DNA from: Bacilli bacterium
Lineage (GTDB): Bacteria; Bacillota_I; Bacilli_A; ML615J-28; CAG-313
Assembly (NCBI GenBank): GCA_017411715.1
Contig: JAFQPO010000014.1
Coordinates: forward strand, 6,161 to 70,160
Reading direction: 5' to 3'
Length of the DNA stretch: 64,000 nt
Shown: one piece after another, positions 1-64,000 of the stretch
Layout: the number at the start of each line of letters is the position of its first letter
Numbering within the stretch: the first letter of the stretch is position 1
The notes under the pieces: model-generated
Databases searched by the model: none
What the model was told of the DNA's origin: nothing
Seen by the model: only the letters and a program-made list of their open reading frames with translations
Translations under genes and position numbers: made by a program

Positions 1-5
1 CTAAA

Positions 6-419
6 TTGTTTTTTATTCCAGGCGGACTTGATGCGCTTCAAAAAGGAGGAAGAATTGATAGTAGTGAGATTAATTTAAATCAAAATTTAAATATCTTACC
101 AGTTATTAATTTAGAAGATGGTGGGCTTGTTAGATCAGGAATTACTAGAACTCCTCTAAATACATATAAAACAATTATTAATAAATATTTAGATTTGTAT
201 CCAATTAGTGAATATGATTATAGTGTAATATCATTTGTTGATAAGAAAGATTTATTAAACAATATAGTTAATCATATGAATGATAAAATAGGGATTAATA
301 ATTATATACAAGGAATAATGTCAATTAATCTATCTGTTCATTGTGGATTAGGTACAATTGGTGTTATGGTTACACCAAAATTAAAAGATTTTTCACTAAT
401 AAATTTATATCGAAAATAA
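6..419 (+). CDS. DegV-family protein, C-terminal fragment (5' end outside window)
   Basis: GGLDALQKGGRI motif resembling the DegV C-terminal region; the ORF runs off the window start. Confidence 0.45.
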   Translation: MFFIPGGLDALQKGGRIDSSEINLNQNLNILPVINLEDGGLVRSGITRTPLNTYKTIINKYLDLYPISEYDYSVISFVDKKDLLNNIVNHMNDKIGINNYIQGIMSINLSVHCGLGTIGVMVTPKLKDFSLINLYRK

Positions 420-456
420 ATAATAGAACCTGTTAAAACAGGTTCTATTTTATTTT

Positions 457-708
457 TTATAGGGTTGCTTGATTAAACTTTTGTTCTACTTTCGCAATTT
501 TTTGTTGTTCAACAGGGCACATTTGATACCATCCTGCTGCTTCCATTGTTTTGTAGACATCATTTTGTAATGTTAGCGTTGTATTTAATGCATCTTGAAA
601 TGCACAATGTACATCATTTGAAGATGATTCGACAGTTGCATGTGAATATAGATCAACTGTTCCTTTCGCTAGTTGTAATAAATCTTCCATTAATGCTTTA
701 TCGTTCAT
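457..708 (-). CDS. spore coat protein F-like (Coat_F family) small protein
   Basis: 83 aa; the pattern LAKGTVDLYSHATVESSS...AGWY is typical of CotF/YraD-like proteins; AGGAGG RBS upstream on the minus strand. Confidence 0.5.
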   Translation of the reverse strand: MNDKALMEDLLQLAKGTVDLYSHATVESSSNDVHCAFQDALNTTLTLQNDVYKTMEAAGWYQMCPVEQQKIAKVEQKFNQATL

Positions 709-717
709 GATTTCCTC

Positions 718-894
718 CTAATTAACTAATCGGTAAAGACTATCAAAGATAGTTTGGTGTTTTTGTTCCCATGCTTTAGCAAGCGAAGCAAATTCGGGAT
801 TTTTAAATGCTTTGGCGTACTCTCTACACTTCTTAATAAGAAATTGTTCATGTGCAAGAGCATCTTCTAAATAAAGTAATTCTTTTTCAGACAT
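718..894 (-). CDS. small Coat_F-like partner protein (58 aa), first gene of a two-gene operon
   Basis: Not in the ORF track (<60 aa). Reads MSEKELLYLEDALAHEQFLIKKC...; AGGAG RBS; stop lies 10 nt before the next start. Confidence 0.4.
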   Translation of the reverse strand: MSEKELLYLEDALAHEQFLIKKCREYAKAFKNPEFASLAKAWEQKHQTIFDSLYRLVN

Positions 895-1034
895 TTCATT
901 TCTCCTTTTTTTATTTGTAATAATATTATTGACATCTTAGGAAATATTATGTATTTTTAGATAAACTTTTATAATTTAAAATATTGCAAAAAATGGTATA
1001 TTATGTTATACTAATATAGAAAGAAGGGACCAAA

Positions 1035-2699
1035 ATGAAATTTAAAAAGAAGTGGTATCATTATATAATGGATTTTTTATCGCTTGCTGTCATTGGTGTG
1101 ATGTTTGTATATTTGGCAGTCGAATTTAAGGAATTACCAAATAATATTCCAATGAAGTTTGATAAAGATGGTATTATTACAGCCCTAGGACCAAAACAAA
1201 CATTATGGATTATTCCATCAATAATGTTAGCTGTGTTTGTTGCGGTATCATTACTGACTAGTACTCCTGGAAGTTTTAAATTTCCAGTTAAGCTAAATAA
1301 ATATAATTATTTAACAATGTATTCTTTGTTTAGCTTAATGTTTGAAACAATTGAATTAATATGCATGATAGTTGTTTGCTTTGTATTACATTTTTCAATT
1401 GTTTGTGTTCCGATTCCTAATGAATTAATGTTAATTTTAGTAGGATTAGTAATTATTACAGCTGTTTTATTTATTATATTAATAAAAGTATGTAATAAAA
1501 AGATTAATAAAAAATATCAAATTATAAATGAAAAGAAAGAGGTAAGAAAAATGCGTGGATTAAAGAATGTTAAAGTTTATGTAGAAGGTCAAGGAGTAAT
1601 TGAAACTTCAATCGGATTTGAAAATGGTCGTATTGCTGCGATTGGTAGTGATTTAGAAGTAGAAGAATTAGTAAAATTACCTGCTGATGCAGTAGTAGTT
1701 CCTGGTTTTATTGATCAACATATTCATGGTGCTGCTAAGTCAGATGCAATGGATGGTAGTGTAGAAGATATCGCAAATATTGCTAATGCTATTGCTAAAG
1801 AAGGAACAACTGCTTTCTTAGCAACAACTATGACTCAAAGTCCAGAAAATATCTGCAAAGCTTTAAACAGTGTTAAAGAATATATGGATACAAAATCAGA
1901 AACAGGTGCACAAGTTTTAGGTGTACATTTAGAAGGACCGTATATTTCTAAAGACTTTATCGGTGCTCAACCATTAGAATATGTTGCTGTACCATCTGTT
2001 GAATCATTCAAACAATACCAAGAAGCAAGCGGCGATACTATTAAGATTGTTAGTTTAGCTCCAGAAGTAGAAGGATCAATGGAATTAATTGACTACTTAG
2101 TTGCTAATAATATTGTTGCTTCATGTGGTCATACAAGTGCAAAATATGATGATATAGAAAAAGCTGTTGCTCATGGCGCATCAAATGTTACTCATACATA
2201 TAATGCACAACGTCCAATTCATCACCGTGAAATTGGAACAGTTGGTAGTGCTTTAATGTTTGATGAATTACATTGTGAATTAATTTGTGATACAATTCAC
2301 GTTAGCGTACCTGCTATTAAATTAGTATTAAAAAATAAACCACTTGATAAAGTTACATTAATTACTGACTCAATGCGTGCTAAACATGTATCTGATGGTA
2401 ATTATGATTTAGGTGGTCAATTAGTTATCGTTAAAAATGGTGAAGCGCGTTTAGAAAATGGTACTTTAGCAGGTAGTGTTTTAAAAATGTGCGATGCTGT
2501 TAAGAACGTTGTAACAAAAGTAGGTGTTCCATTTACACAAGCAATCGATATGGCTACAATTAATCCTGCTCGTCACTTAGGTGTTGCGGAAGAAATGGGT
2601 AGTATTGCTCTTGGTAAAAAAGCCAATGTTACAGTTCTTGATAATGAATATAATGTATTATTAACAGTTAGAGAAGGTAAAGTTATTTATCAAAAATAA
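1035..2699 (+). CDS. nagA: DUF1648-like membrane domain (aa 1-172) fused in frame to N-acetylglucosamine-6-phosphate deacetylase; NagA core is 1551..2699
   Basis: N-terminus has about 4 TM helices with an IPMKFDKDG motif; the NagA part contains FIDQHIHGA and a metal-binding amidohydrolase fold; internal RBS AAGAAAGAGG plus ATG at 1551. Confidence 0.8.
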   Translation: MKFKKKWYHYIMDFLSLAVIGVMFVYLAVEFKELPNNIPMKFDKDGIITALGPKQTLWIIPSIMLAVFVAVSLLTSTPGSFKFPVKLNKYNYLTMYSLFSLMFETIELICMIVVCFVLHFSIVCVPIPNELMLILVGLVIITAVLFIILIKVCNKKINKKYQIINEKKEVRKMRGLKNVKVYVEGQGVIETSIGFENGRIAAIGSDLEVEELVKLPADAVVVPGFIDQHIHGAAKSDAMDGSVEDIANIANAIAKEGTTAFLATTMTQSPENICKALNSVKEYMDTKSETGAQVLGVHLEGPYISKDFIGAQPLEYVAVPSVESFKQYQEASGDTIKIVSLAPEVEGSMELIDYLVANNIVASCGHTSAKYDDIEKAVAHGASNVTHTYNAQRPIHHREIGTVGSALMFDELHCELICDTIHVSVPAIKLVLKNKPLDKVTLITDSMRAKHVSDGNYDLGGQLVIVKNGEARLENGTLAGSVLKMCDAVKNVVTKVGVPFTQAIDMATINPARHLGVAEEMGSIALGKKANVTVLDNEYNVLLTVREGKVIYQK

Positions 2700-2710
2700 G
2701 GAGTGATGAT

Positions 2711-3427
2711 ATGCTTTCAATTAAAAATTTTACCAAAACTTATCCGGGAGGTAAAGTTGCTGTAAAAGATTTATCATTGGACGTAAACAAAGGGGATTTA
2801 GTAGCTTTTATTGGCCATAATGGTGCTGGTAAAACAACAACTATCAAAGCAATTGTTGGCATTATGCCAATTGAAGAAGGAGATATTTTAATAGATGGTT
2901 TATCTGTTAAATCTAATTCTCTTGAATGTAAAAGAATGATTGCATATGTTCCTGACAATCCTGATTTATACGAATCTTTAACTGGATTACAATATTTAAA
3001 TTTAATTTGTGACATTTATAAAATAAGTAAAGAAAAAAGAGAAGAAAAAATTGTTACATTATCTACTCAATTTGGCATCTATGATGATTTAAATAATTTT
3101 ATTTCTGCATATTCCCACGGTATGAAACAAAAAATTGCCCTTATTGCGGCTTTAGCCCATGATCCAAAATTATTAATTCTAGATGAACCATTTGTTGGCC
3201 TAGATCCTCTTGCAGCATACACTGTTAAAAATATTATGCGAGATTTTTGTGATAATGGTGGAGCAATCTTTTTCTCTACTCATATTTTAGAAGTAGCAGA
3301 AAAACTTTGTAATAAGATTGCAATTATAAAAGAAGGTAAACTAGTTATTAGTGGAAAAATAGAAGAAGTAATTAAAAATGAATCATTAGAAGATGTTTTC
3401 TTGGAGTTAACTGAAAATGCGAAATAG
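2711..3427 (+). CDS. ABC transporter ATP-binding protein
   Basis: Walker A GHNGAGKTT, signature and Walker B LLILDEP. Confidence 0.85.
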   Translation: MLSIKNFTKTYPGGKVAVKDLSLDVNKGDLVAFIGHNGAGKTTTIKAIVGIMPIEEGDILIDGLSVKSNSLECKRMIAYVPDNPDLYESLTGLQYLNLICDIYKISKEKREEKIVTLSTQFGIYDDLNNFISAYSHGMKQKIALIAALAHDPKLLILDEPFVGLDPLAAYTVKNIMRDFCDNGGAIFFSTHILEVAEKLCNKIAIIKEGKLVISGKIEEVIKNESLEDVFLELTENAK

Positions 3428-5030
3428 TTTTTTACTTATTAAAAACTATGTGATGTGCTTTTTAGGATCGTTGATTAAGAATAAGAAGAATCCTAAATAT
3501 ATCACTGCCGCAATTATTTTTATGTCATTTTCTGCTATTATTGTAGGTGCTTTCACAATGACTGCTGTTACTAGCACGACAATGTTTGTCCAAATAGCTG
3601 CAAACAATCCTGGAGCAGAAAGACTTGCGATGTATGGTAACTGTTCAACAGCTTTAATGATAATGTTATTACTTACTATAATGAGAAGCGCTTATACTAG
3701 TAAAAATACTGATGTGGTATTTTTATTATCAATGCCTTTTAAGAAAAGTGAAATTGTTTTTTCGAAGTTATTTTATAATTACATATTTGATTTATTGACA
3801 GTAATAGGGGTTTTATTACCTTCTTATATTGTTTATATTACTTTAGTGCCTAATTTAACATCTGCCATGCAAGCCCAAATCTTGTTGCGTGGTGTCTTAT
3901 TAGTGCTTTTATTACCTTTATTAACTAATGCTTTAGCAATTTTAATCTCATATATTATTGAAAAAATAGCGTCTTTGTTTAGAAATAAATCATTAATCAG
4001 AACACTATTTATTGTTGTTGTTTGCATTGCTTATATTATTTGTTATTTTTATTTACAAATGCTTATAACAGGTGCTTCAGAAGGAAGTAATGTGGATGAT
4101 ATTACTAATATGTTTAATGCATTATGGCCAATGAAGATATTAGCCTTATTTAGTTTAGATGGTGATCTTCCTTCCTTATTATATATAGTTCTTTTAACAA
4201 TTGTTCCATTTACTGGTGCTGCATGGTTAAAGACTAAACTTTTATTCGTTGATTCAAATAATGTACAAGTTAAGTCAAAGAAATTAAAATTTAAACAACA
4301 TTCTGCAACCTATACCTTATTTGTTAAAGAATTAAAATACTATTTTTCAATGCCAATTTATGTTTTAAATACAATTTTGGGCGCTGTAATGTATGTAGCT
4401 TTAGTTGTTGCATTATTGGTTTTAGATGTCGATGGAATTATAGGCTATTTTAGAACAATACCTAGTTTGCCAAGCATTATTATGGATGAACCAATTTTTA
4501 CAATTGTTGTACTACTTTCAATGTGTATTACATTATGTGTTACAACTAATACTTCAATATCATTAGAAGGTAAAAATTTTTGGATTTTAAAAGTCAATCC
4601 AATTAGTCATCGTACTGTTTTTACCGCGAAAGTATTATTAAATCTTGCTCTTACAGTTATTCCTGTAGTTTTAGGTGGCTTTGTTTTATCATTTAAGTTT
4701 GGTTTTATAAATCTTTGGGTGTTGATTTTAATACCACTGGCGTCAACAATCTTAAGTGCTATCGCAGGTATCTATATTAATTTATTATATCCTAAATTTG
4801 ATTGGGAATCAGAAGACGCTGTTATTAAACGTTCAATGTCAAGTTTTTTAGGATTATTCGCGGGAACTGTTATTATAATTATTCCAGTATTAATGTACTG
4901 GAGCACATGGTATAAACTAATTGATGTTTATTCAATGTCTGCTTTATTTATAGGATATTTATTTATTGTAATATCTTTATTACTTGTATTACTTGATACA
5001 AGAGGCAAAAAGATGTTTGAGAAATTGTAA
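3417..5030 (+). CDS. ABC-2-type large permease, putative exporter
   Basis: 537 aa, 10 or more hydrophobic segments; start overlaps the upstream ATPase gene. Confidence 0.6.
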   Translation: MRNSFLLIKNYVMCFLGSLIKNKKNPKYITAAIIFMSFSAIIVGAFTMTAVTSTTMFVQIAANNPGAERLAMYGNCSTALMIMLLLTIMRSAYTSKNTDVVFLLSMPFKKSEIVFSKLFYNYIFDLLTVIGVLLPSYIVYITLVPNLTSAMQAQILLRGVLLVLLLPLLTNALAILISYIIEKIASLFRNKSLIRTLFIVVVCIAYIICYFYLQMLITGASEGSNVDDITNMFNALWPMKILALFSLDGDLPSLLYIVLLTIVPFTGAAWLKTKLLFVDSNNVQVKSKKLKFKQHSATYTLFVKELKYYFSMPIYVLNTILGAVMYVALVVALLVLDVDGIIGYFRTIPSLPSIIMDEPIFTIVVLLSMCITLCVTTNTSISLEGKNFWILKVNPISHRTVFTAKVLLNLALTVIPVVLGGFVLSFKFGFINLWVLILIPLASTILSAIAGIYINLLYPKFDWESEDAVIKRSMSSFLGLFAGTVIIIIPVLMYWSTWYKLIDVYSMSALFIGYLFIVISLLLVLLDTRGKKMFEKL

Positions 5031-5059
5031 TTAAAAAGGGCCTTTTAAGACCCTTTTTC
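5031..5059 (+). terminator. rho-independent terminator
   Basis: AAAAAGGGCCTTTTAAGACCCTTTTT hairpin followed by a T-run. Confidence 0.7.
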
Positions 5060-5173
5060 AATTATATATTACTCATTTAGCGAAATATTACTAAAATGGT
5101 GAAATAAGATTAATTTAAGGCATAAAGTTGTTAAATGTGGTAAAATATAGTATCTTAATAAAAAGGTGATATT

Positions 5174-7324
5174 ATGAAAACAATTGTACTTGCGGAAAAA
5201 CCATCTGTTGGTAAAGAAATAGCTAGAGTACTTGGATGTACTCAAAAAGGTGAGGGCTATATCCAAAATAATAATTATATTGTAACTTGGGCATTAGGTC
5301 ATTTAGTTACATTAGCAGTTCCTGAAGTATATGATGATAAATGGGCTAAATGGGATTTAGAAACTCTACCTATGATACCAGATAAATTCAAAACTTCTGT
5401 AATTCCGGAGGTTGCTAAACAATACAAGATTGTTAAGACACTACTTCAAAAAAATGATGTAGGTAAACTTGTCATAGCAACAGATGCGGGACGCGAAGGA
5501 GAACTAGTTGCGAGATGGATAATTGAAAAAGCACGTTTTACAAAACCAATCTTTAGATTGTGGATTTCTTCTTTAACTGATGCATCAATTAAAAAAGGTT
5601 TTTCTAATCTATTACCAGCTAGTCATTATGATAATTTATATTATAGTGCTGAATCTAGAGCGATTGCTGATTGGTTAATTGGGATAAATGTAACTAGAGC
5701 ATTAACAACAAAATATAATGCATAATTATCAGCTGGACGCGTTCAAACTCCTACACTAGCTATGATTGTTAATAGAGAAGAAGAAATTAAAAAATTTGTT
5801 CCTGTTCCATTTGAAAAAATCCTGTTAGATTATAAAAACACAGAGTTTACATTAAACTATACTCAAAGTGAATCTAGAATTTTTGAACACCAAACTGTTG
5901 AAAAATTAATAACTGATTTAAAGGGAAATAAAGGAAAAATCACCAAAGTCACCAGAGAGAATAAGAAAGAACTTCAGCCATTACTTTACGATTTAACTGA
6001 ATTACAAAGAGATGCTAATCGTTATTATGGCTTTTCTGCTAAACAAACACTTGATATTATTCAAAGATTATATGAACATCACAAATATCTAACATACCCT
6101 AGAACTGATTCTAGATATTTAACAAAAGATATGTTTGAGATGAGTAAGCAAATAATAAAAAATTTTACAACTGGTGAATATAGTAAGTTTGCGGCTAAAA
6201 TATTATCTACACCCATAACTTTATCTAAAAGAATTTTTGATGATGCGAAGGTTACTGATCATCATGGGATAATACCGACTGAAATTAAACCAAATCTTAA
6301 TATACTATCAGATAATGAATTAAAAATTATGGAATTAGTTATTAAAAGATTCTTATCTGTTTTTATGAAAGAAGAAACTTTTGAGAAAATTAAAGTTGAA
6401 TTAAAGATTAAAAATTATACATTTACTACAAGTGGTAAAAGAATAATAGATGTTGGATGGAAGGCAGTTTATCAAAATTTAAAAATTGAATCAGATGAAG
6501 AAAATGCTATTTTACCAGATTTTAAAGAAAATGAAAATGTTGATAATTACCAACTAAGAGTTAAAAAAGGAATGACTGAACCTCCACAAAGATATACTGA
6601 AGCAACACTTCTAACTGCTATGGAGCATCCTGGAAAATTTATTGATGATAAAGAAATGAAAGCAATTATCGAAGAAAATAGTGGTATTGGAACTCCGGCG
6701 ACAAGAGCTGATATTATTGAAAAATTATTTAATGTTAATTATATGGAATTAAAAGGTAAATCAATTTATCCAACATCTAAAGGTATTCAACTTGTCAAGC
6801 TTGTACCAGAGGATTTAAAGTCTCCACTATTAACCGCAAAATGGGAAAAGAGATTAAATTTAATTAAAGAAGGAAAAGAGAAAAAAGAAGTATTTATTAG
6901 GGATATTGAAAAATCGGCGCTTGATTTAATTAATAATGTTAAAATAGCTGAATCAAAGTTTAAACATGATAATATGGTTTCTAAAAAGTGTCCTCTTTGT
7001 AATGCTAATTTACTAGATGTTGCGGATAAAATAGGACGAGTTTATAAATGTAGTAGTCCAGGATGTAAGTATCGTGAAAGAATATCTAGTAATACACAAA
7101 CAAGATGTCCTAATTGTCACAAGAAATTAACAATTGTAGGAAGTAATGAAAAAAGATTATTTGTTTGTACTTGTGGATATCGTGAAAAGGTTGAAAATTT
7201 TTATCAAAAACATGCAAATAAAGATAATGTTAATAAAAAAGAAGTTTATAACTATCTTAAAAATCAAGAAAAAGATATACCTAAAAACAATCCATTCTTA
7301 GATGCATTTAATTCAAAAAAATAA
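5174..7324 (+). pseudogene. topB: DNA topoisomerase III interrupted by an in-frame TAA at 5723-5725
   Basis: ORFs 5174..5725 and 5762..7324 are in the same frame. TOPRIM domain is in the first ORF; the motif reads KYNA*LSAGRVQTPTLA where Gln (CAA) is expected; C-terminal Zn-ribbon repeats (CPLC..CKY, CPNC..CTC) are in the second ORF. Confidence 0.7.
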
Positions 7325-7460
7325 GTATTTTTACAACGAAAATTTTAATTAAGTGATATAATGTAAATGATATTTTTTAAGCACTTAATTTCCGTAATTT
7401 ATTTAAATAAACGAAGGAAGCGTAAAGAACATCAAATTTAATAAATTATGGAGGAAAAAT

Positions 7461-7634
7461 ATGGATAAAACTATCGTTTGCAAAGATTGTGGTGCTGAAT
7501 TTGTTTTTACAGAACGTGAACAAGCTTTTTATGAATCTAAACAATTCTCTGATCCTGTAAGATGTAAAGCTTGCCGTGATGCTCGTAAAGCTGAAAAAGC
7601 CGCAAAAGAAGCTGCACAACAACCTGCTGAATAA
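7461..7634 (+). CDS. small zinc-ribbon protein (two CxxC pairs), 57 aa
   Basis: MDKTIVCKDCGAEF...RCKACRDARKAEKAAKEAA; GGAGG RBS 8 nt upstream; terminator immediately downstream. Confidence 0.5.
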   Translation: MDKTIVCKDCGAEFVFTEREQAFYESKQFSDPVRCKACRDARKAEKAAKEAAQQPAE

Positions 7635-7635
7635 A

Positions 7636-7662
7636 ATGCCTAAATAGGCATTTTTTCTTTTG
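7636..7662 (+). terminator. rho-independent terminator
   Basis: AATGCCTAAATAGGCATT followed by TTTTTCTTTT. Confidence 0.75.
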
Positions 7663-7732
7663 TCATTTTTTGGAAAGTATAATAAAACAATTTTAACTAA
7701 TAATATTTTTGAACACGAAATGAGGTGAAAGC

Positions 7733-8515
7733 GTGAGTTTGTTAAAGACGATAGCACAAGTCGTGTTCATTGCCTCGTTTTTAATCTCTCCTACATATAA
7801 AGTAGAAGTAAATATTGAGAGTGATTCCTCCCTGCCAACATTAGGATGGGGATTTAAAAAGAATCAAAATCATCAAGTGCCTGATATTGGTAGTTATGAA
7901 AGCGAAATATCTGATACAAATGCATTTTATTATGATTCAAAAAATCCCCATAAAATCTATTTAACGTTTGATGCGGGATATGATAATGGGAATCTACCGA
8001 AGATTTTGGATACGTTAAAAGCGAAAGGCGTTAAAGCAACAATTTTTGTGACCGGAGATTTTGTAAAAAGGTTTCCTGATTTGTTAAGAAGAATAGTAAA
8101 TGAAGGACATATAGTTGGTAATCATAGCTTTGCGCATAAGAACATAGCGAAAATAAGTGAAGAAGTGATGTTTGAAGACATCGAAAGATTAGAAAATGCA
8201 TACTATGAAACAACAGGTGAGAAAATGGCTAAAATATTTAGACCTCCTGAAGGATCATTTACTAAAGAAAAGCTAAGACTATTATCAGATAGAGGTTATA
8301 GAACCTATTTTTGGTCATTAGCGTATTGTGATTGGGATGTTAATAAACAATATCCAGTTAATAAGACAATTGAAGTTGTTTTACAAAACATTCATCCAGG
8401 TGCGATTATATTAATGCACAGTGTATCAAGTAGTAATCAAGAAGCTTTACCGGTAATTATTGATAAATTATTAGATATGAATTATCAATTTGGAACATTA
8501 AATGAAGTTGCTTAG
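7733..8515 (+). CDS. pdaA: polysaccharide deacetylase family protein, PdaA-like sporulation de-N-acetylase
   Basis: NodB-domain motifs TFDAGYDNG and HSFAHKN; GTG start with GAGGTGA RBS. Confidence 0.65.
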   Translation: MSLLKTIAQVVFIASFLISPTYKVEVNIESDSSLPTLGWGFKKNQNHQVPDIGSYESEISDTNAFYYDSKNPHKIYLTFDAGYDNGNLPKILDTLKAKGVKATIFVTGDFVKRFPDLLRRIVNEGHIVGNHSFAHKNIAKISEEVMFEDIERLENAYYETTGEKMAKIFRPPEGSFTKEKLRLLSDRGYRTYFWSLAYCDWDVNKQYPVNKTIEVVLQNIHPGAIILMHSVSSSNQEALPVIIDKLLDMNYQFGTLNEVA

Positions 8516-8587
8516 AAAAGATATCTTTTCGATATCTTTTTTTTATGATTTGTGGTATAATATATTAAACAAAAAGAGGAAATAATT

Positions 8588-9955
8588 ATGGCAAATACTT
8601 TAACATTAAATCAGGAATTATTAATTAATATCAAAAGAATTGGTATTAATGGAGAAGGAATTGGATATTATAAAAGATTAGCTGTTTTTGTAGATGGTGT
8701 ATTACCTGGCGAAAACGTAGTAGTTCGAATTAGTGAATTATATGATACTTATGCTAAAGCAGTTTTTGTAAGATTCAAAAATGAATCATCTCCAGATCGT
8801 GTTCGCCCAATTTGCCCAAATTATACAAAATGTGGTGGATGTCAATTAATGCATATGAATTATGAAGCACAACTAGCAACTAAGAAAAACTTAGTAGTTG
8901 AAGCTTTCAATCGTTATTTTAATGGAACTTTAAATGAAAAAGTTTTTAAAGATACTATTGGTGCTGATGATCCATGGTGCTATCGTAATAAAGTAAAACG
9001 TCCAGTTCGTTATGATGGTGAAAAACTTGTAACTGGTTTATATGAGGCGGGTTCTAATCGTTTAATTTATATTGATAAATGTCATGTTGAGGATAAGTAT
9101 ATCACAAATGCGATGAAGGAAATATGTGAATATTTATCAAAATATCAAGTAATTGCATATAATCCTCGTTTAAGAGAAGGAATCTTAAGAGATATTGTTA
9201 TCCGCATATCTGAAAAAACTAAAGATATGCAAGTTACATTAATTTTATATAAGAAAGATGAACGTACTTTAAAAATAGCTAAAGGATTATTAACAATTAA
9301 TAAAGTTGTTAGTGTTTATTATAGTGTTAATAGCGATTTAGAAGGTATTGAGAATTTTGGTGAAAAAACTACTTATTTAATTGGTGAAGAAACTATTTTT
9401 GATGATTTAGATGGTTTAAGATTCGAAATCTTACCTAATGCTTTCTTCCAATTGAATCATGCCCAAACTGAAAAACTATATAAAGAAGCTATTCGTTTAG
9501 GACATTTTAAAGGATATGAAAATGTTATCGATGCATATTGTGGAGTTGGTACAATAGGTTTATATGCATCTAAATATGTGACAGAAGTACGTGGCATAGA
9601 TATTAATAAAGAAGGCATTATCAATGCGAAGAAGAATGCTGAGATTAATAATATTAAAAATGCTAAATTTTACTCAGGAAATATTTTGCCTCATTTACAT
9701 GACTTTGAGAAAAAAGGATTTGTACCGGATGTTTTAATCGTTGACCCACCAAGAACAGGGCTTGATATTAATTTTATTCGTTATTTACAACAACATCCTG
9801 TTAAGAAAATTATTTACATTTCATGTAATCCATCTACACTTGCGAAAAACTGCAATCATTTAAATAATAAATATCATATCCTAGTTGTACAACCTCTTGA
9901 TATGTTCCCACAAACATCTGCAGTAGAAACAATTTGTATTTTAGAACGTCGTTAA
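8588..9955 (+). CDS. rlmD: 23S rRNA (uracil-5)-methyltransferase RlmD/RumA
   Basis: TRAM domain, CGGCQLMH Fe-S cysteines, SAM motif DAYCGVGTIGL. Confidence 0.85.
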   Translation: MANTLTLNQELLINIKRIGINGEGIGYYKRLAVFVDGVLPGENVVVRISELYDTYAKAVFVRFKNESSPDRVRPICPNYTKCGGCQLMHMNYEAQLATKKNLVVEAFNRYFNGTLNEKVFKDTIGADDPWCYRNKVKRPVRYDGEKLVTGLYEAGSNRLIYIDKCHVEDKYITNAMKEICEYLSKYQVIAYNPRLREGILRDIVIRISEKTKDMQVTLILYKKDERTLKIAKGLLTINKVVSVYYSVNSDLEGIENFGEKTTYLIGEETIFDDLDGLRFEILPNAFFQLNHAQTEKLYKEAIRLGHFKGYENVIDAYCGVGTIGLYASKYVTEVRGIDINKEGIINAKKNAEINNIKNAKFYSGNILPHLHDFEKKGFVPDVLIVDPPRTGLDINFIRYLQQHPVKKIIYISCNPSTLAKNCNHLNNKYHILVVQPLDMFPQTSAVETICILERR

Positions 9956-10057
9956 ATGCGGATATAAATAAAAAAATTACATATTGCTTGTATTATTTAT
10001 GATTTTATGATATAATATGTACGTTAATTTAGGTATCAATTTTTTGGAGGTACAATT

Positions 10058-10297
10058 ATGTATTGGTTAGATTATATTTTATTAGTAGTTTCTGTTCTAT
10101 TAATTGTAATTATCGTATTACAAAGTTCTAAAGATGACGGAAGCTCTGCATTCACAGGTGAAAAATCTGAATTATTTGCTAATAAAAAACAAAGAGGTCT
10201 TGAAAAGAGAATTAATCAAGCAACTGCTGTTTTATCAATCGCATTCTTTGTTATGGCATTCTTACTTTATATGATGCCAAGATATTGGTTTTTCTAA
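10058..10297 (+). CDS. secG: preprotein translocase subunit SecG
   Basis: 79 aa, two TM helices, LQSSKDDGSSAF motif; lies upstream of rnr-smpB as in many Firmicutes; terminator AAAGGCTTAACAGCCTTTTTTTT follows. Confidence 0.6.
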   Translation: MYWLDYILLVVSVLLIVIIVLQSSKDDGSSAFTGEKSELFANKKQRGLEKRINQATAVLSIAFFVMAFLLYMMPRYWFF

Positions 10298-10337
10298 TTA
10301 AAGGCTTAACAGCCTTTTTTTTGTAATAGGAGGGCAT

Positions 10338-12437
10338 ATGGAAAAAAGAATAATTGAATATTTAACAAAATCTGATCTCATTAAACATGATGCTCGTGAT
10401 ATTGCAGAAGGAATCCAAGCAACAACTAGTAGTGAATTTACGGAATTTTCTAAATGTTTGAATAAATTAGAAAATAGACGAATTTTGATTCGTGATAAAA
10501 ATAATCAATTTTCTTTGTTTGATAGGGTTAATTTTACTGAAGGTAAAATTGTTATTAAAGATAAAGGTTTTGGATTTGTTACGAGTTCATTATATGATGA
10601 AGATATTTTTATACCTAAAGGGTATACTTTAACTGCTGTCAGTGGAGATATTGTATTAATAGAAGTAGAAAAATCTCATAAAGGTTTTGAAGGAATTGTT
10701 CAAAAAATAATTAAAAGAGCATATCAATATATTTATGGTACAATTAAAAAAGAAAAAAACTACTTATTTGTATCATGCGATGATTCAAAAATTAATGTTA
10801 TTGTCAAACTAAGTGAAAAAGAATCAAAAAAATATAAAATAGGTGATAAAGTTAAAGCTAAAATTACTAGATACGATTCTAGTGGCTATTGTCATGGGGA
10901 AGTAGTCGAACTAATTGGTAAAAAAGATGATCCGTTTATGGATATTACTATGCTAGTGAATCAATCTGGATTACGTCAAGATTTTTTAGATGAAACCATT
11001 AGATGTGCTAATTCTTTACCAACCGAAGTAGAATTAGAAGAAGTCAAAACTAGAAAAGATATAAGAGATAAATTAATTGTTACTATTGATGGTGCTGATG
11101 CGAAAGACTTTGATGACGCAATAAACGTGGAAAAACTTAATAATGGTAATTATTTATTAGGTGTTTATATCGCAGATGTTAGTCATTATGTAACTCCAAG
11201 TTCACCACTTGATAGTGAAGCATATGATAGATCATTTAGTATATATTTACCTGATCGCGTTATTCCAATGTTGCCTGAAAAATTATCTAATGGACTTTGT
11301 TCATTAAGACCTAATGAAGATCGTTTGGTATTAGCATGTGAAATGGAAATTAATCAAAAAGGCGAGGTAGTGGCCCATGATATTTTTGAAGCGACAATCA
11401 AAAGTAAGGCTCGTTTGATATATCATGAAGTTAACGAATTTTTAGAAGGTAAAAAAACATATAATAAAGATATCGAAGATATGTTAATAAAAGCTAATGA
11501 ATTAGCTAAAATTTTAAATGATAATCGTAAAAATAGAGGATCGCTTGATTTTGAAGTTAAAGAATCAAAAATCACTTTAGATGATAGAGGTAGAACAATA
11601 GATGTCTCTTACTTTGAACGTGGTGAAAGTGAACAAATGATTGAAGAATTTATGTTAAAAGCGAATGAAACAGTAGCTGAAGTTATGAGCTATTTGGAAG
11701 TGCCTTTTATTTACCGCGTTCATGACGAACCAAAAAGCGATAGATTACACATCTTTACAAATATTGCGAGATTATTAGGTTACAAAATTCCTAGAAAGGG
11801 AGTTAATATACATCCTAAGCAATTACAAACATTGTTAATAGATTCTAAAAATAACTCGTATGGCACAATTATTCATAATTTATTGTTAAGATGTCAAGCA
11901 AAGGCTAGATATAGTGATACAAATATTGGTCATTATGGTCTTGCGAGTACTTGTTATACTCATTTTACATCACCAATTAGAAGATATTCTGATTTAATTG
12001 TTCATAGATTAGTCAAAGAATATTATTTACAAAAGGATGCAAATGATATAAATAATGAAGAAGTAGTAGCCTACGTTTCAGAAAAAACTACAGAAACTGA
12101 AAGAGCTATTAAAGAATTAGAAAGAAATGTTGAAGATATGAAAAAGGCAGAATTTATGATGCATCATATAGGAGAAACATTTCAAGGTGTAATTACATCG
12201 GTTGTGAAATGGGGATTTTATGTTCAACTATCTAATACTGTTGAGGGGTTAGTTCACCATTCTACGTTTAATTTTAATGATTACGAATTTGATGAAGATG
12301 CTTTAATGTGGTATTCTCACAAAAAAAATAAACTATACCGCATCGGCGATATAGTTGAGGTTACTGTTGTTAGAGCTAGTAAGTTTTTAAGGGAAATTGA
12401 TTTTATTATAAAGGAAAAAGATAATGAAAAAAAATAA
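10338..12437 (+). CDS. rnr: ribonuclease R
   Basis: RNB-domain motifs (DFDDAI, HYGLAS..YTHFTSPIRRYSDL) and a C-terminal S1 domain. Confidence 0.9.
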   Translation: MEKRIIEYLTKSDLIKHDARDIAEGIQATTSSEFTEFSKCLNKLENRRILIRDKNNQFSLFDRVNFTEGKIVIKDKGFGFVTSSLYDEDIFIPKGYTLTAVSGDIVLIEVEKSHKGFEGIVQKIIKRAYQYIYGTIKKEKNYLFVSCDDSKINVIVKLSEKESKKYKIGDKVKAKITRYDSSGYCHGEVVELIGKKDDPFMDITMLVNQSGLRQDFLDETIRCANSLPTEVELEEVKTRKDIRDKLIVTIDGADAKDFDDAINVEKLNNGNYLLGVYIADVSHYVTPSSPLDSEAYDRSFSIYLPDRVIPMLPEKLSNGLCSLRPNEDRLVLACEMEINQKGEVVAHDIFEATIKSKARLIYHEVNEFLEGKKTYNKDIEDMLIKANELAKILNDNRKNRGSLDFEVKESKITLDDRGRTIDVSYFERGESEQMIEEFMLKANETVAEVMSYLEVPFIYRVHDEPKSDRLHIFTNIARLLGYKIPRKGVNIHPKQLQTLLIDSKNNSYGTIIHNLLLRCQAKARYSDTNIGHYGLASTCYTHFTSPIRRYSDLIVHRLVKEYYLQKDANDINNEEVVAYVSEKTTETERAIKELERNVEDMKKAEFMMHHIGETFQGVITSVVKWGFYVQLSNTVEGLVHHSTFNFNDYEFDEDALMWYSHKKNKLYRIGDIVEVTVVRASKFLREIDFIIKEKDNEKK

Positions 12438-12879
12438 TGAGAGAATAGTATGTCAAAACAAAAGAGCATATCATGATTACTATGTGGAAGATATTTATGA
12501 ATGTGGAATTGCTTTAACAGGAACAGAAATTAAATCTGTTAGACTAGGCAAAGTGAGTTTACAAGAAGCCTATTGTCAAGTTAAAAATAATGAAATGTTA
12601 ATTTATGGTATGCATATTGCAAAATACGAACAAGGTAATATTTTTAATCATGATCCTTTAAGAACTAGAGTGTTATTACTACACAAACGAGAAATTATTA
12701 AGTTGAGTAATTTTGTAGCAAGAGATGGTTATACTTTAATACCATTGAATGTTCATTTTGATAAAAATAGGGCTAAAGTTGATCTAGGGCTCTGTCGAGG
12801 TAAAAAACTATACGATAAGAAAGAAGTACTAAAAGAAAAAGATATCAAACGTAGTATGGAAAAAGATGTTAATTATTAA
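12424..12879 (+). CDS. smpB: SsrA-binding protein SmpB
   Basis: NKRAYHDY...GIALTGTEIKS signature. Confidence 0.9.
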   Translation: MKKNNERIVCQNKRAYHDYYVEDIYECGIALTGTEIKSVRLGKVSLQEAYCQVKNNEMLIYGMHIAKYEQGNIFNHDPLRTRVLLLHKREIIKLSNFVARDGYTLIPLNVHFDKNRAKVDLGLCRGKKLYDKKEVLKEKDIKRSMEKDVNY

Positions 12880-13174
12880 TTTTCTTTTCTAAAATGCGAA
12901 TCTTTTCTTCAAGTTCTTGTATTTTACATAAAAGCGTAGTGTTGTCACTTGTATCATTGTTAGATGATATAGTTTCTTCTTGTGCGTTAAAAGTCAAAAG
13001 GATTTGACCGACTAATTCAAGCCAATTTCCTAATGAGTTTTGTTCGTTAATATTTAAACCAAGTGATAAAATGTAACCAACTAGAGTTCCAACTGTCACA
13101 AATTGAAATGAGGATAAACTATTAATTAGACAAGCAAAATTTTTGAAATATGCTGTAGAATCTTGTTCGTTCAA
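12869..13174 (-). CDS. hypothetical small protein with coiled-coil C-terminus
   Basis: ORF only; convergent with smpB, 3' ends overlap by 11 nt. Confidence 0.3.
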   Translation of the reverse strand: MNEQDSTAYFKNFACLINSLSSFQFVTVGTLVGYILSLGLNINEQNSLGNWLELVGQILLTFNAQEETISSNNDTSDNTTLLCKIQELEEKIRILEKKINN

Positions 13175-13220
13175 ATTACCACCTCATTTAAATTATATTT
13201 AATTATAGGGAGAATATGTA

Positions 13221-13730
13221 ATGAAAGTTTTAAAAAAACAAACTAATTCATCTGATTGTATTGTATGTGGTATGAATAATGAATTAGGTTTAAAAGTACA
13301 ATTTTATGAGATGGAAAATGGATATTTAGTGGGTTGTTTTAAAGGCATTAATGAACATCAAAGCTTTCCAGGTCGAATGCATGGTGGTGTAATATCAGCT
13401 ATTTTGGATGAGGGAATTGGCCGAGCTATTTGGTCTTTTGAACCTAACACATGGGGAGTTACTACGCATTTAAATGTAAAATACCGAAAACCTGTCCCTT
13501 TAAATGAAGAATTAATGTTAATTTCTAAAATAAATGAAAACAAAAAACGATTATTTGAAGGTAGTGGCATTATAGTAAATAAAGAACATCAAATATTAGC
13601 AGAAGCAACAGCAATATTTTTTAAAATGCCACTTGATAAAATTGCTACTGAGAATATCGAACATGATAAAATTGACAAATTATATCCCGATAATGTTAAT
13701 GAAATCGACATAGATGATATAATATTGTAG
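13221..13730 (+). CDS. hotdog-fold acyl-CoA thioesterase (PaaI/YbgC-like)
   Basis: MHGGVISAILDEGIGRA motif. Confidence 0.65.
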   Translation: MKVLKKQTNSSDCIVCGMNNELGLKVQFYEMENGYLVGCFKGINEHQSFPGRMHGGVISAILDEGIGRAIWSFEPNTWGVTTHLNVKYRKPVPLNEELMLISKINENKKRLFEGSGIIVNKEHQILAEATAIFFKMPLDKIATENIEHDKIDKLYPDNVNEIDIDDIIL

Positions 13731-13785
13731 ATAAAAACGGAAAAATTTGATATAATAAATTGTATTTCAATTTACTATATCACAT

Positions 13786-13872
13786 GCGGTTGTGGCGAAA
13801 CTGGTAGACGCGCTACTTTGAGGGGGTAGTGTCTGCAAAGACATGTCGGTTCGAGTCCGATCAACCGCACCA
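13786..13872 (+). tRNA. tRNA-Leu (anticodon GAG), class II with long variable arm, CCA encoded
   Basis: Cloverleaf read manually: acceptor GCGGTTG/CAACCGC, anticodon loop TTGAGGG, T-loop GGTTCGAGTCC. Confidence 0.85.
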
Positions 13873-13994
13873 TTAGATTTGGTCAATAAGTCTTTTTTAA
13901 ATATAATTAAATAAGAGATTTATTGTGTAAATATAGTCCGAAAGGGCTATTTTTTTTATTTTCAGAGCAAAAATATCCTGAAAGATGGTAGGAG

Positions 13995-14090
13995 CTAGTG
14001 GGGATTCGAATAGGGGAGTTGTTCGGACTCGAACTAATTAAAGTATTTTGCATTAGTGGGGACTCGAACCTATAAGAGATAATGGTGGAA
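13995..14090. repeat. family-1 module, partial copy A: degenerate array of tRNA-3'-like units followed by TATAAGAGATAATGGTGG
   Basis: GGGGATTCGAAT / GGACTCGAAC / GGGGACTCGAACC, then the conserved ATAAGAGATAATGGTGGAAAT tail. Confidence 0.6.
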
Positions 14091-14230
14091 ATAAAATTAG
14101 TTTTAGTATATAATATAATTAACTCAACGCTCCGTTGATACGAGGTGTCTTTTTAGTCGCTTCACTTCTATATATTTACTTGATATAATGTTTGTGTAAG
14201 CTTACTAAAAATATATAAGGAGGAATTAAA

Positions 14231-15361
14231 ATGTTAAGAACAGTAGGTTCAACAATTAGAGAGTTAAGAAAGAATAAGAATTTAACTCAAGAAGAATTAG
14301 CAGAAGCTATTAATGTTACACCACAAGCAATTTCAAAGTGGGAGAATAATATTGGTTTGCCAGATATTTCGCAAATAATACCATTAGCAACATTCTTTGG
14401 AGTAAGTACAGATATTATATTAGGAATTGCAGAAAATAATAGAAATGAAGAGATTAAAGAAATTCTAAATGCATGTAATGAAAGAAAACTTAAAAAGGAT
14501 GATATTAATAGCTGGTTGTTAATTCAAGAAACTATAAAGAAATATCCATCTAATTTGGATTTATTGCAAGAAAGTATAGAATATGGGATAGCACTTTCTT
14601 ATAAAGGAAATTATTGTTATAATGAAGAATATGCTGAAAGAATATATAAAGAAACAACTAGACAAGCAGAATTAATTATTAAATATTCAAGTAATGCTAC
14701 TAATATCTTACGTGCTCATATGATTATGGTAATGTTACATTCCTCATTTGGTGATGCAGAAAGTGCAGTAAAACACGCTAATGAATTTCCATGGCGTGCA
14801 GATATGACAGTTCATGCGATGTGTGCATGGATAAATAAAGCTTTTAATGAATTTGAAATAGAAAAAATTAATCTACAAAGGGATTTAGAACAGCATATGC
14901 ATTCATCAATTAATACTTTAGGACTACTAGGTATATCATATGAAAATACTAAAAATTATGATGAAGCATTAAAAATGTATTTTACAATATTGAATATAAT
15001 TAACGAAGTATTTAAAGAAGATGATTATGTACCGGCTTTATATAGATTAGAAATGGGTAACCTTTATGCCATGATTGCTAGAACGTATTTAGAAATGGAA
15101 AATATTGATGAATGTTTGAATTATTTAGAACAAATGGTTGATGTAGAAATTTATCATAATAAGGTAAAAGTAAAAGAATTTAAAATTAAAAATAAATATT
15201 TAGACAAATCAGGCACATATAATTATGCTTATGCTGATTATCGTGCTTTTGATAAAGATAGTGATGTTTTATGTTCACTTGATCTAGAATGTTTCCATTC
15301 TATTAAGGATAATGAAAAATATAAAGAAATAGTAGATAAAGCAAAAAACCATCTTAAATAA
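14231..15361 (+). CDS. HTH-XRE transcriptional regulator with C-terminal TPR-like domain (RNPP/Rgg-like architecture)
   Basis: N-terminus LTQEELAEAINVTPQAISKWEN; about 300-aa helical C-terminus. Confidence 0.6.
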   Translation: MLRTVGSTIRELRKNKNLTQEELAEAINVTPQAISKWENNIGLPDISQIIPLATFFGVSTDIILGIAENNRNEEIKEILNACNERKLKKDDINSWLLIQETIKKYPSNLDLLQESIEYGIALSYKGNYCYNEEYAERIYKETTRQAELIIKYSSNATNILRAHMIMVMLHSSFGDAESAVKHANEFPWRADMTVHAMCAWINKAFNEFEIEKINLQRDLEQHMHSSINTLGLLGISYENTKNYDEALKMYFTILNIINEVFKEDDYVPALYRLEMGNLYAMIARTYLEMENIDECLNYLEQMVDVEIYHNKVKVKEFKIKNKYLDKSGTYNYAYADYRAFDKDSDVLCSLDLECFHSIKDNEKYKEIVDKAKNHLK

Positions 15362-15435
15362 ATAATAAAATAATTTAGAAAAACACTTCACTTTTTTAAA
15401 GTTTTGTTACTATATTAATGAAAGGAGATATCATT

Positions 15436-16992
15436 ATGCAAAATAAAGAACAATTAAAAGAATTAATAGCTAATGAATATTTAAATAGATTCTTAACATT
15501 TTACATAAGTAGAACATCATCAATACAAGATGCTGAAGACTTATCACAAAAGGCTGCCTGTGAATGTTTAGATGCACTTAACCGTGTTGATGAAATAAAA
15601 AATGTTAATGCTTATTTTTGGAGTGTTGCTCATAATGTATATAAGAATTATTTAAATAGAAGAGATAATTATATTCTAGATGATGATTATTGTAAAATGC
15701 AAATTGCAGATATTAGTTCTAAAGAAGAAAGTGAAAAACAAGAATTACATAATGATATTAGAAAATCACTAAGTATCCTTTCAGGTTTATATCGTAAGAT
15801 AATAGTAATGTATTATTATCATGAATTAAAAATTAAAGATATTTCAGAACAACTTACTATTAGCCAAGATATGGTTAAGTATTATTTGTCTAATGGTAAG
15901 AAAAAATTAAAGGAGATTTATAATATGAATAAAGAAATCGGTGAAGTAAGTTTTAATCCTAAAGATTTTTCAATTTATTATTCAGGAATTGACTTTGCTA
16001 GTGTTAATGTATGGGAGTTATTTAAAAGAAAGTTGCCTTGTCAAATTGCATTAATATGTTATGCAAAACCTAAAACAGTTAGTGAAATTGCAAGTGTTGT
16101 TGGATGCAGTAGTTGTTTTATAGAAGATGAACTTTCAATTTTATTAAATGCTGGAGTAATTGTTGAAATAGTAAAAGATAAATATCAAACTAATTTTTAC
16201 ATTATTAGCAAAGTTGAACTTGATGTTGTTGATGAGTTATATAAAAAAATGTATGATGAACATACAAAAGAAGTAATTAAAGTTTTTGATGAACATTTTG
16301 AACAAATAAAACAAACAGGAATTTATAACTATAGTGCAACAGTAGATCAATATAAATGGATATTTGCTGATAGAGTAGCAGATATGGATAGAAGAAATAT
16401 GTTTACTAAAGATTCAGATTATCCTAGAATTTTATCGTGTGGTGCAAGAGGACTAGTGTTTGGACTTGAAGCTCCTACTCCAAAAGGAACTTGCGGACAA
16501 ACACCAACATATTTAAACAATCATACATTATGGGCAAGAGATTTATGGATGATAAAAGGTTATAGTTCAAATCAACCTACTTTAAGAGATAAAAGAACAG
16601 CTCAAACAGTTATTGATGTTTATAATGGCATTATTGATGATAACAAAGAAGAGTTATATGCTTATTTAATTAAGAACAATATTTTAGTAAAAGATAGTGG
16701 CATCTTAAAAACAAATATTGCATATTTAAATAAGGAATTTTTAGAATTAATGAAAACTATTAATAAAGAATTATATATTAAATTAGAGAAAAATACTAAT
16801 GAAATTAAAGAGTATATTACTAAAATAGTTAGCAAATCAATACCTAGTAATTTAAAAGACTATATTAATGGATATGTTATTACACTTATGCAGTTCTTTG
16901 CTGGTAATAAGATTATAGAAGCACTTATTGAAAATGGCTTCTTAAATGATAAAATGAAGAATATACAAATAAGCTATTTTATTGATAAGTAA
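15436..16992 (+). CDS. sigma-70-family (ECF-like) protein with about 340-aa C-terminal extension
   Basis: Region 2 (DAEDLSQKAACE) and region 4 HTH (KDISEQLTISQDMVKYYLSNGKKKLKE); ATG with AAAGGAG RBS; paralog of 25133..26770. Confidence 0.6.
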   Translation: MQNKEQLKELIANEYLNRFLTFYISRTSSIQDAEDLSQKAACECLDALNRVDEIKNVNAYFWSVAHNVYKNYLNRRDNYILDDDYCKMQIADISSKEESEKQELHNDIRKSLSILSGLYRKIIVMYYYHELKIKDISEQLTISQDMVKYYLSNGKKKLKEIYNMNKEIGEVSFNPKDFSIYYSGIDFASVNVWELFKRKLPCQIALICYAKPKTVSEIASVVGCSSCFIEDELSILLNAGVIVEIVKDKYQTNFYIISKVELDVVDELYKKMYDEHTKEVIKVFDEHFEQIKQTGIYNYSATVDQYKWIFADRVADMDRRNMFTKDSDYPRILSCGARGLVFGLEAPTPKGTCGQTPTYLNNHTLWARDLWMIKGYSSNQPTLRDKRTAQTVIDVYNGIIDDNKEELYAYLIKNNILVKDSGILKTNIAYLNKEFLELMKTINKELYIKLEKNTNEIKEYITKIVSKSIPSNLKDYINGYVITLMQFFAGNKIIEALIENGFLNDKMKNIQISYFIDK

Positions 16993-17074
16993 AAAAATGC
17001 AACAGCTATATAACCATACTGCAAGATTAGTAGACTAGCAATGTGGCATAAAGCTGTTTTTATTTTATGGATAT

Positions 17075-17124
17075 TGGTGACTGACCACGGACTCGAACCA
17101 ATAAGAGATAATGGTGGAAATATA
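17075..17124. repeat. family-1 module, partial copy B: single tRNA-3'-like unit (TGGTGACTGACCACGGACTCGAACC) plus AATAAGAGATAATGGTGGAAATAT
   Basis: The unit reverse-complement reads GGTTCGAGTCC-GTGGTCAGTC-ACCA, i.e. T-loop plus acceptor plus ACCA; followed by the -10 TGTGGTATAAT at 17134-17144. Confidence 0.6.
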
Positions 17125-17263
17125 GATAAGATTGTGGTATAATGGGATTAATTCTCAAAAAGTGAGAACACATATCCCTTTCTGTGGGGTGGATTTAAAC
17201 ATTATTTAGTATTATAATATTAGTGTAATTGGCCATTACGATACATTAATAAAGGAGAAAATT

Positions 17264-18346
17264 ATGGATTTAGGAAACAATATTAAATTTTATAGAACAC
17301 AAAAAAAGATGACTCAAGAAGAGTTAGCAGAATTACTTGGGACAACATCTAAATCTATTTCAAGATGGGAGCAAAGTTTAACATATCCTGATATTTCATT
17401 ATTGCCTTTTATTGCAAATATTTTTGAAATAACTGTTGATGAACTATTAGGTGTAGAAAAAATTAAACAAGATGAATATGTTAAAGATTTAAAAAACAAG
17501 GCAAATGAGTATCAAAAAAATAACGATTACGATAATGAGTTAATCTTATGGCAAGAGGCATATAAAAAATTGCCTAACAATGAAGAAATCAAAATTTGTT
17601 TAATTTCAATAATGAATACAATTAATATAGTTACAAATAAGGTTAAGTATTCTAGTGAAATAATTAAATTTGCAGAAAGCATTTTAGAAAAATCAACTAA
17701 TAATGTGAACAGAATTTATGCAACACAATGTCTTTTTGATTTGTTCATTCAAATGAATAATTTTGAAATGGCAGAATATTATTTAAAGCAGTTGCCAAGA
17801 AATCTTTCTTTTACATATGACGTAGCAAAAATTAGATATTTAAAAAATGAAGAATTACTTTATGCTATTCAGAAAAACATCGGTGAATTTATAGATGAAA
17901 TTATTAGAGAATCAGAAAAGATAATCAGAAATAATAACACCAATTTAACGGATGAATATAAAAAAGAATATCTTGAAAGATTAATTAAAATTGAAGAGTT
18001 AGTTTTTGTTAAAGATAATGATTATGGTTATAATGCAATATCAATTATTTTTGACTATATTGAATTGACAAAATTAGAGATTAGAACTACAAATAATAAA
18101 AATAAGGTACTATCATATTTTAAAGAAATGATCTATCCTTTAGAATATATTATTAATTTTAAACCACATAATATATTATCGCCTTTTATGAATAAAGTTC
18201 GATGCGAATTTATTGGAGGCTATAGTAATGCATCTATAGATTTAAAGAAACGCATAATTAAAGAACTTGATAATAATGTATTTGAAAAATATCGTTTTAC
18301 TGATGAATATAAAGAATTAATTTATCAAGTAAATGAATTAAAATAA
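17264..18346 (+). CDS. HTH-XRE transcriptional regulator with TPR-like C-terminal domain
   Basis: MTQEELAELLGTTSKSISRWEQ plus a helical repeat C-terminus. Confidence 0.6.
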   Translation: MDLGNNIKFYRTQKKMTQEELAELLGTTSKSISRWEQSLTYPDISLLPFIANIFEITVDELLGVEKIKQDEYVKDLKNKANEYQKNNDYDNELILWQEAYKKLPNNEEIKICLISIMNTINIVTNKVKYSSEIIKFAESILEKSTNNVNRIYATQCLFDLFIQMNNFEMAEYYLKQLPRNLSFTYDVAKIRYLKNEELLYAIQKNIGEFIDEIIRESEKIIRNNNTNLTDEYKKEYLERLIKIEELVFVKDNDYGYNAISIIFDYIELTKLEIRTTNNKNKVLSYFKEMIYPLEYIINFKPHNILSPFMNKVRCEFIGGYSNASIDLKKRIIKELDNNVFEKYRFTDEYKELIYQVNELK

Positions 18347-18356
18347 AAGGATAAGG

Positions 18357-19163
18357 GTGAAATATATGAAAAAGTATTTTAGTGAAAAATTAAGAATTAA
18401 TCCTATAGAAATAAAAGATAAAGTATATTATTATGGTTCAGAGGATGAGGGAGATCAATTTGGTAAAGAACAATTACAAGAATGGATTAATTCAGGGTGG
18501 TTGTTAAGTAATTGGAATCTAAAAATTAATAAAGGAGAAAGTGACGCATTTACAACTCTTGCGAAAAAAGTAGTAGAAATTAATTTACCATATGTCGAAA
18601 TTGCTTGTGGACCAGGATTAGGACTAACCCCATGTATAAAAAAACAAAATCCATCTTTAGAAGCGTTGATATCAGATGCATGCCCATATGTTGTTGAAGG
18701 GTGGAAAGAAGTAATTAGAAAAAATAATCTTACTTCAAATATAAGTTATGCTTCATTCAGCAATACTAATATGCCTTTTAAAGATAATTCCATTGAAGTT
18801 ATAACATCGTATGTTGGAATTGGATCAACAAGATTCAATGGTGAAAATGGCATGAGTGCGATAAACGAAATTTATCGAGTTTTAAATAAAGGTGGATATT
18901 TAATCACTATTGAAAATGAAATAAGTGATTACAAAATAGTAGATGACATATTTAGTGAGGCCAATAGATTTAATTATTATAAACAATTCGAAAATTATGA
19001 AAGTATAGTTGACCGATTAACTAGAGCAGGTTTTACAATAAGTGAGTTAACATTTCTCGGTAAGAAAAAAGTAACTGAAGATGATAATGAGTTAGGAGAA
19101 CTTTCGAAAGAACAAAAGAAAGATGTTTATTGGAACGTATATGCCATTATTGCGAAAAAATAG
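18357..19163 (+). CDS. class I SAM-dependent methyltransferase
   Basis: Motif I VEIACGPGLG; Rossmann-like pattern. Confidence 0.55.
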   Translation: MKYMKKYFSEKLRINPIEIKDKVYYYGSEDEGDQFGKEQLQEWINSGWLLSNWNLKINKGESDAFTTLAKKVVEINLPYVEIACGPGLGLTPCIKKQNPSLEALISDACPYVVEGWKEVIRKNNLTSNISYASFSNTNMPFKDNSIEVITSYVGIGSTRFNGENGMSAINEIYRVLNKGGYLITIENEISDYKIVDDIFSEANRFNYYKQFENYESIVDRLTRAGFTISELTFLGKKKVTEDDNELGELSKEQKKDVYWNVYAIIAKK

Positions 19164-19175
19164 GAGAAATAGATT

Positions 19176-20897
19176 ATGAAAAAGTATTTATTTGTATTTT
19201 TAATTTTGTTGTTATTAACTGGTTGTAATGTTCAAAATAGTCATTCTCATAATCAATGTCCAGAATGTAGCAAATGTATATCTGAAGATTGTAATGGTAC
19301 TGAAAATGAAAAATGTCAAGGACACCAACTAGTACATACACATACTGAATGTCAAGAATGTGGCAAATGTATTGCAGAAGATTGTGATGGAGCAGAAGAA
19401 CTAAAGTGTAGTGGTCACGAACATCATATATATAAATTAACAATAATTGATGAAGATAATTTAATTTATGATAAGCCTACTGAAACAAGTTGTGAATCAG
19501 ATACTAAAATTGTGATGCACTCTCACCCAATAATAGATGCTGATTTAGCAATGTATATAAATGGTGAGTTTCATTCTATTCAAAATACAATAATGGTAAA
19601 CGATGAAACTGTTTGGGAATATTCATTTATAATGCCAGAAAGAGATACTACTATTGAATTTAAGACTCAAACATTAGAATATTTTGATGTAAAAACTGTT
19701 CTTGGTATTCCCTCATTAACAAGAGAAGATATTTTAAGAATAATTTATCATACTATTAATTTAAGTAGCGAACCCATACCGGGTAGTTTAAGAATAGTAA
19801 TTAGTACTACAGATTATGAAGATATTACTTATATGTTATGTTTTTTAGATGCAAATGTGGTTGAAGATAGAAGTAATAATTGGCAAGAGGATGCTGGTAG
19901 TTGTGAGAAGTATTCAATTTGTACAATTGATAAAAAATACGATTTTGAAATAATTAATGGATATATATCAGTTAATAATAAACACTATAAACTTCTAGGG
20001 TATGGACCTGGCATGAGTTATGGAATTATTACTTCTGCTTTTAATACTAATTTAGATTCATATGAGGCATATACATTAGATGGCACAAAAATTGGTGATT
20101 TTAATGGTTTATCTGAATTTGAGTTTTATGAAATTAAGGCTCCTTTAACAGGTGTAGATGATTATGGATATTTAGAAACTGAGTTTGGAAGAATTTATAT
20201 TCACGATTCAAAGACATTTTACATCAAAGATGGCGAAAACTATACTTACTATAAATTAATTTGGGAATGGGAAAAAGACTTTAGCGATATATTTAACAAA
20301 CACACACATACCGAATGTGAAGAATGTGGAAAATGTATAGCAGAAGATTGTAATGGAACTGAAAATGAAAAATGTCAAGGCCATCTTATTATTACTGATG
20401 CAATACCAGTACCTATTACAAGTATTACTTTCAATAATGGAAATGAATTAGAAGAATTTATAAAAAATCATGAAAACTTTAATAAATGGGTCTACATGAA
20501 TGAAATTATTAAAAATAATGAAACTATAAATGTTTATAATAAAAGCTATAGTTTTAATTATGATGAAGAAAAAGATGGCAAATATATTAATCCATATCTT
20601 ACAATAAGTTTCGCATTATATAGTGAAGTATTAGGAACAGATACTGGAGATGACGATGTTTTATATCATTCTATTTCATTTTTAATTAATATTAGACCTA
20701 ATGATTTAAAAGATAACATTAGTTATAAATTTTGCAAATATAGTAATAATAAAAATATGTACAATAACGTAGTGCTTATTTACAGTGGAGATAATGTTAT
20801 TGGAGAGGCATATTATTACACAAAGCTAGATGTTACTAAAAACTGGATAATTGAATTTTTAAATGAAAACTTATTAATGCCAATTAAAATAAAATAA
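19176..20897 (+). CDS. lipoprotein with three Cys-rich repeats (CxxCxKCIxEDCxGxExxKCxGH)
   Basis: Lipobox LLLTGC. Repeats at aa 28-52, 59-82 and 383-406 are near-identical at the DNA level; no recognised domain. Confidence 0.6.
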   Translation: MKKYLFVFLILLLLTGCNVQNSHSHNQCPECSKCISEDCNGTENEKCQGHQLVHTHTECQECGKCIAEDCDGAEELKCSGHEHHIYKLTIIDEDNLIYDKPTETSCESDTKIVMHSHPIIDADLAMYINGEFHSIQNTIMVNDETVWEYSFIMPERDTTIEFKTQTLEYFDVKTVLGIPSLTREDILRIIYHTINLSSEPIPGSLRIVISTTDYEDITYMLCFLDANVVEDRSNNWQEDAGSCEKYSICTIDKKYDFEIINGYISVNNKHYKLLGYGPGMSYGIITSAFNTNLDSYEAYTLDGTKIGDFNGLSEFEFYEIKAPLTGVDDYGYLETEFGRIYIHDSKTFYIKDGENYTYYKLIWEWEKDFSDIFNKHTHTECEECGKCIAEDCNGTENEKCQGHLIITDAIPVPITSITFNNGNELEEFIKNHENFNKWVYMNEIIKNNETINVYNKSYSFNYDEEKDGKYINPYLTISFALYSEVLGTDTGDDDVLYHSISFLINIRPNDLKDNISYKFCKYSNNKNMYNNVVLIYSGDNVIGEAYYYTKLDVTKNWIIEFLNENLLMPIKIK

Positions 20898-20899
20898 AT

Positions 20900-20973
20900 C
20901 AATCAAGCCAGTTAACAACAAAAACGTTAGCTGGCTTTTTAAATAGTAGAAATAAGTGAGGAAATGTGGTATA
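20900..20973 (+). repeat. family-2 terminator/promoter cassette, copy 1
   Basis: GCCAGTTAAC..GTTAGCTGGC hairpin plus TTTTTAAATAGTAGAAATAAGTGAGGAAATGTGGTATAAT. Confidence 0.75.
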
Positions 20974-21055
20974 ATTGATAATATTAAGGGATGAAACCAA
21001 TTGTTGCATTGACTAACTAATACTTAGTGAGTATAATGGTGGTAGAGGTGATAAA

Positions 21056-21577
21056 ATGAATAATAGAATAAAACAATTTAGATTAAAGAATAAACTTACT
21101 CAACAACAGTTGGCAGATTTAATGGATGTTACTCGCCAAGCTGTTACAAGATGGGAAAGTGGTACAGTTGAACCATCAACTGAAAACTTAATTTCACTTG
21201 CACAAATATTTGACTGTAGTGTAGATGAATTAATATGCAATGATTTAATAACTCCAAAAGAGAAAATGGTCATTAAAGAGGTATTAGTTAAAGAAGAAAA
21301 GAAACCATCTTTTTGGAGTATAAATAAAGCAAACATATTTTTATACATTATTAGTGCTATTGCATTTATAACATACTTAGTATTAAGATTTACTACAAAT
21401 TATTCAATAACTGTAGTTGCAGTTGTACTATTTCCAATAATCATTATTTCGACTATAATAAGTTTAATATGTAATATTGATGAAATAAAAGATAAAGTAA
21501 ATTTTAAAAAGTTTATACTACCGCCAATATTAATTATAGTTGGCTTTATATTTTTGGGTATTTTATTGGAGTTTTAA
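21056..21577 (+). CDS. membrane-anchored HTH-XRE regulator
   Basis: N-terminal HTH (LTQQQLADLMDVTRQAVTRWE) plus three C-terminal TM helices. Confidence 0.6.
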   Translation: MNNRIKQFRLKNKLTQQQLADLMDVTRQAVTRWESGTVEPSTENLISLAQIFDCSVDELICNDLITPKEKMVIKEVLVKEEKKPSFWSINKANIFLYIISAIAFITYLVLRFTTNYSITVVAVVLFPIIIISTIISLICNIDEIKDKVNFKKFILPPILIIVGFIFLGILLEF

Positions 21578-21591
21578 AGGGAAGACAGTAT

Positions 21592-22269
21592 ATGAAGAAA
21601 TTTATAATAGTCATAGTATGTTTGATTTTGATGTTGCTCACAGGTTGTGTTCAAGATTCAAAAAATTCACATAATAGTTGTTTAGAATGTGGAAAATGTA
21701 TAGCTGAAGATTGTAATGGATTAGAAGAGGAAAAATGTCAAGGACATCAAGTAATTCATCAACATATTGAATGCAAAGTGTGTGGTAAGTGTGTAGATGT
21801 GAAATGCGATGGCAAAGAAGATGAAAGATGTAACAAAACTTATCAGGTAACGTTAGAATCGCATCAATATATATCATTTACTGATTCGTTAGAAGATCTA
21901 CAATTTTACATTATTCAAGACTACAGCCAATATATTGAATTCATTGAAAAAAATGAAATTAAGGAAATATATTATGATGAAGAGAATAATATCCATTATA
22001 ATGAAGAAATAGCAAATCAATTTACTGAAGAATTTTTTATTGATAGTGCACTTGTCTTAATATCATATTTTACAGCAACTTCATTAGATGATTTAACTGT
22101 TATAAAAAGTTATGAATTAGAAAATGGTATTTTAAATATAAAATTTGGTGTCCCTAAAACAGATTTAATTCCAAAGAATAATTGTTATTTGGTATATATG
22201 TTTAAATGTGACAAACATATATTAGATGATTTTGTAACAGTAGAATATAAGTTTGGAGTAAAAAACTGA
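21592..22269 (+). CDS. lipoprotein with two Cys-rich repeats (same motif as 19176..20897)
   Basis: Lipobox LLTGC; CLECGKCIAEDCNGLEEEKCQGH and CKVCGKCVDVKCDGKEDERC. Confidence 0.55.
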   Translation: MKKFIIVIVCLILMLLTGCVQDSKNSHNSCLECGKCIAEDCNGLEEEKCQGHQVIHQHIECKVCGKCVDVKCDGKEDERCNKTYQVTLESHQYISFTDSLEDLQFYIIQDYSQYIEFIEKNEIKEIYYDEENNIHYNEEIANQFTEEFFIDSALVLISYFTATSLDDLTVIKSYELENGILNIKFGVPKTDLIPKNNCYLVYMFKCDKHILDDFVTVEYKFGVKN

Positions 22270-22324
22270 CATTGTTAAAAATATTAAATATGTCGGTTTA
22301 TGATGCTCACAAATAAAATAACCA

Positions 22325-22398
22325 ATTCAAGCTAGTTAATCAAAAAACGTTAGCTGGCTTTTTAAATAGTAGAAATAAATGAGGAAATGTGGTATAAT
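22325..22398 (+). repeat. family-2 terminator/promoter cassette, copy 2
   Basis: Near-identical to copy 1. Confidence 0.75.
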
Positions 22399-22422
22399 AT
22401 TTACAAGAAGAGGTTTAATTAA

Positions 22423-23781
22423 ATGAAAAATATTACTGATGAACAAAAAATATATGAACTATCATTAATATGGAAAGAAGCTGAGTATAATTTTGCTTTT
22501 TGGCATAAATTTGACAAATCTTTTAATTGGGATGAAGAATATAAAAAAGCATTGGAAAGAGTATTAAAAACTAAAAATATATATGAATATTATAAAGAAC
22601 TAATGAGATTTGTTGCATTATTGAAAGATGGACACACCGGTGTGTGGTTGCCTAAAGAAGTGATTAATTCAGATGAGTATTTTTCTACAATACCGCTTTT
22701 GGTTCAGTTTATTGATAATGAATATGTGATTACGAATGTAGATGTTTCAATTAAAGATATTGTTAAAAGATATAGTATTATTAGAATGATTGATGGAATT
22801 CCAACTAAGAAGTATATTAAAGAAAATATCTATCCATATATTTGGCATGAAAAAGAAGATAGTTGTGCATACCAAACAATTGCTTATTTATTTAGAGGTC
22901 CATTAAATAGTAATGTAGAATTACTACTTGAAGATAATGGTGTTGAATATAATGTTATACTAACTAGAACAAATAAGAAAATACAATATTACTATCCCCA
23001 AGTAAAATTTAGTTCAGAACCCCTAACAACAATTTATGATTCTAAATCACATATGATTCAAATGACAAATGATGGAATTACCATTATTACAATTCCTTCA
23101 ATGATGAATGATGAGTTAGGTGAAGAAATATTTAAGAATTATGAATTATTAAAAAATGCTAAAGGATATATAATTGATATTAGAAATAATGGTGGAGGTA
23201 ACAGTAATAATGCTGACCATGTTGCATCACTATTTATAGGTAATTCCTTTAGAACTGATAATGCATATCATCCAATCCATATTGGAGCTTATAAAGCATG
23301 GGGAAAATATAATAAAGTTAATGAAATGACTGAGGAAGAGTTTAAACAGCAATATGGTGATAATCCTTTCTATGAAAAAATATATAAAATTTGTAATCAC
23401 GTATACTATGAACATAATGATTCAGATACTGAAATTCAAGATGTACCAGGTAAATTAGATGGTCCAATTGTTATTTTAAGTTCAGCATATACTGCATCAG
23501 CGGCAGAAAACTTTATAAATGTCATGAAATATAACACTAATGCAATTATAATCGGAAGTGCTAGTTTTGGATCAACAGGACAACCACTTATGTATGAATT
23601 AGAAAGTGGTGGCGGGTTTAGAATTTGTACTAGAAGAAGTTTAGCATTAGATGGTTCTGAATTTATTAATTATGGATTTAAACCAGATATTGAATGTTGT
23701 TTAAGTATTGATGATTTAAAAACAAATGCAGATTCAGTAATGAAAAAAGCTTTAGAAACTATAAGAGAGAAAATTCATTAA
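22423..23781 (+). CDS. S41-family peptidase (C-terminal processing/tail-specific protease-like)
   Basis: N-terminus LSLIWKEAEYNFAFW; catalytic-Ser region SAYTASAAENF. Confidence 0.55.
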   Translation: MKNITDEQKIYELSLIWKEAEYNFAFWHKFDKSFNWDEEYKKALERVLKTKNIYEYYKELMRFVALLKDGHTGVWLPKEVINSDEYFSTIPLLVQFIDNEYVITNVDVSIKDIVKRYSIIRMIDGIPTKKYIKENIYPYIWHEKEDSCAYQTIAYLFRGPLNSNVELLLEDNGVEYNVILTRTNKKIQYYYPQVKFSSEPLTTIYDSKSHMIQMTNDGITIITIPSMMNDELGEEIFKNYELLKNAKGYIIDIRNNGGGNSNNADHVASLFIGNSFRTDNAYHPIHIGAYKAWGKYNKVNEMTEEEFKQQYGDNPFYEKIYKICNHVYYEHNDSDTEIQDVPGKLDGPIVILSSAYTASAAENFINVMKYNTNAIIIGSASFGSTGQPLMYELESGGGFRICTRRSLALDGSEFINYGFKPDIECCLSIDDLKTNADSVMKKALETIREKIH

Positions 23782-23820
23782 AATGAGTAAATCTTTTATA
23801 ACCATAAGTATTTAAAAAGG

Positions 23821-24591
23821 ATGGATAGTATGAGTAATAAATCAAAAGAAAGAGCGTTTGAAATTATAAAATATTATGTTGACCAAATAAGTAAATTACC
23901 TTTTATAAAATCAATAATATTAGATGGAAGTTTATCAGATGATACATATACGGGTAATAAAGGCAGTGATATTGATATTGTAAATGTTATAGAGTCTAAT
24001 AATTATTATGAAGATAAACTATATTTGTTAAAGTTAATAGAAGACATTGAAAATTTTACTAACAAAGATATTCCTATTTCAAAAGTGGTTTATAACTATA
24101 GTCAATTATTCCATCCTTATGATTATAATTTTGATGTGAATAAAACCAATAAAGATTTAATTGAACTTCCAATTGAAGTATTAAGGATAAAATATTCTGG
24201 CAAAACTCTATATGGTGAAGATATAATTAGTGTTATAGATCAACCAACAAAAGAAGATGTTTTATATTGCAAAGAACTTAATCAACAATTACTTATGAAA
24301 CAAGCTAGTGAGAATCCCAAAGGGTATTCTTCATATTTGGAAACAATTAAGAATCCACCTATGAGTATATTGTGCCAAATTGTAATAACTACAGCAATGG
24401 AAGATTATTTTTTGGTTTTGGGTAAAAATTGTTCTAGTAAACGTAAGATATTAGAATGTATCGAAAAGGATTGGCCTCAATACGAAAAAATCGAATTATT
24501 AAGAATATGTCATAAGTATCGTGTTAATAATAGTTTGTCTAAAGAAGAAGAGATATTAGCGGGCAAATTATATAAAGAATTTTTTGTATAA
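23821..24591 (+). CDS. nucleotidyltransferase-domain protein (Pol-beta superfamily; possibly ANT-like)
   Basis: LDGSLSDDTYTGNKGSDIDIV motif of the GS...D.D type. Confidence 0.45.
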   Translation: MDSMSNKSKERAFEIIKYYVDQISKLPFIKSIILDGSLSDDTYTGNKGSDIDIVNVIESNNYYEDKLYLLKLIEDIENFTNKDIPISKVVYNYSQLFHPYDYNFDVNKTNKDLIELPIEVLRIKYSGKTLYGEDIISVIDQPTKEDVLYCKELNQQLLMKQASENPKGYSSYLETIKNPPMSILCQIVITTAMEDYFLVLGKNCSSKRKILECIEKDWPQYEKIELLRICHKYRVNNSLSKEEEILAGKLYKEFFV

Positions 24592-24820
24592 CTATTGTTG
24601 ATTAAATCATTATATCTCAACATCCTAACCCCATTTTAACACCTGTAGCAGACTTTCAAAAAGCTATTACAAACAAACCAAGGTAAGAAATCAAATGAGG
24701 ATGTGGACCAAATTTGAGACAATTAGACTGTGAGGTAATACTTGCAGTCTTTTCTATTTCTTAAAAAAAAGACTTATAGTCCCATACACCATATAAAAAG
24801 ATAGATATCGTAGCAATTAG

Positions 24821-25048
24821 ACATTTTCTGAAATCTATAAGTCTTCTAGTAAGGCTTATTTTTTTTGCATTTTATATGGTATTTTAGCTAGTTTTAGTTA
24901 GAATACCTTATTTTTTTATACATTTATGAAACATTTAGATTTAAAGACAAGGTGAGACTGACCATGGACTCGAACCATTGACTTACGGGTGTCGAACCTT
25001 TAGTTCTAACGGGATTCGAACCAATAAGAGATAATGGTGGAAATATAT
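24821..25048. repeat. family-1 module, full copy C
   Basis: ACATTTTCTGAAATCTATAAGTCTTC...; terminator hairpin GGTATTTTAGCTA/TAGTTAGAATACC plus T-run; TTTATGAAACATTTAGATTTAAAGACAAGGTGAGACTGACC; three units ending GGACTCGAACC / GTGTCGAACC / GGATTCGAACC; then AATAAGAGATAATGGTGGAAATAT. Confidence 0.7.
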
Positions 25049-25132
25049 TTTAAAAAATAGTATAATTTATTTAAGAAATATGCGAACCATTTTTAAAATT
25101 TATACACTATATAGGTGTAAGAGGTAAATGCT

Positions 25133-26770
25133 ATGAATGAGAAAGAACAATTAATTGAACAACTGGTGGCACAAAAGGATAAAGTATTCTTTTATTGTGT
25201 GAAACGTTGTAATAGTATAATAGATGCTGAAGATTTATCACAAGATATACTGCTTGATATTATGGTTAATATTAACAAAGGTATTAAGATAGAAAACTTT
25301 GATTATTATATTTGGCAAATATGTAAAAACCATTATAGTAAGTATGTAGCTAGAATTGTTAAAGATAGAGATAATATAATGTTTGTTGAAGAAATAGATG
25401 AACCCGGGAATGAACTTTCTTCATTAGACAAACTAATTAATTCTGAAAAACTCGCAATGATTAATGCTGCAATAAAATTATTATCAAGTGATTATTCAGA
25501 AATACTTTATTCATATTATATTGAAGATAGATCGTTATCATTTATAGCAGAAAAATTGAATCTACCTCTTGGAACTGTCAAAAGAAGATTATTTGACATA
25601 AGGAATAAACTTAAGGAGTATTTAAAAATGGAAAGATTAAATGGAAGAAAAGCATTTGTACCTAAAGAATATGAAACACATAGAAGTGGTGGAGCAAGTT
25701 TAAATCCTGAAGAATACACATATGGATTGATCCAACAAAACTTATTAATGCATTCGTATGGTAATCCATGTAGTTTAGAAGATTATTCGTTGGAAATGGG
25801 AATAAGCTTACCATACATTGAAAATATAGTTGATAGTTTAGAGCATGCAACATTATTAATAAAAGATGAAAATGGAAAATATTTAACTAATTTCATAATG
25901 GTAGATAAAAATATAGATCAAAAGGTATTAAAATTAGTTAGACAAAGGGCAAAGGAATATACGAAGTTAATAGTTGAATATTGTAAAAAACATTTTAATG
26001 ATTGGAAAGTTTTAGTCAATAATCCTTTACTTGATGATAATAAATTAATGTGGTCGTATATGTTTAATACTAATAGAAAAGTTGAGTATTTAGATTGCAC
26101 TAAAGAAGAAACCAAAAAAACAATGAGACATCACAGTCATATTGTTGAAGGTGGTAGTTGGGATTTTTGTATGTCAGAAGCTTATGATTCAGAAATAAAA
26201 AATTTCCAAATTAATGAATGTATAGATGGAAATGGTGTGATAGGATTACAAGGATTATTATATCCAGGGCAAAGGAAAATTGATGGTATTAATTCAGAAG
26301 CATTAAAATGTATAAGATGGGATAATAGTGCGAATTGGGATGCTGATTTTGAATTATTTGGATATTTGCTAAAAAATAAAAATATCAAATATTCAGATTG
26401 TGTATATACTCTTAAATCTGCTGTTGATAATATGGTTAAAGAAAACTACTTGCGAATTGAAGATGATACTATAAAATTCAATTTTGTATTATTAGATTTT
26501 GAAAAAGCAACAATTAATAAAGATGATGAATATAGTACTGAATTAATTCCAGCTAAACAAAAAAGAAAAGAAATCACTAATGAAATTATAGATATATTTA
26601 AAGATGTTATTCCTGAATATTTATACAAAGACTTAGATTACATTGCTAATTCATACTTTGTAGCAAATATGAGACAATATGTAGTAATGGCTTTTGAAGA
26701 AGAAGGTTTGATTAAACCAGTTAATGAAAATAGATTTGTATATAATATGTTTTGTTGGGAAAGAAAATAA
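25133..26770 (+). CDS. sigma-70-family (ECF-like) protein with about 370-aa C-terminal extension
   Basis: Region 2 DAEDLSQDILLDI; region 4 SLSFIAEKLNLPLGTVKRRLFDIRNKL; same architecture as 15436..16992. Confidence 0.6.
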   Translation: MNEKEQLIEQLVAQKDKVFFYCVKRCNSIIDAEDLSQDILLDIMVNINKGIKIENFDYYIWQICKNHYSKYVARIVKDRDNIMFVEEIDEPGNELSSLDKLINSEKLAMINAAIKLLSSDYSEILYSYYIEDRSLSFIAEKLNLPLGTVKRRLFDIRNKLKEYLKMERLNGRKAFVPKEYETHRSGGASLNPEEYTYGLIQQNLLMHSYGNPCSLEDYSLEMGISLPYIENIVDSLEHATLLIKDENGKYLTNFIMVDKNIDQKVLKLVRQRAKEYTKLIVEYCKKHFNDWKVLVNNPLLDDNKLMWSYMFNTNRKVEYLDCTKEETKKTMRHHSHIVEGGSWDFCMSEAYDSEIKNFQINECIDGNGVIGLQGLLYPGQRKIDGINSEALKCIRWDNSANWDADFELFGYLLKNKNIKYSDCVYTLKSAVDNMVKENYLRIEDDTIKFNFVLLDFEKATINKDDEYSTELIPAKQKRKEITNEIIDIFKDVIPEYLYKDLDYIANSYFVANMRQYVVMAFEEEGLIKPVNENRFVYNMFCWERK

Positions 26771-26850
26771 AAATGAAGAATATTGTCAGTTAGCTTAGAT
26801 GGTTAACTGACTTTTTTCTTATAAAAGACGTATCATTTATGATGTAATGA

Positions 26851-27077
26851 AACATTTTTTGAAATCTGTAGGTCTTCTAAAAAGAGGATCTATTTATTAT
26901 TTTTATAGACTATATTGCTTGAAATATAGTGAAATAGTCTCTTTTTTTATACATTTATGAAACATTTAGATTTAAATACCTAAGGAGAGCGACCACGGGA
27001 TCGAACCATTGTCTTACGGTTGTTGAACCTTTAATTCTAAGGGGACTAGAACCTATAAGAGACTTAAAATTTGACAC
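26851..27077. repeat. family-1 module, full copy D
   Basis: Same architecture as copy C; units GAGCGACCACGGGATCGAACC / ATTGTCTTACGGTTGTTGAACC / TTTAATTCTAAGGGGACTAGAACC; then CTATAAGAGA and promoter TTGACA..17 bp..TGATATAAT. Confidence 0.7.
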
Positions 27078-27241
27078 TGTATATTTATAAATGATATAAT
27101 ACATTTATAAATATAAAAATGTTGAATATATGTAAGTTTTAAATTTAATTTAACATGTTGTTATTATCATAAAAAGTTGTTTATTAATATTAGACAATTG
27201 TGTTTATTAAGATTTTTTAAGAATTTTTTGAGGAGTAAAAT

Positions 27242-28129
27242 ATGGCAAGTAATAATGAAAAAGGAAAAAAATATGAGGGATTCTCTAAAGAGATATTATT
27301 GTTACAAAATTTAACATGGGATTACGATTCACAAAATAAGAATATTAAGTTTGATAAAGATGTAGAAGATCATAAGATTGAAGGTATTTCTGGTCAAAAA
27401 CATCAAATAGATATACATCTTATTTCAAGTAAAAATCCAGAGTTTCATTTGCTATGTGAATGTAAAGCACATAATCCGGCAGTTGAAAAAACACATGCTT
27501 GCTCATTTGTTACCGTAATTACTGATATTAGAGATAAACATAAAGATTGGAAAATTATTCCTGTTTTTACAGCTGAAGATGGATATCAAAGTGGTGCAAA
27601 AAAAATTTTGCATTATTATAAAATTATTTATTTTGAAATGAAAGACTATAGAAATGTACAAAGAACTTTTAATACTAACATTACCTCAAAAATGCCAAAA
27701 TTTGAAGAACTTAATGGTATATTAGAAGATGGAACTATTGTTGATAGGGATGTTTGCTTAATAAATTATTCAAGAGGTGATAGTTATGGGATAACTAATG
27801 CTATTAAAAGTTTTGAACTTTTTGATAGCAATAATAAGAAAATTGAAAATCTTATAGACTTCACTGGTGAATTTCATACGGGAGATAGATGTATAATGAT
27901 AGATGATTCTGATGAGTTTTATGAAGTGCGTACTAATAAAAAACTTGTTGCGATAAATGGCACTGTAGTTGGGAATACAACATGTAATTTAGGTTCGAGT
28001 CAAACTGTTATCAAATCTAAAGCAGTTACTAATATAATTCTTGATGATGGAAATATATATCGAATTAATAAAGATGGTACATGTGAAAAATATTATGATC
28101 AGGATGAATCAAAAAAGATATTTGAATAG
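27242..28129 (+). CDS. restriction-endonuclease-like (PD-(D/E)xK, Mrr-cat type) N-terminal domain protein
   Basis: GISGQKHQIDIHL...EFHLLCECKAH fits a D..(D/E)xK nuclease core; C-terminal half unassigned. Confidence 0.4.
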   Translation: MASNNEKGKKYEGFSKEILLLQNLTWDYDSQNKNIKFDKDVEDHKIEGISGQKHQIDIHLISSKNPEFHLLCECKAHNPAVEKTHACSFVTVITDIRDKHKDWKIIPVFTAEDGYQSGAKKILHYYKIIYFEMKDYRNVQRTFNTNITSKMPKFEELNGILEDGTIVDRDVCLINYSRGDSYGITNAIKSFELFDSNNKKIENLIDFTGEFHTGDRCIMIDDSDEFYEVRTNKKLVAINGTVVGNTTCNLGSSQTVIKSKAVTNIILDDGNIYRINKDGTCEKYYDQDESKKIFE

Positions 28130-28470
28130 TTTTTTAAAAAAATAATGTTTTTGTAAAAAGAATTTTAAGAAACTTGTAAAATTATGAAACTATATATCGA
28201 ATATAAACTATGATAGCTTTATTAGACTGTATAAAAGTAGTAAATAAGAGCACAATAGAATTCCAATTTAAATTTGATATAATAATTCAAGAATATTTAT
28301 AAAATGCCAGATAGACTATTCTAAATGGCTTTCTTTTACATTAAAATATGAATCAAATGATTTACAAAAATAAATTTATGTGATATAATATATTTGTCAA
28401 TTGGAGAGACACTCATTACTAAAAATGTTATTGACTACATTGTTTATCATAATAAAGGAGGAGACACTCA

Positions 28471-29016
28471 TTGGAAAAAACAGAAGGTAAAAAAACCGTT
28501 ATTGTCATTGATGAGCAAGGTAATAAATTAGAATCTACGTACCCTAAAAGGGCAAAGGGTCTTATTAAGAATGGTAGGGCACGAGTTGTAGATGAAAATA
28601 CTATATGCCTTGTGGACCTACCAAAACATATAATTTTGGAGGAAAATAAAATGAATAATAACAATATAAATTTAGAAGAAAACAAAGAAGTAAAAATTGA
28701 TTTAGCTTACATCATGAATAAGATTGATGAAATTACTAAAATTAATTTGGAATTAGTTAGCAATAAAGATTTAGCTGATATGTCAGTTGTTCTAGGTGCA
28801 AAAAATCCTGTTCAATGCATTTGTGAAACTAATAATAAGATGATTGATTTCTTACAAGATATTTACAAATCACTTCAACCAAAACAAGAATCAGAATTGA
28901 ATACACAAATTATAAATGGTTTAACTAATGCTTTGATGAATGCAATTGAAGAAGAAGCTGACCAATCAGTAATCGCACATATTACTGACACTCTTGCTAA
29001 GTATATTGAAAAGTAA
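28471..29016 (+). CDS. hypothetical protein (TTG start)
   Basis: AAAGGAGGAG RBS; terminator AAGGATTTAGCCGATATGGTTAGATCCTTTT downstream. Confidence 0.4.
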   Translation: MEKTEGKKTVIVIDEQGNKLESTYPKRAKGLIKNGRARVVDENTICLVDLPKHIILEENKMNNNNINLEENKEVKIDLAYIMNKIDEITKINLELVSNKDLADMSVVLGAKNPVQCICETNNKMIDFLQDIYKSLQPKQESELNTQIINGLTNALMNAIEEEADQSVIAHITDTLAKYIEK

Positions 29017-29205
29017 TTAAAAAAATAAAGGATTTAGCCGATATGGTTAGATCCTTTTGTTATTAAGTAAAGCACTTTTTGTTCAGTTGCTAAAATAAGG
29101 TTATTACGACAAAAAGAAACATTTAACACTTTTTATTTTGTAAATTAAGAAAAAAGCACTTTCTGATTTGTAAAACGTTAAAAAAACACTTTTTGTCGTA
29201 ATGAC

Positions 29206-29432
29206 ACATTTTTTGAAATCTATAGGTCTTCTGAAAAGAGGATCTATTTTTTATTTTTAAGGACTATTTTACTTAAAATATAGTGAAATAGTCTCTTTTT
29301 TTACCTGTTTATGAAACATTTAGATTTAAACAATAGGTGAGACTAACCACGGACTCGAACCATTAACTTACGGGATTCGAATGTTAGGTTCTGATGGGAC
29401 TCGAACCTATAAGAGATTGATGATTTGACATG
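29206..29432. repeat. family-1 module, full copy E
   Basis: ACATTTTTTGAAATCTATAGGTCTTC...; hairpin GGACTATTT..AAATAGTCTC plus T-run; units GACTAACCACGGACTCGAACC / ATTAACTTACGGGATTCGAATG / TTAGGTTCTGATGGGACTCGAACC; then CTATAAGAGA and TTGACA..TGGTATAAT. Confidence 0.7.
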
Positions 29433-29646
29433 ATATATTTACTAATGGTATAATATATATAAAGAAATAAAACTTTTTGTCACCTTTTGCTATGTTAAAT
29501 TGTTTTATATATGAAAGGATAAAAGTTCTCTTAATTAGAGATGATATTCTAGTGCATAAATATAAAATATGTATAATCATATAAATAAGTAAAATATTTC
29601 CAACAAAATGGACTTTTATTTGTTATATTAAAAGGAGGTTTATTTA

Positions 29647-30726
29647 ATGAAGAAAATATTAGTTAGTATGTTTTTATTAGTATTTGGATTATGTTTAGTT
29701 GGGTGTGAAAATATTGGTAATAGTAAAACTTATGAATTAACAATTCAAAATCAAACCGAATATGAATTAATAGGAATAAAGAATGAATATAAAGGAGATG
29801 AAGAAGTAGAAATCAAAATGATATATGAAGATGATGTATGTACTTTTGCATTTTTAGATGGTGAATTATTGGGTGAACTAACTGGAATTGATTCAATAAA
29901 ATTTAATATGCCTGCAAAAGATTCAGTATTGACAATCAGTTATTCGGAAGAAATATATAAAGTAAATGTTATTGATAATTTTGACTTAATAGAAGAAGTG
30001 CTTAATGATTATTACGCACCTGAAGAAACAATAATCTTTCATGTATCACATGAACTATATGATAATATTACAGTAATTATTAATGGGAAAGTAGAAGAAG
30101 GAATTGATCCGTTAATTGGAACTAATAACTTCAAAACATATTTAGTTAGAATGTCCGAAGGAGAATGTGAAATAAAAGTAACTGTTAATGGACTAAGTGA
30201 TTACTCATGTAATGATAATTTACATCATTATGAAGAAGAAATAAAAAAAGTTGATAACTCGTATATTAAAGAATCTACGTGTAAATTATGTGGTGAAATA
30301 GTTCAAGAAGAAATAACTAAAATTAAATTAGATACTATAATTTTATATTTTGGTAGTTATTCAGATGATAATTCATTTGTATTATTTGTAAAGGAATATA
30401 ATTTATCAAATAGAAAATATCTAATTATAGATAATGTTGAAGCATATTATGAGATATATCCTAATATTCCACGTATGAATAAAGAATTATTGAGTGATGA
30501 AGAAGCAGATGAATTCTTTAAAAATAATATAATGGTATTACATATAAGATATATTAGTGGTACTTTAGATTTTGTCCCTGTTAATTATTATTATAACACA
30601 ATACTTAATAATATAATTATGGAATATACAAATGATGTTTCTGGTGACTATATAACACAATTTTTAGGTAATACCCTTGATATAATTACAATTCCTAAAA
30701 AGTACTATAATAAAATTAATAAATAA
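29647..30726 (+). CDS. lipoprotein, function unknown
   Basis: Signal plus lipobox LCLVGC. Confidence 0.5.
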   Translation: MKKILVSMFLLVFGLCLVGCENIGNSKTYELTIQNQTEYELIGIKNEYKGDEEVEIKMIYEDDVCTFAFLDGELLGELTGIDSIKFNMPAKDSVLTISYSEEIYKVNVIDNFDLIEEVLNDYYAPEETIIFHVSHELYDNITVIINGKVEEGIDPLIGTNNFKTYLVRMSEGECEIKVTVNGLSDYSCNDNLHHYEEEIKKVDNSYIKESTCKLCGEIVQEEITKIKLDTIILYFGSYSDDNSFVLFVKEYNLSNRKYLIIDNVEAYYEIYPNIPRMNKELLSDEEADEFFKNNIMVLHIRYISGTLDFVPVNYYYNTILNNIIMEYTNDVSGDYITQFLGNTLDIITIPKKYYNKINK

Positions 30727-30729
30727 CCA

Positions 30730-30801
30730 ATCAAAGCTAGTTAACCAAAAAGTTAGCTGGCTTTTTAAATAGTAGAAATAAATGAGAAAATGTGGTATAA
30801 T
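30730..30801 (+). repeat. family-2 terminator/promoter cassette, copy 3
   Basis: AAGCTAGTTAACC..GTTAGCTGGCTTTTTAAATAGTAGAAATAAATGAGAAAATGTGGTATAAT. Confidence 0.75.
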
Positions 30802-30824
30802 ACTTTCATAAGAGGTGCATTAAT

Positions 30825-31157
30825 ATGAAAGAACTAACAACAAAAGAACAATATGAATATTTTGAAGAAACATTTAATAAATTTAATACTACTCTTTTAA
30901 ACCAAAGTGATGATGATATTGAATATATAATTTTTGAAGATATTATAGATAATGTTGTTTCATTTTTGCATTCAATAGTGATAGATAAATTATTAGAAGA
31001 AAAATATATTAATAGTGAAGTATATGATTTATGTTGTGATTTTAGAAAACAATTTCTAGTGTTAGAAGAAAAATCATTAAGAAGTGCAACTGAAATTAGA
31101 AAAAGTAAAGAATGGCTAGACTTAATAAAATTAGCTGATGAGATTAAGAATAAATAA
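30825..31157 (+). CDS. hypothetical small soluble protein
   Basis: ORF directly downstream of a family-2 cassette. Confidence 0.4.
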   Translation: MKELTTKEQYEYFEETFNKFNTTLLNQSDDDIEYIIFEDIIDNVVSFLHSIVIDKLLEEKYINSEVYDLCCDFRKQFLVLEEKSLRSATEIRKSKEWLDLIKLADEIKNK

Positions 31158-31168
31158 TAGGAGAGCTT

Positions 31169-31348
31169 ATGATAAAAAGTATTTTGAAAATTATATTATG
31201 TTGCATAATAGCATATCCTATTTGCTATTTACTAACACAATTAGAAGGACTTAAAACTAATTATAATTGGGCTGTTATTTTAGTGATTGATTTAATAGTG
31301 TGTATTGGCTTAATTCTATATACAATATTGAATAAAAAGAATAAATAA
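31169..31348 (+). CDS. small membrane protein (59 aa, two TM helices)
   Basis: Not in the ORF track. MIKSILKIILCCIIAYPICYLL...; RBS AGGAGAG. Confidence 0.4.
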   Translation: MIKSILKIILCCIIAYPICYLLTQLEGLKTNYNWAVILVIDLIVCIGLILYTILNKKNK

Positions 31349-31425
31349 CTAATTAAGTCGGTTAGCCAACTTTGGGTTAGTTGGCTTTATAAATAGTAGA
31401 AATAAATGAGTAAATGTGGTATAAT
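31340..31425 (+). repeat. family-2 terminator/promoter cassette, copy 4 (variant hairpin)
   Basis: AGCCAACTTTGGGTTAGTTGGCT plus TTTATAAATAGTAGAAATAAATGAGTAAATGTGGTATAAT. Confidence 0.7.
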
Positions 31426-31466
31426 AGTTATGCATAAATGATTGTATAAGAAAGGATATTGATTAT

Positions 31467-32018
31467 ATGATAATAGAGAATAAAATTGATAAAATAAAAC
31501 TTCAAGATAGTATGAAACTATTTATTAAGTATGCCATGCTAGATCAGACAAAGAAAGTAAAAAAATTGATAATTATAAGCTTAATAGCTTGTGTAGTTGT
31601 AATTTTAGGTAATATTGTTTTACAAAAGTTATATATTTTAATATTTGGTATATTTGGAATTTTATTTAATATTTTCTTAATATTTAGATATAGAAATACT
31701 CAAAGAAAACAATATGAGAAAGTACTTAAAGAGCAATTAAATAAATATGGTGAAATAGATATCATAACTAGAAAACATGTTTTTGATAGCCGTAAAATGT
31801 TACTTGAAATTAAAAACGGTGAAAATATAGATACATTAAATTTTAATTTTGATAATTATTATAAGTTATGGATTGAAGAAGATAATAAAGTTGTTGTTAT
31901 ACAATTTGGTGAAAAACCAAATGGTAAATTAGTAGTAATTTATTGTGATGATGTAAATGGATTTAAACAATATTGTGTTATTAATAATATTAATTTTGAA
32001 ATAGTAAAGACTAAATAA
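31467..32018 (+). CDS. hypothetical membrane protein
   Basis: Two TM helices after residue 30. Confidence 0.4.
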   Translation: MIIENKIDKIKLQDSMKLFIKYAMLDQTKKVKKLIIISLIACVVVILGNIVLQKLYILIFGIFGILFNIFLIFRYRNTQRKQYEKVLKEQLNKYGEIDIITRKHVFDSRKMLLEIKNGENIDTLNFNFDNYYKLWIEEDNKVVVIQFGEKPNGKLVVIYCDDVNGFKQYCVINNINFEIVKTK

Positions 32019-32021
32019 CTA

Positions 32022-32093
32022 AACAAAGTCAGTTAACCAACGTAAAGGTTAGCTGGCTTTTTAAATAGTAGAAATAAATTAGGAAATGTGGTA
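32022..32093 (+). repeat. family-2 terminator/promoter cassette, copy 5
   Basis: GTCAGTTAACC..GGTTAGCTGGCTTTTTAAATAGTAGAAATAAATTAGGAAATGTGGTATAAT. Confidence 0.75.
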
Positions 32094-32193
32094 TAATCAT
32101 AGCATGCAACAAATTAGATACATAATGTAAATACTTGTTGCTGTAATATATAAATGATATATTATATACTAAAATCGAAAGGAGGATATTATT

Positions 32194-32610
32194 ATGACAA
32201 TAGCAGAAAAGATAAAACAATTGAGAAAAGATAATAGCATGACTCAAGAAGATTTAGCAGAAAAGTTAAATGTATCTCGTCAAACCATTTCTAAATGGGA
32301 AACAAGTGTTACAATACCAGATGCGGATAATATAGTAGCAATTTCTAAATTGTTTAACATCACAACTGACGAATTATTAGATTATAGGGTAGAAACTGTT
32401 CAAAAGAAAAAACAATTTATAATGGATATGGCAGTATTGCTATTTGGAATTATTGGATTTATCGTATTTGCAATTTTGCTTATGACTAATCAAATAGACG
32501 AAACATCATCAGTAATTACAATTAATGGTTATGGAATTGCAGCAATTCTTTTCTTAATACTAATTATTGCTTTTATCATAGTAATGATTAAACGAAATGC
32601 AAAAAAATAA
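32194..32610 (+). CDS. membrane-anchored HTH-XRE regulator
   Basis: MTQEDLAEKLNVSRQTISKWE plus two TM helices. Confidence 0.6.
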   Translation: MTIAEKIKQLRKDNSMTQEDLAEKLNVSRQTISKWETSVTIPDADNIVAISKLFNITTDELLDYRVETVQKKKQFIMDMAVLLFGIIGFIVFAILLMTNQIDETSSVITINGYGIAAILFLILIIAFIIVMIKRNAKK

Positions 32611-32839
32611 ATTAAAGATTTTAGTAATAGTATTGTTTTTTGTGCTTATAACAACTTTTGGAATTTATCTAGTTAAAACGATTATTGAGTGTATCAATAC
32701 TTATAACGATATTACGACATCATTTCCATGGTATACTCCTATATTAATTAATAGTTTAATATTTGTTATTCCGCTAATAATTGAGATACTTGTTCTAGGA
32801 TATTTTTATATACGATTAAAACAAAAAAATAATAAATAG
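32597..32839 (+). CDS. small membrane protein
   Basis: Overlaps the upstream stop; two TM helices. Confidence 0.4.
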   Translation: MQKNKLKILVIVLFFVLITTFGIYLVKTIIECINTYNDITTSFPWYTPILINSLIFVIPLIIEILVLGYFYIRLKQKNNK

Positions 32840-32845
32840 ACATAG

Positions 32846-32917
32846 AGGTCAGTTAACCAATAAAAAAGTTAGCTGTCTTTTTAAATAGTAGAAATAAATG
32901 AGGAAATGTGGTATAAT
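32846..32917 (+). repeat. family-2 terminator/promoter cassette, copy 6
   Basis: GGTCAGTTAACC..GTTAGCTGTCTTTTTAAATAGTAGAAATAAATGAGGAAATGTGGTATAAT. Confidence 0.75.
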
Positions 32918-32939
32918 TTATAATGTGAGGTATTGATGT

Positions 32940-33464
32940 ATGAATGATTATATAAATTTATGCGATGTCGATATAAGAAAGCAAACTAAGACTTTTAAAT
33001 TAGTGTTTATTATACTATCTATTATAGTAGTTATATTATTAATAGTCGGTATTTTTAATAAGTATGTTTTTGGAATTGGGTTGGCTTTCGTAATTACTCC
33101 TATTGCTGCTTTTGGTTCTTATTTTTGGTGCTTACAAAAATATGAAAAATTAGCGAAAATTGAAAATGATGAGTTATGTATCTATAAATACAATAAGAAA
33201 TTAAAATTTAAATTAGACCTCAAAAACATTAAGTTTTCAAATTACATTGTTCGTTTGAGTGGGTTTGGTGCATACGACACTGTTGTTGAAAGAGAATGTT
33301 TAGTGCTTCATTTCAATGAATTAGAAAAATGGCGTTTTTATAAAGAAAATGTAATTGATTATAGATGTTGTAATAAAGATAATTCAGTAGTTGTGATACA
33401 TAATAAAGTATTGACTGAATTCATTATGAAGAACTATGTATTTATAAATCATAAAAGCGTATGA
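32940..33464 (+). CDS. hypothetical membrane protein
   Basis: Two TM helices near the N-terminus. Confidence 0.4.
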   Translation: MNDYINLCDVDIRKQTKTFKLVFIILSIIVVILLIVGIFNKYVFGIGLAFVITPIAAFGSYFWCLQKYEKLAKIENDELCIYKYNKKLKFKLDLKNIKFSNYIVRLSGFGAYDTVVERECLVLHFNELEKWRFYKENVIDYRCCNKDNSVVVIHNKVLTEFIMKNYVFINHKSV

Positions 33465-33616
33465 CATTATCATAAAATAAACACACAGAATTTTTTAAAT
33501 GTTTTTTAATCAGTAGAAAATTAAGGAAAATATGATATAATAATATACGATAATTTGAAAAAGTACTTAATTATAAAATTATATTATTGAGAGTGCACTA
33601 ATTATAGGAGGATTAG

Positions 33617-34342
33617 ATGTTTGAATTAAATCATTTGTTATGGTTATTAATTTCAACTTTTGTTATTACTTTCCATATATTAATAAATATTAAATATAAA
33701 CCATCTTTTAAAGCTAATTTAACTGCTTTATTTATTGTTGCGGTAATATCTGAAATTACTAAAATATTAATAAATATGGAATCACTTGTAGGAGATACAT
33801 TTGATACATCAGGGACATATTTAAATTATGAATCTTTACCATTTCATTTATGTGCAATGCAAATATTTTTTATTACCGCATTAATGTTTTTTGTCAAAAA
33901 TGAAAGTACAAAATCAAAAATTCTTGGTTTTATGGTGCCAACTATGTTAATGGGTGCTGCGCTTGCATTGTTTATCCCTACTAATGGTACTGATTTTACA
34001 GATGCACAAGTTTATCAATATTTCATATTCCATTCTTATTTAATAGCATTTGCGGTATACTTATTATATAGTAAAAATGTAGTTATTACATTTAAAGTTA
34101 TGTTTAGAAATATAGCGTATTTATTAGGACTAGGCGTAATATGCATTTATATTAATGGAATGTTTAGTTTTGCGGCTACTAATTTTATGTTTATATCTAG
34201 ACCACCGATGGAAAATTTACCTTTTCTGAATTTAAATCAAGGCTGGCATATGTATTTTGCGAAACTACTAATTATTTTAATGGTTCTTATGGTTTCGTTT
34301 CATTTGCCTTTTGCATTGTACTATCGTAGAAATCAAAAATAA
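33617..34342 (+). CDS. polytopic integral membrane protein (6-7 TM helices)
   Basis: Hydrophobicity pattern; preceded by a degenerate family-2-like promoter at 33491-33541. Confidence 0.45.
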   Translation: MFELNHLLWLLISTFVITFHILINIKYKPSFKANLTALFIVAVISEITKILINMESLVGDTFDTSGTYLNYESLPFHLCAMQIFFITALMFFVKNESTKSKILGFMVPTMLMGAALALFIPTNGTDFTDAQVYQYFIFHSYLIAFAVYLLYSKNVVITFKVMFRNIAYLLGLGVICIYINGMFSFAATNFMFISRPPMENLPFLNLNQGWHMYFAKLLIILMVLMVSFHLPFALYYRRNQK

Positions 34343-34355
34343 AGGAATTTATAAA

Positions 34356-35299
34356 ATGAAAAAATTATTTGCTTTTGTTATTTTGTAAATTACACTAATA
34401 TAATTATCAAGTTGTTTCAATGATACTATAAAAACTTGACCTACAGAAGAAGTAAATGAATTTGTTTTGTTTGATTTTCCATCTTACGAAGGGAAAGCAA
34501 GATTTGAACTACGACTTGATCCGTTTGTTTTATTAGAGAAGAAATTACAATGTTGATTTCTAAAACAAATAAAAGTCAATATGATGCTTATATAAATAAG
34601 CTATTATCCTTAGGATATGTTGAAAAAGAAGATGTATATGAATCTGATTATGAGTTTGATTATATTTCTCTTAAAGATGTATATGAAAAGACTTTAGAAG
34701 ATGGTAGCTTTGTTTCTATTAATGTTCATTATAGTGATTATGGAAACAATGATATTCATTGCTACATCTATGTTGAATATGAACCTGCTACTGGACCATA
34801 TGAAAATTGGCCAGTATTTGATATGTCAATGTTTGCGGATAGTGAAAAACTTATCTACAACGGAGGAACAACATATGATTATCATAATCAAACTGAAGAA
34901 ACACGTAAAAGTATCAAGCAATTATTAAATTATTCTTATGTGGCAAACATTTTTATGGGGCATAACTTAACTGAAGAAGAAAGAGAAGCTCTTTCAAAAA
35001 TGCAAGGGACAAGAAAATTAGTTGATTCAGTCTATGATATGTATATAGCGGTATTTAATACGAATCAAGAAGAACTGTTAGAATATACATCGAAGTTTGA
35101 TGATTGGGAAGTTGTTGTTGAAAATGATTGTTATGCTAAAACGGTTGGCGATATGACTACAATTGTTAGTTTATGTATCCATATCCTGATAATCCTAAAA
35201 ACATTCAAATTTATATTGAAAAATATCCAAATGAATATTATGAATATTTTTATAAGGAATAAAAAAAACTGCTCTTTCGAGCAGTTTTTCATTTTATAA
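34356..35299 (+). pseudogene. probably frameshifted lipoprotein gene (intact-looking segment 34550..35250)
   Basis: MKKLFAFVIL* signal-peptide stub at 34356; protein-like text continues in a shifted frame (DFPSYEGKARFELRLDPFVLL); the 3' end of the ORF reads through into the terminator, while an alternative frame gives a natural-looking YPDNPKNIQIYIEKYPNEYYEYFYKE*. Confidence 0.35.
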
Positions 35300-36712
35300 T
35301 TATTCAGCTAAGTTTAAATCTTCTTCCTTAGTATCTTTTTCTTTTAAGATTGTATTTAAGATAATACCTAAGAACATTGCAACAGCAGTAGAAGTGATTG
35401 TGATGCCACCTTTACCAAAAGTTAATGATAAAGTTAATCCACCAATACCAGCAACTAAGATTACAGCTGCAACAAAGATATTTTTAGTACTATTGAAGTT
35501 AACTTTTTCAGCGATTAACATTTTTAATCCACTTGAAGCGATGAAACCGTAAAGGATTAGAGAAACGCCACCTGTAACACATGCAGGAATTGTTTCAACT
35601 ACACACATAACTGGTCTAAAGAAACCAAGAAGAATTGTCATAACAGCGGCTAAGATAATAACGCTAACTGATGCAATTTTACTTACACCAATAACAGCAA
35701 CATTTTCACCATAAGTTGTATTAGCAGCACCACAGATTGAACCAGAGATTGCAGTAGCAACACCGTCACCGATTAATGTTCTAGTTAAACCAGGTTCTTC
35801 TAATAAGTCACGACCGATAATGTTAGATAAGTTTTTGTGGTCTCCAATATGTTCACATACTGTAACTAGTGAAACAGGAGCGAATAATAAGATGATTTCT
35901 GGCAATTGAGAAATATCGAATGCGCTGAAATCTTGTGCAAACATAAAGTCAGGCATTTTTAAGAATGAATCAAATGTAACAGCACTGAAGTTATCAATAA
36001 TAGGTTGGAAATTGATTACTTGCATAGCTTCGTAATCAAATGCATGACCAAATGCTGTAAAGATTGCTGCCATTGCATAACCAGAAAGCATACCAATTAC
36101 GAATGGGATAAGTTTAATCATTTTTTTACCATAAACTGCAGAGATTGCAGTAGCGAAAGTTGCAACTAAACCAGAGATTATAAAATAAATATTATAATTG
36201 TCAGCAGATACAGCAGTATTTTGTAAATTGTTAACTGCACTAACTGCTAAACTTAAACCGATTACCATAATAACAGGTCCAATAACAATTGGAGGTAATA
36301 ATTTATTAAGCCATTTAGTACCGAATTTTGCAATTATTAATGCAACAATAACATATACTAAACCTACGATAGCCATACCGATAATAACAGCAAGGAAGTT
36401 CTTTTGAACCTGATCACCTAGTGCTAATGCTGAAACCATAGGTGCGATATAAGCAAATGAACTACTTAAAAAAACAGGTGATTTTTTCTTAGTTGTAATA
36501 ATATAGAATAAAGTACCGATACCAGCAGCTACGATAGTCGCATCAATTGGTAAACCAGTAAGCATTGGTACAGTAATACACGCTACGAACATCGCAAGAA
36601 TGTGTTGTACCGCAAATAATAATTGATGGGTTAATTTTTTAGGGGTTTGTTCTACATCTAAAATTAAATCTTTTTTCATTTTTTTCTCCTCCAATTTTTT
36701 AATTTTTTCCAA
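35300..36712 (-). CDS. NCS2-family nucleobase permease (uracil/xanthine permease, PyrP-like)
   Basis: 12-13 TM helices; QHILAMFVACITVP...GIGTLFY signature; bidirectional terminator AAAAAAACTGCTCTTTCGAGCAGTTTTTC at 35262-35290. Confidence 0.8.
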   Translation of the reverse strand: MEKIKKLEEKKMKKDLILDVEQTPKKLTHQLLFAVQHILAMFVACITVPMLTGLPIDATIVAAGIGTLFYIITTKKKSPVFLSSSFAYIAPMVSALALGDQVQKNFLAVIIGMAIVGLVYVIVALIIAKFGTKWLNKLLPPIVIGPVIMVIGLSLAVSAVNNLQNTAVSADNYNIYFIISGLVATFATAISAVYGKKMIKLIPFVIGMLSGYAMAAIFTAFGHAFDYEAMQVINFQPIIDNFSAVTFDSFLKMPDFMFAQDFSAFDISQLPEIILLFAPVSLVTVCEHIGDHKNLSNIIGRDLLEEPGLTRTLIGDGVATAISGSICGAANTTYGENVAVIGVSKIASVSVIILAAVMTILLGFFRPVMCVVETIPACVTGGVSLILYGFIASSGLKMLIAEKVNFNSTKNIFVAAVILVAGIGGLTLSLTFGKGGITITSTAVAMFLGIILNTILKEKDTKEEDLNLAE

Positions 36713-36930
36713 AAAAATAAGACTAGAAAATGCACCTTAGAGGGAATACTAGTCTTTAGTTTTTGATGATGATAAAATGAGAACATGAAAAGAAAGCTAT
36801 CTTTGCGAAAGCTTTATTTGAAATATGACATATCATAATTGCATTTTTAGTCATGTCCACACCTCATTCTCGAACATTATATCAAAAATGACTTGTTTTG
36901 TCAAAAAAAATGAACTATTTTAAATGCTTG
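36713..36930 (-). promoter_or_regulatory. long 5' leader with an intrinsic terminator just before the RBS (candidate attenuator/riboswitch) and TTGACA..TATAAT promoter
   Basis: On the minus strand: TTGACAAAACAAGTCATTTTTGATATAAT, then about 200 nt of leader, then AAAGACUAGUAUUCCCUCUAAGGUGCAUUUUCUAGUCUU plus a U-run, 20 nt before GGAGGAG and the ATG. Confidence 0.4.
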
Positions 36931-36985
36931 ATTTTATTAATGAAATATTATAAAATATTAATACGAAAGAAGGTGGGGAGGTAGT

Positions 36986-37483
36986 ATGATTAGATTAACT
37001 GAACATATAAATAGATATACTATGATTCAACTACAAGATGTATTGAAACTTCATTTGCAAGGTATATTAGGCCCTAATCATTTAGAACTTGATGAAGAAA
37101 AGTTGAGAAATAACTTGAATATTGAATATAAAGAATCTTTGAAAAATGATTTTTGTTATGAAATGATAGAAGAAATTAGTGATAACTATGTTAGAGTTTA
37201 TATTAGACCTTATTTTAGGAAAATGAATACTTTTGATTATCTTATCAAAGCTTTTTTTCAAACTATTAAGCTTAATGCTAGTTTTGATCAAAATAAATTA
37301 AAAATATTATTTGAAGAAGAAGTTAGAAAATTAATTAATGAAAATAATAAAGAGGTAATTACTAAGTATTTAGAAAGCAAAAAGTGGAATATTAGTCACT
37401 CAGATATTTATAAGAAAAACTATTATCCTCATTATTTAGTTATTAATAAAATTTATTTGGAGGTAGCATTAAATGAAAAGTAA
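36986..37483 (+). CDS. hypothetical protein
   Basis: ORF with GGTGGGGAGG RBS. Confidence 0.4.
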   Translation: MIRLTEHINRYTMIQLQDVLKLHLQGILGPNHLELDEEKLRNNLNIEYKESLKNDFCYEMIEEISDNYVRVYIRPYFRKMNTFDYLIKAFFQTIKLNASFDQNKLKILFEEEVRKLINENNKEVITKYLESKKWNISHSDIYKKNYYPHYLVINKIYLEVALNEK

Positions 37484-38339
37484 AGTGTATTTAATTAAAG
37501 ATTTTAGTGAAAATTCATTATTGAAATTATATAATTTATATGAAGACTACTTAAAAGGTAATGTTGCTATTAAAGTTCATTCTGGTGAACCTGGCAACCA
37601 AAATTTTTTAAGACCACAATTTTGGAAAAAAATAATAGAAAAAGTTAACGGCACAATAGTTGAATGCAATACTGCATATGCAGGTGCAAGATTAAAAAGT
37701 GAAGACCATTTAGAAACTTTAAAAAAACATGGTTGGTGCGAGTATAAAGTTGATCTATTAGATGAAAAAGGACCAGATATGATTTTGGATATTCCTAATG
37801 GGAATATTATTAATAAGAATTATGTTGGTAAAAATCTTGCCAAATATGATTCAATGCTTGTCTTGTCACATTTTAAAGGTCATCCAATGGGCGGATATGG
37901 AGGAGCGTTAAAACAACTTTCTATTGGCGTTGCTTCATCATATGGTAAAGCTTACATTCATGGGGCTGGTGATCCTAGAAAAATTTGGACTGCCGATCAT
38001 AATTCATTTTTAGAGTCCATGGCAGAGGCCGCAAAATCAGTGATTGATTATTTTAATGGCAATATTTTATATATTAATGTAATGAAAAATATGTCAGTTG
38101 ACTGTGATTGTTGTAGTATTGCAGAAGACCCTTGTATGAATGATGTAGGAATATTAATTTCCTTAGATCCAGTTGCTATTGACCAAGCTTGTATTGATTT
38201 AGTATATAATTCAGAAGATTCTGGTAAGAATCATTTAATTGAAAGAATTGAGTCTCGCAATGGAATTTATACAATTGAAAAAGCTGCCAAATTTGGCTGC
38301 GGAAGTAGAAATTACGAATTAATCGAACTCGAAAAATAG
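37473..38339 (+). CDS. DUF362-like Cys-rich (putative Fe-S) protein
   Basis: CDCCSIAEDPC cluster; overlaps the upstream stop. Confidence 0.4.
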   Translation: MKSKVYLIKDFSENSLLKLYNLYEDYLKGNVAIKVHSGEPGNQNFLRPQFWKKIIEKVNGTIVECNTAYAGARLKSEDHLETLKKHGWCEYKVDLLDEKGPDMILDIPNGNIINKNYVGKNLAKYDSMLVLSHFKGHPMGGYGGALKQLSIGVASSYGKAYIHGAGDPRKIWTADHNSFLESMAEAAKSVIDYFNGNILYINVMKNMSVDCDCCSIAEDPCMNDVGILISLDPVAIDQACIDLVYNSEDSGKNHLIERIESRNGIYTIEKAAKFGCGSRNYELIELEK

Positions 38340-38423
38340 TTTAAAAAGTCGATATTTTAATCAACAATTTCTCCCCACTATGGTTATTTTTATGCTAAAA
38401 TAATCTTGTGAAAAAAAGGGGGG

Positions 38424-38735
38424 ATGTATGTGGTTGTTGGACCTACAATTAGTGAAATTAAGCAATTAATTGGTAGTTACCGCTGTAATCAATTATTAAA
38501 AGTAATAGGTTTTGTTATGGGAGAAAAAGATGTTTACTGTAGAGTCTGTGAACATCTTCCTAATGGATACTTATTTACATTTAAATATAAAAATACTAGG
38601 TTTCTAGATTTATTTATTTCGATTGATAAGATGACATATAGCTTACATAATAAATCCACAATATGTGATAAATATAATGATTTTAATTATGCATATGAAG
38701 TTATTGATCAAATTAATAAATTTAAAATTAAATGA
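38424..38735 (+). CDS. hypothetical protein
   Basis: ORF only. Confidence 0.3.
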   Translation: MYVVVGPTISEIKQLIGSYRCNQLLKVIGFVMGEKDVYCRVCEHLPNGYLFTFKYKNTRFLDLFISIDKMTYSLHNKSTICDKYNDFNYAYEVIDQINKFKIK

Positions 38736-39406
38736 CAGAGAGAATTATGGAAAAAAATAATATAATAAATGAAGAGATAGAAATAAAATTTGAAAATTTT
38801 GTTTTGGAAAATTTAGCTTTTGATAATACAGGGCATGACTTATCACATGCTAAAAGAGTGGTTAATAATGCGAAGGCTATTATGAAGAAAGAAAAAAATT
38901 ATGATTATGATTTAATAATTGCTTCATGCTATGTGCATGATGTAGCTGATCATAAGCTATTTGTCGATTTAGTTGCACAATATGAAAAAATATCTTCCTT
39001 TCTAATTGAAGTAGGTTTTTCTCAACAATATATTACTAAAGTTATAGATATTATTGAACATATTTCATATTATAACGGAAAATATCATGAATTAACTGAC
39101 ATTAATTCTATGATAGTAAGAGATGCGGACCGATTAGATGCTATAGGTGCGATGGGTATAATAAGAACAATTACATATGGTGCATCTAAGACTAGACCTT
39201 TTTATGAAGAAGAAAATTTCAAATATCATGAAAAAGGGATTGAATTTATTAAATCAACCGAAACTACGATAAGTCATTTCTATGATAAACTATTGAAATT
39301 GCCTGGTTTAATGCATACAAAAGTTGCAAAAACGTTGGCTAAAAAAAGAATTAAAATAATTAAAGTGTTTTTAAAACAATTTTATAGAGAACTTTCTAAA
39401 AATTAA
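38732..39406 (+). CDS. HD-domain phosphohydrolase
   Basis: H..HD motif (YVHDVADHK) and RDADRLDAIGA. Confidence 0.65.
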   Translation: MTERIMEKNNIINEEIEIKFENFVLENLAFDNTGHDLSHAKRVVNNAKAIMKKEKNYDYDLIIASCYVHDVADHKLFVDLVAQYEKISSFLIEVGFSQQYITKVIDIIEHISYYNGKYHELTDINSMIVRDADRLDAIGAMGIIRTITYGASKTRPFYEEENFKYHEKGIEFIKSTETTISHFYDKLLKLPGLMHTKVAKTLAKKRIKIIKVFLKQFYRELSKN

Positions 39407-39684
39407 TATCAATAAATTGCATTTTTCGACAAAATATGATATAATGTCAACAATGATGATATTAATTAATATAAATTTAAATCAAGAATTTTTGGAAAAT
39501 GGTTTTTACTATTTTCCATATTACTATTTATAACAATAAATAATTATTAGACAAAAACGTCTTAAAATTGACTAATTTGTCTGATAAATTTAAAATAAAT
39601 GCTTTTTTTACGATATTATTATGAATATTATCGGTAAATATTGTAATAAATTCTTATATTTAAATTTTATAGTGTGGAGTAATT

Positions 39685-40284
39685 ATGAAATTTAATTTGC
39701 ATTTAGATAGTTCCGATGTCAAGTATTCTAGTGAACTTTTGGTAGAATTATTACAAGATAGAAATGAAGATGCTTTTGATTATTTTACAGAATATTACTT
39801 TAATAGAATATATAAATACATTAGAAAAAGAGTAAACTCTGATGAACTAGCAGTTGATATGACATTTGATACGTGTAGAAGAATTTTTATTAAAATTGAT
39901 AATTTTCAATATCGAAGTGATGAGGCTTTTGAATCTTGGATATATAAAAATGCACAATCAGTAATATATTTATATTATCGTCATTTAGAAACTGAAAAAA
40001 AATATAACAAATATATAGTTTTAGATAATGAATACGTTGAAACATTTGTTGATCCATCTTCTAATGAAAGTATATCAGATGAAATTCTTGAAATTGTCTA
40101 CTTATGTCTTAACTCGAGAGAATTATATATTGTTATTCAGCACATATACGAAAAAGCAAGTTTTAAAGACATTGCTAAAGAACTAGGATGTACTACTTCA
40201 GCGGTTTCAAATACTTTTTATCGCTCAATTAAAAAATGTAGAAAATATTTGGAAAACTATAGTGCTTCTATTTATAACACTTAA
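39685..40284 (+). CDS. ECF-type RNA polymerase sigma factor
   Basis: 199 aa; region 2 and region 4 (FKDIAKELGCTTSAVSNTFYRSIKKCRKYLE). Confidence 0.6.
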   Translation: MKFNLHLDSSDVKYSSELLVELLQDRNEDAFDYFTEYYFNRIYKYIRKRVNSDELAVDMTFDTCRRIFIKIDNFQYRSDEAFESWIYKNAQSVIYLYYRHLETEKKYNKYIVLDNEYVETFVDPSSNESISDEILEIVYLCLNSRELYIVIQHIYEKASFKDIAKELGCTTSAVSNTFYRSIKKCRKYLENYSASIYNT

Positions 40285-40289
40285 CCTAT

Positions 40290-40536
40290 TAGTAAAACTA
40301 TTAAGTTTTTAAAAATATTAGATAAATTTTATAATACATCAATTGCTGTTTGCAGCGTGAGGTAAGTTGGTGTAGCCTTACAACGGATTTATTTATTCCA
40401 AAACAAAGTGTAAATTCGAAACCCTTTTGATTGCACGGGGATGCATGCGTTTTGGTAACTTATGAGTTTTACTGATAGGTCTTTTATTTTGCAAAAATCT
40501 CCTTATTTTTGTATAATAAATATAGAAAAGAGGGAT
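40290..40536 (+). promoter_or_regulatory. structured-looking leader upstream of pncA-pncB (candidate cis-regulatory RNA)
   Basis: GC-rich islands in an AT-rich context (GCAGCGTGAGGTAAGTTGGTGTAGCCTTACAACGG; GCACGGGGATGCATGCG); long-range complement CCAAAAC/GTTTTGG; TTTTGTATAAT promoter at 40508-40518. Confidence 0.3.
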
Positions 40537-40539
40537 ATT

Positions 40540-41049
40540 ATGAAATTATTAATTGTGGTAGACTATCAAAATGATTTCGTGAACGGAAGCTTAGGCTTTG
40601 CCGGAGCTGAAAAATTAGAAAAGGGTATTATTGAAAAAATAGAAGAATATGATAGAGTAATTTATACATTAGATACACATAAGAGTGACTATTTGGAAAC
40701 ATTAGAAGGTACAAAACTTCCTGTTAAACACTGCATTAAGGGAACAAATGGCCATATGTTATACGGAAAAGTAGCTAACCATCTATCAAAAGCAGAAGCC
40801 ATTTTTGAAAAAGATACTTTTCCATCATTAGAGCTTGCTAACTATTTAAAAAATCACCCGGCTGATATAGTAGAAGTGTGTGGTTTAGTATCAAATATTT
40901 GTGTGTTATCAAATGTCGTAATGATTAAAGCCGCATTACCTAATGCGAAAATAATTGTAAATAAAAATTTGACTGATAGTTTTGACAAAAAATTAAATGC
41001 TGAAACTTTTGATATATTAGAAGGTTTACACATTGAAGTTATGGAGTAG
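40540..41049 (+). CDS. pncA: nicotinamidase / isochorismatase-family hydrolase
   Basis: MKLLIVVDYQNDF...; catalytic Cys context VCGLVSNICV; adjacent to pncB. Confidence 0.7.
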   Translation: MKLLIVVDYQNDFVNGSLGFAGAEKLEKGIIEKIEEYDRVIYTLDTHKSDYLETLEGTKLPVKHCIKGTNGHMLYGKVANHLSKAEAIFEKDTFPSLELANYLKNHPADIVEVCGLVSNICVLSNVVMIKAALPNAKIIVNKNLTDSFDKKLNAETFDILEGLHIEVME

Positions 41050-41052
41050 ATT

Positions 41053-42489
41053 ATGATTAAAGATAAGAATAATTATACATTGTTAACTGACTTCTACGAA
41101 TTAACAATGGCTAATGGATATTATGAACTTGGTAAAAAAGATGAAATTGTATATTTTGATATGTTTTATCGTAAAAATCCTAATAATGCGGGGTTTTCAA
41201 TCTTCTGTGGATTAGAACAATTAATTGAATATATTAAGACTTTACATTTTTCAACTGAAGATATTGAATATTTAAGAAGCTTAAATACTTTTAGCGATGG
41301 ATTTTTAGAATATCTTAAAACATTTAAGTTTAGTGGTGATATTTATTCAGTAGAAGAAGGGAACTTTGTGTTTCCTAATGAACCATTAGTTGTTGTTCGT
41401 GCCAATATAATTGAAGCACAAATTATTGAAACTTTTTTATTGCAAACTATTAATCATCAATCTTTAATAGCTACTAAAACGGAACGTATTGTTAGATCGG
41501 CTAAAGGACGTCCAGTTATGGAATTTGGGGCACGTCGTGCTCAAGGTGCAACAGCTTCAATTTTAGGTCCTCGTGCTGCTTACATTGCTGGAGCGGCAGG
41601 TACTTCATGTGTATTATCGGATCAATTATATAATGTTAAAGCTCTTGGAACAATGGCTCATTCATGGATTCAAGCATTCCCAACTGAATATGAAGCATTC
41701 CAATCTTATGTTCGATTATATCCGGATAATGTTGTTTTACTTGTTGATACATATAATGTATTAAATAGTGGTGTTCCTAATGCGATAAAAGTTATTAAAG
41801 AAGAACTGTTGCCTAGAGGAATTAGAAAAGCAGGCATTAGAATTGATTCTGGTGATATTGCTTATCTTTCAAAAAAAGCTAGAAAAATGCTTGATGCAGC
41901 CGGATTAGATTTTGTGACTATTTGTGCATCTAATAGTTTAGATGAATATTTAATTGCTGATTTAATTAGACAAAATGCTAATGTTGATTCATTTGGGGTT
42001 GGTGAGAGATTAATCACTTCTAAAGATCATCCAGTATTTGGTGGCGTATATAAACTTGCGGGGATTGAAAAAGATGGTCAAATCATTCCAAAGATGAAGA
42101 TTAGTGAAAATGAAGGTAAAATTACTAATCCTTCATTTAAAAAAGTTTATCGTATTTTTTCTAAGGAAAATGATATGGCACTTGCGGATGTATTGACGTT
42201 GCATGATGAAGTGATTCCAGAAAATGAATATGAAATCTTTGATCCTCGTGATACTTGGAAACGCAAAACTCTTACTGATTACTATGTTGAAGAATTATTG
42301 GTACCTATTTTTAAAAATGGTGAACTAGTATATAATGTTCCTTCAATTGAAGAAGTACGAAAAAGATGTCAATTTGAAATGACAAGACTTTGGGAAGAGG
42401 TTAAGAGATTTGATAATCCTCATGGGTACTATGTTGATTTATCTCAAAAATTGTGGGATTTAAAACATCAAATTTTAACTAAAAAGTAA
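41053..42489 (+). CDS. pncB: nicotinate phosphoribosyltransferase
   Basis: 478 aa; family-conserved YELTMANGYY and GTMAHSWIQAF motifs. Confidence 0.85.
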   Translation: MIKDKNNYTLLTDFYELTMANGYYELGKKDEIVYFDMFYRKNPNNAGFSIFCGLEQLIEYIKTLHFSTEDIEYLRSLNTFSDGFLEYLKTFKFSGDIYSVEEGNFVFPNEPLVVVRANIIEAQIIETFLLQTINHQSLIATKTERIVRSAKGRPVMEFGARRAQGATASILGPRAAYIAGAAGTSCVLSDQLYNVKALGTMAHSWIQAFPTEYEAFQSYVRLYPDNVVLLVDTYNVLNSGVPNAIKVIKEELLPRGIRKAGIRIDSGDIAYLSKKARKMLDAAGLDFVTICASNSLDEYLIADLIRQNANVDSFGVGERLITSKDHPVFGGVYKLAGIEKDGQIIPKMKISENEGKITNPSFKKVYRIFSKENDMALADVLTLHDEVIPENEYEIFDPRDTWKRKTLTDYYVEELLVPIFKNGELVYNVPSIEEVRKRCQFEMTRLWEEVKRFDNPHGYYVDLSQKLWDLKHQILTKK

Positions 42490-42512
42490 AAAAGGCTCTA
42501 ATTAGAGCCTTT

Positions 42513-43499
42513 TTATAATATATTTAGATTTTCTTTTTCGAAAAGTTTGTGTGCTTCATCATCCCAATATGAAGCTTGTACTTCTCCAATATGCTTTTTC
42601 TCTAATAAAAACATGCAAAGACGAGATTGTCCAATGCCTCCGCCGATGCTAAGTGGTAAAGTATTGTCAACAATATTTTGTGAATATTGATATTTTAATT
42701 TAAAATTCTCATTTTTATGTTTTAATTGTTTTAAAAGAGAATCTTTGTTTACTCTAATCCCCATAGAAGAAAGTTCGAGTGCTTTTTGTAAAGGTTCATG
42801 CCAAACAAGGACATCACCATTTAAGTGCCAATCATCATAGTCTGCTGCTCTAGATCCATGAGGTAATCCATTAGAAAGAGGCCATCCAATTTGATAAACG
42901 AAGACAGCTTTATGAAGTTTTGTTATTTCATTTTCTCTTTCAACAGGTGGTAAATTAGGATAAAGTTTTAATAATTCTTCACTTGATATTAGGAAAATTT
43001 TACTTGGTAAATATGCATTACAAATTGGATATTTTTCTTTTAAAATAGTGTTTGTTTCTTTTAAAACTTCATAGATTTTATTAACTTCAGCAAACAGATA
43101 TTTTAAAGTTCTTTCATCTTCTGAAATATGCTTTTCCCAGTCCCACTGGTCAACATATAACGAATGCGTATAGTCTAAATCTTCATCACATCGTATTGCG
43201 TTCATATCAGTATAAATTCCACTATCATACAAAATATCATATCTTTTTAAAGCTACTCTTTTCCACTTTGCTAGAGACTGAACTATTTCAAGTTTTTCAT
43301 CACTGTTTTTAGATGTGAAAGTTACTATTCTTTCAACCCCTGAAAGATGATCGTTTAGCCCAGATGTTTCTGATACAATTAATGGTGCAGATACTCTTAA
43401 TAAGTTTAGTTTTTTGTATAGTTTAGTTTCAAAAGTATCTTTTATTAGTTTTATTGCGATCTCTGTATCAATAAGATTTAACTTTGATTGATAATGCAT
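42513..43499 (-). CDS. asnA: aspartate--ammonia ligase (asparagine synthetase A)
   Basis: Colinear similarity to AsnA (SLAKWKR, VDQWDWE, GGGIGQSRL). Confidence 0.9.
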   Translation of the reverse strand: MHYQSKLNLIDTEIAIKLIKDTFETKLYKKLNLLRVSAPLIVSETSGLNDHLSGVERIVTFTSKNSDEKLEIVQSLAKWKRVALKRYDILYDSGIYTDMNAIRCDEDLDYTHSLYVDQWDWEKHISEDERTLKYLFAEVNKIYEVLKETNTILKEKYPICNAYLPSKIFLISSEELLKLYPNLPPVERENEITKLHKAVFVYQIGWPLSNGLPHGSRAADYDDWHLNGDVLVWHEPLQKALELSSMGIRVNKDSLLKQLKHKNENFKLKYQYSQNIVDNTLPLSIGGGIGQSRLCMFLLEKKHIGEVQASYWDDEAHKLFEKENLNIL

Positions 43500-43602
43500 A
43501 ATATCACCTCGTTTAAATATTATAACATATTCTAATAATTTTTGTTAATAAAAGAGTATAAATCTATCATTAAATTTAATTTTTGTGGTATAATTACTAA
43601 AA

Positions 43603-44127
43603 ATGGAGGAAACTATGGATAAAATTTGTATTATATTAAAAGATGGACGTAAAATTAATTTAGAATTATATCACGATGTAGCGCCTAAAACAGTTGAAAA
43701 CTTTTTAAAACTTGTAGATGCTAATTTTTTTGAAGGAACTTGTTTTCACCGTGTTATTAAGGATTTCATGATTCAAACAGGTGGTTACTTTATTAAAGAT
43801 GGTATGCTTTCAGAAAAAGAAGATGTTCAACCAATTGTAGGTGAATTTACTGAAAATGGATTTGAAAATAATCTTTCTCACCAATTCGGTGTTATTTCAA
43901 TGGCAAGAACTAATGATCCAAATAGCGCATCAAGTCAATTTTTCATTTGTTCTGCAGACGCATCTTTCTTAGATGGCAAATATGCGGCTTTTGGTAAAAC
44001 AATCGATGAAGAAAGTAATAAAGTTGTACTAGATATCAGTTGTGTTCAAACAGGAGCATTAAACTACATGTTTAGAGATTTTCCTTATGAGCCAATTGAA
44101 ATAGAGAAAATTATTCGTATAAAATAA
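43603..44127 (+). CDS. ppiB: peptidyl-prolyl cis-trans isomerase, cyclophilin type
   Basis: FHRVIKDFMIQTGG and ISMARTNDPNSASSQFFIC motifs. Confidence 0.85.
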   Translation: MEETMDKICIILKDGRKINLELYHDVAPKTVENFLKLVDANFFEGTCFHRVIKDFMIQTGGYFIKDGMLSEKEDVQPIVGEFTENGFENNLSHQFGVISMARTNDPNSASSQFFICSADASFLDGKYAAFGKTIDEESNKVVLDISCVQTGALNYMFRDFPYEPIEIEKIIRIK

Positions 44128-44130
44128 AAA

Positions 44131-44205
44131 TGGTATGCACGGAGAGAATCGAACTCCCATCAACAGGATCGGAACCTGTTGCCTTATCCATTAGGCCACG
44201 TGCAC
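44131..44205 (-). tRNA. tRNA-Arg (anticodon CCG)
   Basis: Reverse complement GTGCACGTGGCCTAATGGATAAGGCAACAGGTTCCGATCCTGTTGATGGGAGTTCGATTCTCTCCGTGCATACCA folds as a cloverleaf. Confidence 0.8.
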
Positions 44206-44396
44206 GTTTAAAAAATTATAACATAAGAATTATCATTTTTCAAATAATAAGTTATTTTGTAGAGCCTTTTTAGAACCTTTCTGTTGAAAAAACAGTAGGT
44301 TTCGAAAGGCTCTTTTTAACTTTATACAACTTATCTCATTATTGTTGCAAAAAAATGTTTGTTATGGTATAATAAGTAATAATTGAGGTTATAATT

Positions 44397-45044
44397 ATGA
44401 GTATAAAAGAGCAAATTCAAAAAATTAAAAATGATTTATCTAATTATCCTAATGTTAATGTTGTAGCTGCAACAAAGTATGTTGGGATAGATAAAACACA
44501 AGAAATTATCAATGAAGGTATTTTTCATATTGGTGAAAATAGAGTAGATACTTTCTTGGAAAAATATGAAGCTATTACTGATGAGAGAGTTGTATGGCAT
44601 TTTCTTGGTGTATTACAAACAAGAAAAGTTCGCTCTATAATTGATAAAATTGATTATTTACATTCTCTTGATAGTATTTCTTTAGCTACTGAAATAAATA
44701 AAAGACGTAAGACTCCACTAAAGTGTTTTGTGCAAGTTAATATATCATCTGAAACTAATAAATCTGGGCTTGACGAAACAAAAGTAATCCCATTTGTTAA
44801 AAGTTTAGCTAAATATGAAAACATTGAAGTAGTTGGATTAATGTGCATTGCTAAATTAACTTTTGATGATGATTTATTAAATAGTTATTTTGAAAGAATG
44901 AAATACTTACAAGAAGAAGTTAAAAGTTTAAAACTTCCAAATGCCCCATGTAATGATTTATCAATGGGGATGAGTAATGATTATAAGATTGCTCTTCAAA
45001 ATGGTGCTACTTTTATACGATTAGGTAGAATATTATTAAAATAG
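44397..45044 (+). CDS. yggS: YggS/YlmE-family PLP-binding protein
   Basis: VVAATKY...GENRVD and the family pattern. Confidence 0.85.
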   Translation: MSIKEQIQKIKNDLSNYPNVNVVAATKYVGIDKTQEIINEGIFHIGENRVDTFLEKYEAITDERVVWHFLGVLQTRKVRSIIDKIDYLHSLDSISLATEINKRRKTPLKCFVQVNISSETNKSGLDETKVIPFVKSLAKYENIEVVGLMCIAKLTFDDDLLNSYFERMKYLQEEVKSLKLPNAPCNDLSMGMSNDYKIALQNGATFIRLGRILLK

Positions 45045-45053
45045 GAGTATAAT

Positions 45054-45383
45054 ATGTTTTTTGGAAAAAATAATAAAAAGAAAAATCCTGAATACTTATT
45101 AACTGCTTTTGAAAGATTACACAATGTAATTATTAATAGTAAAGATGAAATGTTGAATCTTGCTGATATAATTATGGATAATAGAGCAATTCTTGCTAAT
45201 TTTGAAAAACTTAGTATTGAAGATGCTAATTATATGTTAACTTTCTTATCAGGTGTTGTGTATGCACTTGAAGGTGAAGTTCATAAAACTGGTACTAAGA
45301 CTTTCTTATTCGGCAGCAAAGTAGCATATGAAGATGGTACTCTTGGCCAATTTATAATAGAGCGTCATGCAACAAACGAATAA
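45054..45383 (+). CDS. sepF: cell-division protein SepF-like
   Basis: FLSGVVYALEGEVHKTGTKTFLF resembles the SepF C-terminal core; synteny ylmE-sepF-ylmH-ileS. Confidence 0.55.
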   Translation: MFFGKNNKKKNPEYLLTAFERLHNVIINSKDEMLNLADIIMDNRAILANFEKLSIEDANYMLTFLSGVVYALEGEVHKTGTKTFLFGSKVAYEDGTLGQFIIERHATNE

Positions 45384-46107
45384 GAAAATAGAATATCTTG
45401 AAAAAGCCCTTCTAGAACTAGATGACTATATTTTGACACTGTTTTTAGATGAATCAGAAATAGGTATTGTTTCAAAAATGGTTAAAAAGCCTTTTTATGT
45501 CAAGTTTGATGGTGGCTTTGATAATTATGAACGCGCAAGAGCTTTAATAAGTTATGATGATGATTATGATATAGATATGGATGTTGTGATTTGTGAAATA
45601 GAATATGACAAAAGATATCTAAATATTAATCATCGCAATATTTTAGGAACTATAATGTCTCTAGGAATTAAAAGAGAAATGCTTGGAGATATTTTTGTTG
45701 ATAATAATAGTAAACGTGCATTTTTTGTGACAACTTTAAAAATGGCTGAATATTTAAAACAATCTTTATGTGAAATTAATCACCAAAAAGTTGAAGTATC
45801 TATTGTCAACAAAGATGATATTAGTGATTGTATTTCTCAAGATGGTGAATTAGACAAGATAATTGTTAGTAGCCGTAGATTAGATAATGTCATAGCTAGT
45901 TGTTTGAAAATATCAAGAAACGATGCATGTGATAAAATTAAAGGCCAATTAATTATGATTAATCATGTGATATGCGAAAGTGTACACTATCAATGTAAAG
46001 ATAATGATTTAATTAGCATTCGTAAATATGGTCGAATTAAAATTATCGAATGCTTACACGAAACTAAAAAAGATCGCCTCGTTTTACAAATTAAACGTTG
46101 GCATTAG
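45367..46107 (+). CDS. YlmH-like S4-domain RNA-binding protein
   Basis: C-terminal S4 motif ([25 protein letters not shown]). Confidence 0.65.
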
Positions 46108-46120
46108 GAAGGAAATATTT

Positions 46121-48853
46121 ATGAAAGATTATAAAGACACACTTTTGATGATGAAAACAGATTTCCCAATGCGTGGTAATTTAGGAGTTAATGAACTAAA
46201 TATTCAAAAATTGTGGGAAGATGAATCTATATATGAAGCAGTATTAGAAAAAAATAAAGATAAACAAGTATTTTTCTTACATGATGGACCTCCATATGCT
46301 AACGGTAGTATTCATGTAGGACATGCTCTTAATAAAATTTTAAAAGATTTCTTAATTCGCTATAAATCAATGAATGGTTTTTATGCTCCATATCAACCAG
46401 GATGGGATACACACGGATTACCAATTGAAAATGCTTTAACTAAAAATAAAAAAGTTAATCGTAAGGAAATGAGTGTTGCGGATTTCCGTCGCTTGTGTGA
46501 AAAGTACGCTCTTGAACAAGTAGAAATTCAAAAGAAAGGTTTTCGTCGCCTTGGTGTTTTAGGTGATTGGGATCATCCTTATATTACTTTAAATAAAGAA
46601 TATGAAGCTATTCAAATTAGATCATTTAATGAAATGGTTAAAAAAGGACTAATCTTCAAAGGATTAAAACCTGTTTATTGGTCTCCATCTTCTGAAACTG
46701 CATTGGCTGAGGCAGAAGTTGAATATCATGATGTAAAAAGTCATGCTATCTTTGTTGCTTTCAAAGTAGTTGATGGTAAAAACATTCTTTCAAATGATTG
46801 TGAACTAGTAATTTGGACTACTACTCCATGGACAATTCCTGCTAACCTTGCAATTTGTGCAGGTCCTAAACTAGTTTATGTAGTTGCGGAAGCGAATGGT
46901 AGATATTTTGTAGTTGCAAAAGAATTATTAGAATCATTTGTTAAATCTGTAGGTTTAGAAAATGTAACAGTGTTAAAAGAAGTAATGGGTGATGAATTAG
47001 AAGGTATTACTTATAAACATCCATTATATGAACGTATTTCGCCAGTTATTTTAGGCGATCACGTTACTTTAGATGCTGGTACAGGTTTAGTTCATACTGC
47101 TCCTGGTCATGGTGAAGATGACTTTGTGGTAGGTAAAAAATATGGTTTAGATGTATTATGCCCTGTTGATAGCAAGGGTTATATGACTAAAGAAGCTGGC
47201 GAATTTGAAGGATTATTCTATGAAGCATGTAATGATCAAGTTATCGCAAGATTAACTGAATTAAATTCTTTATTACGCGATGATCCAATTGTTCATAGCT
47301 ATCCTCATGACTGGCGTACTAAAAAACCAATTATCTTTAGAGCTACACCTCAATGGTTTGCTTCTATTGAAGGATTCAAAGAAGATATTTTAAAAGCTAT
47401 TAAAACAGTAAATTGGGTTCCTGCATGGGGAGAAGTACGTATTTCAAACATGATTAAAGATCGTCAAGATTGGTGTATTTCTCGTCAAAGAGTATGGGGT
47501 GTTCCAATTCCAGTATTCTATGCGGAAGATGAAACTCCAATTTTAGATTATGATGTAATCAATCATGTTGCTGATTTATTCGAAAAACATGGCTCTACTA
47601 TTTGGTATGAATGGGATGCATTAGACTTATTACCAGAAGGATATACATCTGTTCATAGTCCAAATGGCAAATTTACTAAAGAAACTGATATTATGGACGT
47701 TTGGTTTGATTCTGGAACAAGTCACCATGCTGCAATGAAAGCAACATATGGATTCTATCCTGCTGATGTATATTTAGAAGGTGCTGACCAATATCGTGGA
47801 TGGTTTAACTCTAGTATTTCAACAGGGGTTGCAATTACAGGCGAATCTCCATATAAAACTGTAATTACTCATGGATTTACACTTGATGGTGAAGGTCGCA
47901 AAATGAGTAAATCTTTAGGAAATGTTATTGACCCACTTAATATTTGTAAAGAATCTGGTGCTGATATCTTAAGACTTTGGGCTTCAAGTATTGCATATCA
48001 ATCAGATATCCGTATTTCAAAAGAAATTCTAACTCAAATTAGTGAATCATATCGTAAAATTCGTAATACTTTCAGATTTATGTTAGGTAATTTATTTGAT
48101 TATAATAATGAAACTAATCGTATTAACTATCAAGATCTAAGTGAAGTAGATCAATATATGATGTGCAGACTAAATCAAATTATCGAAAAAGTTCATAATG
48201 CTTATTCTAATTATCAATTTGATGAAGTATATCGTACAATTCTAACATTTATGACAAATGATTTATCTTCATTCTATTTAGATTTCACTAAAGATATTTT
48301 ATATATCGCAAAAGCAAATGATGTAAGTCGTCGTTCTATTCAAACTGTTATCTATGACGTATTAATGGCTCTTGTAACGATGATTACACCAATTATTCCT
48401 CATACTGCAGAAGAAGTATATCAACATTTACCACATCATTTAGAAAAATCAGTATACTTATGTGATATGCCACAAGCAACTATTTATCCAAATGCGGCTG
48501 CTTTACTTGAAAAATATGTTGGATTCATGAGCTTAAGAGATGATGTATTAAAAGCATTAGAAACTGCTCGTAATGAAAAAGTTATTGGTAAGAGTATGGT
48601 AGCAAATGTTGAAATGGTTCCAACTGATGCAGTTAAGAAATTAATGGGAACATTAAATGTTAATTTTGCACAAGTATTTATTGTTTCTAACTTCAAAGTT
48701 GTTGATGCTTTAGAAGATGGACAAGAATATCAATCTGGTAAAATTAAAGTAAGTTTAGCTACAGGTGTTACATGTAGTAGATGTTGGCAAGTTGTTGATC
48801 ATATTGATGAAGATGAATTATGTGATCGTTGCCACAAAATTGTTAAAGAATAA
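46121..48853 (+). CDS. ileS: isoleucine--tRNA ligase
   Basis: HIGH ([12 protein letters not shown]) and KMSKS motifs; C-terminal Zn finger CSRCWQ..CDRCHK; start chosen at the ATG with GGAAGGA RBS rather than the upstream in-frame ORF start. Confidence 0.9.
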
Positions 48854-48879
48854 TAAAAATATTTAAAAAGGAGAAAAAT

Positions 48880-49752
48880 ATGGCTAGTATCATTCACTTT
48901 TTTCGCAATCGTAGCCTTGATCGATTTGATTATGAACAATTAATTAACCATTTTACAGAATTAGAAAATTGTGAAATTAGATTTGATGATGAAGTCTATG
49001 AAATGGAATGTATTGATCCGAACTTTGATTTTCATTATCGATTTATGATTACGAAGCGTTCTCGTGTAAATAGTATTTATAATTTAAATCCTAACTATTA
49101 TAATATTAAATTATTAGTTGAAATACCTACCTTACTTCCGGAAGTTGTTTCACGCGGTATTTTAATTAAAGTTATGGAATTATGCCAAATGTTTGAACTA
49201 GAAGTATATTATAATAATAAAGGTAATGGTGTTAAAGATATTAGCCCATTTAATATGGCTAGTTTAATGATGTTCTTAGCTAAAGAACGTGAATTATATT
49301 TAGAAGCACATCCTGAGGAAAAAGTATATTATTATAATCGTAATAAGCTTGTTGAAATGTGTAATTATCAACAAATGATTCCTTTACTTGTTTCTAAAAT
49401 TAATGCTGAAACTTTAGCCAATCCATATATTATTATGATTGATAATGAAACTAATGAAGTAAAAACTAGTGTATTATGGGAATGTGGAACACCAATGTTC
49501 TTTCCACCTCATTTAGATTATGTACATGTTCAAGAAGAAGATTTCATGACAATTGCGCCTGCTAGTTTGTTTATGAAATATAATGAACGTCACATGTATG
49601 AACCTAGAAACTTTATTGATAATGTTAGAGTATTGCTTTTAGCACAACGTGGAGCTAAGAAAGTTAAGAAAAATATGCGTAAATTACGTAAGGAAAATGT
49701 TCCTGGTTGTAGATTTACTGAAATAAGAATAATTGATTTAATCGAAAAATAG
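48880..49752 (+). CDS. hypothetical protein
   Basis: ORF with GGAGAAAA RBS. Confidence 0.4.
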
Positions 49753-49760
49753 GAGATCTC

Positions 49761-50426
49761 ATGGAAAACTTAAATAAATATATTGATCATACTGCTTTAA
49801 AAGCAACTACAACAGAAGAAGAAATTAAGAAATTATGTTCAGAAGCAAAAGAATATAACTTTAAAAGTGTATGTGTAAATCCTGCTTATGTTGCACTTGC
49901 ATCTAGTGAATTATCTGGTAGCGATGTATTAGTTTGTACTGTTATTGGGTTTCCTCTAGGGGCTAATACTTTAGAAATTAAAACTTTAGAAACATTAGAT
50001 GCTGTTAAAAATGGTGCTGATGAAATTGATATGGTTATCAATGTAGGAAAAGCAAAAGAACATAATTATAAATATATCGAAGAAGAAATTAAAGCTGTAG
50101 TTGGTGCTGCAGGTGGTAGATGCGTTAAAGTAATTTTAGAAACTTGCTATTTATCTGAAGATGAAAAAGTGGCATGCTGCATGGCTAGTAAAAATGCTGG
50201 CGCAACATTTGTTAAAACTTCAACAGGATTTGGTTCAGGTGGTGCATTAGTAAGTGATATTATTACAATGCGTAATACTGTTGGACCTGTTATGGGTGTT
50301 AAAGCAAGTGGTGGTATTAGAACTCTTGCTGACGCTGAAGCTATGGTTAAAGCTGGTGCTACTCGTATTGGTGCTAGTGCTGGATGCGCTATTATGAAAG
50401 AATGGGAGGAAAAATATAATGCTTAA
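49761..50426 (+). CDS. deoC: deoxyribose-phosphate aldolase
   Basis: Colinear with DeoC/Dra ([33 protein letters not shown]). Confidence 0.9.
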
Positions 50427-51147
50427 TCCTACTCCACATATTGAAGTTAAAGAAGAAGGTTTAATCGCAAAAACGGTTTTAATGCCTGGTGATCCTCTAC
50501 GTGCTAAATACATTGCGGAAACTTTTTTAGAAAATCCTGTTCAATTCAACGGTGTTCGCGGGATGTTAGGTTATACAGGAACTTATAAAGGAGAAAAAGT
50601 TTCTGTTATGGGTAGTGGTATGGGTATGCCTAGTATTGGAATTTACTCATATGAATTATTCTCTAACTATGGTGTTGAAAATATAATTCGTATTGGTTCA
50701 TGTGGTGCTTATACTGATCAATTAAATTTATATGATGTAATTTTAGTTGAACATGCATATAGTGAATCTAGTTTTGCACTTGCTCAAAGTGGCGAATTAA
50801 ATGATATTTTACCTGCTTCAACATACATTAATGATGTTGTAAAAGAAGTTGCTGGTGAATTAAATATTCCTTTAAATATTGGTACAATCCATTCATCAGA
50901 TGTATTCTATCGTCAACATGGTTCTGTTCATGAATACTTATTTGAAGAAAAAGGATGTATCGCTGTAGAAATGGAATCATTTGCTTTGTTCCATAATGCT
51001 AGAGTTTTAGGTAAAAATGCTGGATGTATTTTAACTGTTTCTGACTCATTGGTTACTCATGAAGCAACAACATCTCATGAAAGACAAGTTGCTTTTGAAC
51101 AAATGATGCGTATTGCATTAGAAACTGCTCTAAAACTTAACAAGTAA
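50419..51147 (+). CDS. deoD: purine nucleoside phosphorylase, DeoD type
   Basis: [18 protein letters not shown] and [11 protein letters not shown] signatures. Confidence 0.9.
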
Positions 51148-51195
51148 ATAGATTAGGTTTGAAACAACAAATTTTGTTTTCAAACCTTTTTAAAT
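51148..51195 (+). terminator. rho-independent terminator
   Basis: GGTTTGAAAACAAAATTTGTTTTCAAACC plus a T-run. Confidence 0.6.
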
Positions 51196-51241
51196 AATGT
51201 ATTAAGAATTTTTATTAGTAAATAATAATAGGGGTGATAAA

Positions 51242-52552
51242 ATGGAATATACTTTAGCTAATTCACATCAAACCTTAATATATCAATTCAATACTTCACA
51301 ATTTAAAACTTCAACTATATGTTTAGTTATGAATCTTCCTCTTAACGAAGATGATTATTTACATGGACTAATTTTGAAACGCCTTTTATTAAAGAAAACT
51401 GCCAAGTTTAATACGCCTTTAAAGTTAGCTAGTCGATTAAGAGATTTATATGATATGAGAGTAGATATCGATAATTTAAGTAGTGGAGATTTACACACAC
51501 TTTTATTAAGAGTTTCTTTCATTGATTCATATTATGTAGAGGAAGATACCAACTTAGAAAATGAAGCTGTTGATGTAATTGAAGAAATATTATTTAATCC
51601 GGCTTTAAAAGCAAACGGTCAATTTAATGAAGAAGATGTAGAAGTTGAAAAAAGAGCTATCATTGATGAAATAAGCAGTGTTTATAATCGTAAGATGGCT
51701 TATGCTTTTAGAAAATTGATTCATATTATGTATAAAGATACAAACATAGAAGTGTTATTGGGTGATAAAATTGAAAGAATTAATACGATTACTTCTGAAT
51801 CATTAATTGATTTTTATCAAAAATTAATTTCTAAATCAAGTATCTATTTTGTTACCATGGGTAAGTTAAATAATCAATTAGTATGTGAAAAGGTTTCAAA
51901 TTTAATTGAAAATCATTTTAATAAAAATTATATCAATAATTATGATAATATATCGGTTTTAGCAACTGATGATCCAACTTGTACAACTGACTTTACAAAA
52001 GATACTGTCAAAACAAATCAGTCAGTTCTAGCAATGGGCTTTACAACTGATATTAGAACTTATGATGAAGATTATCCGGCAATGATTATTGCAAATGGAA
52101 TGTTTGGTGGTTATTTCCATTCTGAATTATTTCAAATTATTCGCGAAAAGTACAATTTTGCTTATGCGATAAGTAGTTCTTATAATTCTATTAATGGTAG
52201 CATAATTGTAATTGCAGGGGTCGATAATAAAAATATGGTTAAAGCAAAAGAACTAACTCTTGATATTTTAAATCAATTTAAAGAGGGAGCATTATTTGAA
52301 CAAAATTTTGAATTAACCAAAACTTCTATTATTAGTGAGTTACTCCAAAGTGAAGATTCAAGATACACACAATTATTACTTTTAAAAAGTAATATTGATT
52401 TTAAGGATCGATTTTTGACTAACACAGAATTGATTGAAAAAATAAAAGCTACTACATACAATGATGTAATTAATGTGTTTAAAAAAATCAATCTTTGCCA
52501 TACCTATTTTTTAGAAGGTAATAGTGAAATGGATGGTGAAACTGATGCTTAA
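51242..52552 (+). CDS. M16-family peptidase-like protein lacking the HxxEH motif (inactive partner, YmfF-like)
   Basis: Size and pairing with the downstream M16 gene; no HxxEH motif. Confidence 0.5.
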   Translation: MEYTLANSHQTLIYQFNTSQFKTSTICLVMNLPLNEDDYLHGLILKRLLLKKTAKFNTPLKLASRLRDLYDMRVDIDNLSSGDLHTLLLRVSFIDSYYVEEDTNLENEAVDVIEEILFNPALKANGQFNEEDVEVEKRAIIDEISSVYNRKMAYAFRKLIHIMYKDTNIEVLLGDKIERINTITSESLIDFYQKLISKSSIYFVTMGKLNNQLVCEKVSNLIENHFNKNYINNYDNISVLATDDPTCTTDFTKDTVKTNQSVLAMGFTTDIRTYDEDYPAMIIANGMFGGYFHSELFQIIREKYNFAYAISSSYNSINGSIIVIAGVDNKNMVKAKELTLDILNQFKEGALFEQNFELTKTSIISELLQSEDSRYTQLLLLKSNIDFKDRFLTNTELIEKIKATTYNDVINVFKKINLCHTYFLEGNSEMDGETDA

Positions 52553-53834
52553 AACATTTACAAGTAATAGATTTCAAGAATCATATCACTATTTAGTTTT
52601 GGCAAATGGCTTAAAAGTTGTTTTATATCCAAAAGAAGGATACAATTCTACTTATGTAATTTATAGTACTAATTTTGGTTCTGATGATATTGAATTTAAA
52701 GCAATAGGAAAAGATGGATTTTGTAGAATGCCGGCTGGTGTTGCTCATTTTTTAGAACATAAGATGTTTGAAACATCAGATGGAACTGATGCGACGGAAA
52801 AGTTAGCTGCTTTAGGAGCTGATACTAATGCTTTTACATCTAACACTGAAACAGCTTATTTATTCTCCACTACAGGAAATGTCATTGAATCCCTTAAAAT
52901 ACTTTTAGATTTTGTTGGTGAATGTAGTTATACTGAGGAATCAATTGAGCGGGAAAAGGATATTATTGAACAAGAACGTTCAATGTATGCGGATATACCT
53001 AATAATGTTGCTAAATATAATGCATTAAAACTAATGTATCAAGAAAATAGTGTTAGACATGATATTGCAGGGACTAAAAAATCAATTAAGCAGATTACTA
53101 AATATGATTTAGATACATGTTATGCAACATTCTATCATCCATCTAATATGAAACTTGTAATAGTTGGCAAATTTGATTATCAAGAAGTTGCAAAAATGAT
53201 CGAAGATTATTTCAAAGATGATGAACGTATTCCTTATATTATAGAAAGAAAAAATCCAATTGAAATTTTACCAATTAAAGAACATGTTAAAACTGTTGAA
53301 ATGGATGTTAATATTCCAATAATCTCGATAGGAATAAGAATTAATTCTAGTGAGATACCTTATGTAGAGAAAGAATTAAAATCGACTTATATAACATATT
53401 GGTTGAAAGAATCATTAAATATCAATAGTGATTTTTATCAAAATGTTAATAATAGTGGATTGATAACTGGTCCATTTACATATTTTGTTACTTTTAGTGA
53501 TTCATATGAGTATATTATGATCACAGCTAGTTCTAAATATCCAAATCAACTTTGTGAATTGATAAAAAAGGAGATTTTGTCAATTAAAGATAAACCATTA
53601 GATTTTGAAAGCATAAAACGCTATGAAAAATCATGTGTAGCCTCAGTTATTAGAAGTTTTAACTCTATTGAAGCTATTAGCGATTTAGTAAACGAAGCTC
53701 TTGATGCTAATATGCCAGTATACGACTATTTAGAAAGAGTATTAAAGTTTGATTATAATGACCTTTCAGATGTTAGAAGCGTTTTCGATGAAAGAAATTT
53801 AGTAGTGTCAAAAGTAGTAAACATAGAAAAATAA
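52545..53834 (+). CDS. M16-family zinc peptidase (HxxEH)
   Basis: HFLEHKMFE inverted zinc-binding motif; start overlaps the upstream stop (ATGCTTAA). Confidence 0.65.
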   Translation: MLKTFTSNRFQESYHYLVLANGLKVVLYPKEGYNSTYVIYSTNFGSDDIEFKAIGKDGFCRMPAGVAHFLEHKMFETSDGTDATEKLAALGADTNAFTSNTETAYLFSTTGNVIESLKILLDFVGECSYTEESIEREKDIIEQERSMYADIPNNVAKYNALKLMYQENSVRHDIAGTKKSIKQITKYDLDTCYATFYHPSNMKLVIVGKFDYQEVAKMIEDYFKDDERIPYIIERKNPIEILPIKEHVKTVEMDVNIPIISIGIRINSSEIPYVEKELKSTYITYWLKESLNINSDFYQNVNNSGLITGPFTYFVTFSDSYEYIMITASSKYPNQLCELIKKEILSIKDKPLDFESIKRYEKSCVASVIRSFNSIEAISDLVNEALDANMPVYDYLERVLKFDYNDLSDVRSVFDERNLVVSKVVNIEK

Positions 53835-53861
53835 AACTTGAATTTTTAAATTCAAGTTTTT

Positions 53862-54971
53862 TTAATGAGCATTAATATTAAATTTTAGTTTTAATGGGAT
53901 AGTTTTATAATAATCACTATCTGAATGGCCACTCTTAAGATATTTCAAATAATTAATATTAAAAAAATCAATATTATCATTGTCCATTAAAATTTTTAAT
54001 TCAAGTAAATTATTGGTAAAATATTCTTGAATTTTTGAGTTTAAGGCTTCTTCATATTCAACATTAGCTAATATTTTTATTTCGCAGTGTAGTTTTATTA
54101 ATAAATAATCAGATTTAAGTTTGTATTTTATTCTAAAATGATTAATTGAAATGACCGTATCTTCAATTTTAAAAGTATAATCTTTGAAAGGAAATACAAA
54201 ATTAAAAATTTCTAGTTGAGATATTTTATAAACGTTAAGAGTATCATTATTTTTTAATATACCATATCCTGTATGTTCAATTGTCGAATAGTTTTCATCA
54301 TGCTTACCGAAAATTTCTTTGTTAACACTAATAACCGGATAAATCACGTTTAATTCAGTAATTAAAATGTCATTGCATAAGTCTAGAAAGGTTGTTGGAT
54401 TGAATTGTGATCCTTCTTTAACTCCTGTTAGTATTGTGTAAAAAGAAGTAGTTTCTGACATATTTTGGATAGTATAAATGTCTTTAATTTCAGAATCTGT
54501 AATATAGATTTCAAAACTTGGATCAAATTTACTTGAATATTTTAAAATGTTGTAAATCTTTAGAATATTTTGGTTAGTAAAAAATCTTTCATGTAAAATC
54601 ATTGTCTGAAGATGATGCATATCAATAACTAAATCACAATTCTTTTTAATTAATTCATATGCTTCATTTAAGGTTTTACCGCTGCCTTTCGCAGTAAAAC
54701 CTAATACATCAGGATCAAGCGACTGATTTTGAGAATTAGAAACGTTTAAGTCATTAAGAAAGTATAAGTACATGTCATATTCTTTATTGTCAACATTATA
54801 ATCAAAAGCAATACTACTCGCAAAGATAATTTCATGAATTTGTAGGTAATCTTTGCAACCTGAAATTAAAAAACTCACTAAAAAAGTAGTAATTATAAAC
54901 AAAATTTTTTTACTCATTTTTCTTTCCTTTACTTTTAGGTAAAATAAAATTTTTAAATTGTTTGAAATCAA
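53862..54971 (-). CDS. spore germination protein, GerAC/GerKC family lipoprotein
   Basis: Lipobox FLISGC; about 370-aa Ger-C architecture; last gene of the gerB-gerA-gerC operon. Confidence 0.7.
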   Translation of the reverse strand: MISNNLKILFYLKVKERKMSKKILFIITTFLVSFLISGCKDYLQIHEIIFASSIAFDYNVDNKEYDMYLYFLNDLNVSNSQNQSLDPDVLGFTAKGSGKTLNEAYELIKKNCDLVIDMHHLQTMILHERFFTNQNILKIYNILKYSSKFDPSFEIYITDSEIKDIYTIQNMSETTSFYTILTGVKEGSQFNPTTFLDLCNDILITELNVIYPVISVNKEIFGKHDENYSTIEHTGYGILKNNDTLNVYKISQLEIFNFVFPFKDYTFKIEDTVISINHFRIKYKLKSDYLLIKLHCEIKILANVEYEEALNSKIQEYFTNNLLELKILMDNDNIDFFNINYLKYLKSGHSDSDYYKTIPLKLKFNINAH

Positions 54972-56259
54972 ATGGGAAAAGAGGGTATAGATATGGTAAA
55001 TCTAGTGAATTTAAACTTATCAAATATATTAGTATGATAAATGAAGAGGCGAAAAAGCCATATAATCCAAAAAGATATGAAGCAATTACGATAATTATTC
55101 TTGAAGTCGAAATCGCAGAGATTAAATATAAGTTGTTTGTATAGGCGTATGTTGCAAGATAAGATAATGCGGTAATAAATAATACCATTGTGCCGATTAA
55201 ACCACTAAAAACTAAGTTTTGACCTATCAATAAACCTCCGACTATAATAATTATATTCTGAACATATCCAGGAGAAGATCTGCTAGTTGTAAAACGATAA
55301 AACTCAAAAATAATTAAAACTAATAAAACCTCTAAAAACATTGGTAAAGTTGTTCCACGTTCAGATACTTTAATACTTGATAAGACGTTTAGCGTAAAAC
55401 TATTTAAATTATAATTAATCATTGCTGTAAAAAAACCTAATAGAAAGATAGAAGTAAGTAGAAAAAAGATAATTAACCCTTTAACACCTAATAAAAAATA
55501 GTTTGGCGCGTCTGTTTCATTTTTGATCGTGCTGAAAAAAGTTAAATTAGCAGGTACAATCATTTGCGTAGGAGAATTAGATAACATTATTCCGATCCGA
55601 TCGTTTAAAAGTGCATTACAGAAATTATCAACTGATGAAGTAAAAGAAGTTATAGGATAGAGATGATTCTTTTGGATAGGTTTAGCGATACTATTGATAG
55701 TAGTAGCAATTTCATTTTTATTATTTTCATAAAGTTTGGCAATACTTAATACTTCAGTTTCTTTATTAATACCTAAAATGTAAATGCTATTTTCGTTATT
55801 TTGACCGATCTTAATTTCTTTAAATAAAAGATTAGGATCCTTAATTGTTTTTCTCACTAACGCAATATTGACTTTTAGATCTTCAATAAAGCTTTCTTGA
55901 GAGGCAAAAAGATTAGTTGGATCTAAATTACTAGTCGAAATCCCTCTTTTTGGTTTATCTTCTAGTGGTACACAATAACTTTTATTATCGCTAACTATTA
56001 TAATGTTGCCATCAAAAACTTTATTTAAGATATTTTGACTATTAACATCTTCAAATGGTAGAAAAAGTCCGGGATATTCAGTTGATAAAATATCATAGGG
56101 AGTATCTTTGATTTTTTTAAAGTGAAAACTATAAAATGTTCCAAGGTTAGCTAGTTTTTCAACATAAATTATTAATATCTGAGTATTATTAATTTGAATT
56201 TCATTAGTTATAACCTCTGAATATTTCTTTAAAGATGATTTAATAATGTTAGTTGTCAT
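54910..56259 (-). CDS. spore germination protein, GerAA/GerKA family
   Basis: Soluble N-terminal domain plus a C-terminal 5-TM region. Confidence 0.7.
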   Translation of the reverse strand: MTTNIIKSSLKKYSEVITNEIQINNTQILIIYVEKLANLGTFYSFHFKKIKDTPYDILSTEYPGLFLPFEDVNSQNILNKVFDGNIIIVSDNKSYCVPLEDKPKRGISTSNLDPTNLFASQESFIEDLKVNIALVRKTIKDPNLLFKEIKIGQNNENSIYILGINKETEVLSIAKLYENNKNEIATTINSIAKPIQKNHLYPITSFTSSVDNFCNALLNDRIGIMLSNSPTQMIVPANLTFFSTIKNETDAPNYFLLGVKGLIIFFLLTSIFLLGFFTAMINYNLNSFTLNVLSSIKVSERGTTLPMFLEVLLVLIIFEFYRFTTSRSSPGYVQNIIIIVGGLLIGQNLVFSGLIGTMVLFITALSYLATYAYTNNLYLISAISTSRIIIVIASYLFGLYGFFASSFIILIYLISLNSLDLPYLYPLFPFDFKQFKNFILPKSKGKKNE

Positions 56260-57304
56260 ATTTTTTTTCCTTTTTGAATAAAATGATGATTGCTAGGTAT
56301 AAAATTAATAAACTAGTTATGATTAAAAGCGGTTTGGTCAATGATGATGTAAAAATAATTAATATCGATACTGAAACAGATAATATGGAAATTATTAAAA
56401 TTAAAATGCTTTTTTTGATTTTGTTATTTAAAAGATAAGTAATTTTAAAGTAGAAGGTTCCTTTGTAGGTGGTTAAGATAAAGGCATAGTAAAATAAAAT
56501 GATGTCTAAGTGTTGAAATATTTTATCTCCATTAGATAAGAAATATCTATTAATATTAGGTAGTGGCAAATCCATATAAAATTTATATGTTACAATAGTA
56601 TAACTATCAATAATTGAAATTGCAGAAAAAAATAATGTTAAACAAGTAGAAATAACTATCATTTTTTTTGATATTGGTTTACTATATTTATCATTAAAAA
56701 AGATATACAATAAATTTTCTAGTGGAAATGTGATTACGTAAAACATCTTAAAAATGTTTGTGGGTTTAGTGAGTGGAAGTAATAGTTTTAGATTATGCGG
56801 ACTGTTTATCGAAAAGTTAATAATAGAAAAAATAAAGGAGATTAGAACAAAGGCAAATCCAACGCTAAATAAAACATAATCTTTTTTTAAAGATAAGTAT
56901 ATAATTAGTAATAAAGAAGCAAATATAAAAAAGTATTGTTCTGTTTGGGGATAAAACCATACCGTAAATATTAAACTACTATAATAAAAAAGCAAACCTA
57001 ATTGAATTGTTGTATAAAGTACTAGAATAATTTTATTGAGAATATTGAAATTTGGCTTTGAGCTTTTAAACTTTCCAAATAAAAATAAAATGATAATAGG
57101 TAGCGAATAAATTAAATATATTAACCATGCATATATTTCACCATCTTTCATTACAAAAGAGGTTGTGCATAAGTCTATTGAAATATAGCCATACACAATT
57201 ATATTTAAAAAAAGCATAATTGGAGTAATTTTTTGATATTTTTGCATAGATTCTCCCTTAAATTGTTTCAATATATTTTTACCATTTATACTAAAAAAAT
57301 ACAC
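56249..57304 (-). CDS. spore germination protein, GerAB/GerKB family (APC-like permease)
   Basis: About 10 TM helices, 351 aa. Confidence 0.65.
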   Translation of the reverse strand: MYFFSINGKNILKQFKGESMQKYQKITPIMLFLNIIVYGYISIDLCTTSFVMKDGEIYAWLIYLIYSLPIIILFLFGKFKSSKPNFNILNKIILVLYTTIQLGLLFYYSSLIFTVWFYPQTEQYFFIFASLLLIIYLSLKKDYVLFSVGFAFVLISFIFSIINFSINSPHNLKLLLPLTKPTNIFKMFYVITFPLENLLYIFFNDKYSKPISKKMIVISTCLTLFFSAISIIDSYTIVTYKFYMDLPLPNINRYFLSNGDKIFQHLDIILFYYAFILTTYKGTFYFKITYLLNNKIKKSILILIISILSVSVSILIIFTSSLTKPLLIITSLLILYLAIIILFKKEKKYDN

Positions 57305-57473
57305 TTTATCAAAATTATTATTAACAAATAGTTATTTTAAAAATAAAAAGTTAATATGTTGATTATTTCCCAAATATGCTATTATCCACATCAAAAAAAT
57401 TAGATAGTCAATTTGAAAATATTTTTATCCTTCGATATAATAACAGTACAATTCATCAAATAGGAGGTTAAAA

Positions 57474-57800
57474 ATGTTAAATAGTGTTGTTTTAGTAGGT
57501 AGGTTAGCAGAAGATCCAAGCTACAATGAGTCAGAAAATGGAACTAAATATTTAAGGTTTAGTTTAGCTGTGAACAAACCATTTCCTAATAAGGATGGTG
57601 AATACGAAGTTGATTTTGTAAAATGTGTAACTTTTGACGCTTTGGCTCAAAGTACATCAGAGATTTGTAAGAAAGGCTCAATAATTGGAATTCGTGGTCG
57701 AATCTCAACGAGTGTTTCTATATTAACTGTGGGAAATGAAAGTAAAAAGATCGAAAATATGGACGTAATCGCAGAAAGGATATCTTTCATAAAAATCTGA
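57474..57800 (+). CDS. ssb: single-stranded DNA-binding protein, short OB-fold only (SsbB-like)
   Basis: [11 protein letters not shown]...RFSLAVN OB-fold signature; no acidic C-terminal tail. Confidence 0.65.
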
Positions 57801-57867
57801 TTTTAAAGTTTTAAAATTTACAAAAGTTTCGTTATATGATATAATAGTTAGCACTGGAGGTAATGAT

Positions 57868-58749
57868 ATGAAGCAATATTTAGACTTATGCCGCTTAGTC
57901 CTTGAAAAAGGAAAACTTAAAACTGATCGTACAAATACAGGTACTTTATCTTATTTTGGTCATCAAATGCGATATGATTTAAGTGAAGGCTTTCCGCTAT
58001 TAACAACTAAAAAAGTATACTTACCAGCTATTATTCATGAGTTATTATGGTTTATTAAAGGTGATACTAATATTCAATATCTTACCAAAAATAATGTGAA
58101 AATTTGGAATGAATGGCCTTATGAAGCTTTTAAAAAGTCATCCGATTATCAAGGCGAAACATTAGAAGAATATGTTGAAAAAGTTAACAATGATAATGAA
58201 TTTGCATTAAAACATGGTAATTTAGGCCCTGTGTATGGACATCAATGGCGCGCTTTTGATGGACCTAATGGAATTCATGTTGACCAATTACAAAATGTAA
58301 TTGATCAAATTAAGAATAATCCTTCATCAAGACGGCTTATTGTTAATGCTTGGAATCCGGCAGTAATTGATCAAATGGCTTTGCCACCTTGTCATATGAT
58401 GTTTCAGTTTTACGTAAATGATGGTAAATTATCTTGTATGCTATATCAACGTTCCGCGGATATTTTCCTAGGTGTACCATTTAATATTGCGTCATATGCT
58501 TTATTGACTATGATGATTGCTAAAATAACTAATCTTGAATTAGGAGAATTTGTACATACAGTCGGCGATGCACATATTTATTCTAATCATTTTGAGCAAA
58601 TTAATAAACAATTATCAAGGGAACCCCGTGAATTGCCACAAATGATTATTCATGGTAATCAAAAAAATATAGAGGATTTCAAGTTTGAAGACTTTGAACT
58701 TGTGAATTATAACCCTCATAAAGGTATTAAAGGTAAGGTGGCTGTATAA
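57868..58749 (+). CDS. thyA: thymidylate synthase
   Basis: Colinear with ThyA (DRTGTGT, catalytic PPCH). Confidence 0.9.
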
Positions 58750-59216
58750 TGTTATCTTTGATAGTCGCAATTGGCGTTAATGGGTTAATCGGCAAAAATA
58801 ATGATTTACCTTGGCATTATCCTGAGGATTTAAAATATTTTAAACGTGTTACTTTAAATCATAACGTATTTATGGGGTATAATACTTATCTATCAATATA
58901 TAATCGACTAGGTAAAGCCTTGCCAAATCGTAATAACTATGTGTTAACTTATGAATCAAGCTTGCCTGGTGGAGGAATAGTGGTAAAAGATATTAACCAA
59001 ATATTAGAATTATCCAAATCAGAAGATGTTTTTGTGATTGGTGGTATGATGGTTTATAATATGATGTTACCGTATGTAGATAGTTTATACATCACAAGAA
59101 TAAAAAAAGAGTATGAAGGAAACGTATTTTTTCCTAAATACGATGAATCTATGTTTGAACTTGTTTCGGCTGATGATCATGGCGAAATTTGTTTTGAAGT
59201 GTATAAGAGAAAATAA
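58749..59216 (+). CDS. folA: dihydrofolate reductase
   Basis: MLSLIVA..GKNNDLPW N-terminal signature; start overlaps the thyA stop. Confidence 0.85.
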   Translation: MLSLIVAIGVNGLIGKNNDLPWHYPEDLKYFKRVTLNHNVFMGYNTYLSIYNRLGKALPNRNNYVLTYESSLPGGGIVVKDINQILELSKSEDVFVIGGMMVYNMMLPYVDSLYITRIKKEYEGNVFFPKYDESMFELVSADDHGEICFEVYKRK

Positions 59217-59257
59217 AAAGTCTATATGAGCATATAGCTCGTATAGACTCTTTTTTA
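59217..59257. terminator. bidirectional rho-independent terminator
   Basis: AAAAGTCTATATGAGCATATAGCTCGTATAGACTCTTTTTT. Confidence 0.7.
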
Positions 59258-59857
59258 TATGTAAAAATCGCTTGGTAATTCTTTAGATTCTTTAATGTTT
59301 AAAATGGTTTGATAGTCATTTTCATCTTTAAAAATAAGGAAATTTAAAGAAGTATTTCTAATGGAATCTTGAAATGTCAAAGAGGGGATAAAGTTTTTCA
59401 AGATGCCTTTTATCATATGAGAATGACTTACAACAATAATGTTTTTGTTATTATATTTAAAAAGAAGATCATTAAATAATTTTTCACCTCTTTTTGTTAC
59501 ATCATTTTCAGACTCTTGGTGTGAAAATTCGTTGTTCATAAATTTAGTATAGTTTTCATCGGTTATATCAACACCTTCGCCTTCACCAAATGATCTTTCA
59601 ATAGCCAAATCATTAATCACAATCTTAAAATTCAAATTTAATTCATTAGAAATTATAGAAGCAGTGGTAAAAGCGCGATCAAGTGGACTTGAAATAATGG
59701 CATCCCATTTAATATCTAATTCTTTTAACAAGTTACTTGTTTCATAAGCTTGGTTAATACCTGTTTCGTTTAGTGGCAGGTTAGTTCGACCTTGAAAAAT
59801 GCGCATTTTATTGGCATTTGTCTGACCATGACGGATAAAACAAATATTAATTGGCAT
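59255..59857 (-). CDS. histidine phosphatase family protein (phosphoglycerate-mutase-like)
   Basis: RHGQT catalytic motif. Confidence 0.7.
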   Translation of the reverse strand: MPINICFIRHGQTNANKMRIFQGRTNLPLNETGINQAYETSNLLKELDIKWDAIISSPLDRAFTTASIISNELNLNFKIVINDLAIERSFGEGEGVDITDENYTKFMNNEFSHQESENDVTKRGEKLFNDLLFKYNNKNIIVVSHSHMIKGILKNFIPSLTFQDSIRNTSLNFLIFKDENDYQTILNIKESKELPSDFYI

Positions 59858-59943
59858 AATATACCTCCGTATTGTGTGTTATGAGTTAATTATACCACTT
59901 TTTTAATAAAATATGGTATAATATACAATAAGGAGAGATAAAA

Positions 59944-61251
59944 ATGAGAGTTGTAGATTTAATTATTAAAAAACGAAACGGTTTTGCCTTAACAAAAGAA
60001 GAAATTGATTTTATCATTTCTGGCTATGTTGATGGTAGTATTCCTGATTATCAAATATCTGCACTAATGATGGCTATTTATTTTAATCCATTAAATGATG
60101 AAGAAAAATCTATTTTGACTACAGCGATGTTAAAAAGTGGAGAAGAAATTGATTTATCTTTAATTGATGGAGTAAAAGTTGATAAACATTCGACAGGTGG
60201 TGTTGGTGATAAAACAAGTTTAGTTGTTGGCCCAATAGCTAGTGCTGCAGGAATAAAGATTGCCAAAATGAGTGGTCGTGGACTCGGTCATACTGGGGGA
60301 ACACTTGATAAATTAGAATCAATCCCTGGTTTTAAAATTGAAGTTGATAAAAAAGACTTTTTAAGACAAGTAAATAATATTGGTTTAGCTATTATTGGCC
60401 AAACTGCTAATATAACACCAGCAGATAAAAAACTTTACGCTTTAAGAGATGTTACTGGTACAATTGAATCACGAGGATTAATTGCTGCGTCAATTATGTC
60501 TAAGAAATTAGCTAGTGGCGCTGATAATATTGTTTTAGATGTTAAAGTTGGTAGTGGCGCATTTATGAAAAATTTCGAAGATGCTAAATTACTAGCGATT
60601 GATATGGTTAAAATAGGCTCAAGTGCTAATCGTAAAACTGTTGCGGTATTAACAAATATGGAACAACCCTTAGGTAATGCGATAGGCAATCGTTTAGAAG
60701 TTATTGAAGCAATTGAAACATTAAAAGGTAATGGTCCAAAAGATTTTACTGAACTATGTATTAAATTAGCAAGTGAGATATTGCTTGTTAGTGGCTTATA
60801 TAAGACTGAAGAAGAGTCTCATAATAAAGTAATTGAAGTAATTAATAATGGTTCAGCTCTTAATAAGCTAAAAGATATGATAAAATGGCAACATGGTGAT
60901 GCTAGTGTTGTTGATGACTACAGCTTAATGAACGAAGCAGAAGAGCAAATTGAACTTAAATATCAAGAAAATGAAACTTGCTATGTTGAACAATTAGATG
61001 CTTTAAAAGTTGGTGAAGCTGTGATGATTTTAGGTGCTGGACGTGCAACTAAAGAAGATGTCATTGACTATTCGGTTGGTATTGTTTTGAATAAAAAAGT
61101 TGGTGATTGCTTAAAAAATGGTGATGTAATTGCGATACTTCATACAAATGGAAAAAATACTGAGAAAGCAATTGAATTATTACTAGAAGCATATACACTA
61201 TCATCAAGTCAACCGGAAATTAAAAATATCATATTGGATATTGTTAGATAG
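59944..61251 (+). CDS. pdp: pyrimidine-nucleoside phosphorylase
   Basis: Colinear with Pdp/DeoA (DKHSTGGVGD, SGRGLGHTGGT). Confidence 0.9.
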   Translation: MRVVDLIIKKRNGFALTKEEIDFIISGYVDGSIPDYQISALMMAIYFNPLNDEEKSILTTAMLKSGEEIDLSLIDGVKVDKHSTGGVGDKTSLVVGPIASAAGIKIAKMSGRGLGHTGGTLDKLESIPGFKIEVDKKDFLRQVNNIGLAIIGQTANITPADKKLYALRDVTGTIESRGLIAASIMSKKLASGADNIVLDVKVGSGAFMKNFEDAKLLAIDMVKIGSSANRKTVAVLTNMEQPLGNAIGNRLEVIEAIETLKGNGPKDFTELCIKLASEILLVSGLYKTEEESHNKVIEVINNGSALNKLKDMIKWQHGDASVVDDYSLMNEAEEQIELKYQENETCYVEQLDALKVGEAVMILGAGRATKEDVIDYSVGIVLNKKVGDCLKNGDVIAILHTNGKNTEKAIELLLEAYTLSSSQPEIKNIILDIVR

Positions 61252-61260
61252 GAGTACAAT

Positions 61261-62016
61261 ATGGGATTTGTGAATTATATTGGATTAGGTGCACAACATT
61301 TTTTTGATGTTCCTGTGTGGGAACAGTTACTTAGACTATTAGGTGCAATGTTAATAGGTGGTATTTTTGGTTTTGAACGTGAAATGAAAAGTAAACCTGC
61401 TGGCTTTATTACTTTTATGATTGTATCAATGGGAGGATGTTTGTTCTCACTATTGCAACTTAATATTATGAATATGGTCAATGACGCGATTCTTTCACAA
61501 CCTGATGAAATTGGTATAACATTAACTTTCGATTCTACTCGTTTAATTGCGCAAGTAATTAGTGGAGTTGGTTTTTTAGGGGCTGGAACTATTATTTTTA
61601 ATAAAGGATCAATTAAAGGAATTACAACAGCTGCGATGATTTGGGTAGCAGCAGGCATTGGTCTATTAATTGGTATGGGAGGAATGTCTAATTATATAAT
61701 AGCTGCTTCAACTGCTATTATTTATATTCCAATTTCAATGTTTATGCGTCACTATGGGCGAATTATTGCAGATAAATACAAAGTTCATCGTTTATTTATC
61801 AGTTATGAAGAAGTCCATGAAGCTGATTTATATGATATTTTAAATCAAAGTGGTGCTACAATTAAGAAAACTTTTTTCCATAATAAAAGTATTGTTAAAG
61901 GTGTTAGTGTAAAAGAAGTTTATATTTATTTTAAAATTAGACGTGGATATACTTTTGATGGTGTTTTGAATTCATTATCTAATAATGAATGGGTAAACGA
62001 AGTAGAAGACTTATAA
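61261..62016 (+). CDS. mgtC: MgtC/SapB-family membrane protein
   Basis: GGIFGFEREMKSKPAGF motif; 4-5 TM helices. Confidence 0.7.
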   Translation: MGFVNYIGLGAQHFFDVPVWEQLLRLLGAMLIGGIFGFEREMKSKPAGFITFMIVSMGGCLFSLLQLNIMNMVNDAILSQPDEIGITLTFDSTRLIAQVISGVGFLGAGTIIFNKGSIKGITTAAMIWVAAGIGLLIGMGGMSNYIIAASTAIIYIPISMFMRHYGRIIADKYKVHRLFISYEEVHEADLYDILNQSGATIKKTFFHNKSIVKGVSVKEVYIYFKIRRGYTFDGVLNSLSNNEWVNEVEDL

Positions 62017-62151
62017 AAGGCCAACATAATATGAAAAGGAACTTATTCAATCTATTTTGAACAAGTTCCTTTTGCCATTTTAATATAAAAAACATCGTTG
62101 TTTGAAATCTTTTATTTGTTTAAAACAACGATATATGGTATAATATCTATA

Positions 62152-62238
62152 TGGTGCCAGTGGTCGGACTCGAACCGACACGCCCTCATCAGGCAATGGA
62201 TTTTGAGTCCATCGCGTCTACCATTTCACCACACTGGC
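62152..62238 (-). tRNA. tRNA-Leu (anticodon CAA), class II
   Basis: Reverse complement GCCAGTGTGGTGAAATGGTAGAC...CTCAAAA...GGTTCGAGTCCGACCACTGGCACCA. Confidence 0.85.
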
Positions 62239-62331
62239 ATATATTCGTATATTATTATAATAAAAATTCAAGAAAAAATCAAGGTAATTACATTGACAAG
62301 TTTATAATGTAATTAACTAAAAGGGGGATAT

Positions 62332-63975
62332 ATGAAGAAAATATTTAATAGTTTATTTATAGTTATAATCCTTTTATTTGTTGTTGGATGTGGTAGTACT
62401 CCGACTGATGATAAAGAGTACGTGACAATTACTTTTGAAACTGGTGGAGGAACTGAAATTTCTTCACTTAAAATAGAAAAAGGAACTATTCCAGGTGAGC
62501 CTGCCGAACCAAAAAGAAATGGTTATGAATTTGATGGATGGCTATTATTTGGGCAACCTTACTCATTTTCATCACCTGTAGCATCCGACTTAGTTTTAAC
62601 TGCTAAGTGGAATGATCTTAGTGATATTTTAAATTCTGAATATCGCGATATAGTTATTTATTCATTAAATGATTTCCATGGTGCCTTAAATCAAGATGAA
62701 GGTGAATTTGGTATGTCTAGAATTGCGGCATTCTTGAAGAAAGAACAGGCGAAAGAATATCAAACAACAATTATCCTTTCTGCTGGTGATATGTTTCAAG
62801 GTTCTGCTCTATCAAACTATAAATATGGTTTAGATGTAATAAACATTATGAATTATATTAACTTTGATGCTATGACGCTTGGTAATCATGAATTTGATTG
62901 GGGACTTGATAAAATGGGTCTTTACAAAGATGATGATAAAACAAATGGAGAAGCTGATTTTCCATTTTTAGGATGTAATATTTTTGAAAAAGAAACAAAT
63001 GAATTGGTTGATTTTGTTGATCCATATGTAATTTTTGAAAGAGATGATTATAAATTTGCAGTTGTTGGATATATGGGATATGGTTTAGAGGATTCTATCG
63101 CAACAAGTATGATTAAAGATTATTACTTTGATGATCCAGTTAAATGTGTATCTGATGCGGTATATGAAATTAGAAGTAATGATTTAGCAGATTTCGTAAT
63201 TGCTGTTGGGCATGATGGGTCCGATTCGGTTAATCAACAATTGGCTAATTTAACTGGTGATTATCAAGTGGATGCTATTTTCAATGGGCATACCCATAAT
63301 TCATACACTAAAGTATTAACATCAATTGATGCTAGACAAATCCCTGTTGTACAAGCAGGTACAGCTGGTGAATTATTAGGTAAGATTGTTTTAAGTGTTC
63401 ATAAAGAAAATCAATCAATTGATAGTGTATTATCTGAAAATGTCTCAATGGCAACTGGTAAATTAGATCCATTTGTTGAAGAATACTTAGCACAAGCTAA
63501 TGAAGAAGTTGCGCCATTTTTTAAACGAGTAATAGGCCAAGCTGGTCGTGATTTAAATAGTAAATATACTATTACAGATTGGGCAGTAGAAACAATTAAA
63601 AATAGTACTGGTGCAGATATCGCATTTACAAATTTAGGAGGTCTTCGCGCAAGTGCTTTCCCTATTAAAGAAGGTGCTGATATTACAGTAGAAAAGTTAT
63701 ATGAGATCATGCCTTTTGATAATGCTATTAAATTAGTAACTATGAAAGGTTATGATATTCAATTAATGTTTAATGTTGGTGATTTTATTCATACGGATTT
63801 AGAAATTGATCCTGATAAAGAATATCGTGTTGCTGCAATTGATTATATTTTTGATAATGATTCATATTTATTTAATAAAGGTACTGATATTGAAGTTACT
63901 GGATTATTATTTAGAGATGTGATGATTGAAGCTATTGAAAATAATACTGAGAAAGGTTTAAAATGGATGGAATAA
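62332..63975 (+). CDS. lipoprotein: bifunctional 5'-nucleotidase / 2',3'-cyclic-nucleotide phosphodiesterase with N-terminal Flg_new repeat
   Basis: Lipobox VVGCGS; metallophosphatase motifs (GDMFQG, GNHEFD, GHTHN); 5'-nucleotidase C-terminal domain. Confidence 0.8.
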   Translation: MKKIFNSLFIVIILLFVVGCGSTPTDDKEYVTITFETGGGTEISSLKIEKGTIPGEPAEPKRNGYEFDGWLLFGQPYSFSSPVASDLVLTAKWNDLSDILNSEYRDIVIYSLNDFHGALNQDEGEFGMSRIAAFLKKEQAKEYQTTIILSAGDMFQGSALSNYKYGLDVINIMNYINFDAMTLGNHEFDWGLDKMGLYKDDDKTNGEADFPFLGCNIFEKETNELVDFVDPYVIFERDDYKFAVVGYMGYGLEDSIATSMIKDYYFDDPVKCVSDAVYEIRSNDLADFVIAVGHDGSDSVNQQLANLTGDYQVDAIFNGHTHNSYTKVLTSIDARQIPVVQAGTAGELLGKIVLSVHKENQSIDSVLSENVSMATGKLDPFVEEYLAQANEEVAPFFKRVIGQAGRDLNSKYTITDWAVETIKNSTGADIAFTNLGGLRASAFPIKEGADITVEKLYEIMPFDNAIKLVTMKGYDIQLMFNVGDFIHTDLEIDPDKEYRVAAIDYIFDNDSYLFNKGTDIEVTGLLFRDVMIEAIENNTEKGLKWME

Positions 63976-64000
63976 TGAGTAATAAAGTTATTATTGTTAC

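What the first reader, a model, noticed from the sequence alone, without database searches (positions are those of the whole stretch)
13873..35299. Roughly 21.5 kb accessory region inserted at smpB-tRNA-Leu with no integrase, organised as blocks separated by the repeat modules
All genes between tRNA-Leu(GAG) (13786-13872) and the convergent permease terminator (35262-35290) are on the + strand. They are mostly regulators, lipoproteins and small membrane proteins of unknown function, and they are partitioned by family-1 modules at 14.0, 17.1, 25.0, 27.0 and 29.4 kb. The smpB/tRNA junction is a classic island hotspot, yet no tyrosine/serine recombinase, transposase or phage gene is present. Each block begins with a regulator (XRE/TPR, sigma-like) immediately after a module. 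This fits tandem accretion of related mobilisable islets whose recombinase is elsewhere (in trans) or has been lost.
Basis: partly seen in the sequence, partly recalled or inferred. Interest (0 to 1): 0.7.

Follow-up and report, generated by a model that had tools for sequence, protein, structure and literature searches.

The report
tRNA-anchored accessory gene array with repeat modules
The stretch after tRNA-Leu is a variable chain of accessory genes joined by a conserved ~270-base unit (two terminators, three tRNA-end look-alikes, then a promoter) that in related gut bacteria starts exactly at the end of many different tRNA genes, which suggests an undescribed way of stacking and swapping gene blocks.

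Summary
tRNA-Leu(GAG) lies at 13786-13872 and every credible gene up to the bidirectional terminator at 35262-35290 is on the + strand. The five family-1 modules are real, and no recombinase, transposase or phage gene is present. GC is 25.8% against 28.9% in the flanks.

The locus is accessory. A relative with 65% SmpB identity carries a different array of more than 38 kb at the same smpB-4HBT-tRNA-Leu(GAG) site, yet shares one sigma-like gene at 86%. Blocks of the window recur at 91-94% identity in other orders, with breakpoints at module edges.

The 25-nt "core" is not an att core. It is an internal, inverted tRNA-3'-end look-alike. The real junction lies about 150 nt to its left. About 45 modules in gut metagenomes begin exactly after the CCA of at least 9 different tRNA/tmRNA genes, or after ...ACA or a displaced tRNA-Gly 3' fragment.

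The module holds two + strand terminators, a conserved motif and three tRNA-like repeats, and it abuts a sigma-A promoter. A prophage with two large serine recombinases sits at one such junction in a relative.

Best reading: tandem accretion and shuffling at modules by recombinases acting in trans. This mechanism is inferred, not shown.

The parts
13786..13872 (+). tRNA-Leu(GAG), the anchor of the array
   Evidence: ARAGORN; Rfam. The same tRNA after smpB-4HBT anchors a different array in relative L183.
13873..14129 (+). Module M1. The left part is degenerate. The right part holds three inverted tRNA-end look-alikes (14002, 14025, 14060), then TATAAGAGATAATGG, a -35 TGGAAA and a -10.
   Evidence: Sequence; nhmmer hit 14024-14129, E 1e-14; inverted repeat I16 with the tRNA-Leu 3' end.
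14231..16992 (+). Block 1: XRE-HTH/TPR regulator (14231-15361) and an ECF-type sigma-like protein with a long C-terminal domain (15418-16992)
   Evidence: Pfam; NCBIfam. The XRE-TPR gene is 91% (nt) / 94% (aa) identical in L224, where it follows internal modules rather than a tRNA.
17075..17146 (+). Module M2, a short form. Repeat a, here with the complement of ACCA, is fused to repeat c. It is followed by TAAGAGATAATGG, a -35 and a -10. The two terminators are missing.
   Evidence: The same a-c fusion occurs in L186, L192 and L239.
17264..24816 (+). Block 2. Genes: XRE regulator, methyltransferase, Cys-repeat lipoprotein, XRE+TM protein, second Cys-repeat lipoprotein, S41 peptidase, nucleotidyltransferase-like protein. 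Compact terminator-promoter joints at 20892-20975 and 22315-22398. Terminator at 24725-24750. Block end ...GTAGCAATTAGACA at 24810-24823.
   Evidence: Pfam; repeats D2/D3; terminator scan. The same block end precedes modules in L212 and L224.
24824..25066 (+). Module M3, full form: terminator 1 (about 24840-24870), terminator 2 (24878-24907), mid motif 24924-24945, and repeats a, b, c (24952-25022). It ends with TAAGAGATAATGG; the -35 (25038) and -10 (25061) follow.
   Evidence: In L086/L087/L089 a prophage end with two large serine recombinases abuts at window 24817. The right boundary at 25040/25041 comes from comparison with L176.
25133..26854 (+). Block 3: sigma-like protein (25133-26770), terminator 26785-26811, and block end CTTATAAAAGACGTATCATTTATGATGTAATGAAACA
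   Evidence: Pfam; NCBIfam. It is 94% identical in L176 and 86% in L181, although the core genes of the L181/L183 contig are only 50-67% identical.
26855..27100 (+). Module M4, full form, followed by a canonical TTGACA-18-TATAAT promoter
27242..29208 (+). Block 4: unknown 295-aa protein, a 181-aa protein with only an RRXRR/IscB-like N-terminus, terminator 29027-29057, and iteron-like ACACTTTTTG repeats at 29060-29200 ending in ...GTCGTAATGACACA
29209..29454 (+). Module M5, full form, followed by a TTGACA-18-TATAAT promoter
29647..32917 (+). Block 5: a lipoprotein and small membrane/XRE proteins, separated by four compact terminator-promoter joints (30718-30801, 31342-31425, 32014-32097, 32834-32917)
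   Evidence: The lipoprotein gene is 94% identical in L258, where an R2-type end plus a full module follows it instead of a compact joint.
32940..35299 (+). Distal genes (174-aa protein, TMEM164-family protein, 249-aa ORF) and the bidirectional terminator at 35262-35290. Whether they belong to the variable array is open.
   Evidence: Pfam; sequence. They are retained at 86-99% in L269, which is apparently the same species and whose contig ends at the last compact joint.

Best explanation
What it is. The stretch from 13.9 kb to at least 32.9 kb is a variable accessory gene array anchored at the 3' end of tRNA-Leu(GAG) in an uncultured ruminant-gut Bacilli genome. It is a one-directional chain of self-contained transcription units, each with a promoter, one to seven genes and a terminator.

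The joints. Units are joined either by compact terminator-promoter joints or by a conserved module of about 215 nt (about 270 nt with the adjoining promoter). In related gut Bacilli the module starts exactly after the CCA of many different tRNA and tmRNA genes. It consists of:
- two intrinsic terminators for the + strand;
- a conserved A/T-rich motif;
- three direct repeats, 22-24 nt apart, that are inverted look-alikes of a tRNA T-arm plus acceptor end.
It abuts the -35 of a sigma-A promoter.

Shown:
- the anatomy;
- that the module insulates upstream transcription and sits in front of co-oriented genes;
- that the locus and the order of blocks differ between lineages, with breakpoints at module edges;
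- that one block moved between distant lineages;
- that a prophage with two large serine recombinases occupies one junction.

Inferred:
- blocks are added at the junction '...CCA/ACA | module' by site-specific recombinases supplied in trans, that is tandem accretion;
- the recombinase genes are not retained in the array;
- homologous recombination between modules then deletes and reshuffles blocks;
- the three tRNA-like repeats serve as protein-binding sites, either for a recombinase accessory factor or for an activator of the adjoining promoter.
For: Anatomy.

Terminators. Terminator 2 has 5 of 12 pairs with compensatory changes, and G-U pairs that only work on the + strand. Terminator 1 exists in three self-complementary allelic forms.

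Orientation. 33 of 33 first downstream ORFs, and 68 of 71 ORFs within 4 kb, are co-oriented with the module.

Placement at tRNA ends.
- The module starts exactly at tRNA/tmRNA ends. The mid motif lies 98-101 nt after the end of Gly-TCC, Glu-TTC, Lys-CTT, Leu-GAG, Leu-TAG, Leu-CAG, His-GTG, Ser-GCT and tmRNA, always in the same orientation.
- Internal copies follow ...ACA, or displaced tRNA-Gly 3' fragments. L215 has 15 of 17 nt.

Same locus, different content. L183/L181 carry smpB-TPR-4HBT-tRNA-Leu(GAG)-module, then GNAT, Fic, Abi_2, MazE/YafQ, KilA-N, MazG, IS110, sigma x2 and S41 over more than 38 kb.

Horizontal transfer. The sigma-like block is 86% identical, against SecG 67%, RNase R 50%, SmpB 65% and 4HBT 57% on the same contig.

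Shuffling.
- Window blocks occur at 91-94% identity in L224, L258, L176 and L086 with other neighbours and with breakpoints at module edges.
- The same promoter-leader unit follows modules anchored at tRNA-Lys, tmRNA and tRNA-Leu and at internal sites.

Recombinase lead. The prophage end in L086/L087/L089, with two large serine recombinases, abuts window position 24817. L279 is a second contig with tandem serine recombinases upstream of a module.

Composition. GC is 3 points lower than in the flanks.
Against: - No recombinase was linked to cassette movement.
- ORFs just before four internal junctions are not recombinases, and no recombinase family is among the 25 Pfam families listed for 104 neighbouring ORFs (those with at least two members); single hits were not shown.
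- No excised circle or empty site was observed.
- Among contigs carrying the identical SmpB, the first cassettes are the same wherever the contigs reach. Mobility within the species is therefore not shown.
- Breakpoints fall at several places: the left edge, repeat c, the -35 and a terminator. That also fits homologous recombination.
- The window has no direct repeat of the tRNA-Leu 3' end.
- Internal junctions end in ACA, which no tRNA explains.
- The role of the tRNA-like repeats is untested.
Confidence: 0.5

Rival explanations
1. Homologous recombination only. The modules and compact joints are conserved terminator/promoter linkers. Gene blocks are swapped between strains by ordinary homologous recombination in these linkers after DNA uptake, as with minimal mobile elements or capsule-locus exchange. 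No dedicated recombinase is involved.
For: - Breakpoints lie at different positions within or next to modules.
- a-c fusion forms look like recombination between the GGACTCGAACC repeats.
- No recombinase lies near most modules.
- Modules are 63-90% identical, which is enough for homologous exchange.
Against: - It does not explain how a 215-nt unit came to start exactly after CCA at 9 or more unrelated tRNA/tmRNA genes.
- It does not explain the displaced tRNA-Gly 3' fragment in front of a module.
- It does not explain the sharp ...ACA | TTTTTT junctions.
Confidence: 0.25
2. The module is itself a small non-autonomous mobile element or intergenic repeat that inserts after tRNA genes and after terminators. 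The gene blocks between modules are not units of mobility, and the region is an ordinary variable locus peppered with this repeat.
For: - The module is discrete, with the same left end everywhere and a right end just before the -35.
- The sigma-like gene occurs with a module upstream (window) and without one (L176, L167, L169, L173).
- It is absent after the two other tRNAs of the window.
Against: - No case was found where the same two flanks occur with and without the module. Every difference also changes the neighbouring genes.
- There are no convincing terminal inverted repeats or target duplications.
- No transposase is associated with it.
Confidence: 0.13
3. The 25-nt tRNA-like piece is the att core of islets that integrate into a cognate tRNA with 3' end GGTTCGAGTCCGTGGTCAGTCACCA, using an integrase encoded elsewhere.
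For: - The piece is a good tRNA 3'-end look-alike, with the complement of CCA at 17.1 kb and in L176 M2/M3.
- It is the best conserved part of the module, above 90%.
Against: - It is inverted relative to tRNA-Leu(GAG) and to every anchoring tRNA.
- It lies about 150 nt inside the module, not at block boundaries.
- No complete tRNA lies at the far end of the region.
- No cognate tRNA occurs among 66 tRNAs in the fetched loci.
- In viral contigs it occurs only within a module.
Confidence: 0.07
4. The region is ordinary core DNA that expanded by local duplication of regulator and lipoprotein genes together with their promoters.
For: Paralogues occur inside the region: two sigma-like genes, four XRE genes and two lipoproteins with shared repeats.
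Against: - The paralogues are only 27-31% identical (58% over the shared N-terminal ~80 aa of the two lipoproteins), while the modules are 63-80% identical.
- The locus content differs completely in a relative.
- The sigma-like block is far more similar than the core genes are.
Confidence: 0.03

Closest known systems
Tandem accretion of integrative elements and cis-mobilisable elements (CIMEs) at tRNA/tmRNA genes. Examples are the streptococcal tRNA-Lys(CTT) arrays and the Dehalococcoides ssrA islands, reviewed in PMC5704250 and PMC3146451.
   Same: - Arrays sit at the 3' end of a tRNA/tmRNA gene.
- Units lack recombination genes.
- Repeated sequences lie at every junction.
- A displaced tRNA 3' fragment is seen in a relative (L215).
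- An autonomous element, a prophage with serine recombinases, occupies one junction.
   Different: - The repeated junction is a ~215-nt composite unit that starts after the tRNA, not a short copy of the tRNA 3' end.
- The same unit follows 9 or more different tRNA/tmRNA genes.
- The tRNA-like pieces are inverted and internal.
- No cognate integrase was identified.
Staphylococcal cassette chromosome (SCC) composite islands at rlmH/orfX, mobilised by the CcrA/CcrB pair of large serine recombinases (PMC4723332)
   Same: - Head-to-tail stacks of cassettes, many without recombinase genes, sit at one chromosomal site.
- The related element carries two tandem large serine recombinases of 429 and 528 aa.
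- Some block ends carry TATCAT-NN-ATGA, the dyad also found in the SCC direct repeat.
   Different: - The anchor is a tRNA end, not rlmH.
- The recombinases score far below the CcrA/B/C cut-offs (127-141 bits against cut-offs of 700-900).
- The SCC-like dyad is present only at one class of block ends, and its central dinucleotide varies.
Chromosomal integrons and attC-only clusters (CALINs)
   Same: - One-directional arrays of small cassettes (0.7-8 kb) are separated by a repeated structured site.
- Cargo is rich in defence-type, toxin-antitoxin and acetyltransferase genes.
- Cassettes are shared between distant hosts.
   Different: - There is no IntI and no attC architecture.
- Each unit has its own promoter and terminators.
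- The host is a low-GC Firmicute lineage, where integrons are essentially unknown.
Classical tRNA-linked genomic islands, as catalogued by Islander/TIGER (PMC4383910)
   Same: - The region is adjacent to a tRNA 3' end.
- Its composition deviates from the flanks.
- Its content varies between relatives.
   Different: - There is no integrase.
- No direct repeat of the anchoring tRNA's 3' end flanks the region.

Membership tests
Classical tRNA-integrated genomic island (tyrosine-integrase type) | Lies directly next to the 3' end of a tRNA/tmRNA gene | tested here: met
   tRNA-Leu(GAG) ends at 13872 and the region starts at 13873.
Classical tRNA-integrated genomic island (tyrosine-integrase type) | Carries an integrase gene | tested here: not met
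   Pfam on all ORFs of at least 100 aa gives none. There is no serine-recombinase remnant by tblastn.
Classical tRNA-integrated genomic island (tyrosine-integrase type) | A direct repeat of the anchoring tRNA's 3' part marks the far end | tested here: not met
   The only tRNA-Leu-like piece (14006-14034) is inverted (I16). No direct copy lies at any junction. The signature is met in a relative at tRNA-Gly (L215).
Classical tRNA-integrated genomic island (tyrosine-integrase type) | Variable between relatives, with deviating composition | tested here: met
   L183/L181 carry a different array at the same locus. GC is 25.8% against 28.9%.
CIME / accretion array | Units bounded by att sites and devoid of recombination or transfer genes | tested here: inconclusive
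   Units lack such genes. The junctions are conserved (...ACA | TTTTTTGAAATC), but their use as att sites is not shown.
CIME / accretion array | A related autonomous element uses the same site | tested here: inconclusive
   A prophage with two large serine recombinases abuts the 25.0-kb junction in L086/L087/L089. Its other end was not recovered.
SCC-like composite island | CcrA/CcrB or CcrC recombinases | tested here: not met
   None is in the window. The pair in L086 scores 127-141 bits against CcrB (cut-off 900) and 55-65 bits against CcrA (cut-off 700).
SCC-like composite island | An integration-site direct repeat at every boundary | tested here: inconclusive
   A TATCAT-NN-ATGA dyad occurs at R2-type ends only: window 26.83 kb, L176, L192, L257 and L258. 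It is absent at the tRNA and at the other junctions.
Integron / CALIN | IntI next to attI with a common promoter | tested here: not met
   No tyrosine recombinase is present.
Integron / CALIN | attC sites (imperfect palindromes) at cassette ends and promoterless cassettes | tested here: not met
   Modules are terminator pairs plus direct repeats. Each is followed by a promoter-like -35/-10.
Tn7-like element at a tRNA attachment site | tnsABC/tniQ genes and TGT...ACA ends with clustered transposase sites | tested here: not met
   No transposase genes are present. The module starts with TTTTTTGAAATC. Its three repeats lie 150-210 nt from the end. Target duplications were not tested.
MITE / REP-like intergenic repeat | Short unit with terminal inverted repeats and target duplication, present or absent between the same flanks | tested here: inconclusive
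   The unit is discrete. No clear inverted ends or duplications were found, and no module-only polymorphism was found.

The most novel reading that the evidence does not exclude
Gut Bacilli may possess an undescribed, integron-like platform for stacking and exchanging self-expressed gene cassettes. These would include defence, toxin-antitoxin, acetyltransferase, regulator and surface-protein genes. The platform would be anchored at the 3' end of almost any tRNA/tmRNA gene. Its recombination and insulation site would be the ~215-nt module, and the three inverted tRNA-3'-end mimics in it would be the recognition device, for a trans-acting recombinase or for targeting tRNA gene ends.
Probability: 0.2. 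Interest if true: 0.85.

Novelty: new variant of a known kind. Interest (0 to 1): 0.62.

Why it matters
If the junctions are true recombination sites, this would be a cassette-capture system in low-GC Gram-positive gut bacteria, a group in which integrons are essentially absent. It would explain how defence and surface-variation genes move between distant lineages of uncultured gut Bacilli.

The module is also a compact natural part: a double terminator followed by a promoter. It is a ready marker for finding variable loci in metagenome-assembled genomes, where such arrays often break assemblies. Several contigs here end at the tRNA or at a repeat.

The inverted tRNA-end look-alikes beside real tRNA genes of many identities are unexplained and can be tested directly.

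Tried and rejected
The nearest representative has only 64% identity and no tRNA after smpB, so it was of little use.
- Permease as a right-flank anchor. The exact protein was not on record because of start-codon choice. Homologues at 78% sit in unrelated contexts, so there is no synteny. The 95% homologue only shows retention of 32.9-35.3 kb in what is apparently the same species.
- Rfam. Only the three tRNAs pass at gathering level. On the module only chance-level hits appear, HPnc0260 at E 1.5.
- A structured RNA in the tRNA-like part. The minus strand gives z -1.3. The plus strand gives z -2.9, which is explained by the terminators. No complete tRNA can be drawn.
- Recombinase remnants in the window: none.
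- The other prophage junction, searched with the window's left-of-junction sequence in viral contigs: none.
- The module in the phage and plasmid databases: no match.
- A cognate tRNA for repeat a: none among 66 tRNAs in the fetched loci. The collection scans were exhausted.
- The sigma-like gene as a constant partner of the module: rejected. Homologues at 80-83% identity have no module upstream.
- Recombinases next to internal junctions in other contigs: the neighbouring ORFs are AAA_13, ClpB-like AAA, RNase III-like, LRR/Flg_new and XRE proteins.
- A literal SCC identity for the recombinase pair: rejected by the NCBIfam cut-offs.

Full report
SOURCE AND OBSERVATION

The window has about 28% GC. 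It matches, at 99.995-100%, contigs assembled from ruminant gastro-intestinal metagenomes. The nearest species representative is an uncultured 'Bacilli bacterium' whose SmpB is only 64% identical.

tRNA-Leu(GAG) lies at 13786-13872, after RNase R, smpB and a 4HBT thioesterase gene. Between 13873 and 35299 all ORFs of at least 100 aa are on the + strand. They encode:
- four XRE-type regulators, one with clear TPR repeats;
- two ECF-type sigma-like proteins of 524 and 545 aa;
- a methyltransferase, an S41 peptidase and a nucleotidyltransferase-like protein;
- lipoproteins and small membrane proteins.

No recombinase, transposase or phage structural gene is present. A bidirectional terminator lies at 35262-35290, in front of a convergent permease gene. 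GC is 25.8% in the region and 28.9-29.0% on both sides. GC skew does not change. The five 'family-1 modules' are real. One correction applies: only three of the five modules are followed by a regulator.

ANATOMY OF THE JOINTS

I aligned about 40 distinct copies from the window and from metagenome contigs. From left to right the full module reads:
- TTTTTTGAAATCT;
- hairpin 1 with a T-run;
- hairpin 2 with a T-run;
- the motif TTTATGAAACATTTAGATTTAAAGAC;
- repeat a, GGAGACTGACCACGGACTCGAACC;
- repeat b, ATTAACTTACGGGATTCGAAyc;
- repeat c, TTTAGTTCTGATGGGACTCGAACC;
- TATAAGAGATAATGG.

A -35 (TGGAAA or TTGACA) and an extended -10 follow directly.

Both hairpins are terminators for the + strand. 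They use G-U pairs that would be C-A mismatches on the other strand. Hairpin 2 keeps pairing through compensatory changes at 5 of 12 pairs, and hairpin 1 exists in three self-complementary allelic forms.

Read on the minus strand, repeats a-c are look-alikes of a tRNA T-loop, T-stem and acceptor 3' strand. The copy at 17.1 kb and two copies in L176 even have the CCA. Repeat a is the best conserved part, above 90%. The repeats are 22-24 nt apart and lie at about -52 to -108 from the start point implied by the -10.

Short forms, such as the one at 17.1 kb, are a-c fusions. A second kind of joint has six copies in the window. It is a gene terminator followed at once by the same type of promoter, without a module (family D2).

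Paralogous genes inside the region are only 27-31% identical. The exception is 58% over the shared N-terminal ~80 aa of the two Cys-repeat lipoproteins. The modules are 63-80% identical, so the modules are not relics of a recent segmental duplication.

WHERE THE MODULE OCCURS

A scan of metagenome contigs with the mid motif returned 79 stretches, of which about 45 are true modules. They come from ruminant and human gut samples.

In every case where a tRNA is nearby, the tRNA is on the same strand and the module begins immediately after its CCA. The mid motif starts 98-101 nt after the end of the gene. This holds for tRNA-Gly(TCC), Glu(TTC), Lys(CTT), Leu(GAG), Leu(TAG), Leu(CAG), His(GTG), Ser(GCT) and tmRNA, and also for L176 and L183.

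Copies without a tRNA are preceded by one of two things:
- sequences ending in ...ACA, such as ...GTAATGACACA and ...TTAGACA;
- a displaced 3' fragment of tRNA-Gly. L215 has GGTCCCGTCGCCTGCTCCA, which matches the tRNA at 15 of 17 positions. L193, L203 and L213 have ...TCGCTCCA.

The two other tRNA genes of the window have no module. All 33 first ORFs after modules, and 68 of 71 ORFs within 4 kb, are co-oriented with the module. Neighbouring genes are mostly GNAT acetyltransferases, AAA_21 ATPases, C-5 methylases and restriction subunits, XRE regulators and sigma-like proteins. The module has no match in the phage and plasmid collections.

IS THE REGION ACCESSORY AND MODULAR?

Yes, at the level of lineages.

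(a) Same locus, different content. One contig of a relative has SecG at 67% identity, RNase R at 50%, SmpB at 65% and 4HBT at 57%. It carries smpB, a TPR gene, 4HBT and tRNA-Leu(GAG), followed at once by a full module. Then come GNAT, Fic, XRE, Abi_2, MazE/YafQ, KilA-N, MazG, an IS110 transposase, acetyltransferases, NUDIX, MerR, two sigma-like genes, an S41 peptidase, a LytTR two-component pair and ABC transporters. This spans more than 38 kb, almost all on one strand.

(b) Horizontal transfer. One of those sigma-like genes is 86% identical to window 25133-26770, far above the core genes. That block has therefore moved horizontally.

(c) Variable contexts. Homologues of that gene at 80-94% identity sit in entirely different contexts.

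(d) Blocks in other arrangements.
- The XRE-TPR block is 91% identical in L224, where it follows two internal modules and the end of the nucleotidyltransferase block.
- The lipoprotein block is 94% identical in L258, where a full module follows instead of a compact joint.
- The sigma block is 94% identical in L176, behind an XRE gene and without a module. L176 is a second array of the same design, anchored at tRNA-Lys(CTT).

(e) Mobile promoter-leader-gene units. The same unit is found behind modules anchored at tRNA-Lys, tmRNA and tRNA-Leu and at internal positions.

Within the species itself I saw no variation. Contigs carrying the identical SmpB show the same first genes as far as they reach. 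Several assemblies break at the tRNA or at a repeat.

RECOMBINASE LEADS

Three viral contigs (L086/L088, L087/L272, L089/L274) hold the end of a prophage: a holin, unknown genes, and two tandem large serine recombinases of 429 and 528 aa. These are followed by a module and a sigma-like gene that match window 24817-25570 at 91% identity.

The phage-host junction is ...GTTGTTTTAC|TTAGACATTTTTTGAAATC. It lies 7 nt to the left of the module start, exactly where the window has the end of block 2.

A second contig, L279, has tandem serine-recombinase genes followed on the same strand by HNH, GNAT and Fic genes, then a module and a sigma-like gene. The recombinases resemble CcrB, XisF and CcrC only distantly.

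One class of block ends carries ACGTATCAT-NN-ATGA. This shares the dyad TATCAT-NN-ATGA with the SCC direct repeat GAA[AG][CG][TA]TATCATAA[GA]TGA (PMC4723332). I treat this as a lead only. No recombinase was found next to four other internal junctions, or among the 25 Pfam families listed for the genes around modules (those with at least two members).

INTERPRETATION

Shown:
- the module terminates incoming transcription and sits in front of a promoter and co-oriented genes;
- it starts exactly at tRNA/tmRNA ends of many identities;
- its edges are where arrays differ;
- the locus is a site of accessory, partly horizontally acquired genes;
- an element with serine recombinases uses one junction.

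Inferred: blocks are added at '...CCA/ACA | module' by site-specific recombinases acting in trans, and modules then allow homologous deletion and reshuffling.

The displaced tRNA-Gly fragment in L215 is the classical accretion signature. The acceptor stems of the anchoring tRNA-Leu(GAG) genes co-vary 5' with 3' in the two lineages where the whole gene was read (the window and L183). The joint there therefore lies at or after the CCA, not inside the tRNA.

Its proposed att core is not. That 25-mer is an internal, inverted repeat of the module with no cognate tRNA in sight.

Homologous exchange alone is the main rival. It fits the scattered breakpoints but not the precise placement after many different tRNAs. 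A third possibility is that the module itself is a small mobile repeat. I found no module-only polymorphism, but I cannot exclude it.

WHAT REMAINS UNEXPLAINED
- The function and origin of the three inverted tRNA-end look-alikes.
- The ...ACA ends of internal junctions.
- The iterons TGAAACATTTTGTAG at some block ends, which resemble the mid motif.
- The right-hand limit of the array.

NOVELTY AND SCORE

tRNA-linked islands, accretion arrays, CIMEs and SCC composite islands are known (PMC5704250, PMC3146451, PMC4383910, PMC4723332). The following features are not described in anything I could find:
- a conserved 215-nt terminator/repeat unit that abuts a promoter and starts exactly at the end of many different tRNA/tmRNA genes;
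- the same unit also punctuating one-directional cassette arrays;
- inverted tRNA-end mimics inside that unit.

I rate it a new variant of a known kind. Interest is 0.62 because the mechanism is not demonstrated.

Noticed in passing
window 19239-19419, 20298-20385, 21661-21841: Two lipoproteins (19176-20897 and 21592-22269) carry two or three copies of a ~31-aa Cys/His-rich unit just after the lipobox (H.H.EC.ECGKCIAEDC.G.E..KC.GH). There is no Pfam match. It may be a metal-binding module.
   Followed up: no
window 28471-29016: A 181-aa ORF whose first ~50 residues resemble the RRXRR / IscB N-terminal region (Pfam E 8e-5, NCBIfam IscB E 4.5e-4). It has no nuclease domains, so it looks like a truncated remnant.
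   Followed up: partly
window 26812-26854; L176 4845-4885; L192, L257, L258 block ends: Block ends of one class carry ACGTATCAT-NN-ATGA(T/C). This is the same TATCAT-NN-ATGA dyad as the SCCmec integration-site repeat. The central dinucleotide varies (TT, TC, AC, TA).
   Followed up: partly
L176 6690-6790 and 8040-8095; L199, L241, L245, L259; window 29060-29200 (degenerate): Two to four iterons, TGAAACATTTTGTAGTGTAA, spaced about 30 nt apart, precede some modules. The module's own mid motif, ATGAAACATTTAGATTTAAAGAC, is a further copy.
   Followed up: partly
window 13370 and 13831: Two independent assemblies end at window 13370, inside the 4HBT gene. Another ends inside tRNA-Leu, and the 85%-SmpB relative (L185) also ends inside the tRNA. 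This suggests strain branching or repeats at this point.
   Followed up: no
window 15418-16992 and 25133-26770; L167-L182: The sigma-like proteins have ECF-type regions 2 and 4 plus a ~380-aa C-terminal domain. They form a large family (497 hits). The genes often lie next to giant Flg_new/LRR surface-protein genes. The homologues of 25133-26770 read upstream (L086, L167, L169, L173, L176) share a conserved leader, GCGAACCATTTTTAA...ACACTATATAGGTGTAAGAGGTAAA.
   Followed up: partly
window 20892-20975, 22315-22398, 30718-30801, 31342-31425, 32014-32097, 32834-32917: Six compact joints consist of a conserved terminator (GCYAGTTAAC..GTTAGCTGGC) followed directly by the promoter AAATAGTAGAAATAAATGAGGAAATGTGGTATAAT. 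The promoter matches the sequence after the module (AATGGTGGAAATA-N15-TATAAT). The terminator is the one found in front of R2-type block ends.
   Followed up: partly
L279 7600-12594: After the module, the sigma-like gene and the following 4 kb show only short ORFs under table 11. This could reflect a different genetic code or a poor assembly in that viral contig.
   Followed up: no
L183 7831-8277; L239, L242, L246, L257 first genes after modules: A small GNAT acetyltransferase (M[AV]RIA[KR]N...) with a conserved leader, AAATTAGAATTTG, is the first gene after the module in L183, and the same conserved leader follows the module in seven or more other contigs. GNAT is the commonest Pfam family around modules (8 of 104 neighbouring ORFs).
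   Followed up: partly

Follow-up and report, generated by a model that had tools for sequence, protein, structure and literature searches.

Two paralogous ECF-type sigma factors with a long fused C-terminal extension and a predicted internal translation start

The stretch of DNA analysed here, 64 kb from an uncultured gut bacterium and referred to below as the window, carries two sigma-factor genes, A and B, whose features are collected in Table 1. Because AAGGAG is found 8 nt 5' of position 15436 and no comparable site precedes 15418, we placed the start of gene A at 15436. As had been predicted, ECF-like regions 2 and 4 occupy the N-terminal part of each protein, within the first ~165 aa, and both proteins contain DAEDLSQ. 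Protein A scores above the cut-offs of Pfam Sigma70_r4_2 (43.3 bits), r4 (28.0) and r2 (25.8) and of the NCBIfam sigma70-ECF model TIGR02937 (78.4 bits, cut-off 42.9). Protein B exceeds those of r4 (35.1), r4_2 (33.2) and, across aa 9-164, TIGR02937 (67.3 bits, cut-off 42.9). The N-termini match the sigma-70 r2/r4 profiles, only the r2 score of protein B (18.2, cut-off 24) falling short. A domain profile scan gave no sigma-3 match in either protein, and sequence and fold searches of the PDB returned ECF sigmas only, e.g., SigW (5wuq). A and B are ECF-type (group 4) sigma factors.

Table 1. Features of the two sigma-factor loci; nucleotide positions are those of the window.
Feature	Position	Strand	Details
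XRE HTH + TPR-like regulator	14231..15361	+	74 bp upstream of gene A; HTH_3 at 63 bits; several TPR families narrowly miss their cut-offs
Putative ECF-type (autoregulatory) promoter, A	15386..15415	+	CTTCAC 15386-15391, 17 nt, ACTATAT 15409-15415
Own SD, A	15422-15427		AAGGAG; sequence reading
Gene A	15436..16992	+	518 aa; sigma-2 ~aa 13-77, sigma-4 ~aa 107-167, C-terminal extension aa 168-518
Disordered linker, A	aa 77-98		links sigma-2 to sigma-4
Predicted internal ribosome-binding site, A	15910..15927	+	SD AAGGAG 15910-15915 (K159-E160, AAG GAG), 9-nt spacer, ATG 15925-15927 (M164)
Predicted nested in-frame product, A	15925..16992	+	extension alone, 355 aa
Winged helix 1, A	aa 197-257, nt 16024-16206	+	AlphaFold
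Long helix, A	aa 259-293		AlphaFold
Variable beta-rich insert, A	aa 294-378		contains W308 and YPxILSCG motif; AlphaFold, conserved columns
Winged helix 2, A	aa 379-430, nt 16570-16725	+	AlphaFold
Helical hairpin, A	aa 433-499		AlphaFold
"Family-1" module 3' of A	17057..17154	+	antisense tRNA 3'-end-like fragment, then sigma-A-type promoter (TGGAAA at 17115, TATAAT to 17143) driving XRE gene 17264
Terminator-like hairpins before the 24934 module	24725-24750, 24878-24907
"Family-1" module 5' of B	24934..25077	+	sigma-A-type promoter TGGAAA 25038-25043, N17, TATAAT 25061-25066
Putative ECF-type (autoregulatory) promoter, B	25082..25112	+	GCGAACC 25082-25088, 17 nt, ACTATAT 25106-25112
Own SD, B	25120-25125		AGAGGT; sequence reading
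Gene B	25133..26770	+	545 aa; sigma-2 ~aa 15-72, sigma-4 ~aa 109-164, C-terminal extension aa 166-545
Predicted internal ribosome-binding site, B	25613..25630	+	SD AAGGAG 25613-25618, 9-nt spacer, ATG 25628-25630 (M166)
Predicted nested in-frame product, B	25628..26770	+	extension alone, 380 aa; inferred
Intrinsic-terminator-like hairpin closing the B transcription unit	26785..26811	+

The proposed paralogy of the two proteins is borne out by three comparisons. BLASTP aligns them over aa 1-292 with 28% identity (E 3e-25), one joint profile spans both end to end, and their distal C-termini align profile to profile with 93.9% probability, the middle parts being without alignment. Judged from these alignments, A and B are ancient, distantly related paralogs. 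A profile of the extension matches at least 1,667 cluster representatives (clusters at 50% identity), nearly all of them 510-560 aa long, in which the domain begins at aa 160-200. The hosts are Clostridia and Bacilli from gut and digester and include Ruminococcus albus 7, on plasmid pRUMAL02. The family proteins are under purifying selection from end to end. Among full-length members the extension is never free but always fused to the sigma core, which fits a regulatory or anti-sigma-like role. Apparent stand-alone extensions of 360-370 aa begin at the internal Met described below; all four that were checked are contig-end truncations.

No entry matching the extension was found in Pfam, NCBIfam or PDB-profile searches. 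An AlphaFold model of the extension alone (pLDDT 95.7, pTM 0.91) shows two duplicated winged-helix-plus-long-helix modules flanking a variable beta-rich insert, and hhalign detects the internal duplication with 90% probability. When the model was compared with the PDB using Foldseek, nothing matched the whole domain; the winged-helix part alone resembles ArsR/MarR/IdeR-type structures over about 60 residues (rmsd ~2 Å). The extensions had been described as lacking a TM helix, and their maximal Kyte-Doolittle means over 19 residues, 1.47 (A) and 0.94 (B), agree with this; the membrane XRE protein 21056, taken as a control, reaches 2.98. The conserved columns contain no Cys/His cluster. The suggestion of a fused regulatory or anti-sigma-like domain stands insofar as the extension is cytoplasmic, non-membrane and obligately fused, but it resembles no known anti-sigma domain. 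Contact of the extension with sigma-2/sigma-4 is hinted at only by the full-length model, whose sigma part fits anti-sigma-bound compact sigmas more closely (rmsd 8-13 Å) than it fits holoenzyme-bound sigmas (22-23 Å).

Exactly at the boundary between sigma-4 and the extension, where the AlphaFold pLDDT drops, both genes contain an in-frame ATG preceded by a Shine-Dalgarno (SD) sequence. The arrangement AAGGAG(G)-9 nt-ATG recurs in nearly every family gene with DNA available. Elsewhere in those genes K-E dipeptides are encoded by AAG-GAG in only 3 of 128 cases; AAG makes up 23% of Lys codons and GAG 18% of Glu codons. Ranked by SD-duplex energy against the rest of each ORF, the internal site is among the top 0.5-1.5%. 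Among 14 lineages with less than 50% mutual identity, an ATG falls at most one codon from the boundary in all 14, and in 11 the SD duplex is at -7 kcal/mol or below, a level reached at 3.5% of 171 further internal Met codons (binomial test, P~3e-14). What is more, the SD is preserved via different residues, as T-E (ACG-GAG-G), R-E (AGG-GAG-G) or K-R-G (AGA-GGT), and a Met lies no more than 8 aa before the domain start in 100 of 107 cluster representatives. In the two genes with Val at the start position and DNA available, the codon is GTG with AAGGAG(G) 9 nt upstream. A few lineages (L017, L010 and L051a) have only a weak SD, GAAGGT. These codon patterns indicate that the internal SD is conserved through synonymous codon choice across the family. 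Given the conserved SD and start codon, a free extension protein is probably co-translated, so that each gene would yield it besides the full-length fusion. As had been predicted, no recognisable separate anti-sigma gene lies nearby; the scanned neighbour proteins of at least 100 aa include no anti-sigma-type Pfam family in any neighbourhood examined, in the window or in relatives. Since the internal SD and ATG predict a separate extension, the missing gene may be moot.

Directly 5' of nearly every family member lies a motif consisting of GAACC or CTTCAC, 17 nt and ACTATAT. Upstream of 17 diverse members ACTATA is nearly invariant and the -35-like element differs by subfamily, the GCGAACC version being kept in B-type and distant members. 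The sequence 3' of the -10 (AAGTGAAAG) is also conserved. In the window the sole A-type match precedes gene A and the sole B-type match precedes gene B. This placement implies autoregulation, and we take the motif to be a putative promoter read by its own sigma. Its -10 is unlike the common CGT-type -10 of ECF sigmas, and the motif could instead be an operator for another regulator. A copy of the B-type motif also precedes an ABC-transporter operon in relatives L012-L014.

A promoter-like TGGAAA-N17-TATAAT (14086-14114) lies 5' of the XRE/TPR gene 14231 and no terminator is found before 15436; this gene is probably co-transcribed with gene A from that sigma-A-type promoter. The original prediction placed each sigma gene after a family-1 module or an XRE/TPR regulator. 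This is correct in the window, where B follows the 24934-25077 module and A follows 14231, but the linkage, although XRE/TPR neighbours recur in some genomes, is not conserved even among orthologs of 80-94% identity. The island is indeed rich in XRE regulators: 14231, 17264 and 21056 carry XRE domains, the last together with a TM segment. On the other hand, the proposed action of the sigmas on family-2 promoters or 22-bp unit arrays finds no support. Family-2 elements consist of a terminator and a sigma-A-type extended -10 promoter (TAGAAA-N17-TGgTATAAT) and the ECF-like motif occurs only at the sigma genes, so nothing links the two; Tandem Repeats Finder detected no 22-bp array near either gene.

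We favour, at slightly better than an even chance, a joint reading in which a fused cytoplasmic regulatory domain, a nested free extension acting in trans and an autoregulated ECF-like promoter are combined. The sigma-2/sigma-4 core would be permanently fused to a cytoplasmic regulatory domain of ~350 aa, which could contact the basic sigma-4 domain, a partner protein or a second extension copy, and whose variable, subfamily-specific beta-rich insert would be the likely signal-recognition part. One ORF would give two proteins, the full-length fusion and the extension translated from the internal SD and start. The free extension would work in trans on its tethered counterpart, whether by inhibiting or buffering it in the manner of an anti-sigma or by dimerising with it. 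Basal transcription from a sigma-A-type promoter would then be amplified from the ECF-like promoter, resulting in positive autoregulation. The analysis shows the domain composition, the fold model, SD and start conservation and the promoter motif; production of the short protein, regulation of the sigma by the short and tethered domains, the direction of this regulation and recognition of the upstream motif by the sigma, we infer. If true, a single ORF would take the place of the separate sigma and anti-sigma genes found in ordinary ECF systems.

Alternatively, the internal SD and ATG might survive as a conserved, non-functional relic of the ancient joining of a sigma gene to a partner gene, or might pause translating ribosomes. 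A and B would then be ordinary one-component ECF sigmas whose extension only senses or regulates in cis, as it does in ECF41, ECF42 and ECF56, and no separate protein would matter. The characterised C-terminal-extension groups act in cis (PMC8999054, PMC7826278), the fusion is universal across the family with no true stand-alone extension found, and the internal Met sits in the final turn modelled for the sigma-4 helix (H144-167), where it could have a structural role. We nevertheless consider this explanation unlikely. The SD stays conserved at synonymous sites in lineages that share 20-50% identity and have 24-57% GC, different amino-acid solutions retain it at a constant 9-nt spacing, and Val replacements at the start position use only GTG. 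A relic would be expected to decay, and a pause site needs no in-frame start codon.

It is quite improbable that the extension is an extra DNA-binding module that widens promoter recognition or acts as a conventional transcription factor. Such a role would agree with the two winged-helix-like units, the local Foldseek similarity to the DNA-binding domains of ArsR, MarR and IdeR, the weak sequence matches to HTH_5 and Lrs14 and the conserved AAGTGAAAG. However, the winged-helix matches have E-values above 0.1, helix 3 of winged helix 1 has a mean net charge of -3.1 and a pI of 4.05, with a conserved YIEDE motif, and the whole extension is acidic (mean net charge -7.4 vs +3.6 for sigma-4). Because the "recognition" helices are acidic, DNA binding is unlikely, and the winged helices most likely make protein contacts. 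The extension might offer a docking surface to a partner encoded by another gene, for example the recurrent XRE, TPR or Sel1 neighbours, with activation through protein interaction, as proposed for ECF42. XRE HTH_3, TPR or Sel1 neighbours occur at window A (-1 and +1), L012 (+1), L015 (+1), L017 (+1, Sel1), L051 (-1) and L004 (+1), but none is present at window B, L019, L049, L052 or L053, close orthologs do not conserve the association, and XRE genes are plentiful across the whole island anyway; we strongly doubt this explanation. In-frame stops in two metagenomic relatives (L032 and L041), and the fact that MAGs supply most family members, could point to an assembly or gene-calling error that joins the sigma gene to an unrelated gene downstream, or to a decaying pseudogene. 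Hundreds of independent assemblies, as well as the finished plasmid of R. albus 7, carry the same continuous 510-560-aa ORF, which effectively rules this out; whole-length purifying selection and the high AlphaFold confidence also argue against it.

The joint reading invites comparison with SigW-RsiW and SigE-RseA, in whose operons sigma and regulator likewise come from one autoregulated transcript, the regulator SD lies within the last sigma-4 codons, and the -35 element contains AAC (here in the B type). Here, in contrast, no stop codon separates the two parts, so that the products include a covalent fusion as well, the regulator-like part lacks an anti-sigma-domain fold, a zinc motif and a TM helix, and the -10 is ACTATAT instead of CGT type. 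Conserved in-frame internal starts give a truncated second product in CheA-L/CheA-S, ClpB-93/79, IF2 alpha/beta and Tn5 transposase/inhibitor. As in these cases, an SD and start lie inside the ORF at a domain boundary and the short form, which would be free of the N-terminal effector domain, could modulate the long one; here the short product is a prediction from sequence. No nested internal start in a sigma factor was described in the literature searched.

With the known C-terminal-extension ECF groups the present family shares a minimal sigma-2/sigma-4 core, a soluble fused C-terminal domain, the lack of a cognate anti-sigma gene, a conserved sigma-4/extension junction and an extension type that tracks the sigma-core subfamily. 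It differs in extension length (~350 aa vs about 20-200 aa), in its fold of tandem winged-helix-plus-helix modules with a beta-rich insert, no Pfam model and no conserved Cys/His cluster, and in the conserved internal SD/start at the domain boundary, a feature not found described for those groups in PMC7826278, PMC8999054 or the abstract of PMC3426412. The family falls outside the described SnoaL, TPR, Cys-rich, TM and ASD fusion classes but, judged from the listed example only, may be ECF262, already catalogued but uncharacterised. ECF262 (Casas-Pastor 2021 classification; example SFB89493.1, Ruminococcus albus) is extension-bearing with an unstudied mechanism (PMC8999054, Table 2), and its fold, internal start or promoter are not described in the literature examined. 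ECF262 and the present family are both uncharacterised, have a Firmicutes/Ruminococcus origin and carry a regulatory extension without a named domain, and a clear member of the latter (WP_013483710.1) is encoded by R. albus 7.

ECF sigma factors are a major bacterial signalling mechanism, and by domain content proteins A and B belong to this group (group 4) of the sigma-70 family. The ORFs for A (15436-16992, 518 aa) and B (25133-26770, 545 aa) are as originally predicted; the start of A was taken as 15436 because AAGGAG lies 8 nt 5′ of that position. The original prediction also held that the two are paralogs, each with an ECF-like N-terminus and a long C-terminal extension lacking a TM helix, and all of this was borne out. 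With the NCBIfam model TIGR02937 (sigma70-ECF; cut-off 42.9) A scored 78.4 bits and B 67.3, and both proteins exceeded the Pfam cut-offs for Sigma70_r4 and r4_2. In the Pfam search for region 2, A scored 25.8, over the cut-off of 24, and B scored 18.2, under it; despite the low score, TIGR02937 spans aa 9-164 of B. A failure of the sigma HMMs, which would have refuted the original prediction, therefore did not occur. Neither protein matched Sigma70_r3 or r1 in Pfam. When the N-terminal ~165 aa were searched against the PDB by sequence and by fold, only ECF sigmas were returned, and the sigma-2/sigma-4 linker (aa 77-98) is disordered in the AlphaFold model. No segment is hydrophobic enough to be a TM helix, the maximum 19-residue Kyte-Doolittle mean being 1.47 in A and 0.94 in B; for comparison, the maximum for the membrane XRE protein encoded at 21056 is 2.98.

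The paralogy is supported by 28% identity over aa 1-292 (E 3e-25), by a joint profile to which both proteins align over their entire length, and by a profile-profile match of the distal ~105 residues with 93.9% probability. The stretch from about aa 295 to 400-420 gave no profile-profile alignment between A and B. Since each protein has close orthologs (80-94% identity for A, 83-95% for B) and A-type and B-type members are found together in further genomes, sometimes a few kb apart (loci L001, L006, L012 and L051), the duplication is old. The extension, 350-380 aa long, is conserved: a profile built from it alone matched at least 1,667 cluster representatives (50% identity), 1,246 of them with E≤1e-10. 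Among these matches, nearly all family members are 510-560 aa long and the extension domain starts at residue 160-200. Named members come from Bacilli, Oscillospiraceae/Ruminococcaceae, Clostridia, Herbinix and one Anaerolineae MAG. Ruminococcus albus 7 supplies a member from a finished genome, WP_013483710.1, which is encoded on plasmid pRUMAL02 and scores 152 bits with the extension profile. The nearest relatives of both sigma genes are in uncultured gut "Bacilli bacterium" MAGs from human, goat and roe deer. In two metagenomic loci, L032 (~3180) and L041 (~600), an in-frame stop falls within the extension; these are pseudogenes or assembly errors. A further locus, L010 (33-3039), has an ordinary sigma/anti-sigma-like set beside a member of the fused family: after the truncated member come a canonical 161-aa ECF sigma, a 95-aa ORF and a 319-aa zinc-ribbon protein.

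The family is large and common in Firmicutes of the human and animal gut, yet its 350-aa domain has no counterpart in Pfam, NCBIfam or the PDB, whether the PDB was searched by sequence or by profile. AlphaFold2, run with an 87-sequence alignment, gave a mean pLDDT of 87.7 for full-length A, and a pLDDT of 95.7 with a pTM of 0.91 for the extension alone. The modelled extension begins with a beta strand, followed by a winged helix (aa 197-257), a helix of 35 residues (259-293) and a helix/beta-rich part in the middle (294-378). A second winged-helix-like unit (aa 379-430) comes next, then a long helical hairpin (433-499). By hhalign the two winged-helix-plus-helix units are homologous to each other (90% probability, E 1.5e-6); the domain therefore arose when such a unit was duplicated internally, with a fast-evolving middle part inserted. 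Residues of the middle part are invariant inside one subfamily and different across subfamilies; in the A subfamily the invariant ones are W308, Y329-P330, I332-L333-S334-C335-G336, P357 and D369. Foldseek found no match in the PDB to the whole domain. Only winged helix 1 is locally similar to domains of the ArsR/MarR/IdeR type (3cuo, 5hs9 and 4k2e; 55-70 residues, rmsd about 2 Å, E-values >0.1), and HTH_5 matches the extension at E 0.005.

This fold would suit DNA binding of the ArsR/MarR type, but the putative recognition helices are acidic rather than basic or polar. Helix 3 of winged helix 1 has a mean net charge of -3.1 and a pI of 4.05 over the 87 sequences, and a YIEDE motif is conserved in this putative recognition helix; the mean charge is -7.4 for the whole extension and +3.6 for sigma-4. 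Metal or redox sensing finds little in its favour, as no Cys/His column is conserved beyond about 50% occupancy. The S41-family peptidase encoded between the sigma genes (22423-23781, 452 aa) could be thought to activate the sigmas by proteolysis, but family members elsewhere have no S41 gene nearby. This peptidase gene lies behind a family-2 promoter, and by eye its product has no obvious N-terminal signal peptide. We infer that the extension is a protein-interaction and sensor domain, and not DNA-binding, metal-sensing or membrane-anchored.

A and B fit the generic class of ECF sigmas with a fused C-terminal regulatory extension, in which an extension of >50 aa is conserved group-wide and no anti-sigma gene is nearby. 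In this they resemble the one-component sigmas ECF41, ECF42, ECF56 and ECF238 (PMC7826278, PMC8999054). The extension has none of the SnoaL, TPR or DUF1835 matches that would be expected for ECF41/56/205/294/295 (SnoaL-like), ECF42 (TPR) and ECF264 (DUF1835), and has neither the conserved Cys/His cluster of the Cys-rich groups ECF238/287/288 nor the TM helix of ECF263. Because it lacks all of these domains and motifs, A and B are not members of these groups. The proposal of a fused regulatory domain is a reasonable one, whereas the suggested anti-sigma-like domain does not hold in the sense of a class I fusion (ECF01-Gob, IutY-like, ECF48/52/53). In that class a helical bundle, often with HxxxCxxC, follows sigma-4 and usually precedes TM helices; the extension has no zf-HC2 or RskA match, no conserved Cys/His and no TM helix, and the model opens with a beta strand and winged helix instead of the bundle. 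About 15 extension-bearing ECF groups lack a known mechanism (PMC8999054). One extension-bearing group of unstudied mechanism is ECF262, exemplified by SFB89493.1 of Ruminococcus albus (PMC8999054), and as R. albus 7 carries a family member, the family may already be catalogued under that name. The literature searched held no description of the extension fold, the internal start described below or the family promoter. Three things are added to the original prediction: the undescribed domain now has a confident fold model, the family has a promoter motif common to its members and, most importantly, comparison across lineages argues strongly for a nested start.

At the boundary of sigma-4 and the extension, both genes contain a Met codon (M164 in A, M166 in B) preceded by a Shine-Dalgarno (SD) sequence. 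In the 87-sequence alignment 94% of the sequences have this Met, and in 100 of 107 cluster representatives a Met lies ≤8 residues from the domain start. In A and B the SD, AAGGAG, is formed by the Lys-Glu codons AAG-GAG, 9 nt 5′ of the ATG. Of 128 other K-E dipeptides in 27 unique family genes, just 3 (2.3%) are written AAG-GAG, with AAG making up 23% of Lys and GAG 18% of Glu codons. Ranked by the strength of the anti-SD duplex, the internal site is in the top 0.5-1.5% of its ORF and equals the gene's own SD. What is more, the SD persists when the amino acids change: always at the same distance, L052 keeps it via T-E (ACG-GAG-G), R. albus via R-E (AGG-GAG-G), and L049 and L011 via K-R-G (AGA-GGT or CGA-GGT) with the Met moved by one residue. 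Three lineages have a weaker SD, GAAGGT. Across 14 lineages (<50% identity) an ATG is always found ≤1 codon from the boundary, and in 11 of the 14 the duplex is -7 kcal/mol or stronger, compared with 3.5% of 171 other internal Met (binomial P~3e-14). In the two lineages with DNA in which the Met is replaced by Val, one of them L032, the codon is GTG both times, with AAGGAG(G) 9 nt upstream, and GTG makes up about 17-21% of the Val codons in these genes. The amino acids do not explain the choice of AAG-GAG, and the SD and in-frame start are conserved beyond amino-acid constraint; in this the family resembles genes with functional internal initiation, in which an SD lies 5-10 nt 5′ of an in-frame ATG, GTG or TTG.

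The extension might instead exist as a separate partner gene, as about 17 of the 150 best matches are proteins of 360-390 aa that start at the internal Met. However, all four that we looked up are fusions truncated by a contig end, 20-97 nt away; on these four, the short matches are gene-caller products of truncated genes, not split genes, and they show only that the internal Met convinces gene callers as a start. The simplest reading of the sequences is a functional internal ribosome binding site, from which the extension would be made by itself, 355 aa for A and 380 aa for B, besides the fusion. The comparative evidence for the nested start is strong; the free copy of the regulatory domain and its effect on the sigma are extrapolated from sequence. 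In the arrangement that we propose, the boundary start would co-produce a free regulatory domain with the tethered copy, as a nested sigma/anti-sigma gene. That one ORF encodes an ECF sigma and its own trans-acting regulator in this way, an architecture not described for sigmas, we put at slightly under an even chance. If true, such a gene would be built on an undescribed tandem winged-helix domain in >1,000 clusters from gut and anaerobic Firmicutes, and its conserved internal start would mean a fixed sigma:regulator stoichiometry from one ORF, with one regulator tethered and one free. So compact a design would be of interest for the evolution of sigma/anti-sigma pairs by fusion and for orthogonal synthetic-biology switches, and the predicted start could be tested directly in cultured R. 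albus 7 (pRUMAL02, WP_013483710.1).

ECF sigmas bind the RNAP core and initiate at their cognate promoters; an AAC -35 element and autoregulation are typical. Almost all family genes for which DNA was available have ACTATA(T) directly 5′, and in an alignment of 17 sequences with GC contents of 24-57% it hardly varies. At 17 nt before it the B subfamily and distant clades, R. albus included, have GAACC, CAACC or TAACC, and the A subfamily has CTTCAC or TTATC. Because the AAC-containing -35, the fixed spacer and a -35 variation that parallels the sigma-4 subfamily fit expectation, we infer that this motif is an autoregulatory ECF promoter. The 64-kb window holds no further copy of the bipartite motif beyond those upstream of A and B. 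A B-type copy is also found ahead of a two-gene ABC-transporter operon in L012-L014, making this operon a candidate regulon member; the copy is a full one, AACC-N17-CACTATAT-AAGTGAAGAGGT (L012 2161-5840, also in L013 and L014), and the operon lies beside a family sigma pair. The family-specific motif offers a way to define the regulon. Transcription from the XRE-TPR promoter at 14086-14114 can also read through into A. Many A-clade relatives (L015 5932-6000, L030-L038, L045) carry a conserved palindrome, GTAAGCnGCTTAC, after the -10 in the 5′ leader, which could be an operator or leader hairpin; both window genes lack it.

Coordinates of start sites, promoters and repeated elements (in the window unless L003, the goat-MAG locus, is named)
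Feature	Position	Strand	Remark
Internal start of A	AAGGAG 15910-15915, ATG 15925	+	sequence read
Internal start of B	AAGGAG 25613-25618, ATG 25628	+	sequence read
Putative ECF-type promoter of A	CTTCAC 15386-15391, ACTATAT 15409-15415		sequence read
Putative ECF-type promoter of B	GCGAACC 25082-25088, ACTATAT 25106-25112		sequence read
Sigma-A-type promoter of B	TGGAAA-N17-TATAAT 25038-25066		inside family-1 module
Terminator after B	26785-26811		
Family-1 module	14025-14125		
Family-1 module	17057-17154		
Family-1 module	24934-25077		
Family-1 module	26983-27100		
Family-1 module	29319-29450		
Family-1 module, L003	9835-9893		
Family-1 module, L003	11655		
Family-2 element	20892-20975		84 nt
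Family-2 element	22315-22398		84 nt
Family-2 element	30718-30801		84 nt
Family-2 element	31342-31425		84 nt
Family-2 element	32014-32097		84 nt
Family-2 element	32834-32917		84 nt

GC content is ~27% for the window, and its genes from 10 to 34 kb all lie on the + strand. A low-GC stretch with many short transcription units, at about 14-34 kb, comes right after RNase R, SmpB, a thioesterase and tRNA-Leu(GAG) (13786-13872). This position and the 22-27% GC of 14000-34000, against 28-30% in the flanks, suggest a variable island adjoining a tRNA gene. No integrase was seen among its scanned ORFs. A orthologs with 91-94% identity have neighbours different from those in the window. XRE, TPR or Sel1 genes lie beside A in the window and beside family members in L004, L012, L015, L017 and L051, and are absent elsewhere. 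In agreement with the original statement that no separate anti-sigma gene follows, none of the neighbours scanned, in the window (≥100 aa) or in 12 other contexts, belongs to an anti-sigma Pfam family. The targets suggested for these regulators fared less well: the family-2 elements lack the family motif, leaving action on their promoters unsupported, and Tandem Repeats Finder located no 22-bp array near the sigma genes. Nor does a phage or defence context apply, with no family match in the phage records searched and no PADLOC match for the sigmas. The PADLOC RmrA and capH models matched only the HTH region of XRE proteins, except that the RmrA match of the protein at 14231 goes beyond the HTH (residues 6-169). 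The XRE proteins at 14231-15361 and 17264-18346 (about 360-376 aa) matched several "RmrA" models (380-400 aa), and their XRE HTH with helical/TPR repeats resembles the architecture of peptide-sensing RNPP-type regulators. Two lipoproteins (19176-20897 and 21592-22269) contain repeated ~31-aa Cys-rich modules, HxHxxCxECGKCIAEDCNGxExEKCQGH, without a Pfam family; five DNA copies are 60-81% identical to the reference copy.

Of the two kinds of repeated intergenic element, family-1 consists of 2-3 tandem antisense copies of a motif resembling a tRNA T-arm and 3′ end, GGACTCGAACC, followed by ATAAGAGAT and a TGGAAA-N17-TATAAT promoter. The sequence at 17075-17099, for example, reads in reverse complement as a tRNA 3′ end with its CCA; ARAGORN and Rfam called no tRNA in the modules. 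In L003 the modules stand on either side of the A ortholog, and in the window the one upstream of A is 5′ of the XRE-TPR gene. Because of this difference in placement, family-1 has the look of exchangeable-cassette boundaries or repeated att-site remnants. Each family-2 copy comprises a terminator hairpin (AGCCAGTTAAC...GTTAGCTGGCTTTTT) and then a sigma-A-type extended -10 promoter (TAGAAA...TGTGGTATAAT), and a small gene follows each of the six copies.

What the first reader, a model, noticed from the sequence alone, without database searches (positions are those of the whole stretch)
19176..22269. Novel Cys-rich repeat (H-T/S-E-C-x-E-C-G-K-C-I-A-E-D-C-x-G-x-E-x-E-K-C-Q-G-H) in two lipoproteins
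Lipoprotein 19176-20897 carries three copies (nt about 19255-19330, 19350-19420, 20320-20390) and lipoprotein 21592-22269 carries two (about 21679-21840). The repeats are near-identical even at the DNA level. Each is five Cys spaced C-x2-C-x2-C-x4-C-x7-C followed by GH. This is reminiscent of metal (Zn/Fe-S/Cu) binding sites but matches no standard ferredoxin, radical-SAM or zinc-ribbon spacing. It sits directly after the lipobox and again mid-protein. Both genes follow XRE-type regulator genes (17264 and 21056).
Basis: seen in the sequence. Interest (0 to 1): 0.7.

Follow-up and report, generated by a model that had tools for sequence, protein, structure and literature searches.

The report
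Cys/His linker repeat in gut lipoproteins
Two neighbouring surface lipoproteins of an uncultured gut bacterium carry five copies of an undescribed 31-residue cysteine/histidine module that most likely binds metal (probably zinc) and acts as a stiff connector between the membrane anchor and the working domains, and the repeat is also a site where lipoprotein genes recombine.

Summary
ORF A (19176-20897) has three copies and ORF B (21592-22269) two copies of a 31-aa unit, HxHxxCxxCGKCxxxxCxGxxxxKCxGHxxx, found nowhere else in the window. Pfam, NCBIfam and PDB sequence profiles do not cover it, and two AlphaFold runs gave only low-confidence models with no fold match.

An exhaustive profile search found about 110 true protein clusters. 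Nearly all are Sec/lipobox surface proteins of uncultured mammalian-gut Bacilli, with 1-16 units each. Units sit right after the lipid-anchor Cys or between unrelated domains (GH5, solute-binding protein, GDPD, transglutaminase, NAGPA, Ig-like, Flg_new). Copy number differs between proteins of the same architecture (1, 4, 6, 10).

In 359 distinct units, 88% have exactly eight His+Cys. His-to-Cys swaps occur at ligand positions. When an N-terminal His is lost, a new His or Cys appears in the C17-C25 loop. Units have almost no hydrophobic residues.

Best reading, inferred and not shown: a self-contained metal-stapled (probably two-zinc) connector or stalk module. A related contig fuses ORF A to ORF B by a crossover inside a unit. 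The link to XRE regulators is local only. I class this as a new variant of a known kind, of moderate interest.

The parts
19176..20897 (+). ORF A, a 573-aa lipoprotein with layout SP-U-U-D1-U-D2
   Evidence: ORF and translation. LPAM_1 hit of 27 bits against a cut-off of 20. Exact protein found on 14 gut-metagenome contigs.
19176..19226 (+). Sec/SPII signal peptide of ORF A, ending in lipobox L-T-G-C (Cys17)
   Evidence: Sequence and LPAM_1. There is no twin-arginine motif.
19242..19334 (+). Unit A1 (aa 23-53), HSHNQCPECSKCISEDCNGTENEKCQGHQLV
19335..19427 (+). Unit A2 (aa 54-84), HTHTECQECGKCIAEDCDGAEELKCSGHEHH
19428..20300 (+). Domain D1 of ORF A (aa 85-375), with no known family. Homologues without units exist (P0026-P0037).
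20301..20393 (+). Unit A3 (aa 376-406), HTHTECEECGKCIAEDCNGTENEKCQGHLII. It is a domain-swap boundary and the crossover site seen in L022.
20394..20894 (+). Domain D2 of ORF A (aa 407-573). ORF A aa 371-573 (unit A3 plus D2) is 90% identical to the stand-alone lipoprotein P0124. D2 is distantly related, through intermediates, to the C-terminal domain of ORF B.
21592..22269 (+). ORF B, a 225-aa lipoprotein with layout SP-U-U-D2'
21592..21648 (+). Signal peptide of ORF B, ending in lipobox L-T-G-C (Cys19)
   Evidence: Sequence. It is 58% identical to the N-terminus of ORF A when aligned together with the units.
21664..21756 (+). Unit B1 (aa 25-55), NSHNSCLECGKCIAEDCNGLEEEKCQGHQVI. H1 is replaced by N.
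21757..21849 (+). Unit B2 (aa 56-86), HQHIECKVCGKCVDVKCDGKEDERCNKTYQV. It is a terminal-type unit without GH and is the second crossover partner in L022.
21056..21577 (+). XRE HTH protein with a hydrophobic C-terminal half, just upstream of ORF B. This is local context only. It lies in the segment absent from the L022 chimera.
20881..20980 (+). Stem-loop, T-run and extended -10 cassette downstream of ORF A. It is one of six copies in the window.
22311..22398 (+). The same cassette downstream of ORF B

Best explanation
The 31-residue unit is a self-contained, extracytoplasmic mini-domain held together by metal rather than by a hydrophobic core. Its eight conserved ligands are H1, H3, C6, C9, C12, C17, C25 and H28. 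They most likely bind two zinc ions, picked up after Sec export.

One plausible ligand assignment is a C6-x2-C9 knuckle paired with a C25-x2-H28 knuckle, with H1/H3 paired with C12/C17. This assignment is my guess and was not tested.

Single units join unrelated globular domains. Tandem arrays just after the lipid-modified Cys form an acidic, stiff and probably protease-resistant stalk that holds the working domain away from the membrane.

A side effect at the DNA level is that the conserved unit sequence gives homologous recombination a foothold. That recombination swaps or fuses lipoprotein domains.

Shown here: the repeat exists, is conserved and is undescribed; the proteins are Sec/lipobox surface proteins; units occupy anchor-proximal and inter-domain positions; copy number varies; ligand count is conserved and ligand loss is compensated; one crossover lies inside a unit.

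Inferred: metal binding itself, the identity of the metal, the stoichiometry, the site assignment and the rigidity.
For: **Ligand bookkeeping.**
- In 273 distinct canonical units, all five Cys are invariant. H1 is present in 263, H3 in 270, and position 28 is H in 227 and C in 21.
- The His+Cys count is exactly 8 in 317 of 359 units.
- His-to-Cys swaps occur at position 28 (CQGC, or CxC).
- When H1 or H3 is missing, a new His or Cys appears in the C17-C25 loop in 41 of 50 units. With HxH intact this happens in only 3 of 309 (Fisher p about 2e-41). The samples are not independent, but the effect appears in several sequence-distinct subtypes.
- Isolated units keep the full ligand set, so the module is self-contained.

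**Composition.** Units are 17% Cys, 9.5% His and 22% Asp+Glu, with under 1% Phe+Tyr+Trp+Met combined and about 3% Leu. There is no hydrophobic core to fold around.

**Location.** Of 162 family proteins, 111 have a lipobox-like N-terminus and none has a twin-arginine motif. In 65 of those 111 the first unit starts within 20 residues of the lipid-modified Cys.

**Connector behaviour.**
- Tandem period is 28-36 aa with a mode of 31. Otherwise units are separated by domains of about 180-200 or about 322-326 aa.
- Partner domains are diverse and extracytoplasmic: GH5, SBP_bac_1/8 behind seven units, Transglut_core, NAGPA, GDPD, Ig-like, Flg_new, LRR_5 and OB-fold.
- GDPD lipoproteins of the same architecture carry 1, 6 or 10 units, and a probable fourth member carries 4.

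**Structure prediction.** AlphaFold gives the same knuckle-like pattern without regular secondary structure in two runs.

**Recombination.**
- L022 aligns to window 19248-20375 and then to 21757-24772, and the two alignments overlap inside a unit.
- Close homologues of ORF A stay 85-95% identical only up to the end of unit A3.
Against: There is no direct evidence of metal binding, and the model coordinates could not be inspected.

About 20% of array-terminal units lack the eighth ligand. The variant class HxCxxxC...C has nine candidate ligands. A strict count of eight ligands and two metals is therefore not universal.

Five Cys and three His would also fit one metal plus two disulfides.

The spacer function is inferred only from position and copy-number variation. 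The envelope type of the host bacteria is unknown.
Confidence: 0.5

Rival explanations
1. The units are a metal-capture or buffering device. They would act as surface zinc (or other metal) scavengers that hand the metal to an uptake system, as the streptococcal polyhistidine-triad (Pht) proteins do.
For: The units are surface-anchored and rich in ligands and acidic residues. Unit junctions read H28-x2-3-H1-x-H3, and in arrays with a 30-aa period this is literally HxxHxH. That is the Pht motif, which binds Zn through three His and one Glu and passes it to AdcAII (PMC3842936). Arrays of up to 16 units would store many ions.
Against: Many proteins carry single units between enzyme domains, and 50 of the 163 unit-bearing proteins have only one unit. 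Sites rich in thiolate ligands usually hold Zn too tightly to transfer it; that is general knowledge and was not tested here. There is no sequence relation to Pht in the Pfam scans. No Pfam-recognisable metal-uptake domain was seen in the neighbouring genes where Pfam data were available (window locus and L018-L023). The neighbours in L001-L017 were not annotated.
Confidence: 0.15
2. The unit is a disulfide-knotted extracellular module, possibly with one metal ion bound by the histidines, comparable to eukaryotic EGF-like or LDL-receptor class A repeats.
For: The location is extracytoplasmic and the unit is a small Cys-rich repeat with no hydrophobic core. Five Cys and three His could give two disulfides plus a His3Cys site. 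My data cannot exclude this.
Against: The canonical unit has an odd number of Cys. His-to-Cys exchange and ligand relocation are typical of metal sites and not of disulfide partners. The hosts are gut anaerobes from a reducing habitat (record titles). CxxC and CxxH knuckles are classical zinc geometry; that is general knowledge.
Confidence: 0.12
3. The unit is an iron-sulfur or other redox-active metal centre (ferredoxin-like or rubredoxin-like). Arrays would then form an electron path across the envelope.
For: CxxCxxC followed by a fourth Cys resembles the ferredoxin motif, and there are weak Fer4_10 hits. Arrays place many centres in a row next to the membrane. The habitat is anoxic and probably rich in sulfide.
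Against: The spacing is x4 with no following Pro. Fer4_10 scores 9.5-9.9 bits against a cut-off of 25.5. None of 162 proteins has a twin-arginine signal, which is the usual export route for cofactor-loaded proteins. The partner domains are hydrolases and binding proteins, not redox enzymes. Three conserved His do not fit a cubane site.
Confidence: 0.05
4. The unit matters mainly at the DNA level. It would be a conserved joint that lets paralogous lipoprotein genes exchange domains for surface variation, while the peptide is only a tolerated linker.
For: The L022/L023 gene is an in-frame fusion of ORF A and ORF B with the crossover inside a unit. Homologues of ORF A diverge exactly after unit A3. 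ORF A aa 371-573 (unit A3 plus D2) also occurs as a separate lipoprotein, P0124. Signal peptide plus units are shared by otherwise unrelated ORFs A and B.
Against: Selection acts on the protein. Unit copies within this genome are only 57-78% identical in DNA, yet ligand residues are invariant across distant genomes and ligand losses are compensated. This explanation can hold alongside the best explanation rather than replace it.
Confidence: 0.08

Closest known systems
Zinc ribbon / zinc knuckle mini-domains (rubredoxin-like CxxC knuckles)
   Same: Both have two knuckles, here C6-x2-C9 (with the typical CxxCGK turn) and C25-x2-H28. Both are very small and their stability depends on the ligands.
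   Different: The unit has eight conserved ligands in 28 residues rather than four, plus an extra HxH and C12/C17. It sits outside the cytoplasm and occurs in arrays with a 31-aa period. There is no sequence or fold match.
Two-zinc, eight-ligand domains: RING/PHD cross-brace and the DnaJ cysteine-rich domain (CxxCxGxG x4)
   Same: Both have eight Cys/His ligands arranged as four pairs, which suggests two tetrahedral sites. The DnaJ domain is bacterial and elongated. These comparisons rest on my own knowledge of those families.
   Different: Those domains are 40-80 residues long, cytoplasmic, have hydrophobic cores and are not tandemly repeated. No Pfam hit links them to the unit. A cross-brace arrangement here is only my guess.
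Streptococcal polyhistidine triad proteins (PhtA/B/D/E)
   Same: Both are Gram-positive surface proteins with repeated short metal-binding motifs. Unit junctions give H-x2-3-H-x-H, close to the Pht motif HxxHxH (PMC3842936).
   Different: The Pht site is His3+Glu inside a three-stranded unit with no Cys, and its role is zinc transfer to AdcAII. Here five Cys dominate, there is no homology, and the units sit between diverse enzyme domains.
Rod-forming spacer repeats of Gram-positive surface proteins (for example the G5-E repeats of SasG/Aap)
   Same: Both are tandem repeats of variable number that project a functional domain from the cell surface. Zinc is involved in the Aap/SasG system. This comparison rests on my own knowledge.
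   Different: G5-E repeats are about 125-residue beta-sheet modules anchored by sortase, and zinc mediates their dimerisation rather than their folding. There is no sequence relation.
4Fe-4S ferredoxin motif CxxCxxCxxxCP
   Same: Both begin with the CxxCxxC triplet.
   Different: The unit has an x4 gap, no Pro and three conserved His. It is exported by Sec, and its Pfam scores are below threshold.

Membership tests
Bacterial lipoprotein (SPII/Lgt substrate) | N-terminal signal peptide ending in the lipobox [LVI][ASTVI][GAS]C | tested here: met
   ORF A ends in LLTGC at Cys17, with LPAM_1 at 27 bits against a cut-off of 20. ORF B ends in LLTGC at Cys19. Of 162 family members, 111 have a lipobox-like N-terminus. 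Lipidation itself was not tested.
4Fe-4S ferredoxin (Pfam Fer4 clan) | CxxCxxCxxxCP cluster motif that scores above the Pfam gathering threshold | tested here: not met
   The spacing is CxxCxxCxxxxC, followed by D/N-G rather than Pro. Fer4_10 scores 9.5-9.9 bits against 25.5.
4Fe-4S ferredoxin (Pfam Fer4 clan) | Cofactor inserted in the cytoplasm, so exported forms use a Tat (twin-arginine) signal | tested here: not met
   None of 162 family proteins has an RR motif in the first 30 residues.
Zinc ribbon / zinc knuckle structural Zn sites | Pairs of CxxC or CxxH knuckles supplying four ligands | tested here: met
   C6xxC9 is invariant. C25xxH28 is present in 227 of 273 canonical units, and in 21 more with C at position 28.
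Zinc ribbon / zinc knuckle structural Zn sites | Fold similarity to solved zinc ribbons | tested here: inconclusive
Zinc ribbon / zinc knuckle structural Zn sites | Stoichiometric zinc bound | not testable with these tools
   This needs ICP-MS, Co(II) substitution or a solved structure.
C2H2 zinc finger | C-x2-4-C-x12-H-x3-5-H with a hydrophobic core | tested here: not met
   Only the CPECGK knuckle matches. About 20 eukaryote-type C2H2 proteins in the profile search are false positives, with no unit under the strict or the loose pattern.
Polyhistidine triad (Pht) proteins | HxxHxH motif within the Pht repeat fold, and sequence homology | tested here: not met
   No Pht family appears in the Pfam or NCBIfam scans. 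An H-x2-3-H-x-H string arises only at unit junctions.
Disulfide-rich extracellular repeats (EGF-like, LDLR class A) | An even set of six Cys with fixed disulfide pairing, and a family HMM match | tested here: not met
   The canonical unit has five Cys plus three conserved His, and there is no Pfam hit. Disulfide status itself cannot be tested here.
SCIFF / ranthipeptide-type Cys-rich precursors | Short cytoplasmic precursor peptide with an adjacent radical-SAM maturase | tested here: not met
   The units lie inside large exported lipoproteins. There is no NCBIfam hit, and no radical-SAM gene flanks ORFs A or B.

The most novel reading that the evidence does not exclude
The unit is a previously unseen fold that binds two metal ions through eight ligands within 28 residues, which would make it one of the most compact two-metal modules known. 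It works outside the cytoplasm. Arrays of up to 16 units would form metal-stapled rods on the surface of uncultured gut Bacilli, and their stiffness or length would depend on metal supply. The conserved coding sequence would also serve as the joint at which surface lipoprotein domains are shuffled. A still bolder version, in which redox-active iron centres form an electron path, is not strictly excluded. I put that version at 0.05 or less.
Probability: 0.3. Interest if true: 0.75.

Novelty: new variant of a known kind. Interest (0 to 1): 0.55.

Why it matters
Small Cys/His metal modules are textbook intracellular elements. A family used as an extracytoplasmic connector or stalk, in tandem arrays on bacterial lipoproteins, has not been described in the libraries and literature I could search.

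If metal binding is confirmed, three things follow:
- A new domain family could annotate hundreds of currently blank regions in gut-metagenome proteins.
- A very compact metal-stapled building block would become available for protein engineering.
- The surface architecture of uncultured, low-GC gut Bacilli would be linked to zinc availability in the gut.

The recombination event shows concretely how these bacteria rebuild surface lipoproteins from modules.

Tried and rejected
- **Pfam-A and NCBIfam** scans of both ORFs, of a di-unit, of a 10-unit array and of multi-unit proteins found no family for the repeat.
- **PDB sequence searches** with the unit profile and with both full ORFs gave only CPECGK knuckle matches to C2H2 fingers, or nothing.
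- **AlphaFold2** on the di-unit with 23-sequence and 60-sequence alignments gave pLDDT 64.6 and 63.8. A deeper alignment did not help.
With the di-unit profile it returned only 12 short fragments. The exhaustive representative search was the useful one.
- **Full-text searches** for the motif spacing, for peptide strings and for general terms found no relevant paper.
- **Cluster look-up** for organism names returned no names, apart from one 'Clostridia bacterium' label.
- **XRE linkage** was rejected as a family feature.
- **Direct BLASTP** of ORF A against ORF B shows similarity only in the signal peptide and units. The distant relation between D2 and the ORF B C-domain appears only through intermediates.
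- **Rfam and tRNA scans** of the window found only three tRNAs, none near the locus.
Full report
**1. The observation**

The window is low in GC (22-33%), and most of its long ORFs are on the + strand. ORF A (19176-20897, 573 aa) and ORF B (21592-22269, 225 aa) both start with a Sec-type signal peptide that ends in the lipobox L-T-G-C. ORF A passes the Pfam lipoprotein model (LPAM_1, 27 bits against a cut-off of 20).

A six-frame regex for C-x2-C-x2-C-x4-C-x5-9-C finds five hits in the whole 64 kb. The repeat finder groups them into a single five-member family.

Read as full periods, the units are 31 aa long:
- A1, 19242-19334
- A2, 19335-19427
- A3, 20301-20393
- B1, 21664-21756
- B2, 21757-21849

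Three points need correcting:
- Pairwise identity between units is 57-78% for DNA and 35-71% for protein, so they are not near-identical.
- Unit B2 ends CNKTY instead of CxGH.
- ORF A is separated from the XRE gene at 17264 by a methyltransferase gene.

**2. The repeat is not covered by known families**

- Pfam-A and NCBIfam give no family for the repeat, whether the query is the ORFs, a di-unit, a 10-unit array or multi-unit homologues. The best hits are all below threshold: Fer4_10 at 9.5-9.9 bits against 25.5, zf_UBZ at 11 bits, and zf-HYPF at 21 bits with no passing stretch.
- A PDB profile search matches only the seven-residue CPECGK knuckle of C2H2 fingers.
- The full ORFs have no relative in the PDB.
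- Four full-text searches found nothing.

**3. The family**

A phmmer-type search with ORF A returned 44 proteins. The unit recurs in proteins of other architectures: GH5 cellulases (P0039, P0041), Flg_new/LRR_5 proteins (P0014, P0042) and a DUF6273 protein (P0044).

An exhaustive HMM search with a di-unit profile against 1.84 billion cluster representatives gave 133 hits. About 20 of these are eukaryote-type C2H2 arrays that match only the knuckle. About 110 are true members, with 1-16 units each.

Other partner domains are Transglut_core, SBP_bac_1/8, Big_2, aBig_2, OB-fold, NAGPA, GDPD, Bact_surface_Ig-like, MBG_2 and a pilin-like N_methyl leader.

A scan of one genome per GTDB species found 17 loci. 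They lie in MAGs labelled Bacilli bacterium (goat, sheep, water deer, human), uncultured Mollicutes UMGS116, Staphylococcus sp. CAG:324 and Erysipelotrichaceae, plus one Lachnospiraceae bin and one Eubacteriales bin. The patterns used for that scan were narrow, so this is a lower bound. The window itself comes from gut-metagenome scaffolds.

**4. Where units sit**

Of 162 family proteins, 111 have a lipobox-like N-terminus and none has a twin-arginine motif. In 65 of the 111, the first unit starts within 20 residues of the lipid-modified Cys.

Successive units are either tandem (period 28-36 aa, mode 31) or separated by domains of about 180-200 or about 322-326 aa.

P0061 places seven units between the lipobox and a solute-binding domain. 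GDPD lipoproteins of the same architecture carry 1 (L008), 6 (L001) and 10 (L005) units. L002, whose N-terminus is near-identical to that of L001 but which was not scanned against Pfam, carries 4.

This is how a connector or stalk module behaves. A catalytic or ligand-specific domain would not vary this way.

**5. Evidence for a metal site**

In 273 distinct units with canonical spacing:
- C6, C9, C12, C17 and C25 are invariant.
- H1 is present in 263 and H3 in 270.
- G10, G19, K24 and G27 are near-invariant.
- Position 28 is His in 227 and Cys in 21.

Across 359 distinct units, the His+Cys count is exactly eight in 317. The last ligand can be supplied as CxxH, CxxC or CxC.

When H1 or H3 is absent, a new His or Cys appears in the C17-C25 loop in 41 of 50 units. 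When HxH is intact, this happens in only 3 of 309. The Fisher p-value is inflated by shared ancestry. Even so, the pattern recurs in several sequence-distinct subtypes:
- HELVP...DVESHEK
- HIFEP...QYEHEK
- EEHEF...DETLHEK
- TAIIP...NVAEHEK
- PEHTM...TEHTK
- KIHTL...DCLDDEK
- the whole HxCxxxC...xxxxCxxxKC class

Isolated units keep the full ligand set. A Cys or missing last ligand occurs almost only in last or single units (50 of 54).

Units contain 17% Cys, 9.5% His and 22% Asp+Glu. Phe, Tyr, Trp and Met together are under 1%, and Leu is about 3%. Nothing else in the unit could hold a fold together.

His/Cys interchange, ligand relocation and a constant ligand count are what one expects of metal coordination. 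I infer two tetrahedral sites, most plausibly zinc. The reasons are the CxxC and CxxH knuckles and the fact that the proteins leave the cell unfolded through Sec.

The assignment of ligands to sites is a guess. One metal plus two disulfides cannot be excluded.

**6. Structure prediction**

Two AlphaFold2 runs, with 23-sequence and 60-sequence alignments, gave mean pLDDT 64.6 and 63.8. Both showed the same pattern: isolated bridges at residues 5 and 12, and a short turn at residues 21-23.

This outcome is expected for a metal-dependent mini-domain and does not discriminate between the models.

**7. Modular shuffling**

ORFs A and B share only the signal peptide and the units. Most close homologues of ORF A are 85-95% identical up to residue 406, the end of unit A3, and then diverge. 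ORF A residues 371-573 are 90% identical to a stand-alone lipoprotein, P0124. ORF B residues 56-225 are 92% identical to the C-terminus of P0015, which is otherwise like ORF A.

On contig L022:
- The P0015 gene is followed by the same S41 peptidase gene that follows ORF B in the window.
- L022 418-1545 matches window 19248-20375 (91.6%), and L022 1471-4487 matches window 21757-24772 (95.9%).
- The two alignments overlap by 75 nt inside a unit. A three-way alignment puts the switch at the start of the unit.

Relative to the window, 1,456 bp are missing and the genes are fused in frame. The missing segment holds D2 of ORF A, the XRE-TM gene, and the signal peptide and first unit of ORF B. Units are therefore crossover points.

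**8. The XRE idea**

Only L009, a close relative with the same XRE-methyltransferase-lipoprotein order, has an XRE gene upstream. In L023 the upstream genes encode ABC ATPases. The association is local.

**9. Verdict**

The repeat is a real, undescribed Cys5His3 module of extracytoplasmic proteins in uncultured gut Bacilli.
- Best explanation: a metal-stapled connector or stalk (confidence 0.5).
- Rivals: metal scavenging (0.15), a disulfide-knotted module (0.12), a role mainly as a DNA recombination joint (0.08) and a redox Fe-S centre (0.05).
- Classification: a new variant of a known kind (small Cys/His metal modules).
- Interest: 0.55.

Noticed in passing
window 20881-20980, 22311-22398, 30711-30801, 31376-31425, 32013-32097, 32850-32922: A roughly 90-nt intergenic cassette occurs six times. 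It consists of a stem-loop (AAGCCAGTTAAC...GTTAGCTGGCTT), a T-run and the conserved string AAATAGTAGAAATAAATGAGGAAATGTGGTATAAT, which contains an extended -10 box. It looks like a terminator-plus-promoter unit placed between accessory genes, including after both lipoprotein genes.
   Followed up: partly
L022 337-1983 and L023 4401-6047, compared with window 19248-20375 and 21757-24772: In related gut-metagenome contigs, ORF A and ORF B are fused in frame by a crossover inside a unit. The fusion removes 1,456 bp, including the XRE-TM gene. In L022 a MazG-like gene, two DNA methyltransferase genes and a DpnII-type gene lie downstream of the segment shared with the window.
   Followed up: yes
window 29647-30726; also P0014 aa ~410-460 and P0039 aa ~120-240: A second, different Cys-rich motif (roughly H-x-Y...C-x2-C-G-E, with T-C-T-x-x-G...C-x-x-C) recurs in lipoproteins of the same organisms and is also absent from the Pfam hits. 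The signal peptide of ORF 29647 (MKKILVSMFLLVFGLCLVGC) is shared with several homologues of ORF A, so signal peptides are shuffled too.
   Followed up: no
window 15418-16992 and 25133-26770: Two proteins of 524 and 545 aa each have an N-terminal ECF-type sigma-70 domain (regions 2 and 4, shown by Pfam for the first and judged from sequence likeness for the second). Each also has a C-terminal extension of about 350 aa with no known family.
   Followed up: no
window 21056-21577 and 32194-32610: Two small proteins each have an XRE-type N-terminal helix-turn-helix and a hydrophobic C-terminal half that looks membrane-spanning. The HTH was confirmed by Pfam only for the first. The membrane segments were judged from the sequence by eye.
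   Followed up: no
window 19428-20300 (D1 of ORF A) and 20394-20894 / 21850-22266 (D2-type domains): The passenger domains of both lipoproteins have no Pfam, NCBIfam or PDB relative. D2-type domains form a fast-diverging family (25-40% identity) that is nearly always preceded by a unit. Terminal units in front of D2 often change their last ligand (CQGC, CNKTY).
   Followed up: partly
L009 (CAYQBT010000135.1, labelled uncultured Lachnospiraceae): This 4.8-kb contig has the same XRE-methyltransferase-lipoprotein order as the window. The window is far lower in GC (about 27%) than is usual for Lachnospiraceae, to my knowledge, so the bin label may be a binning error.
   Followed up: no
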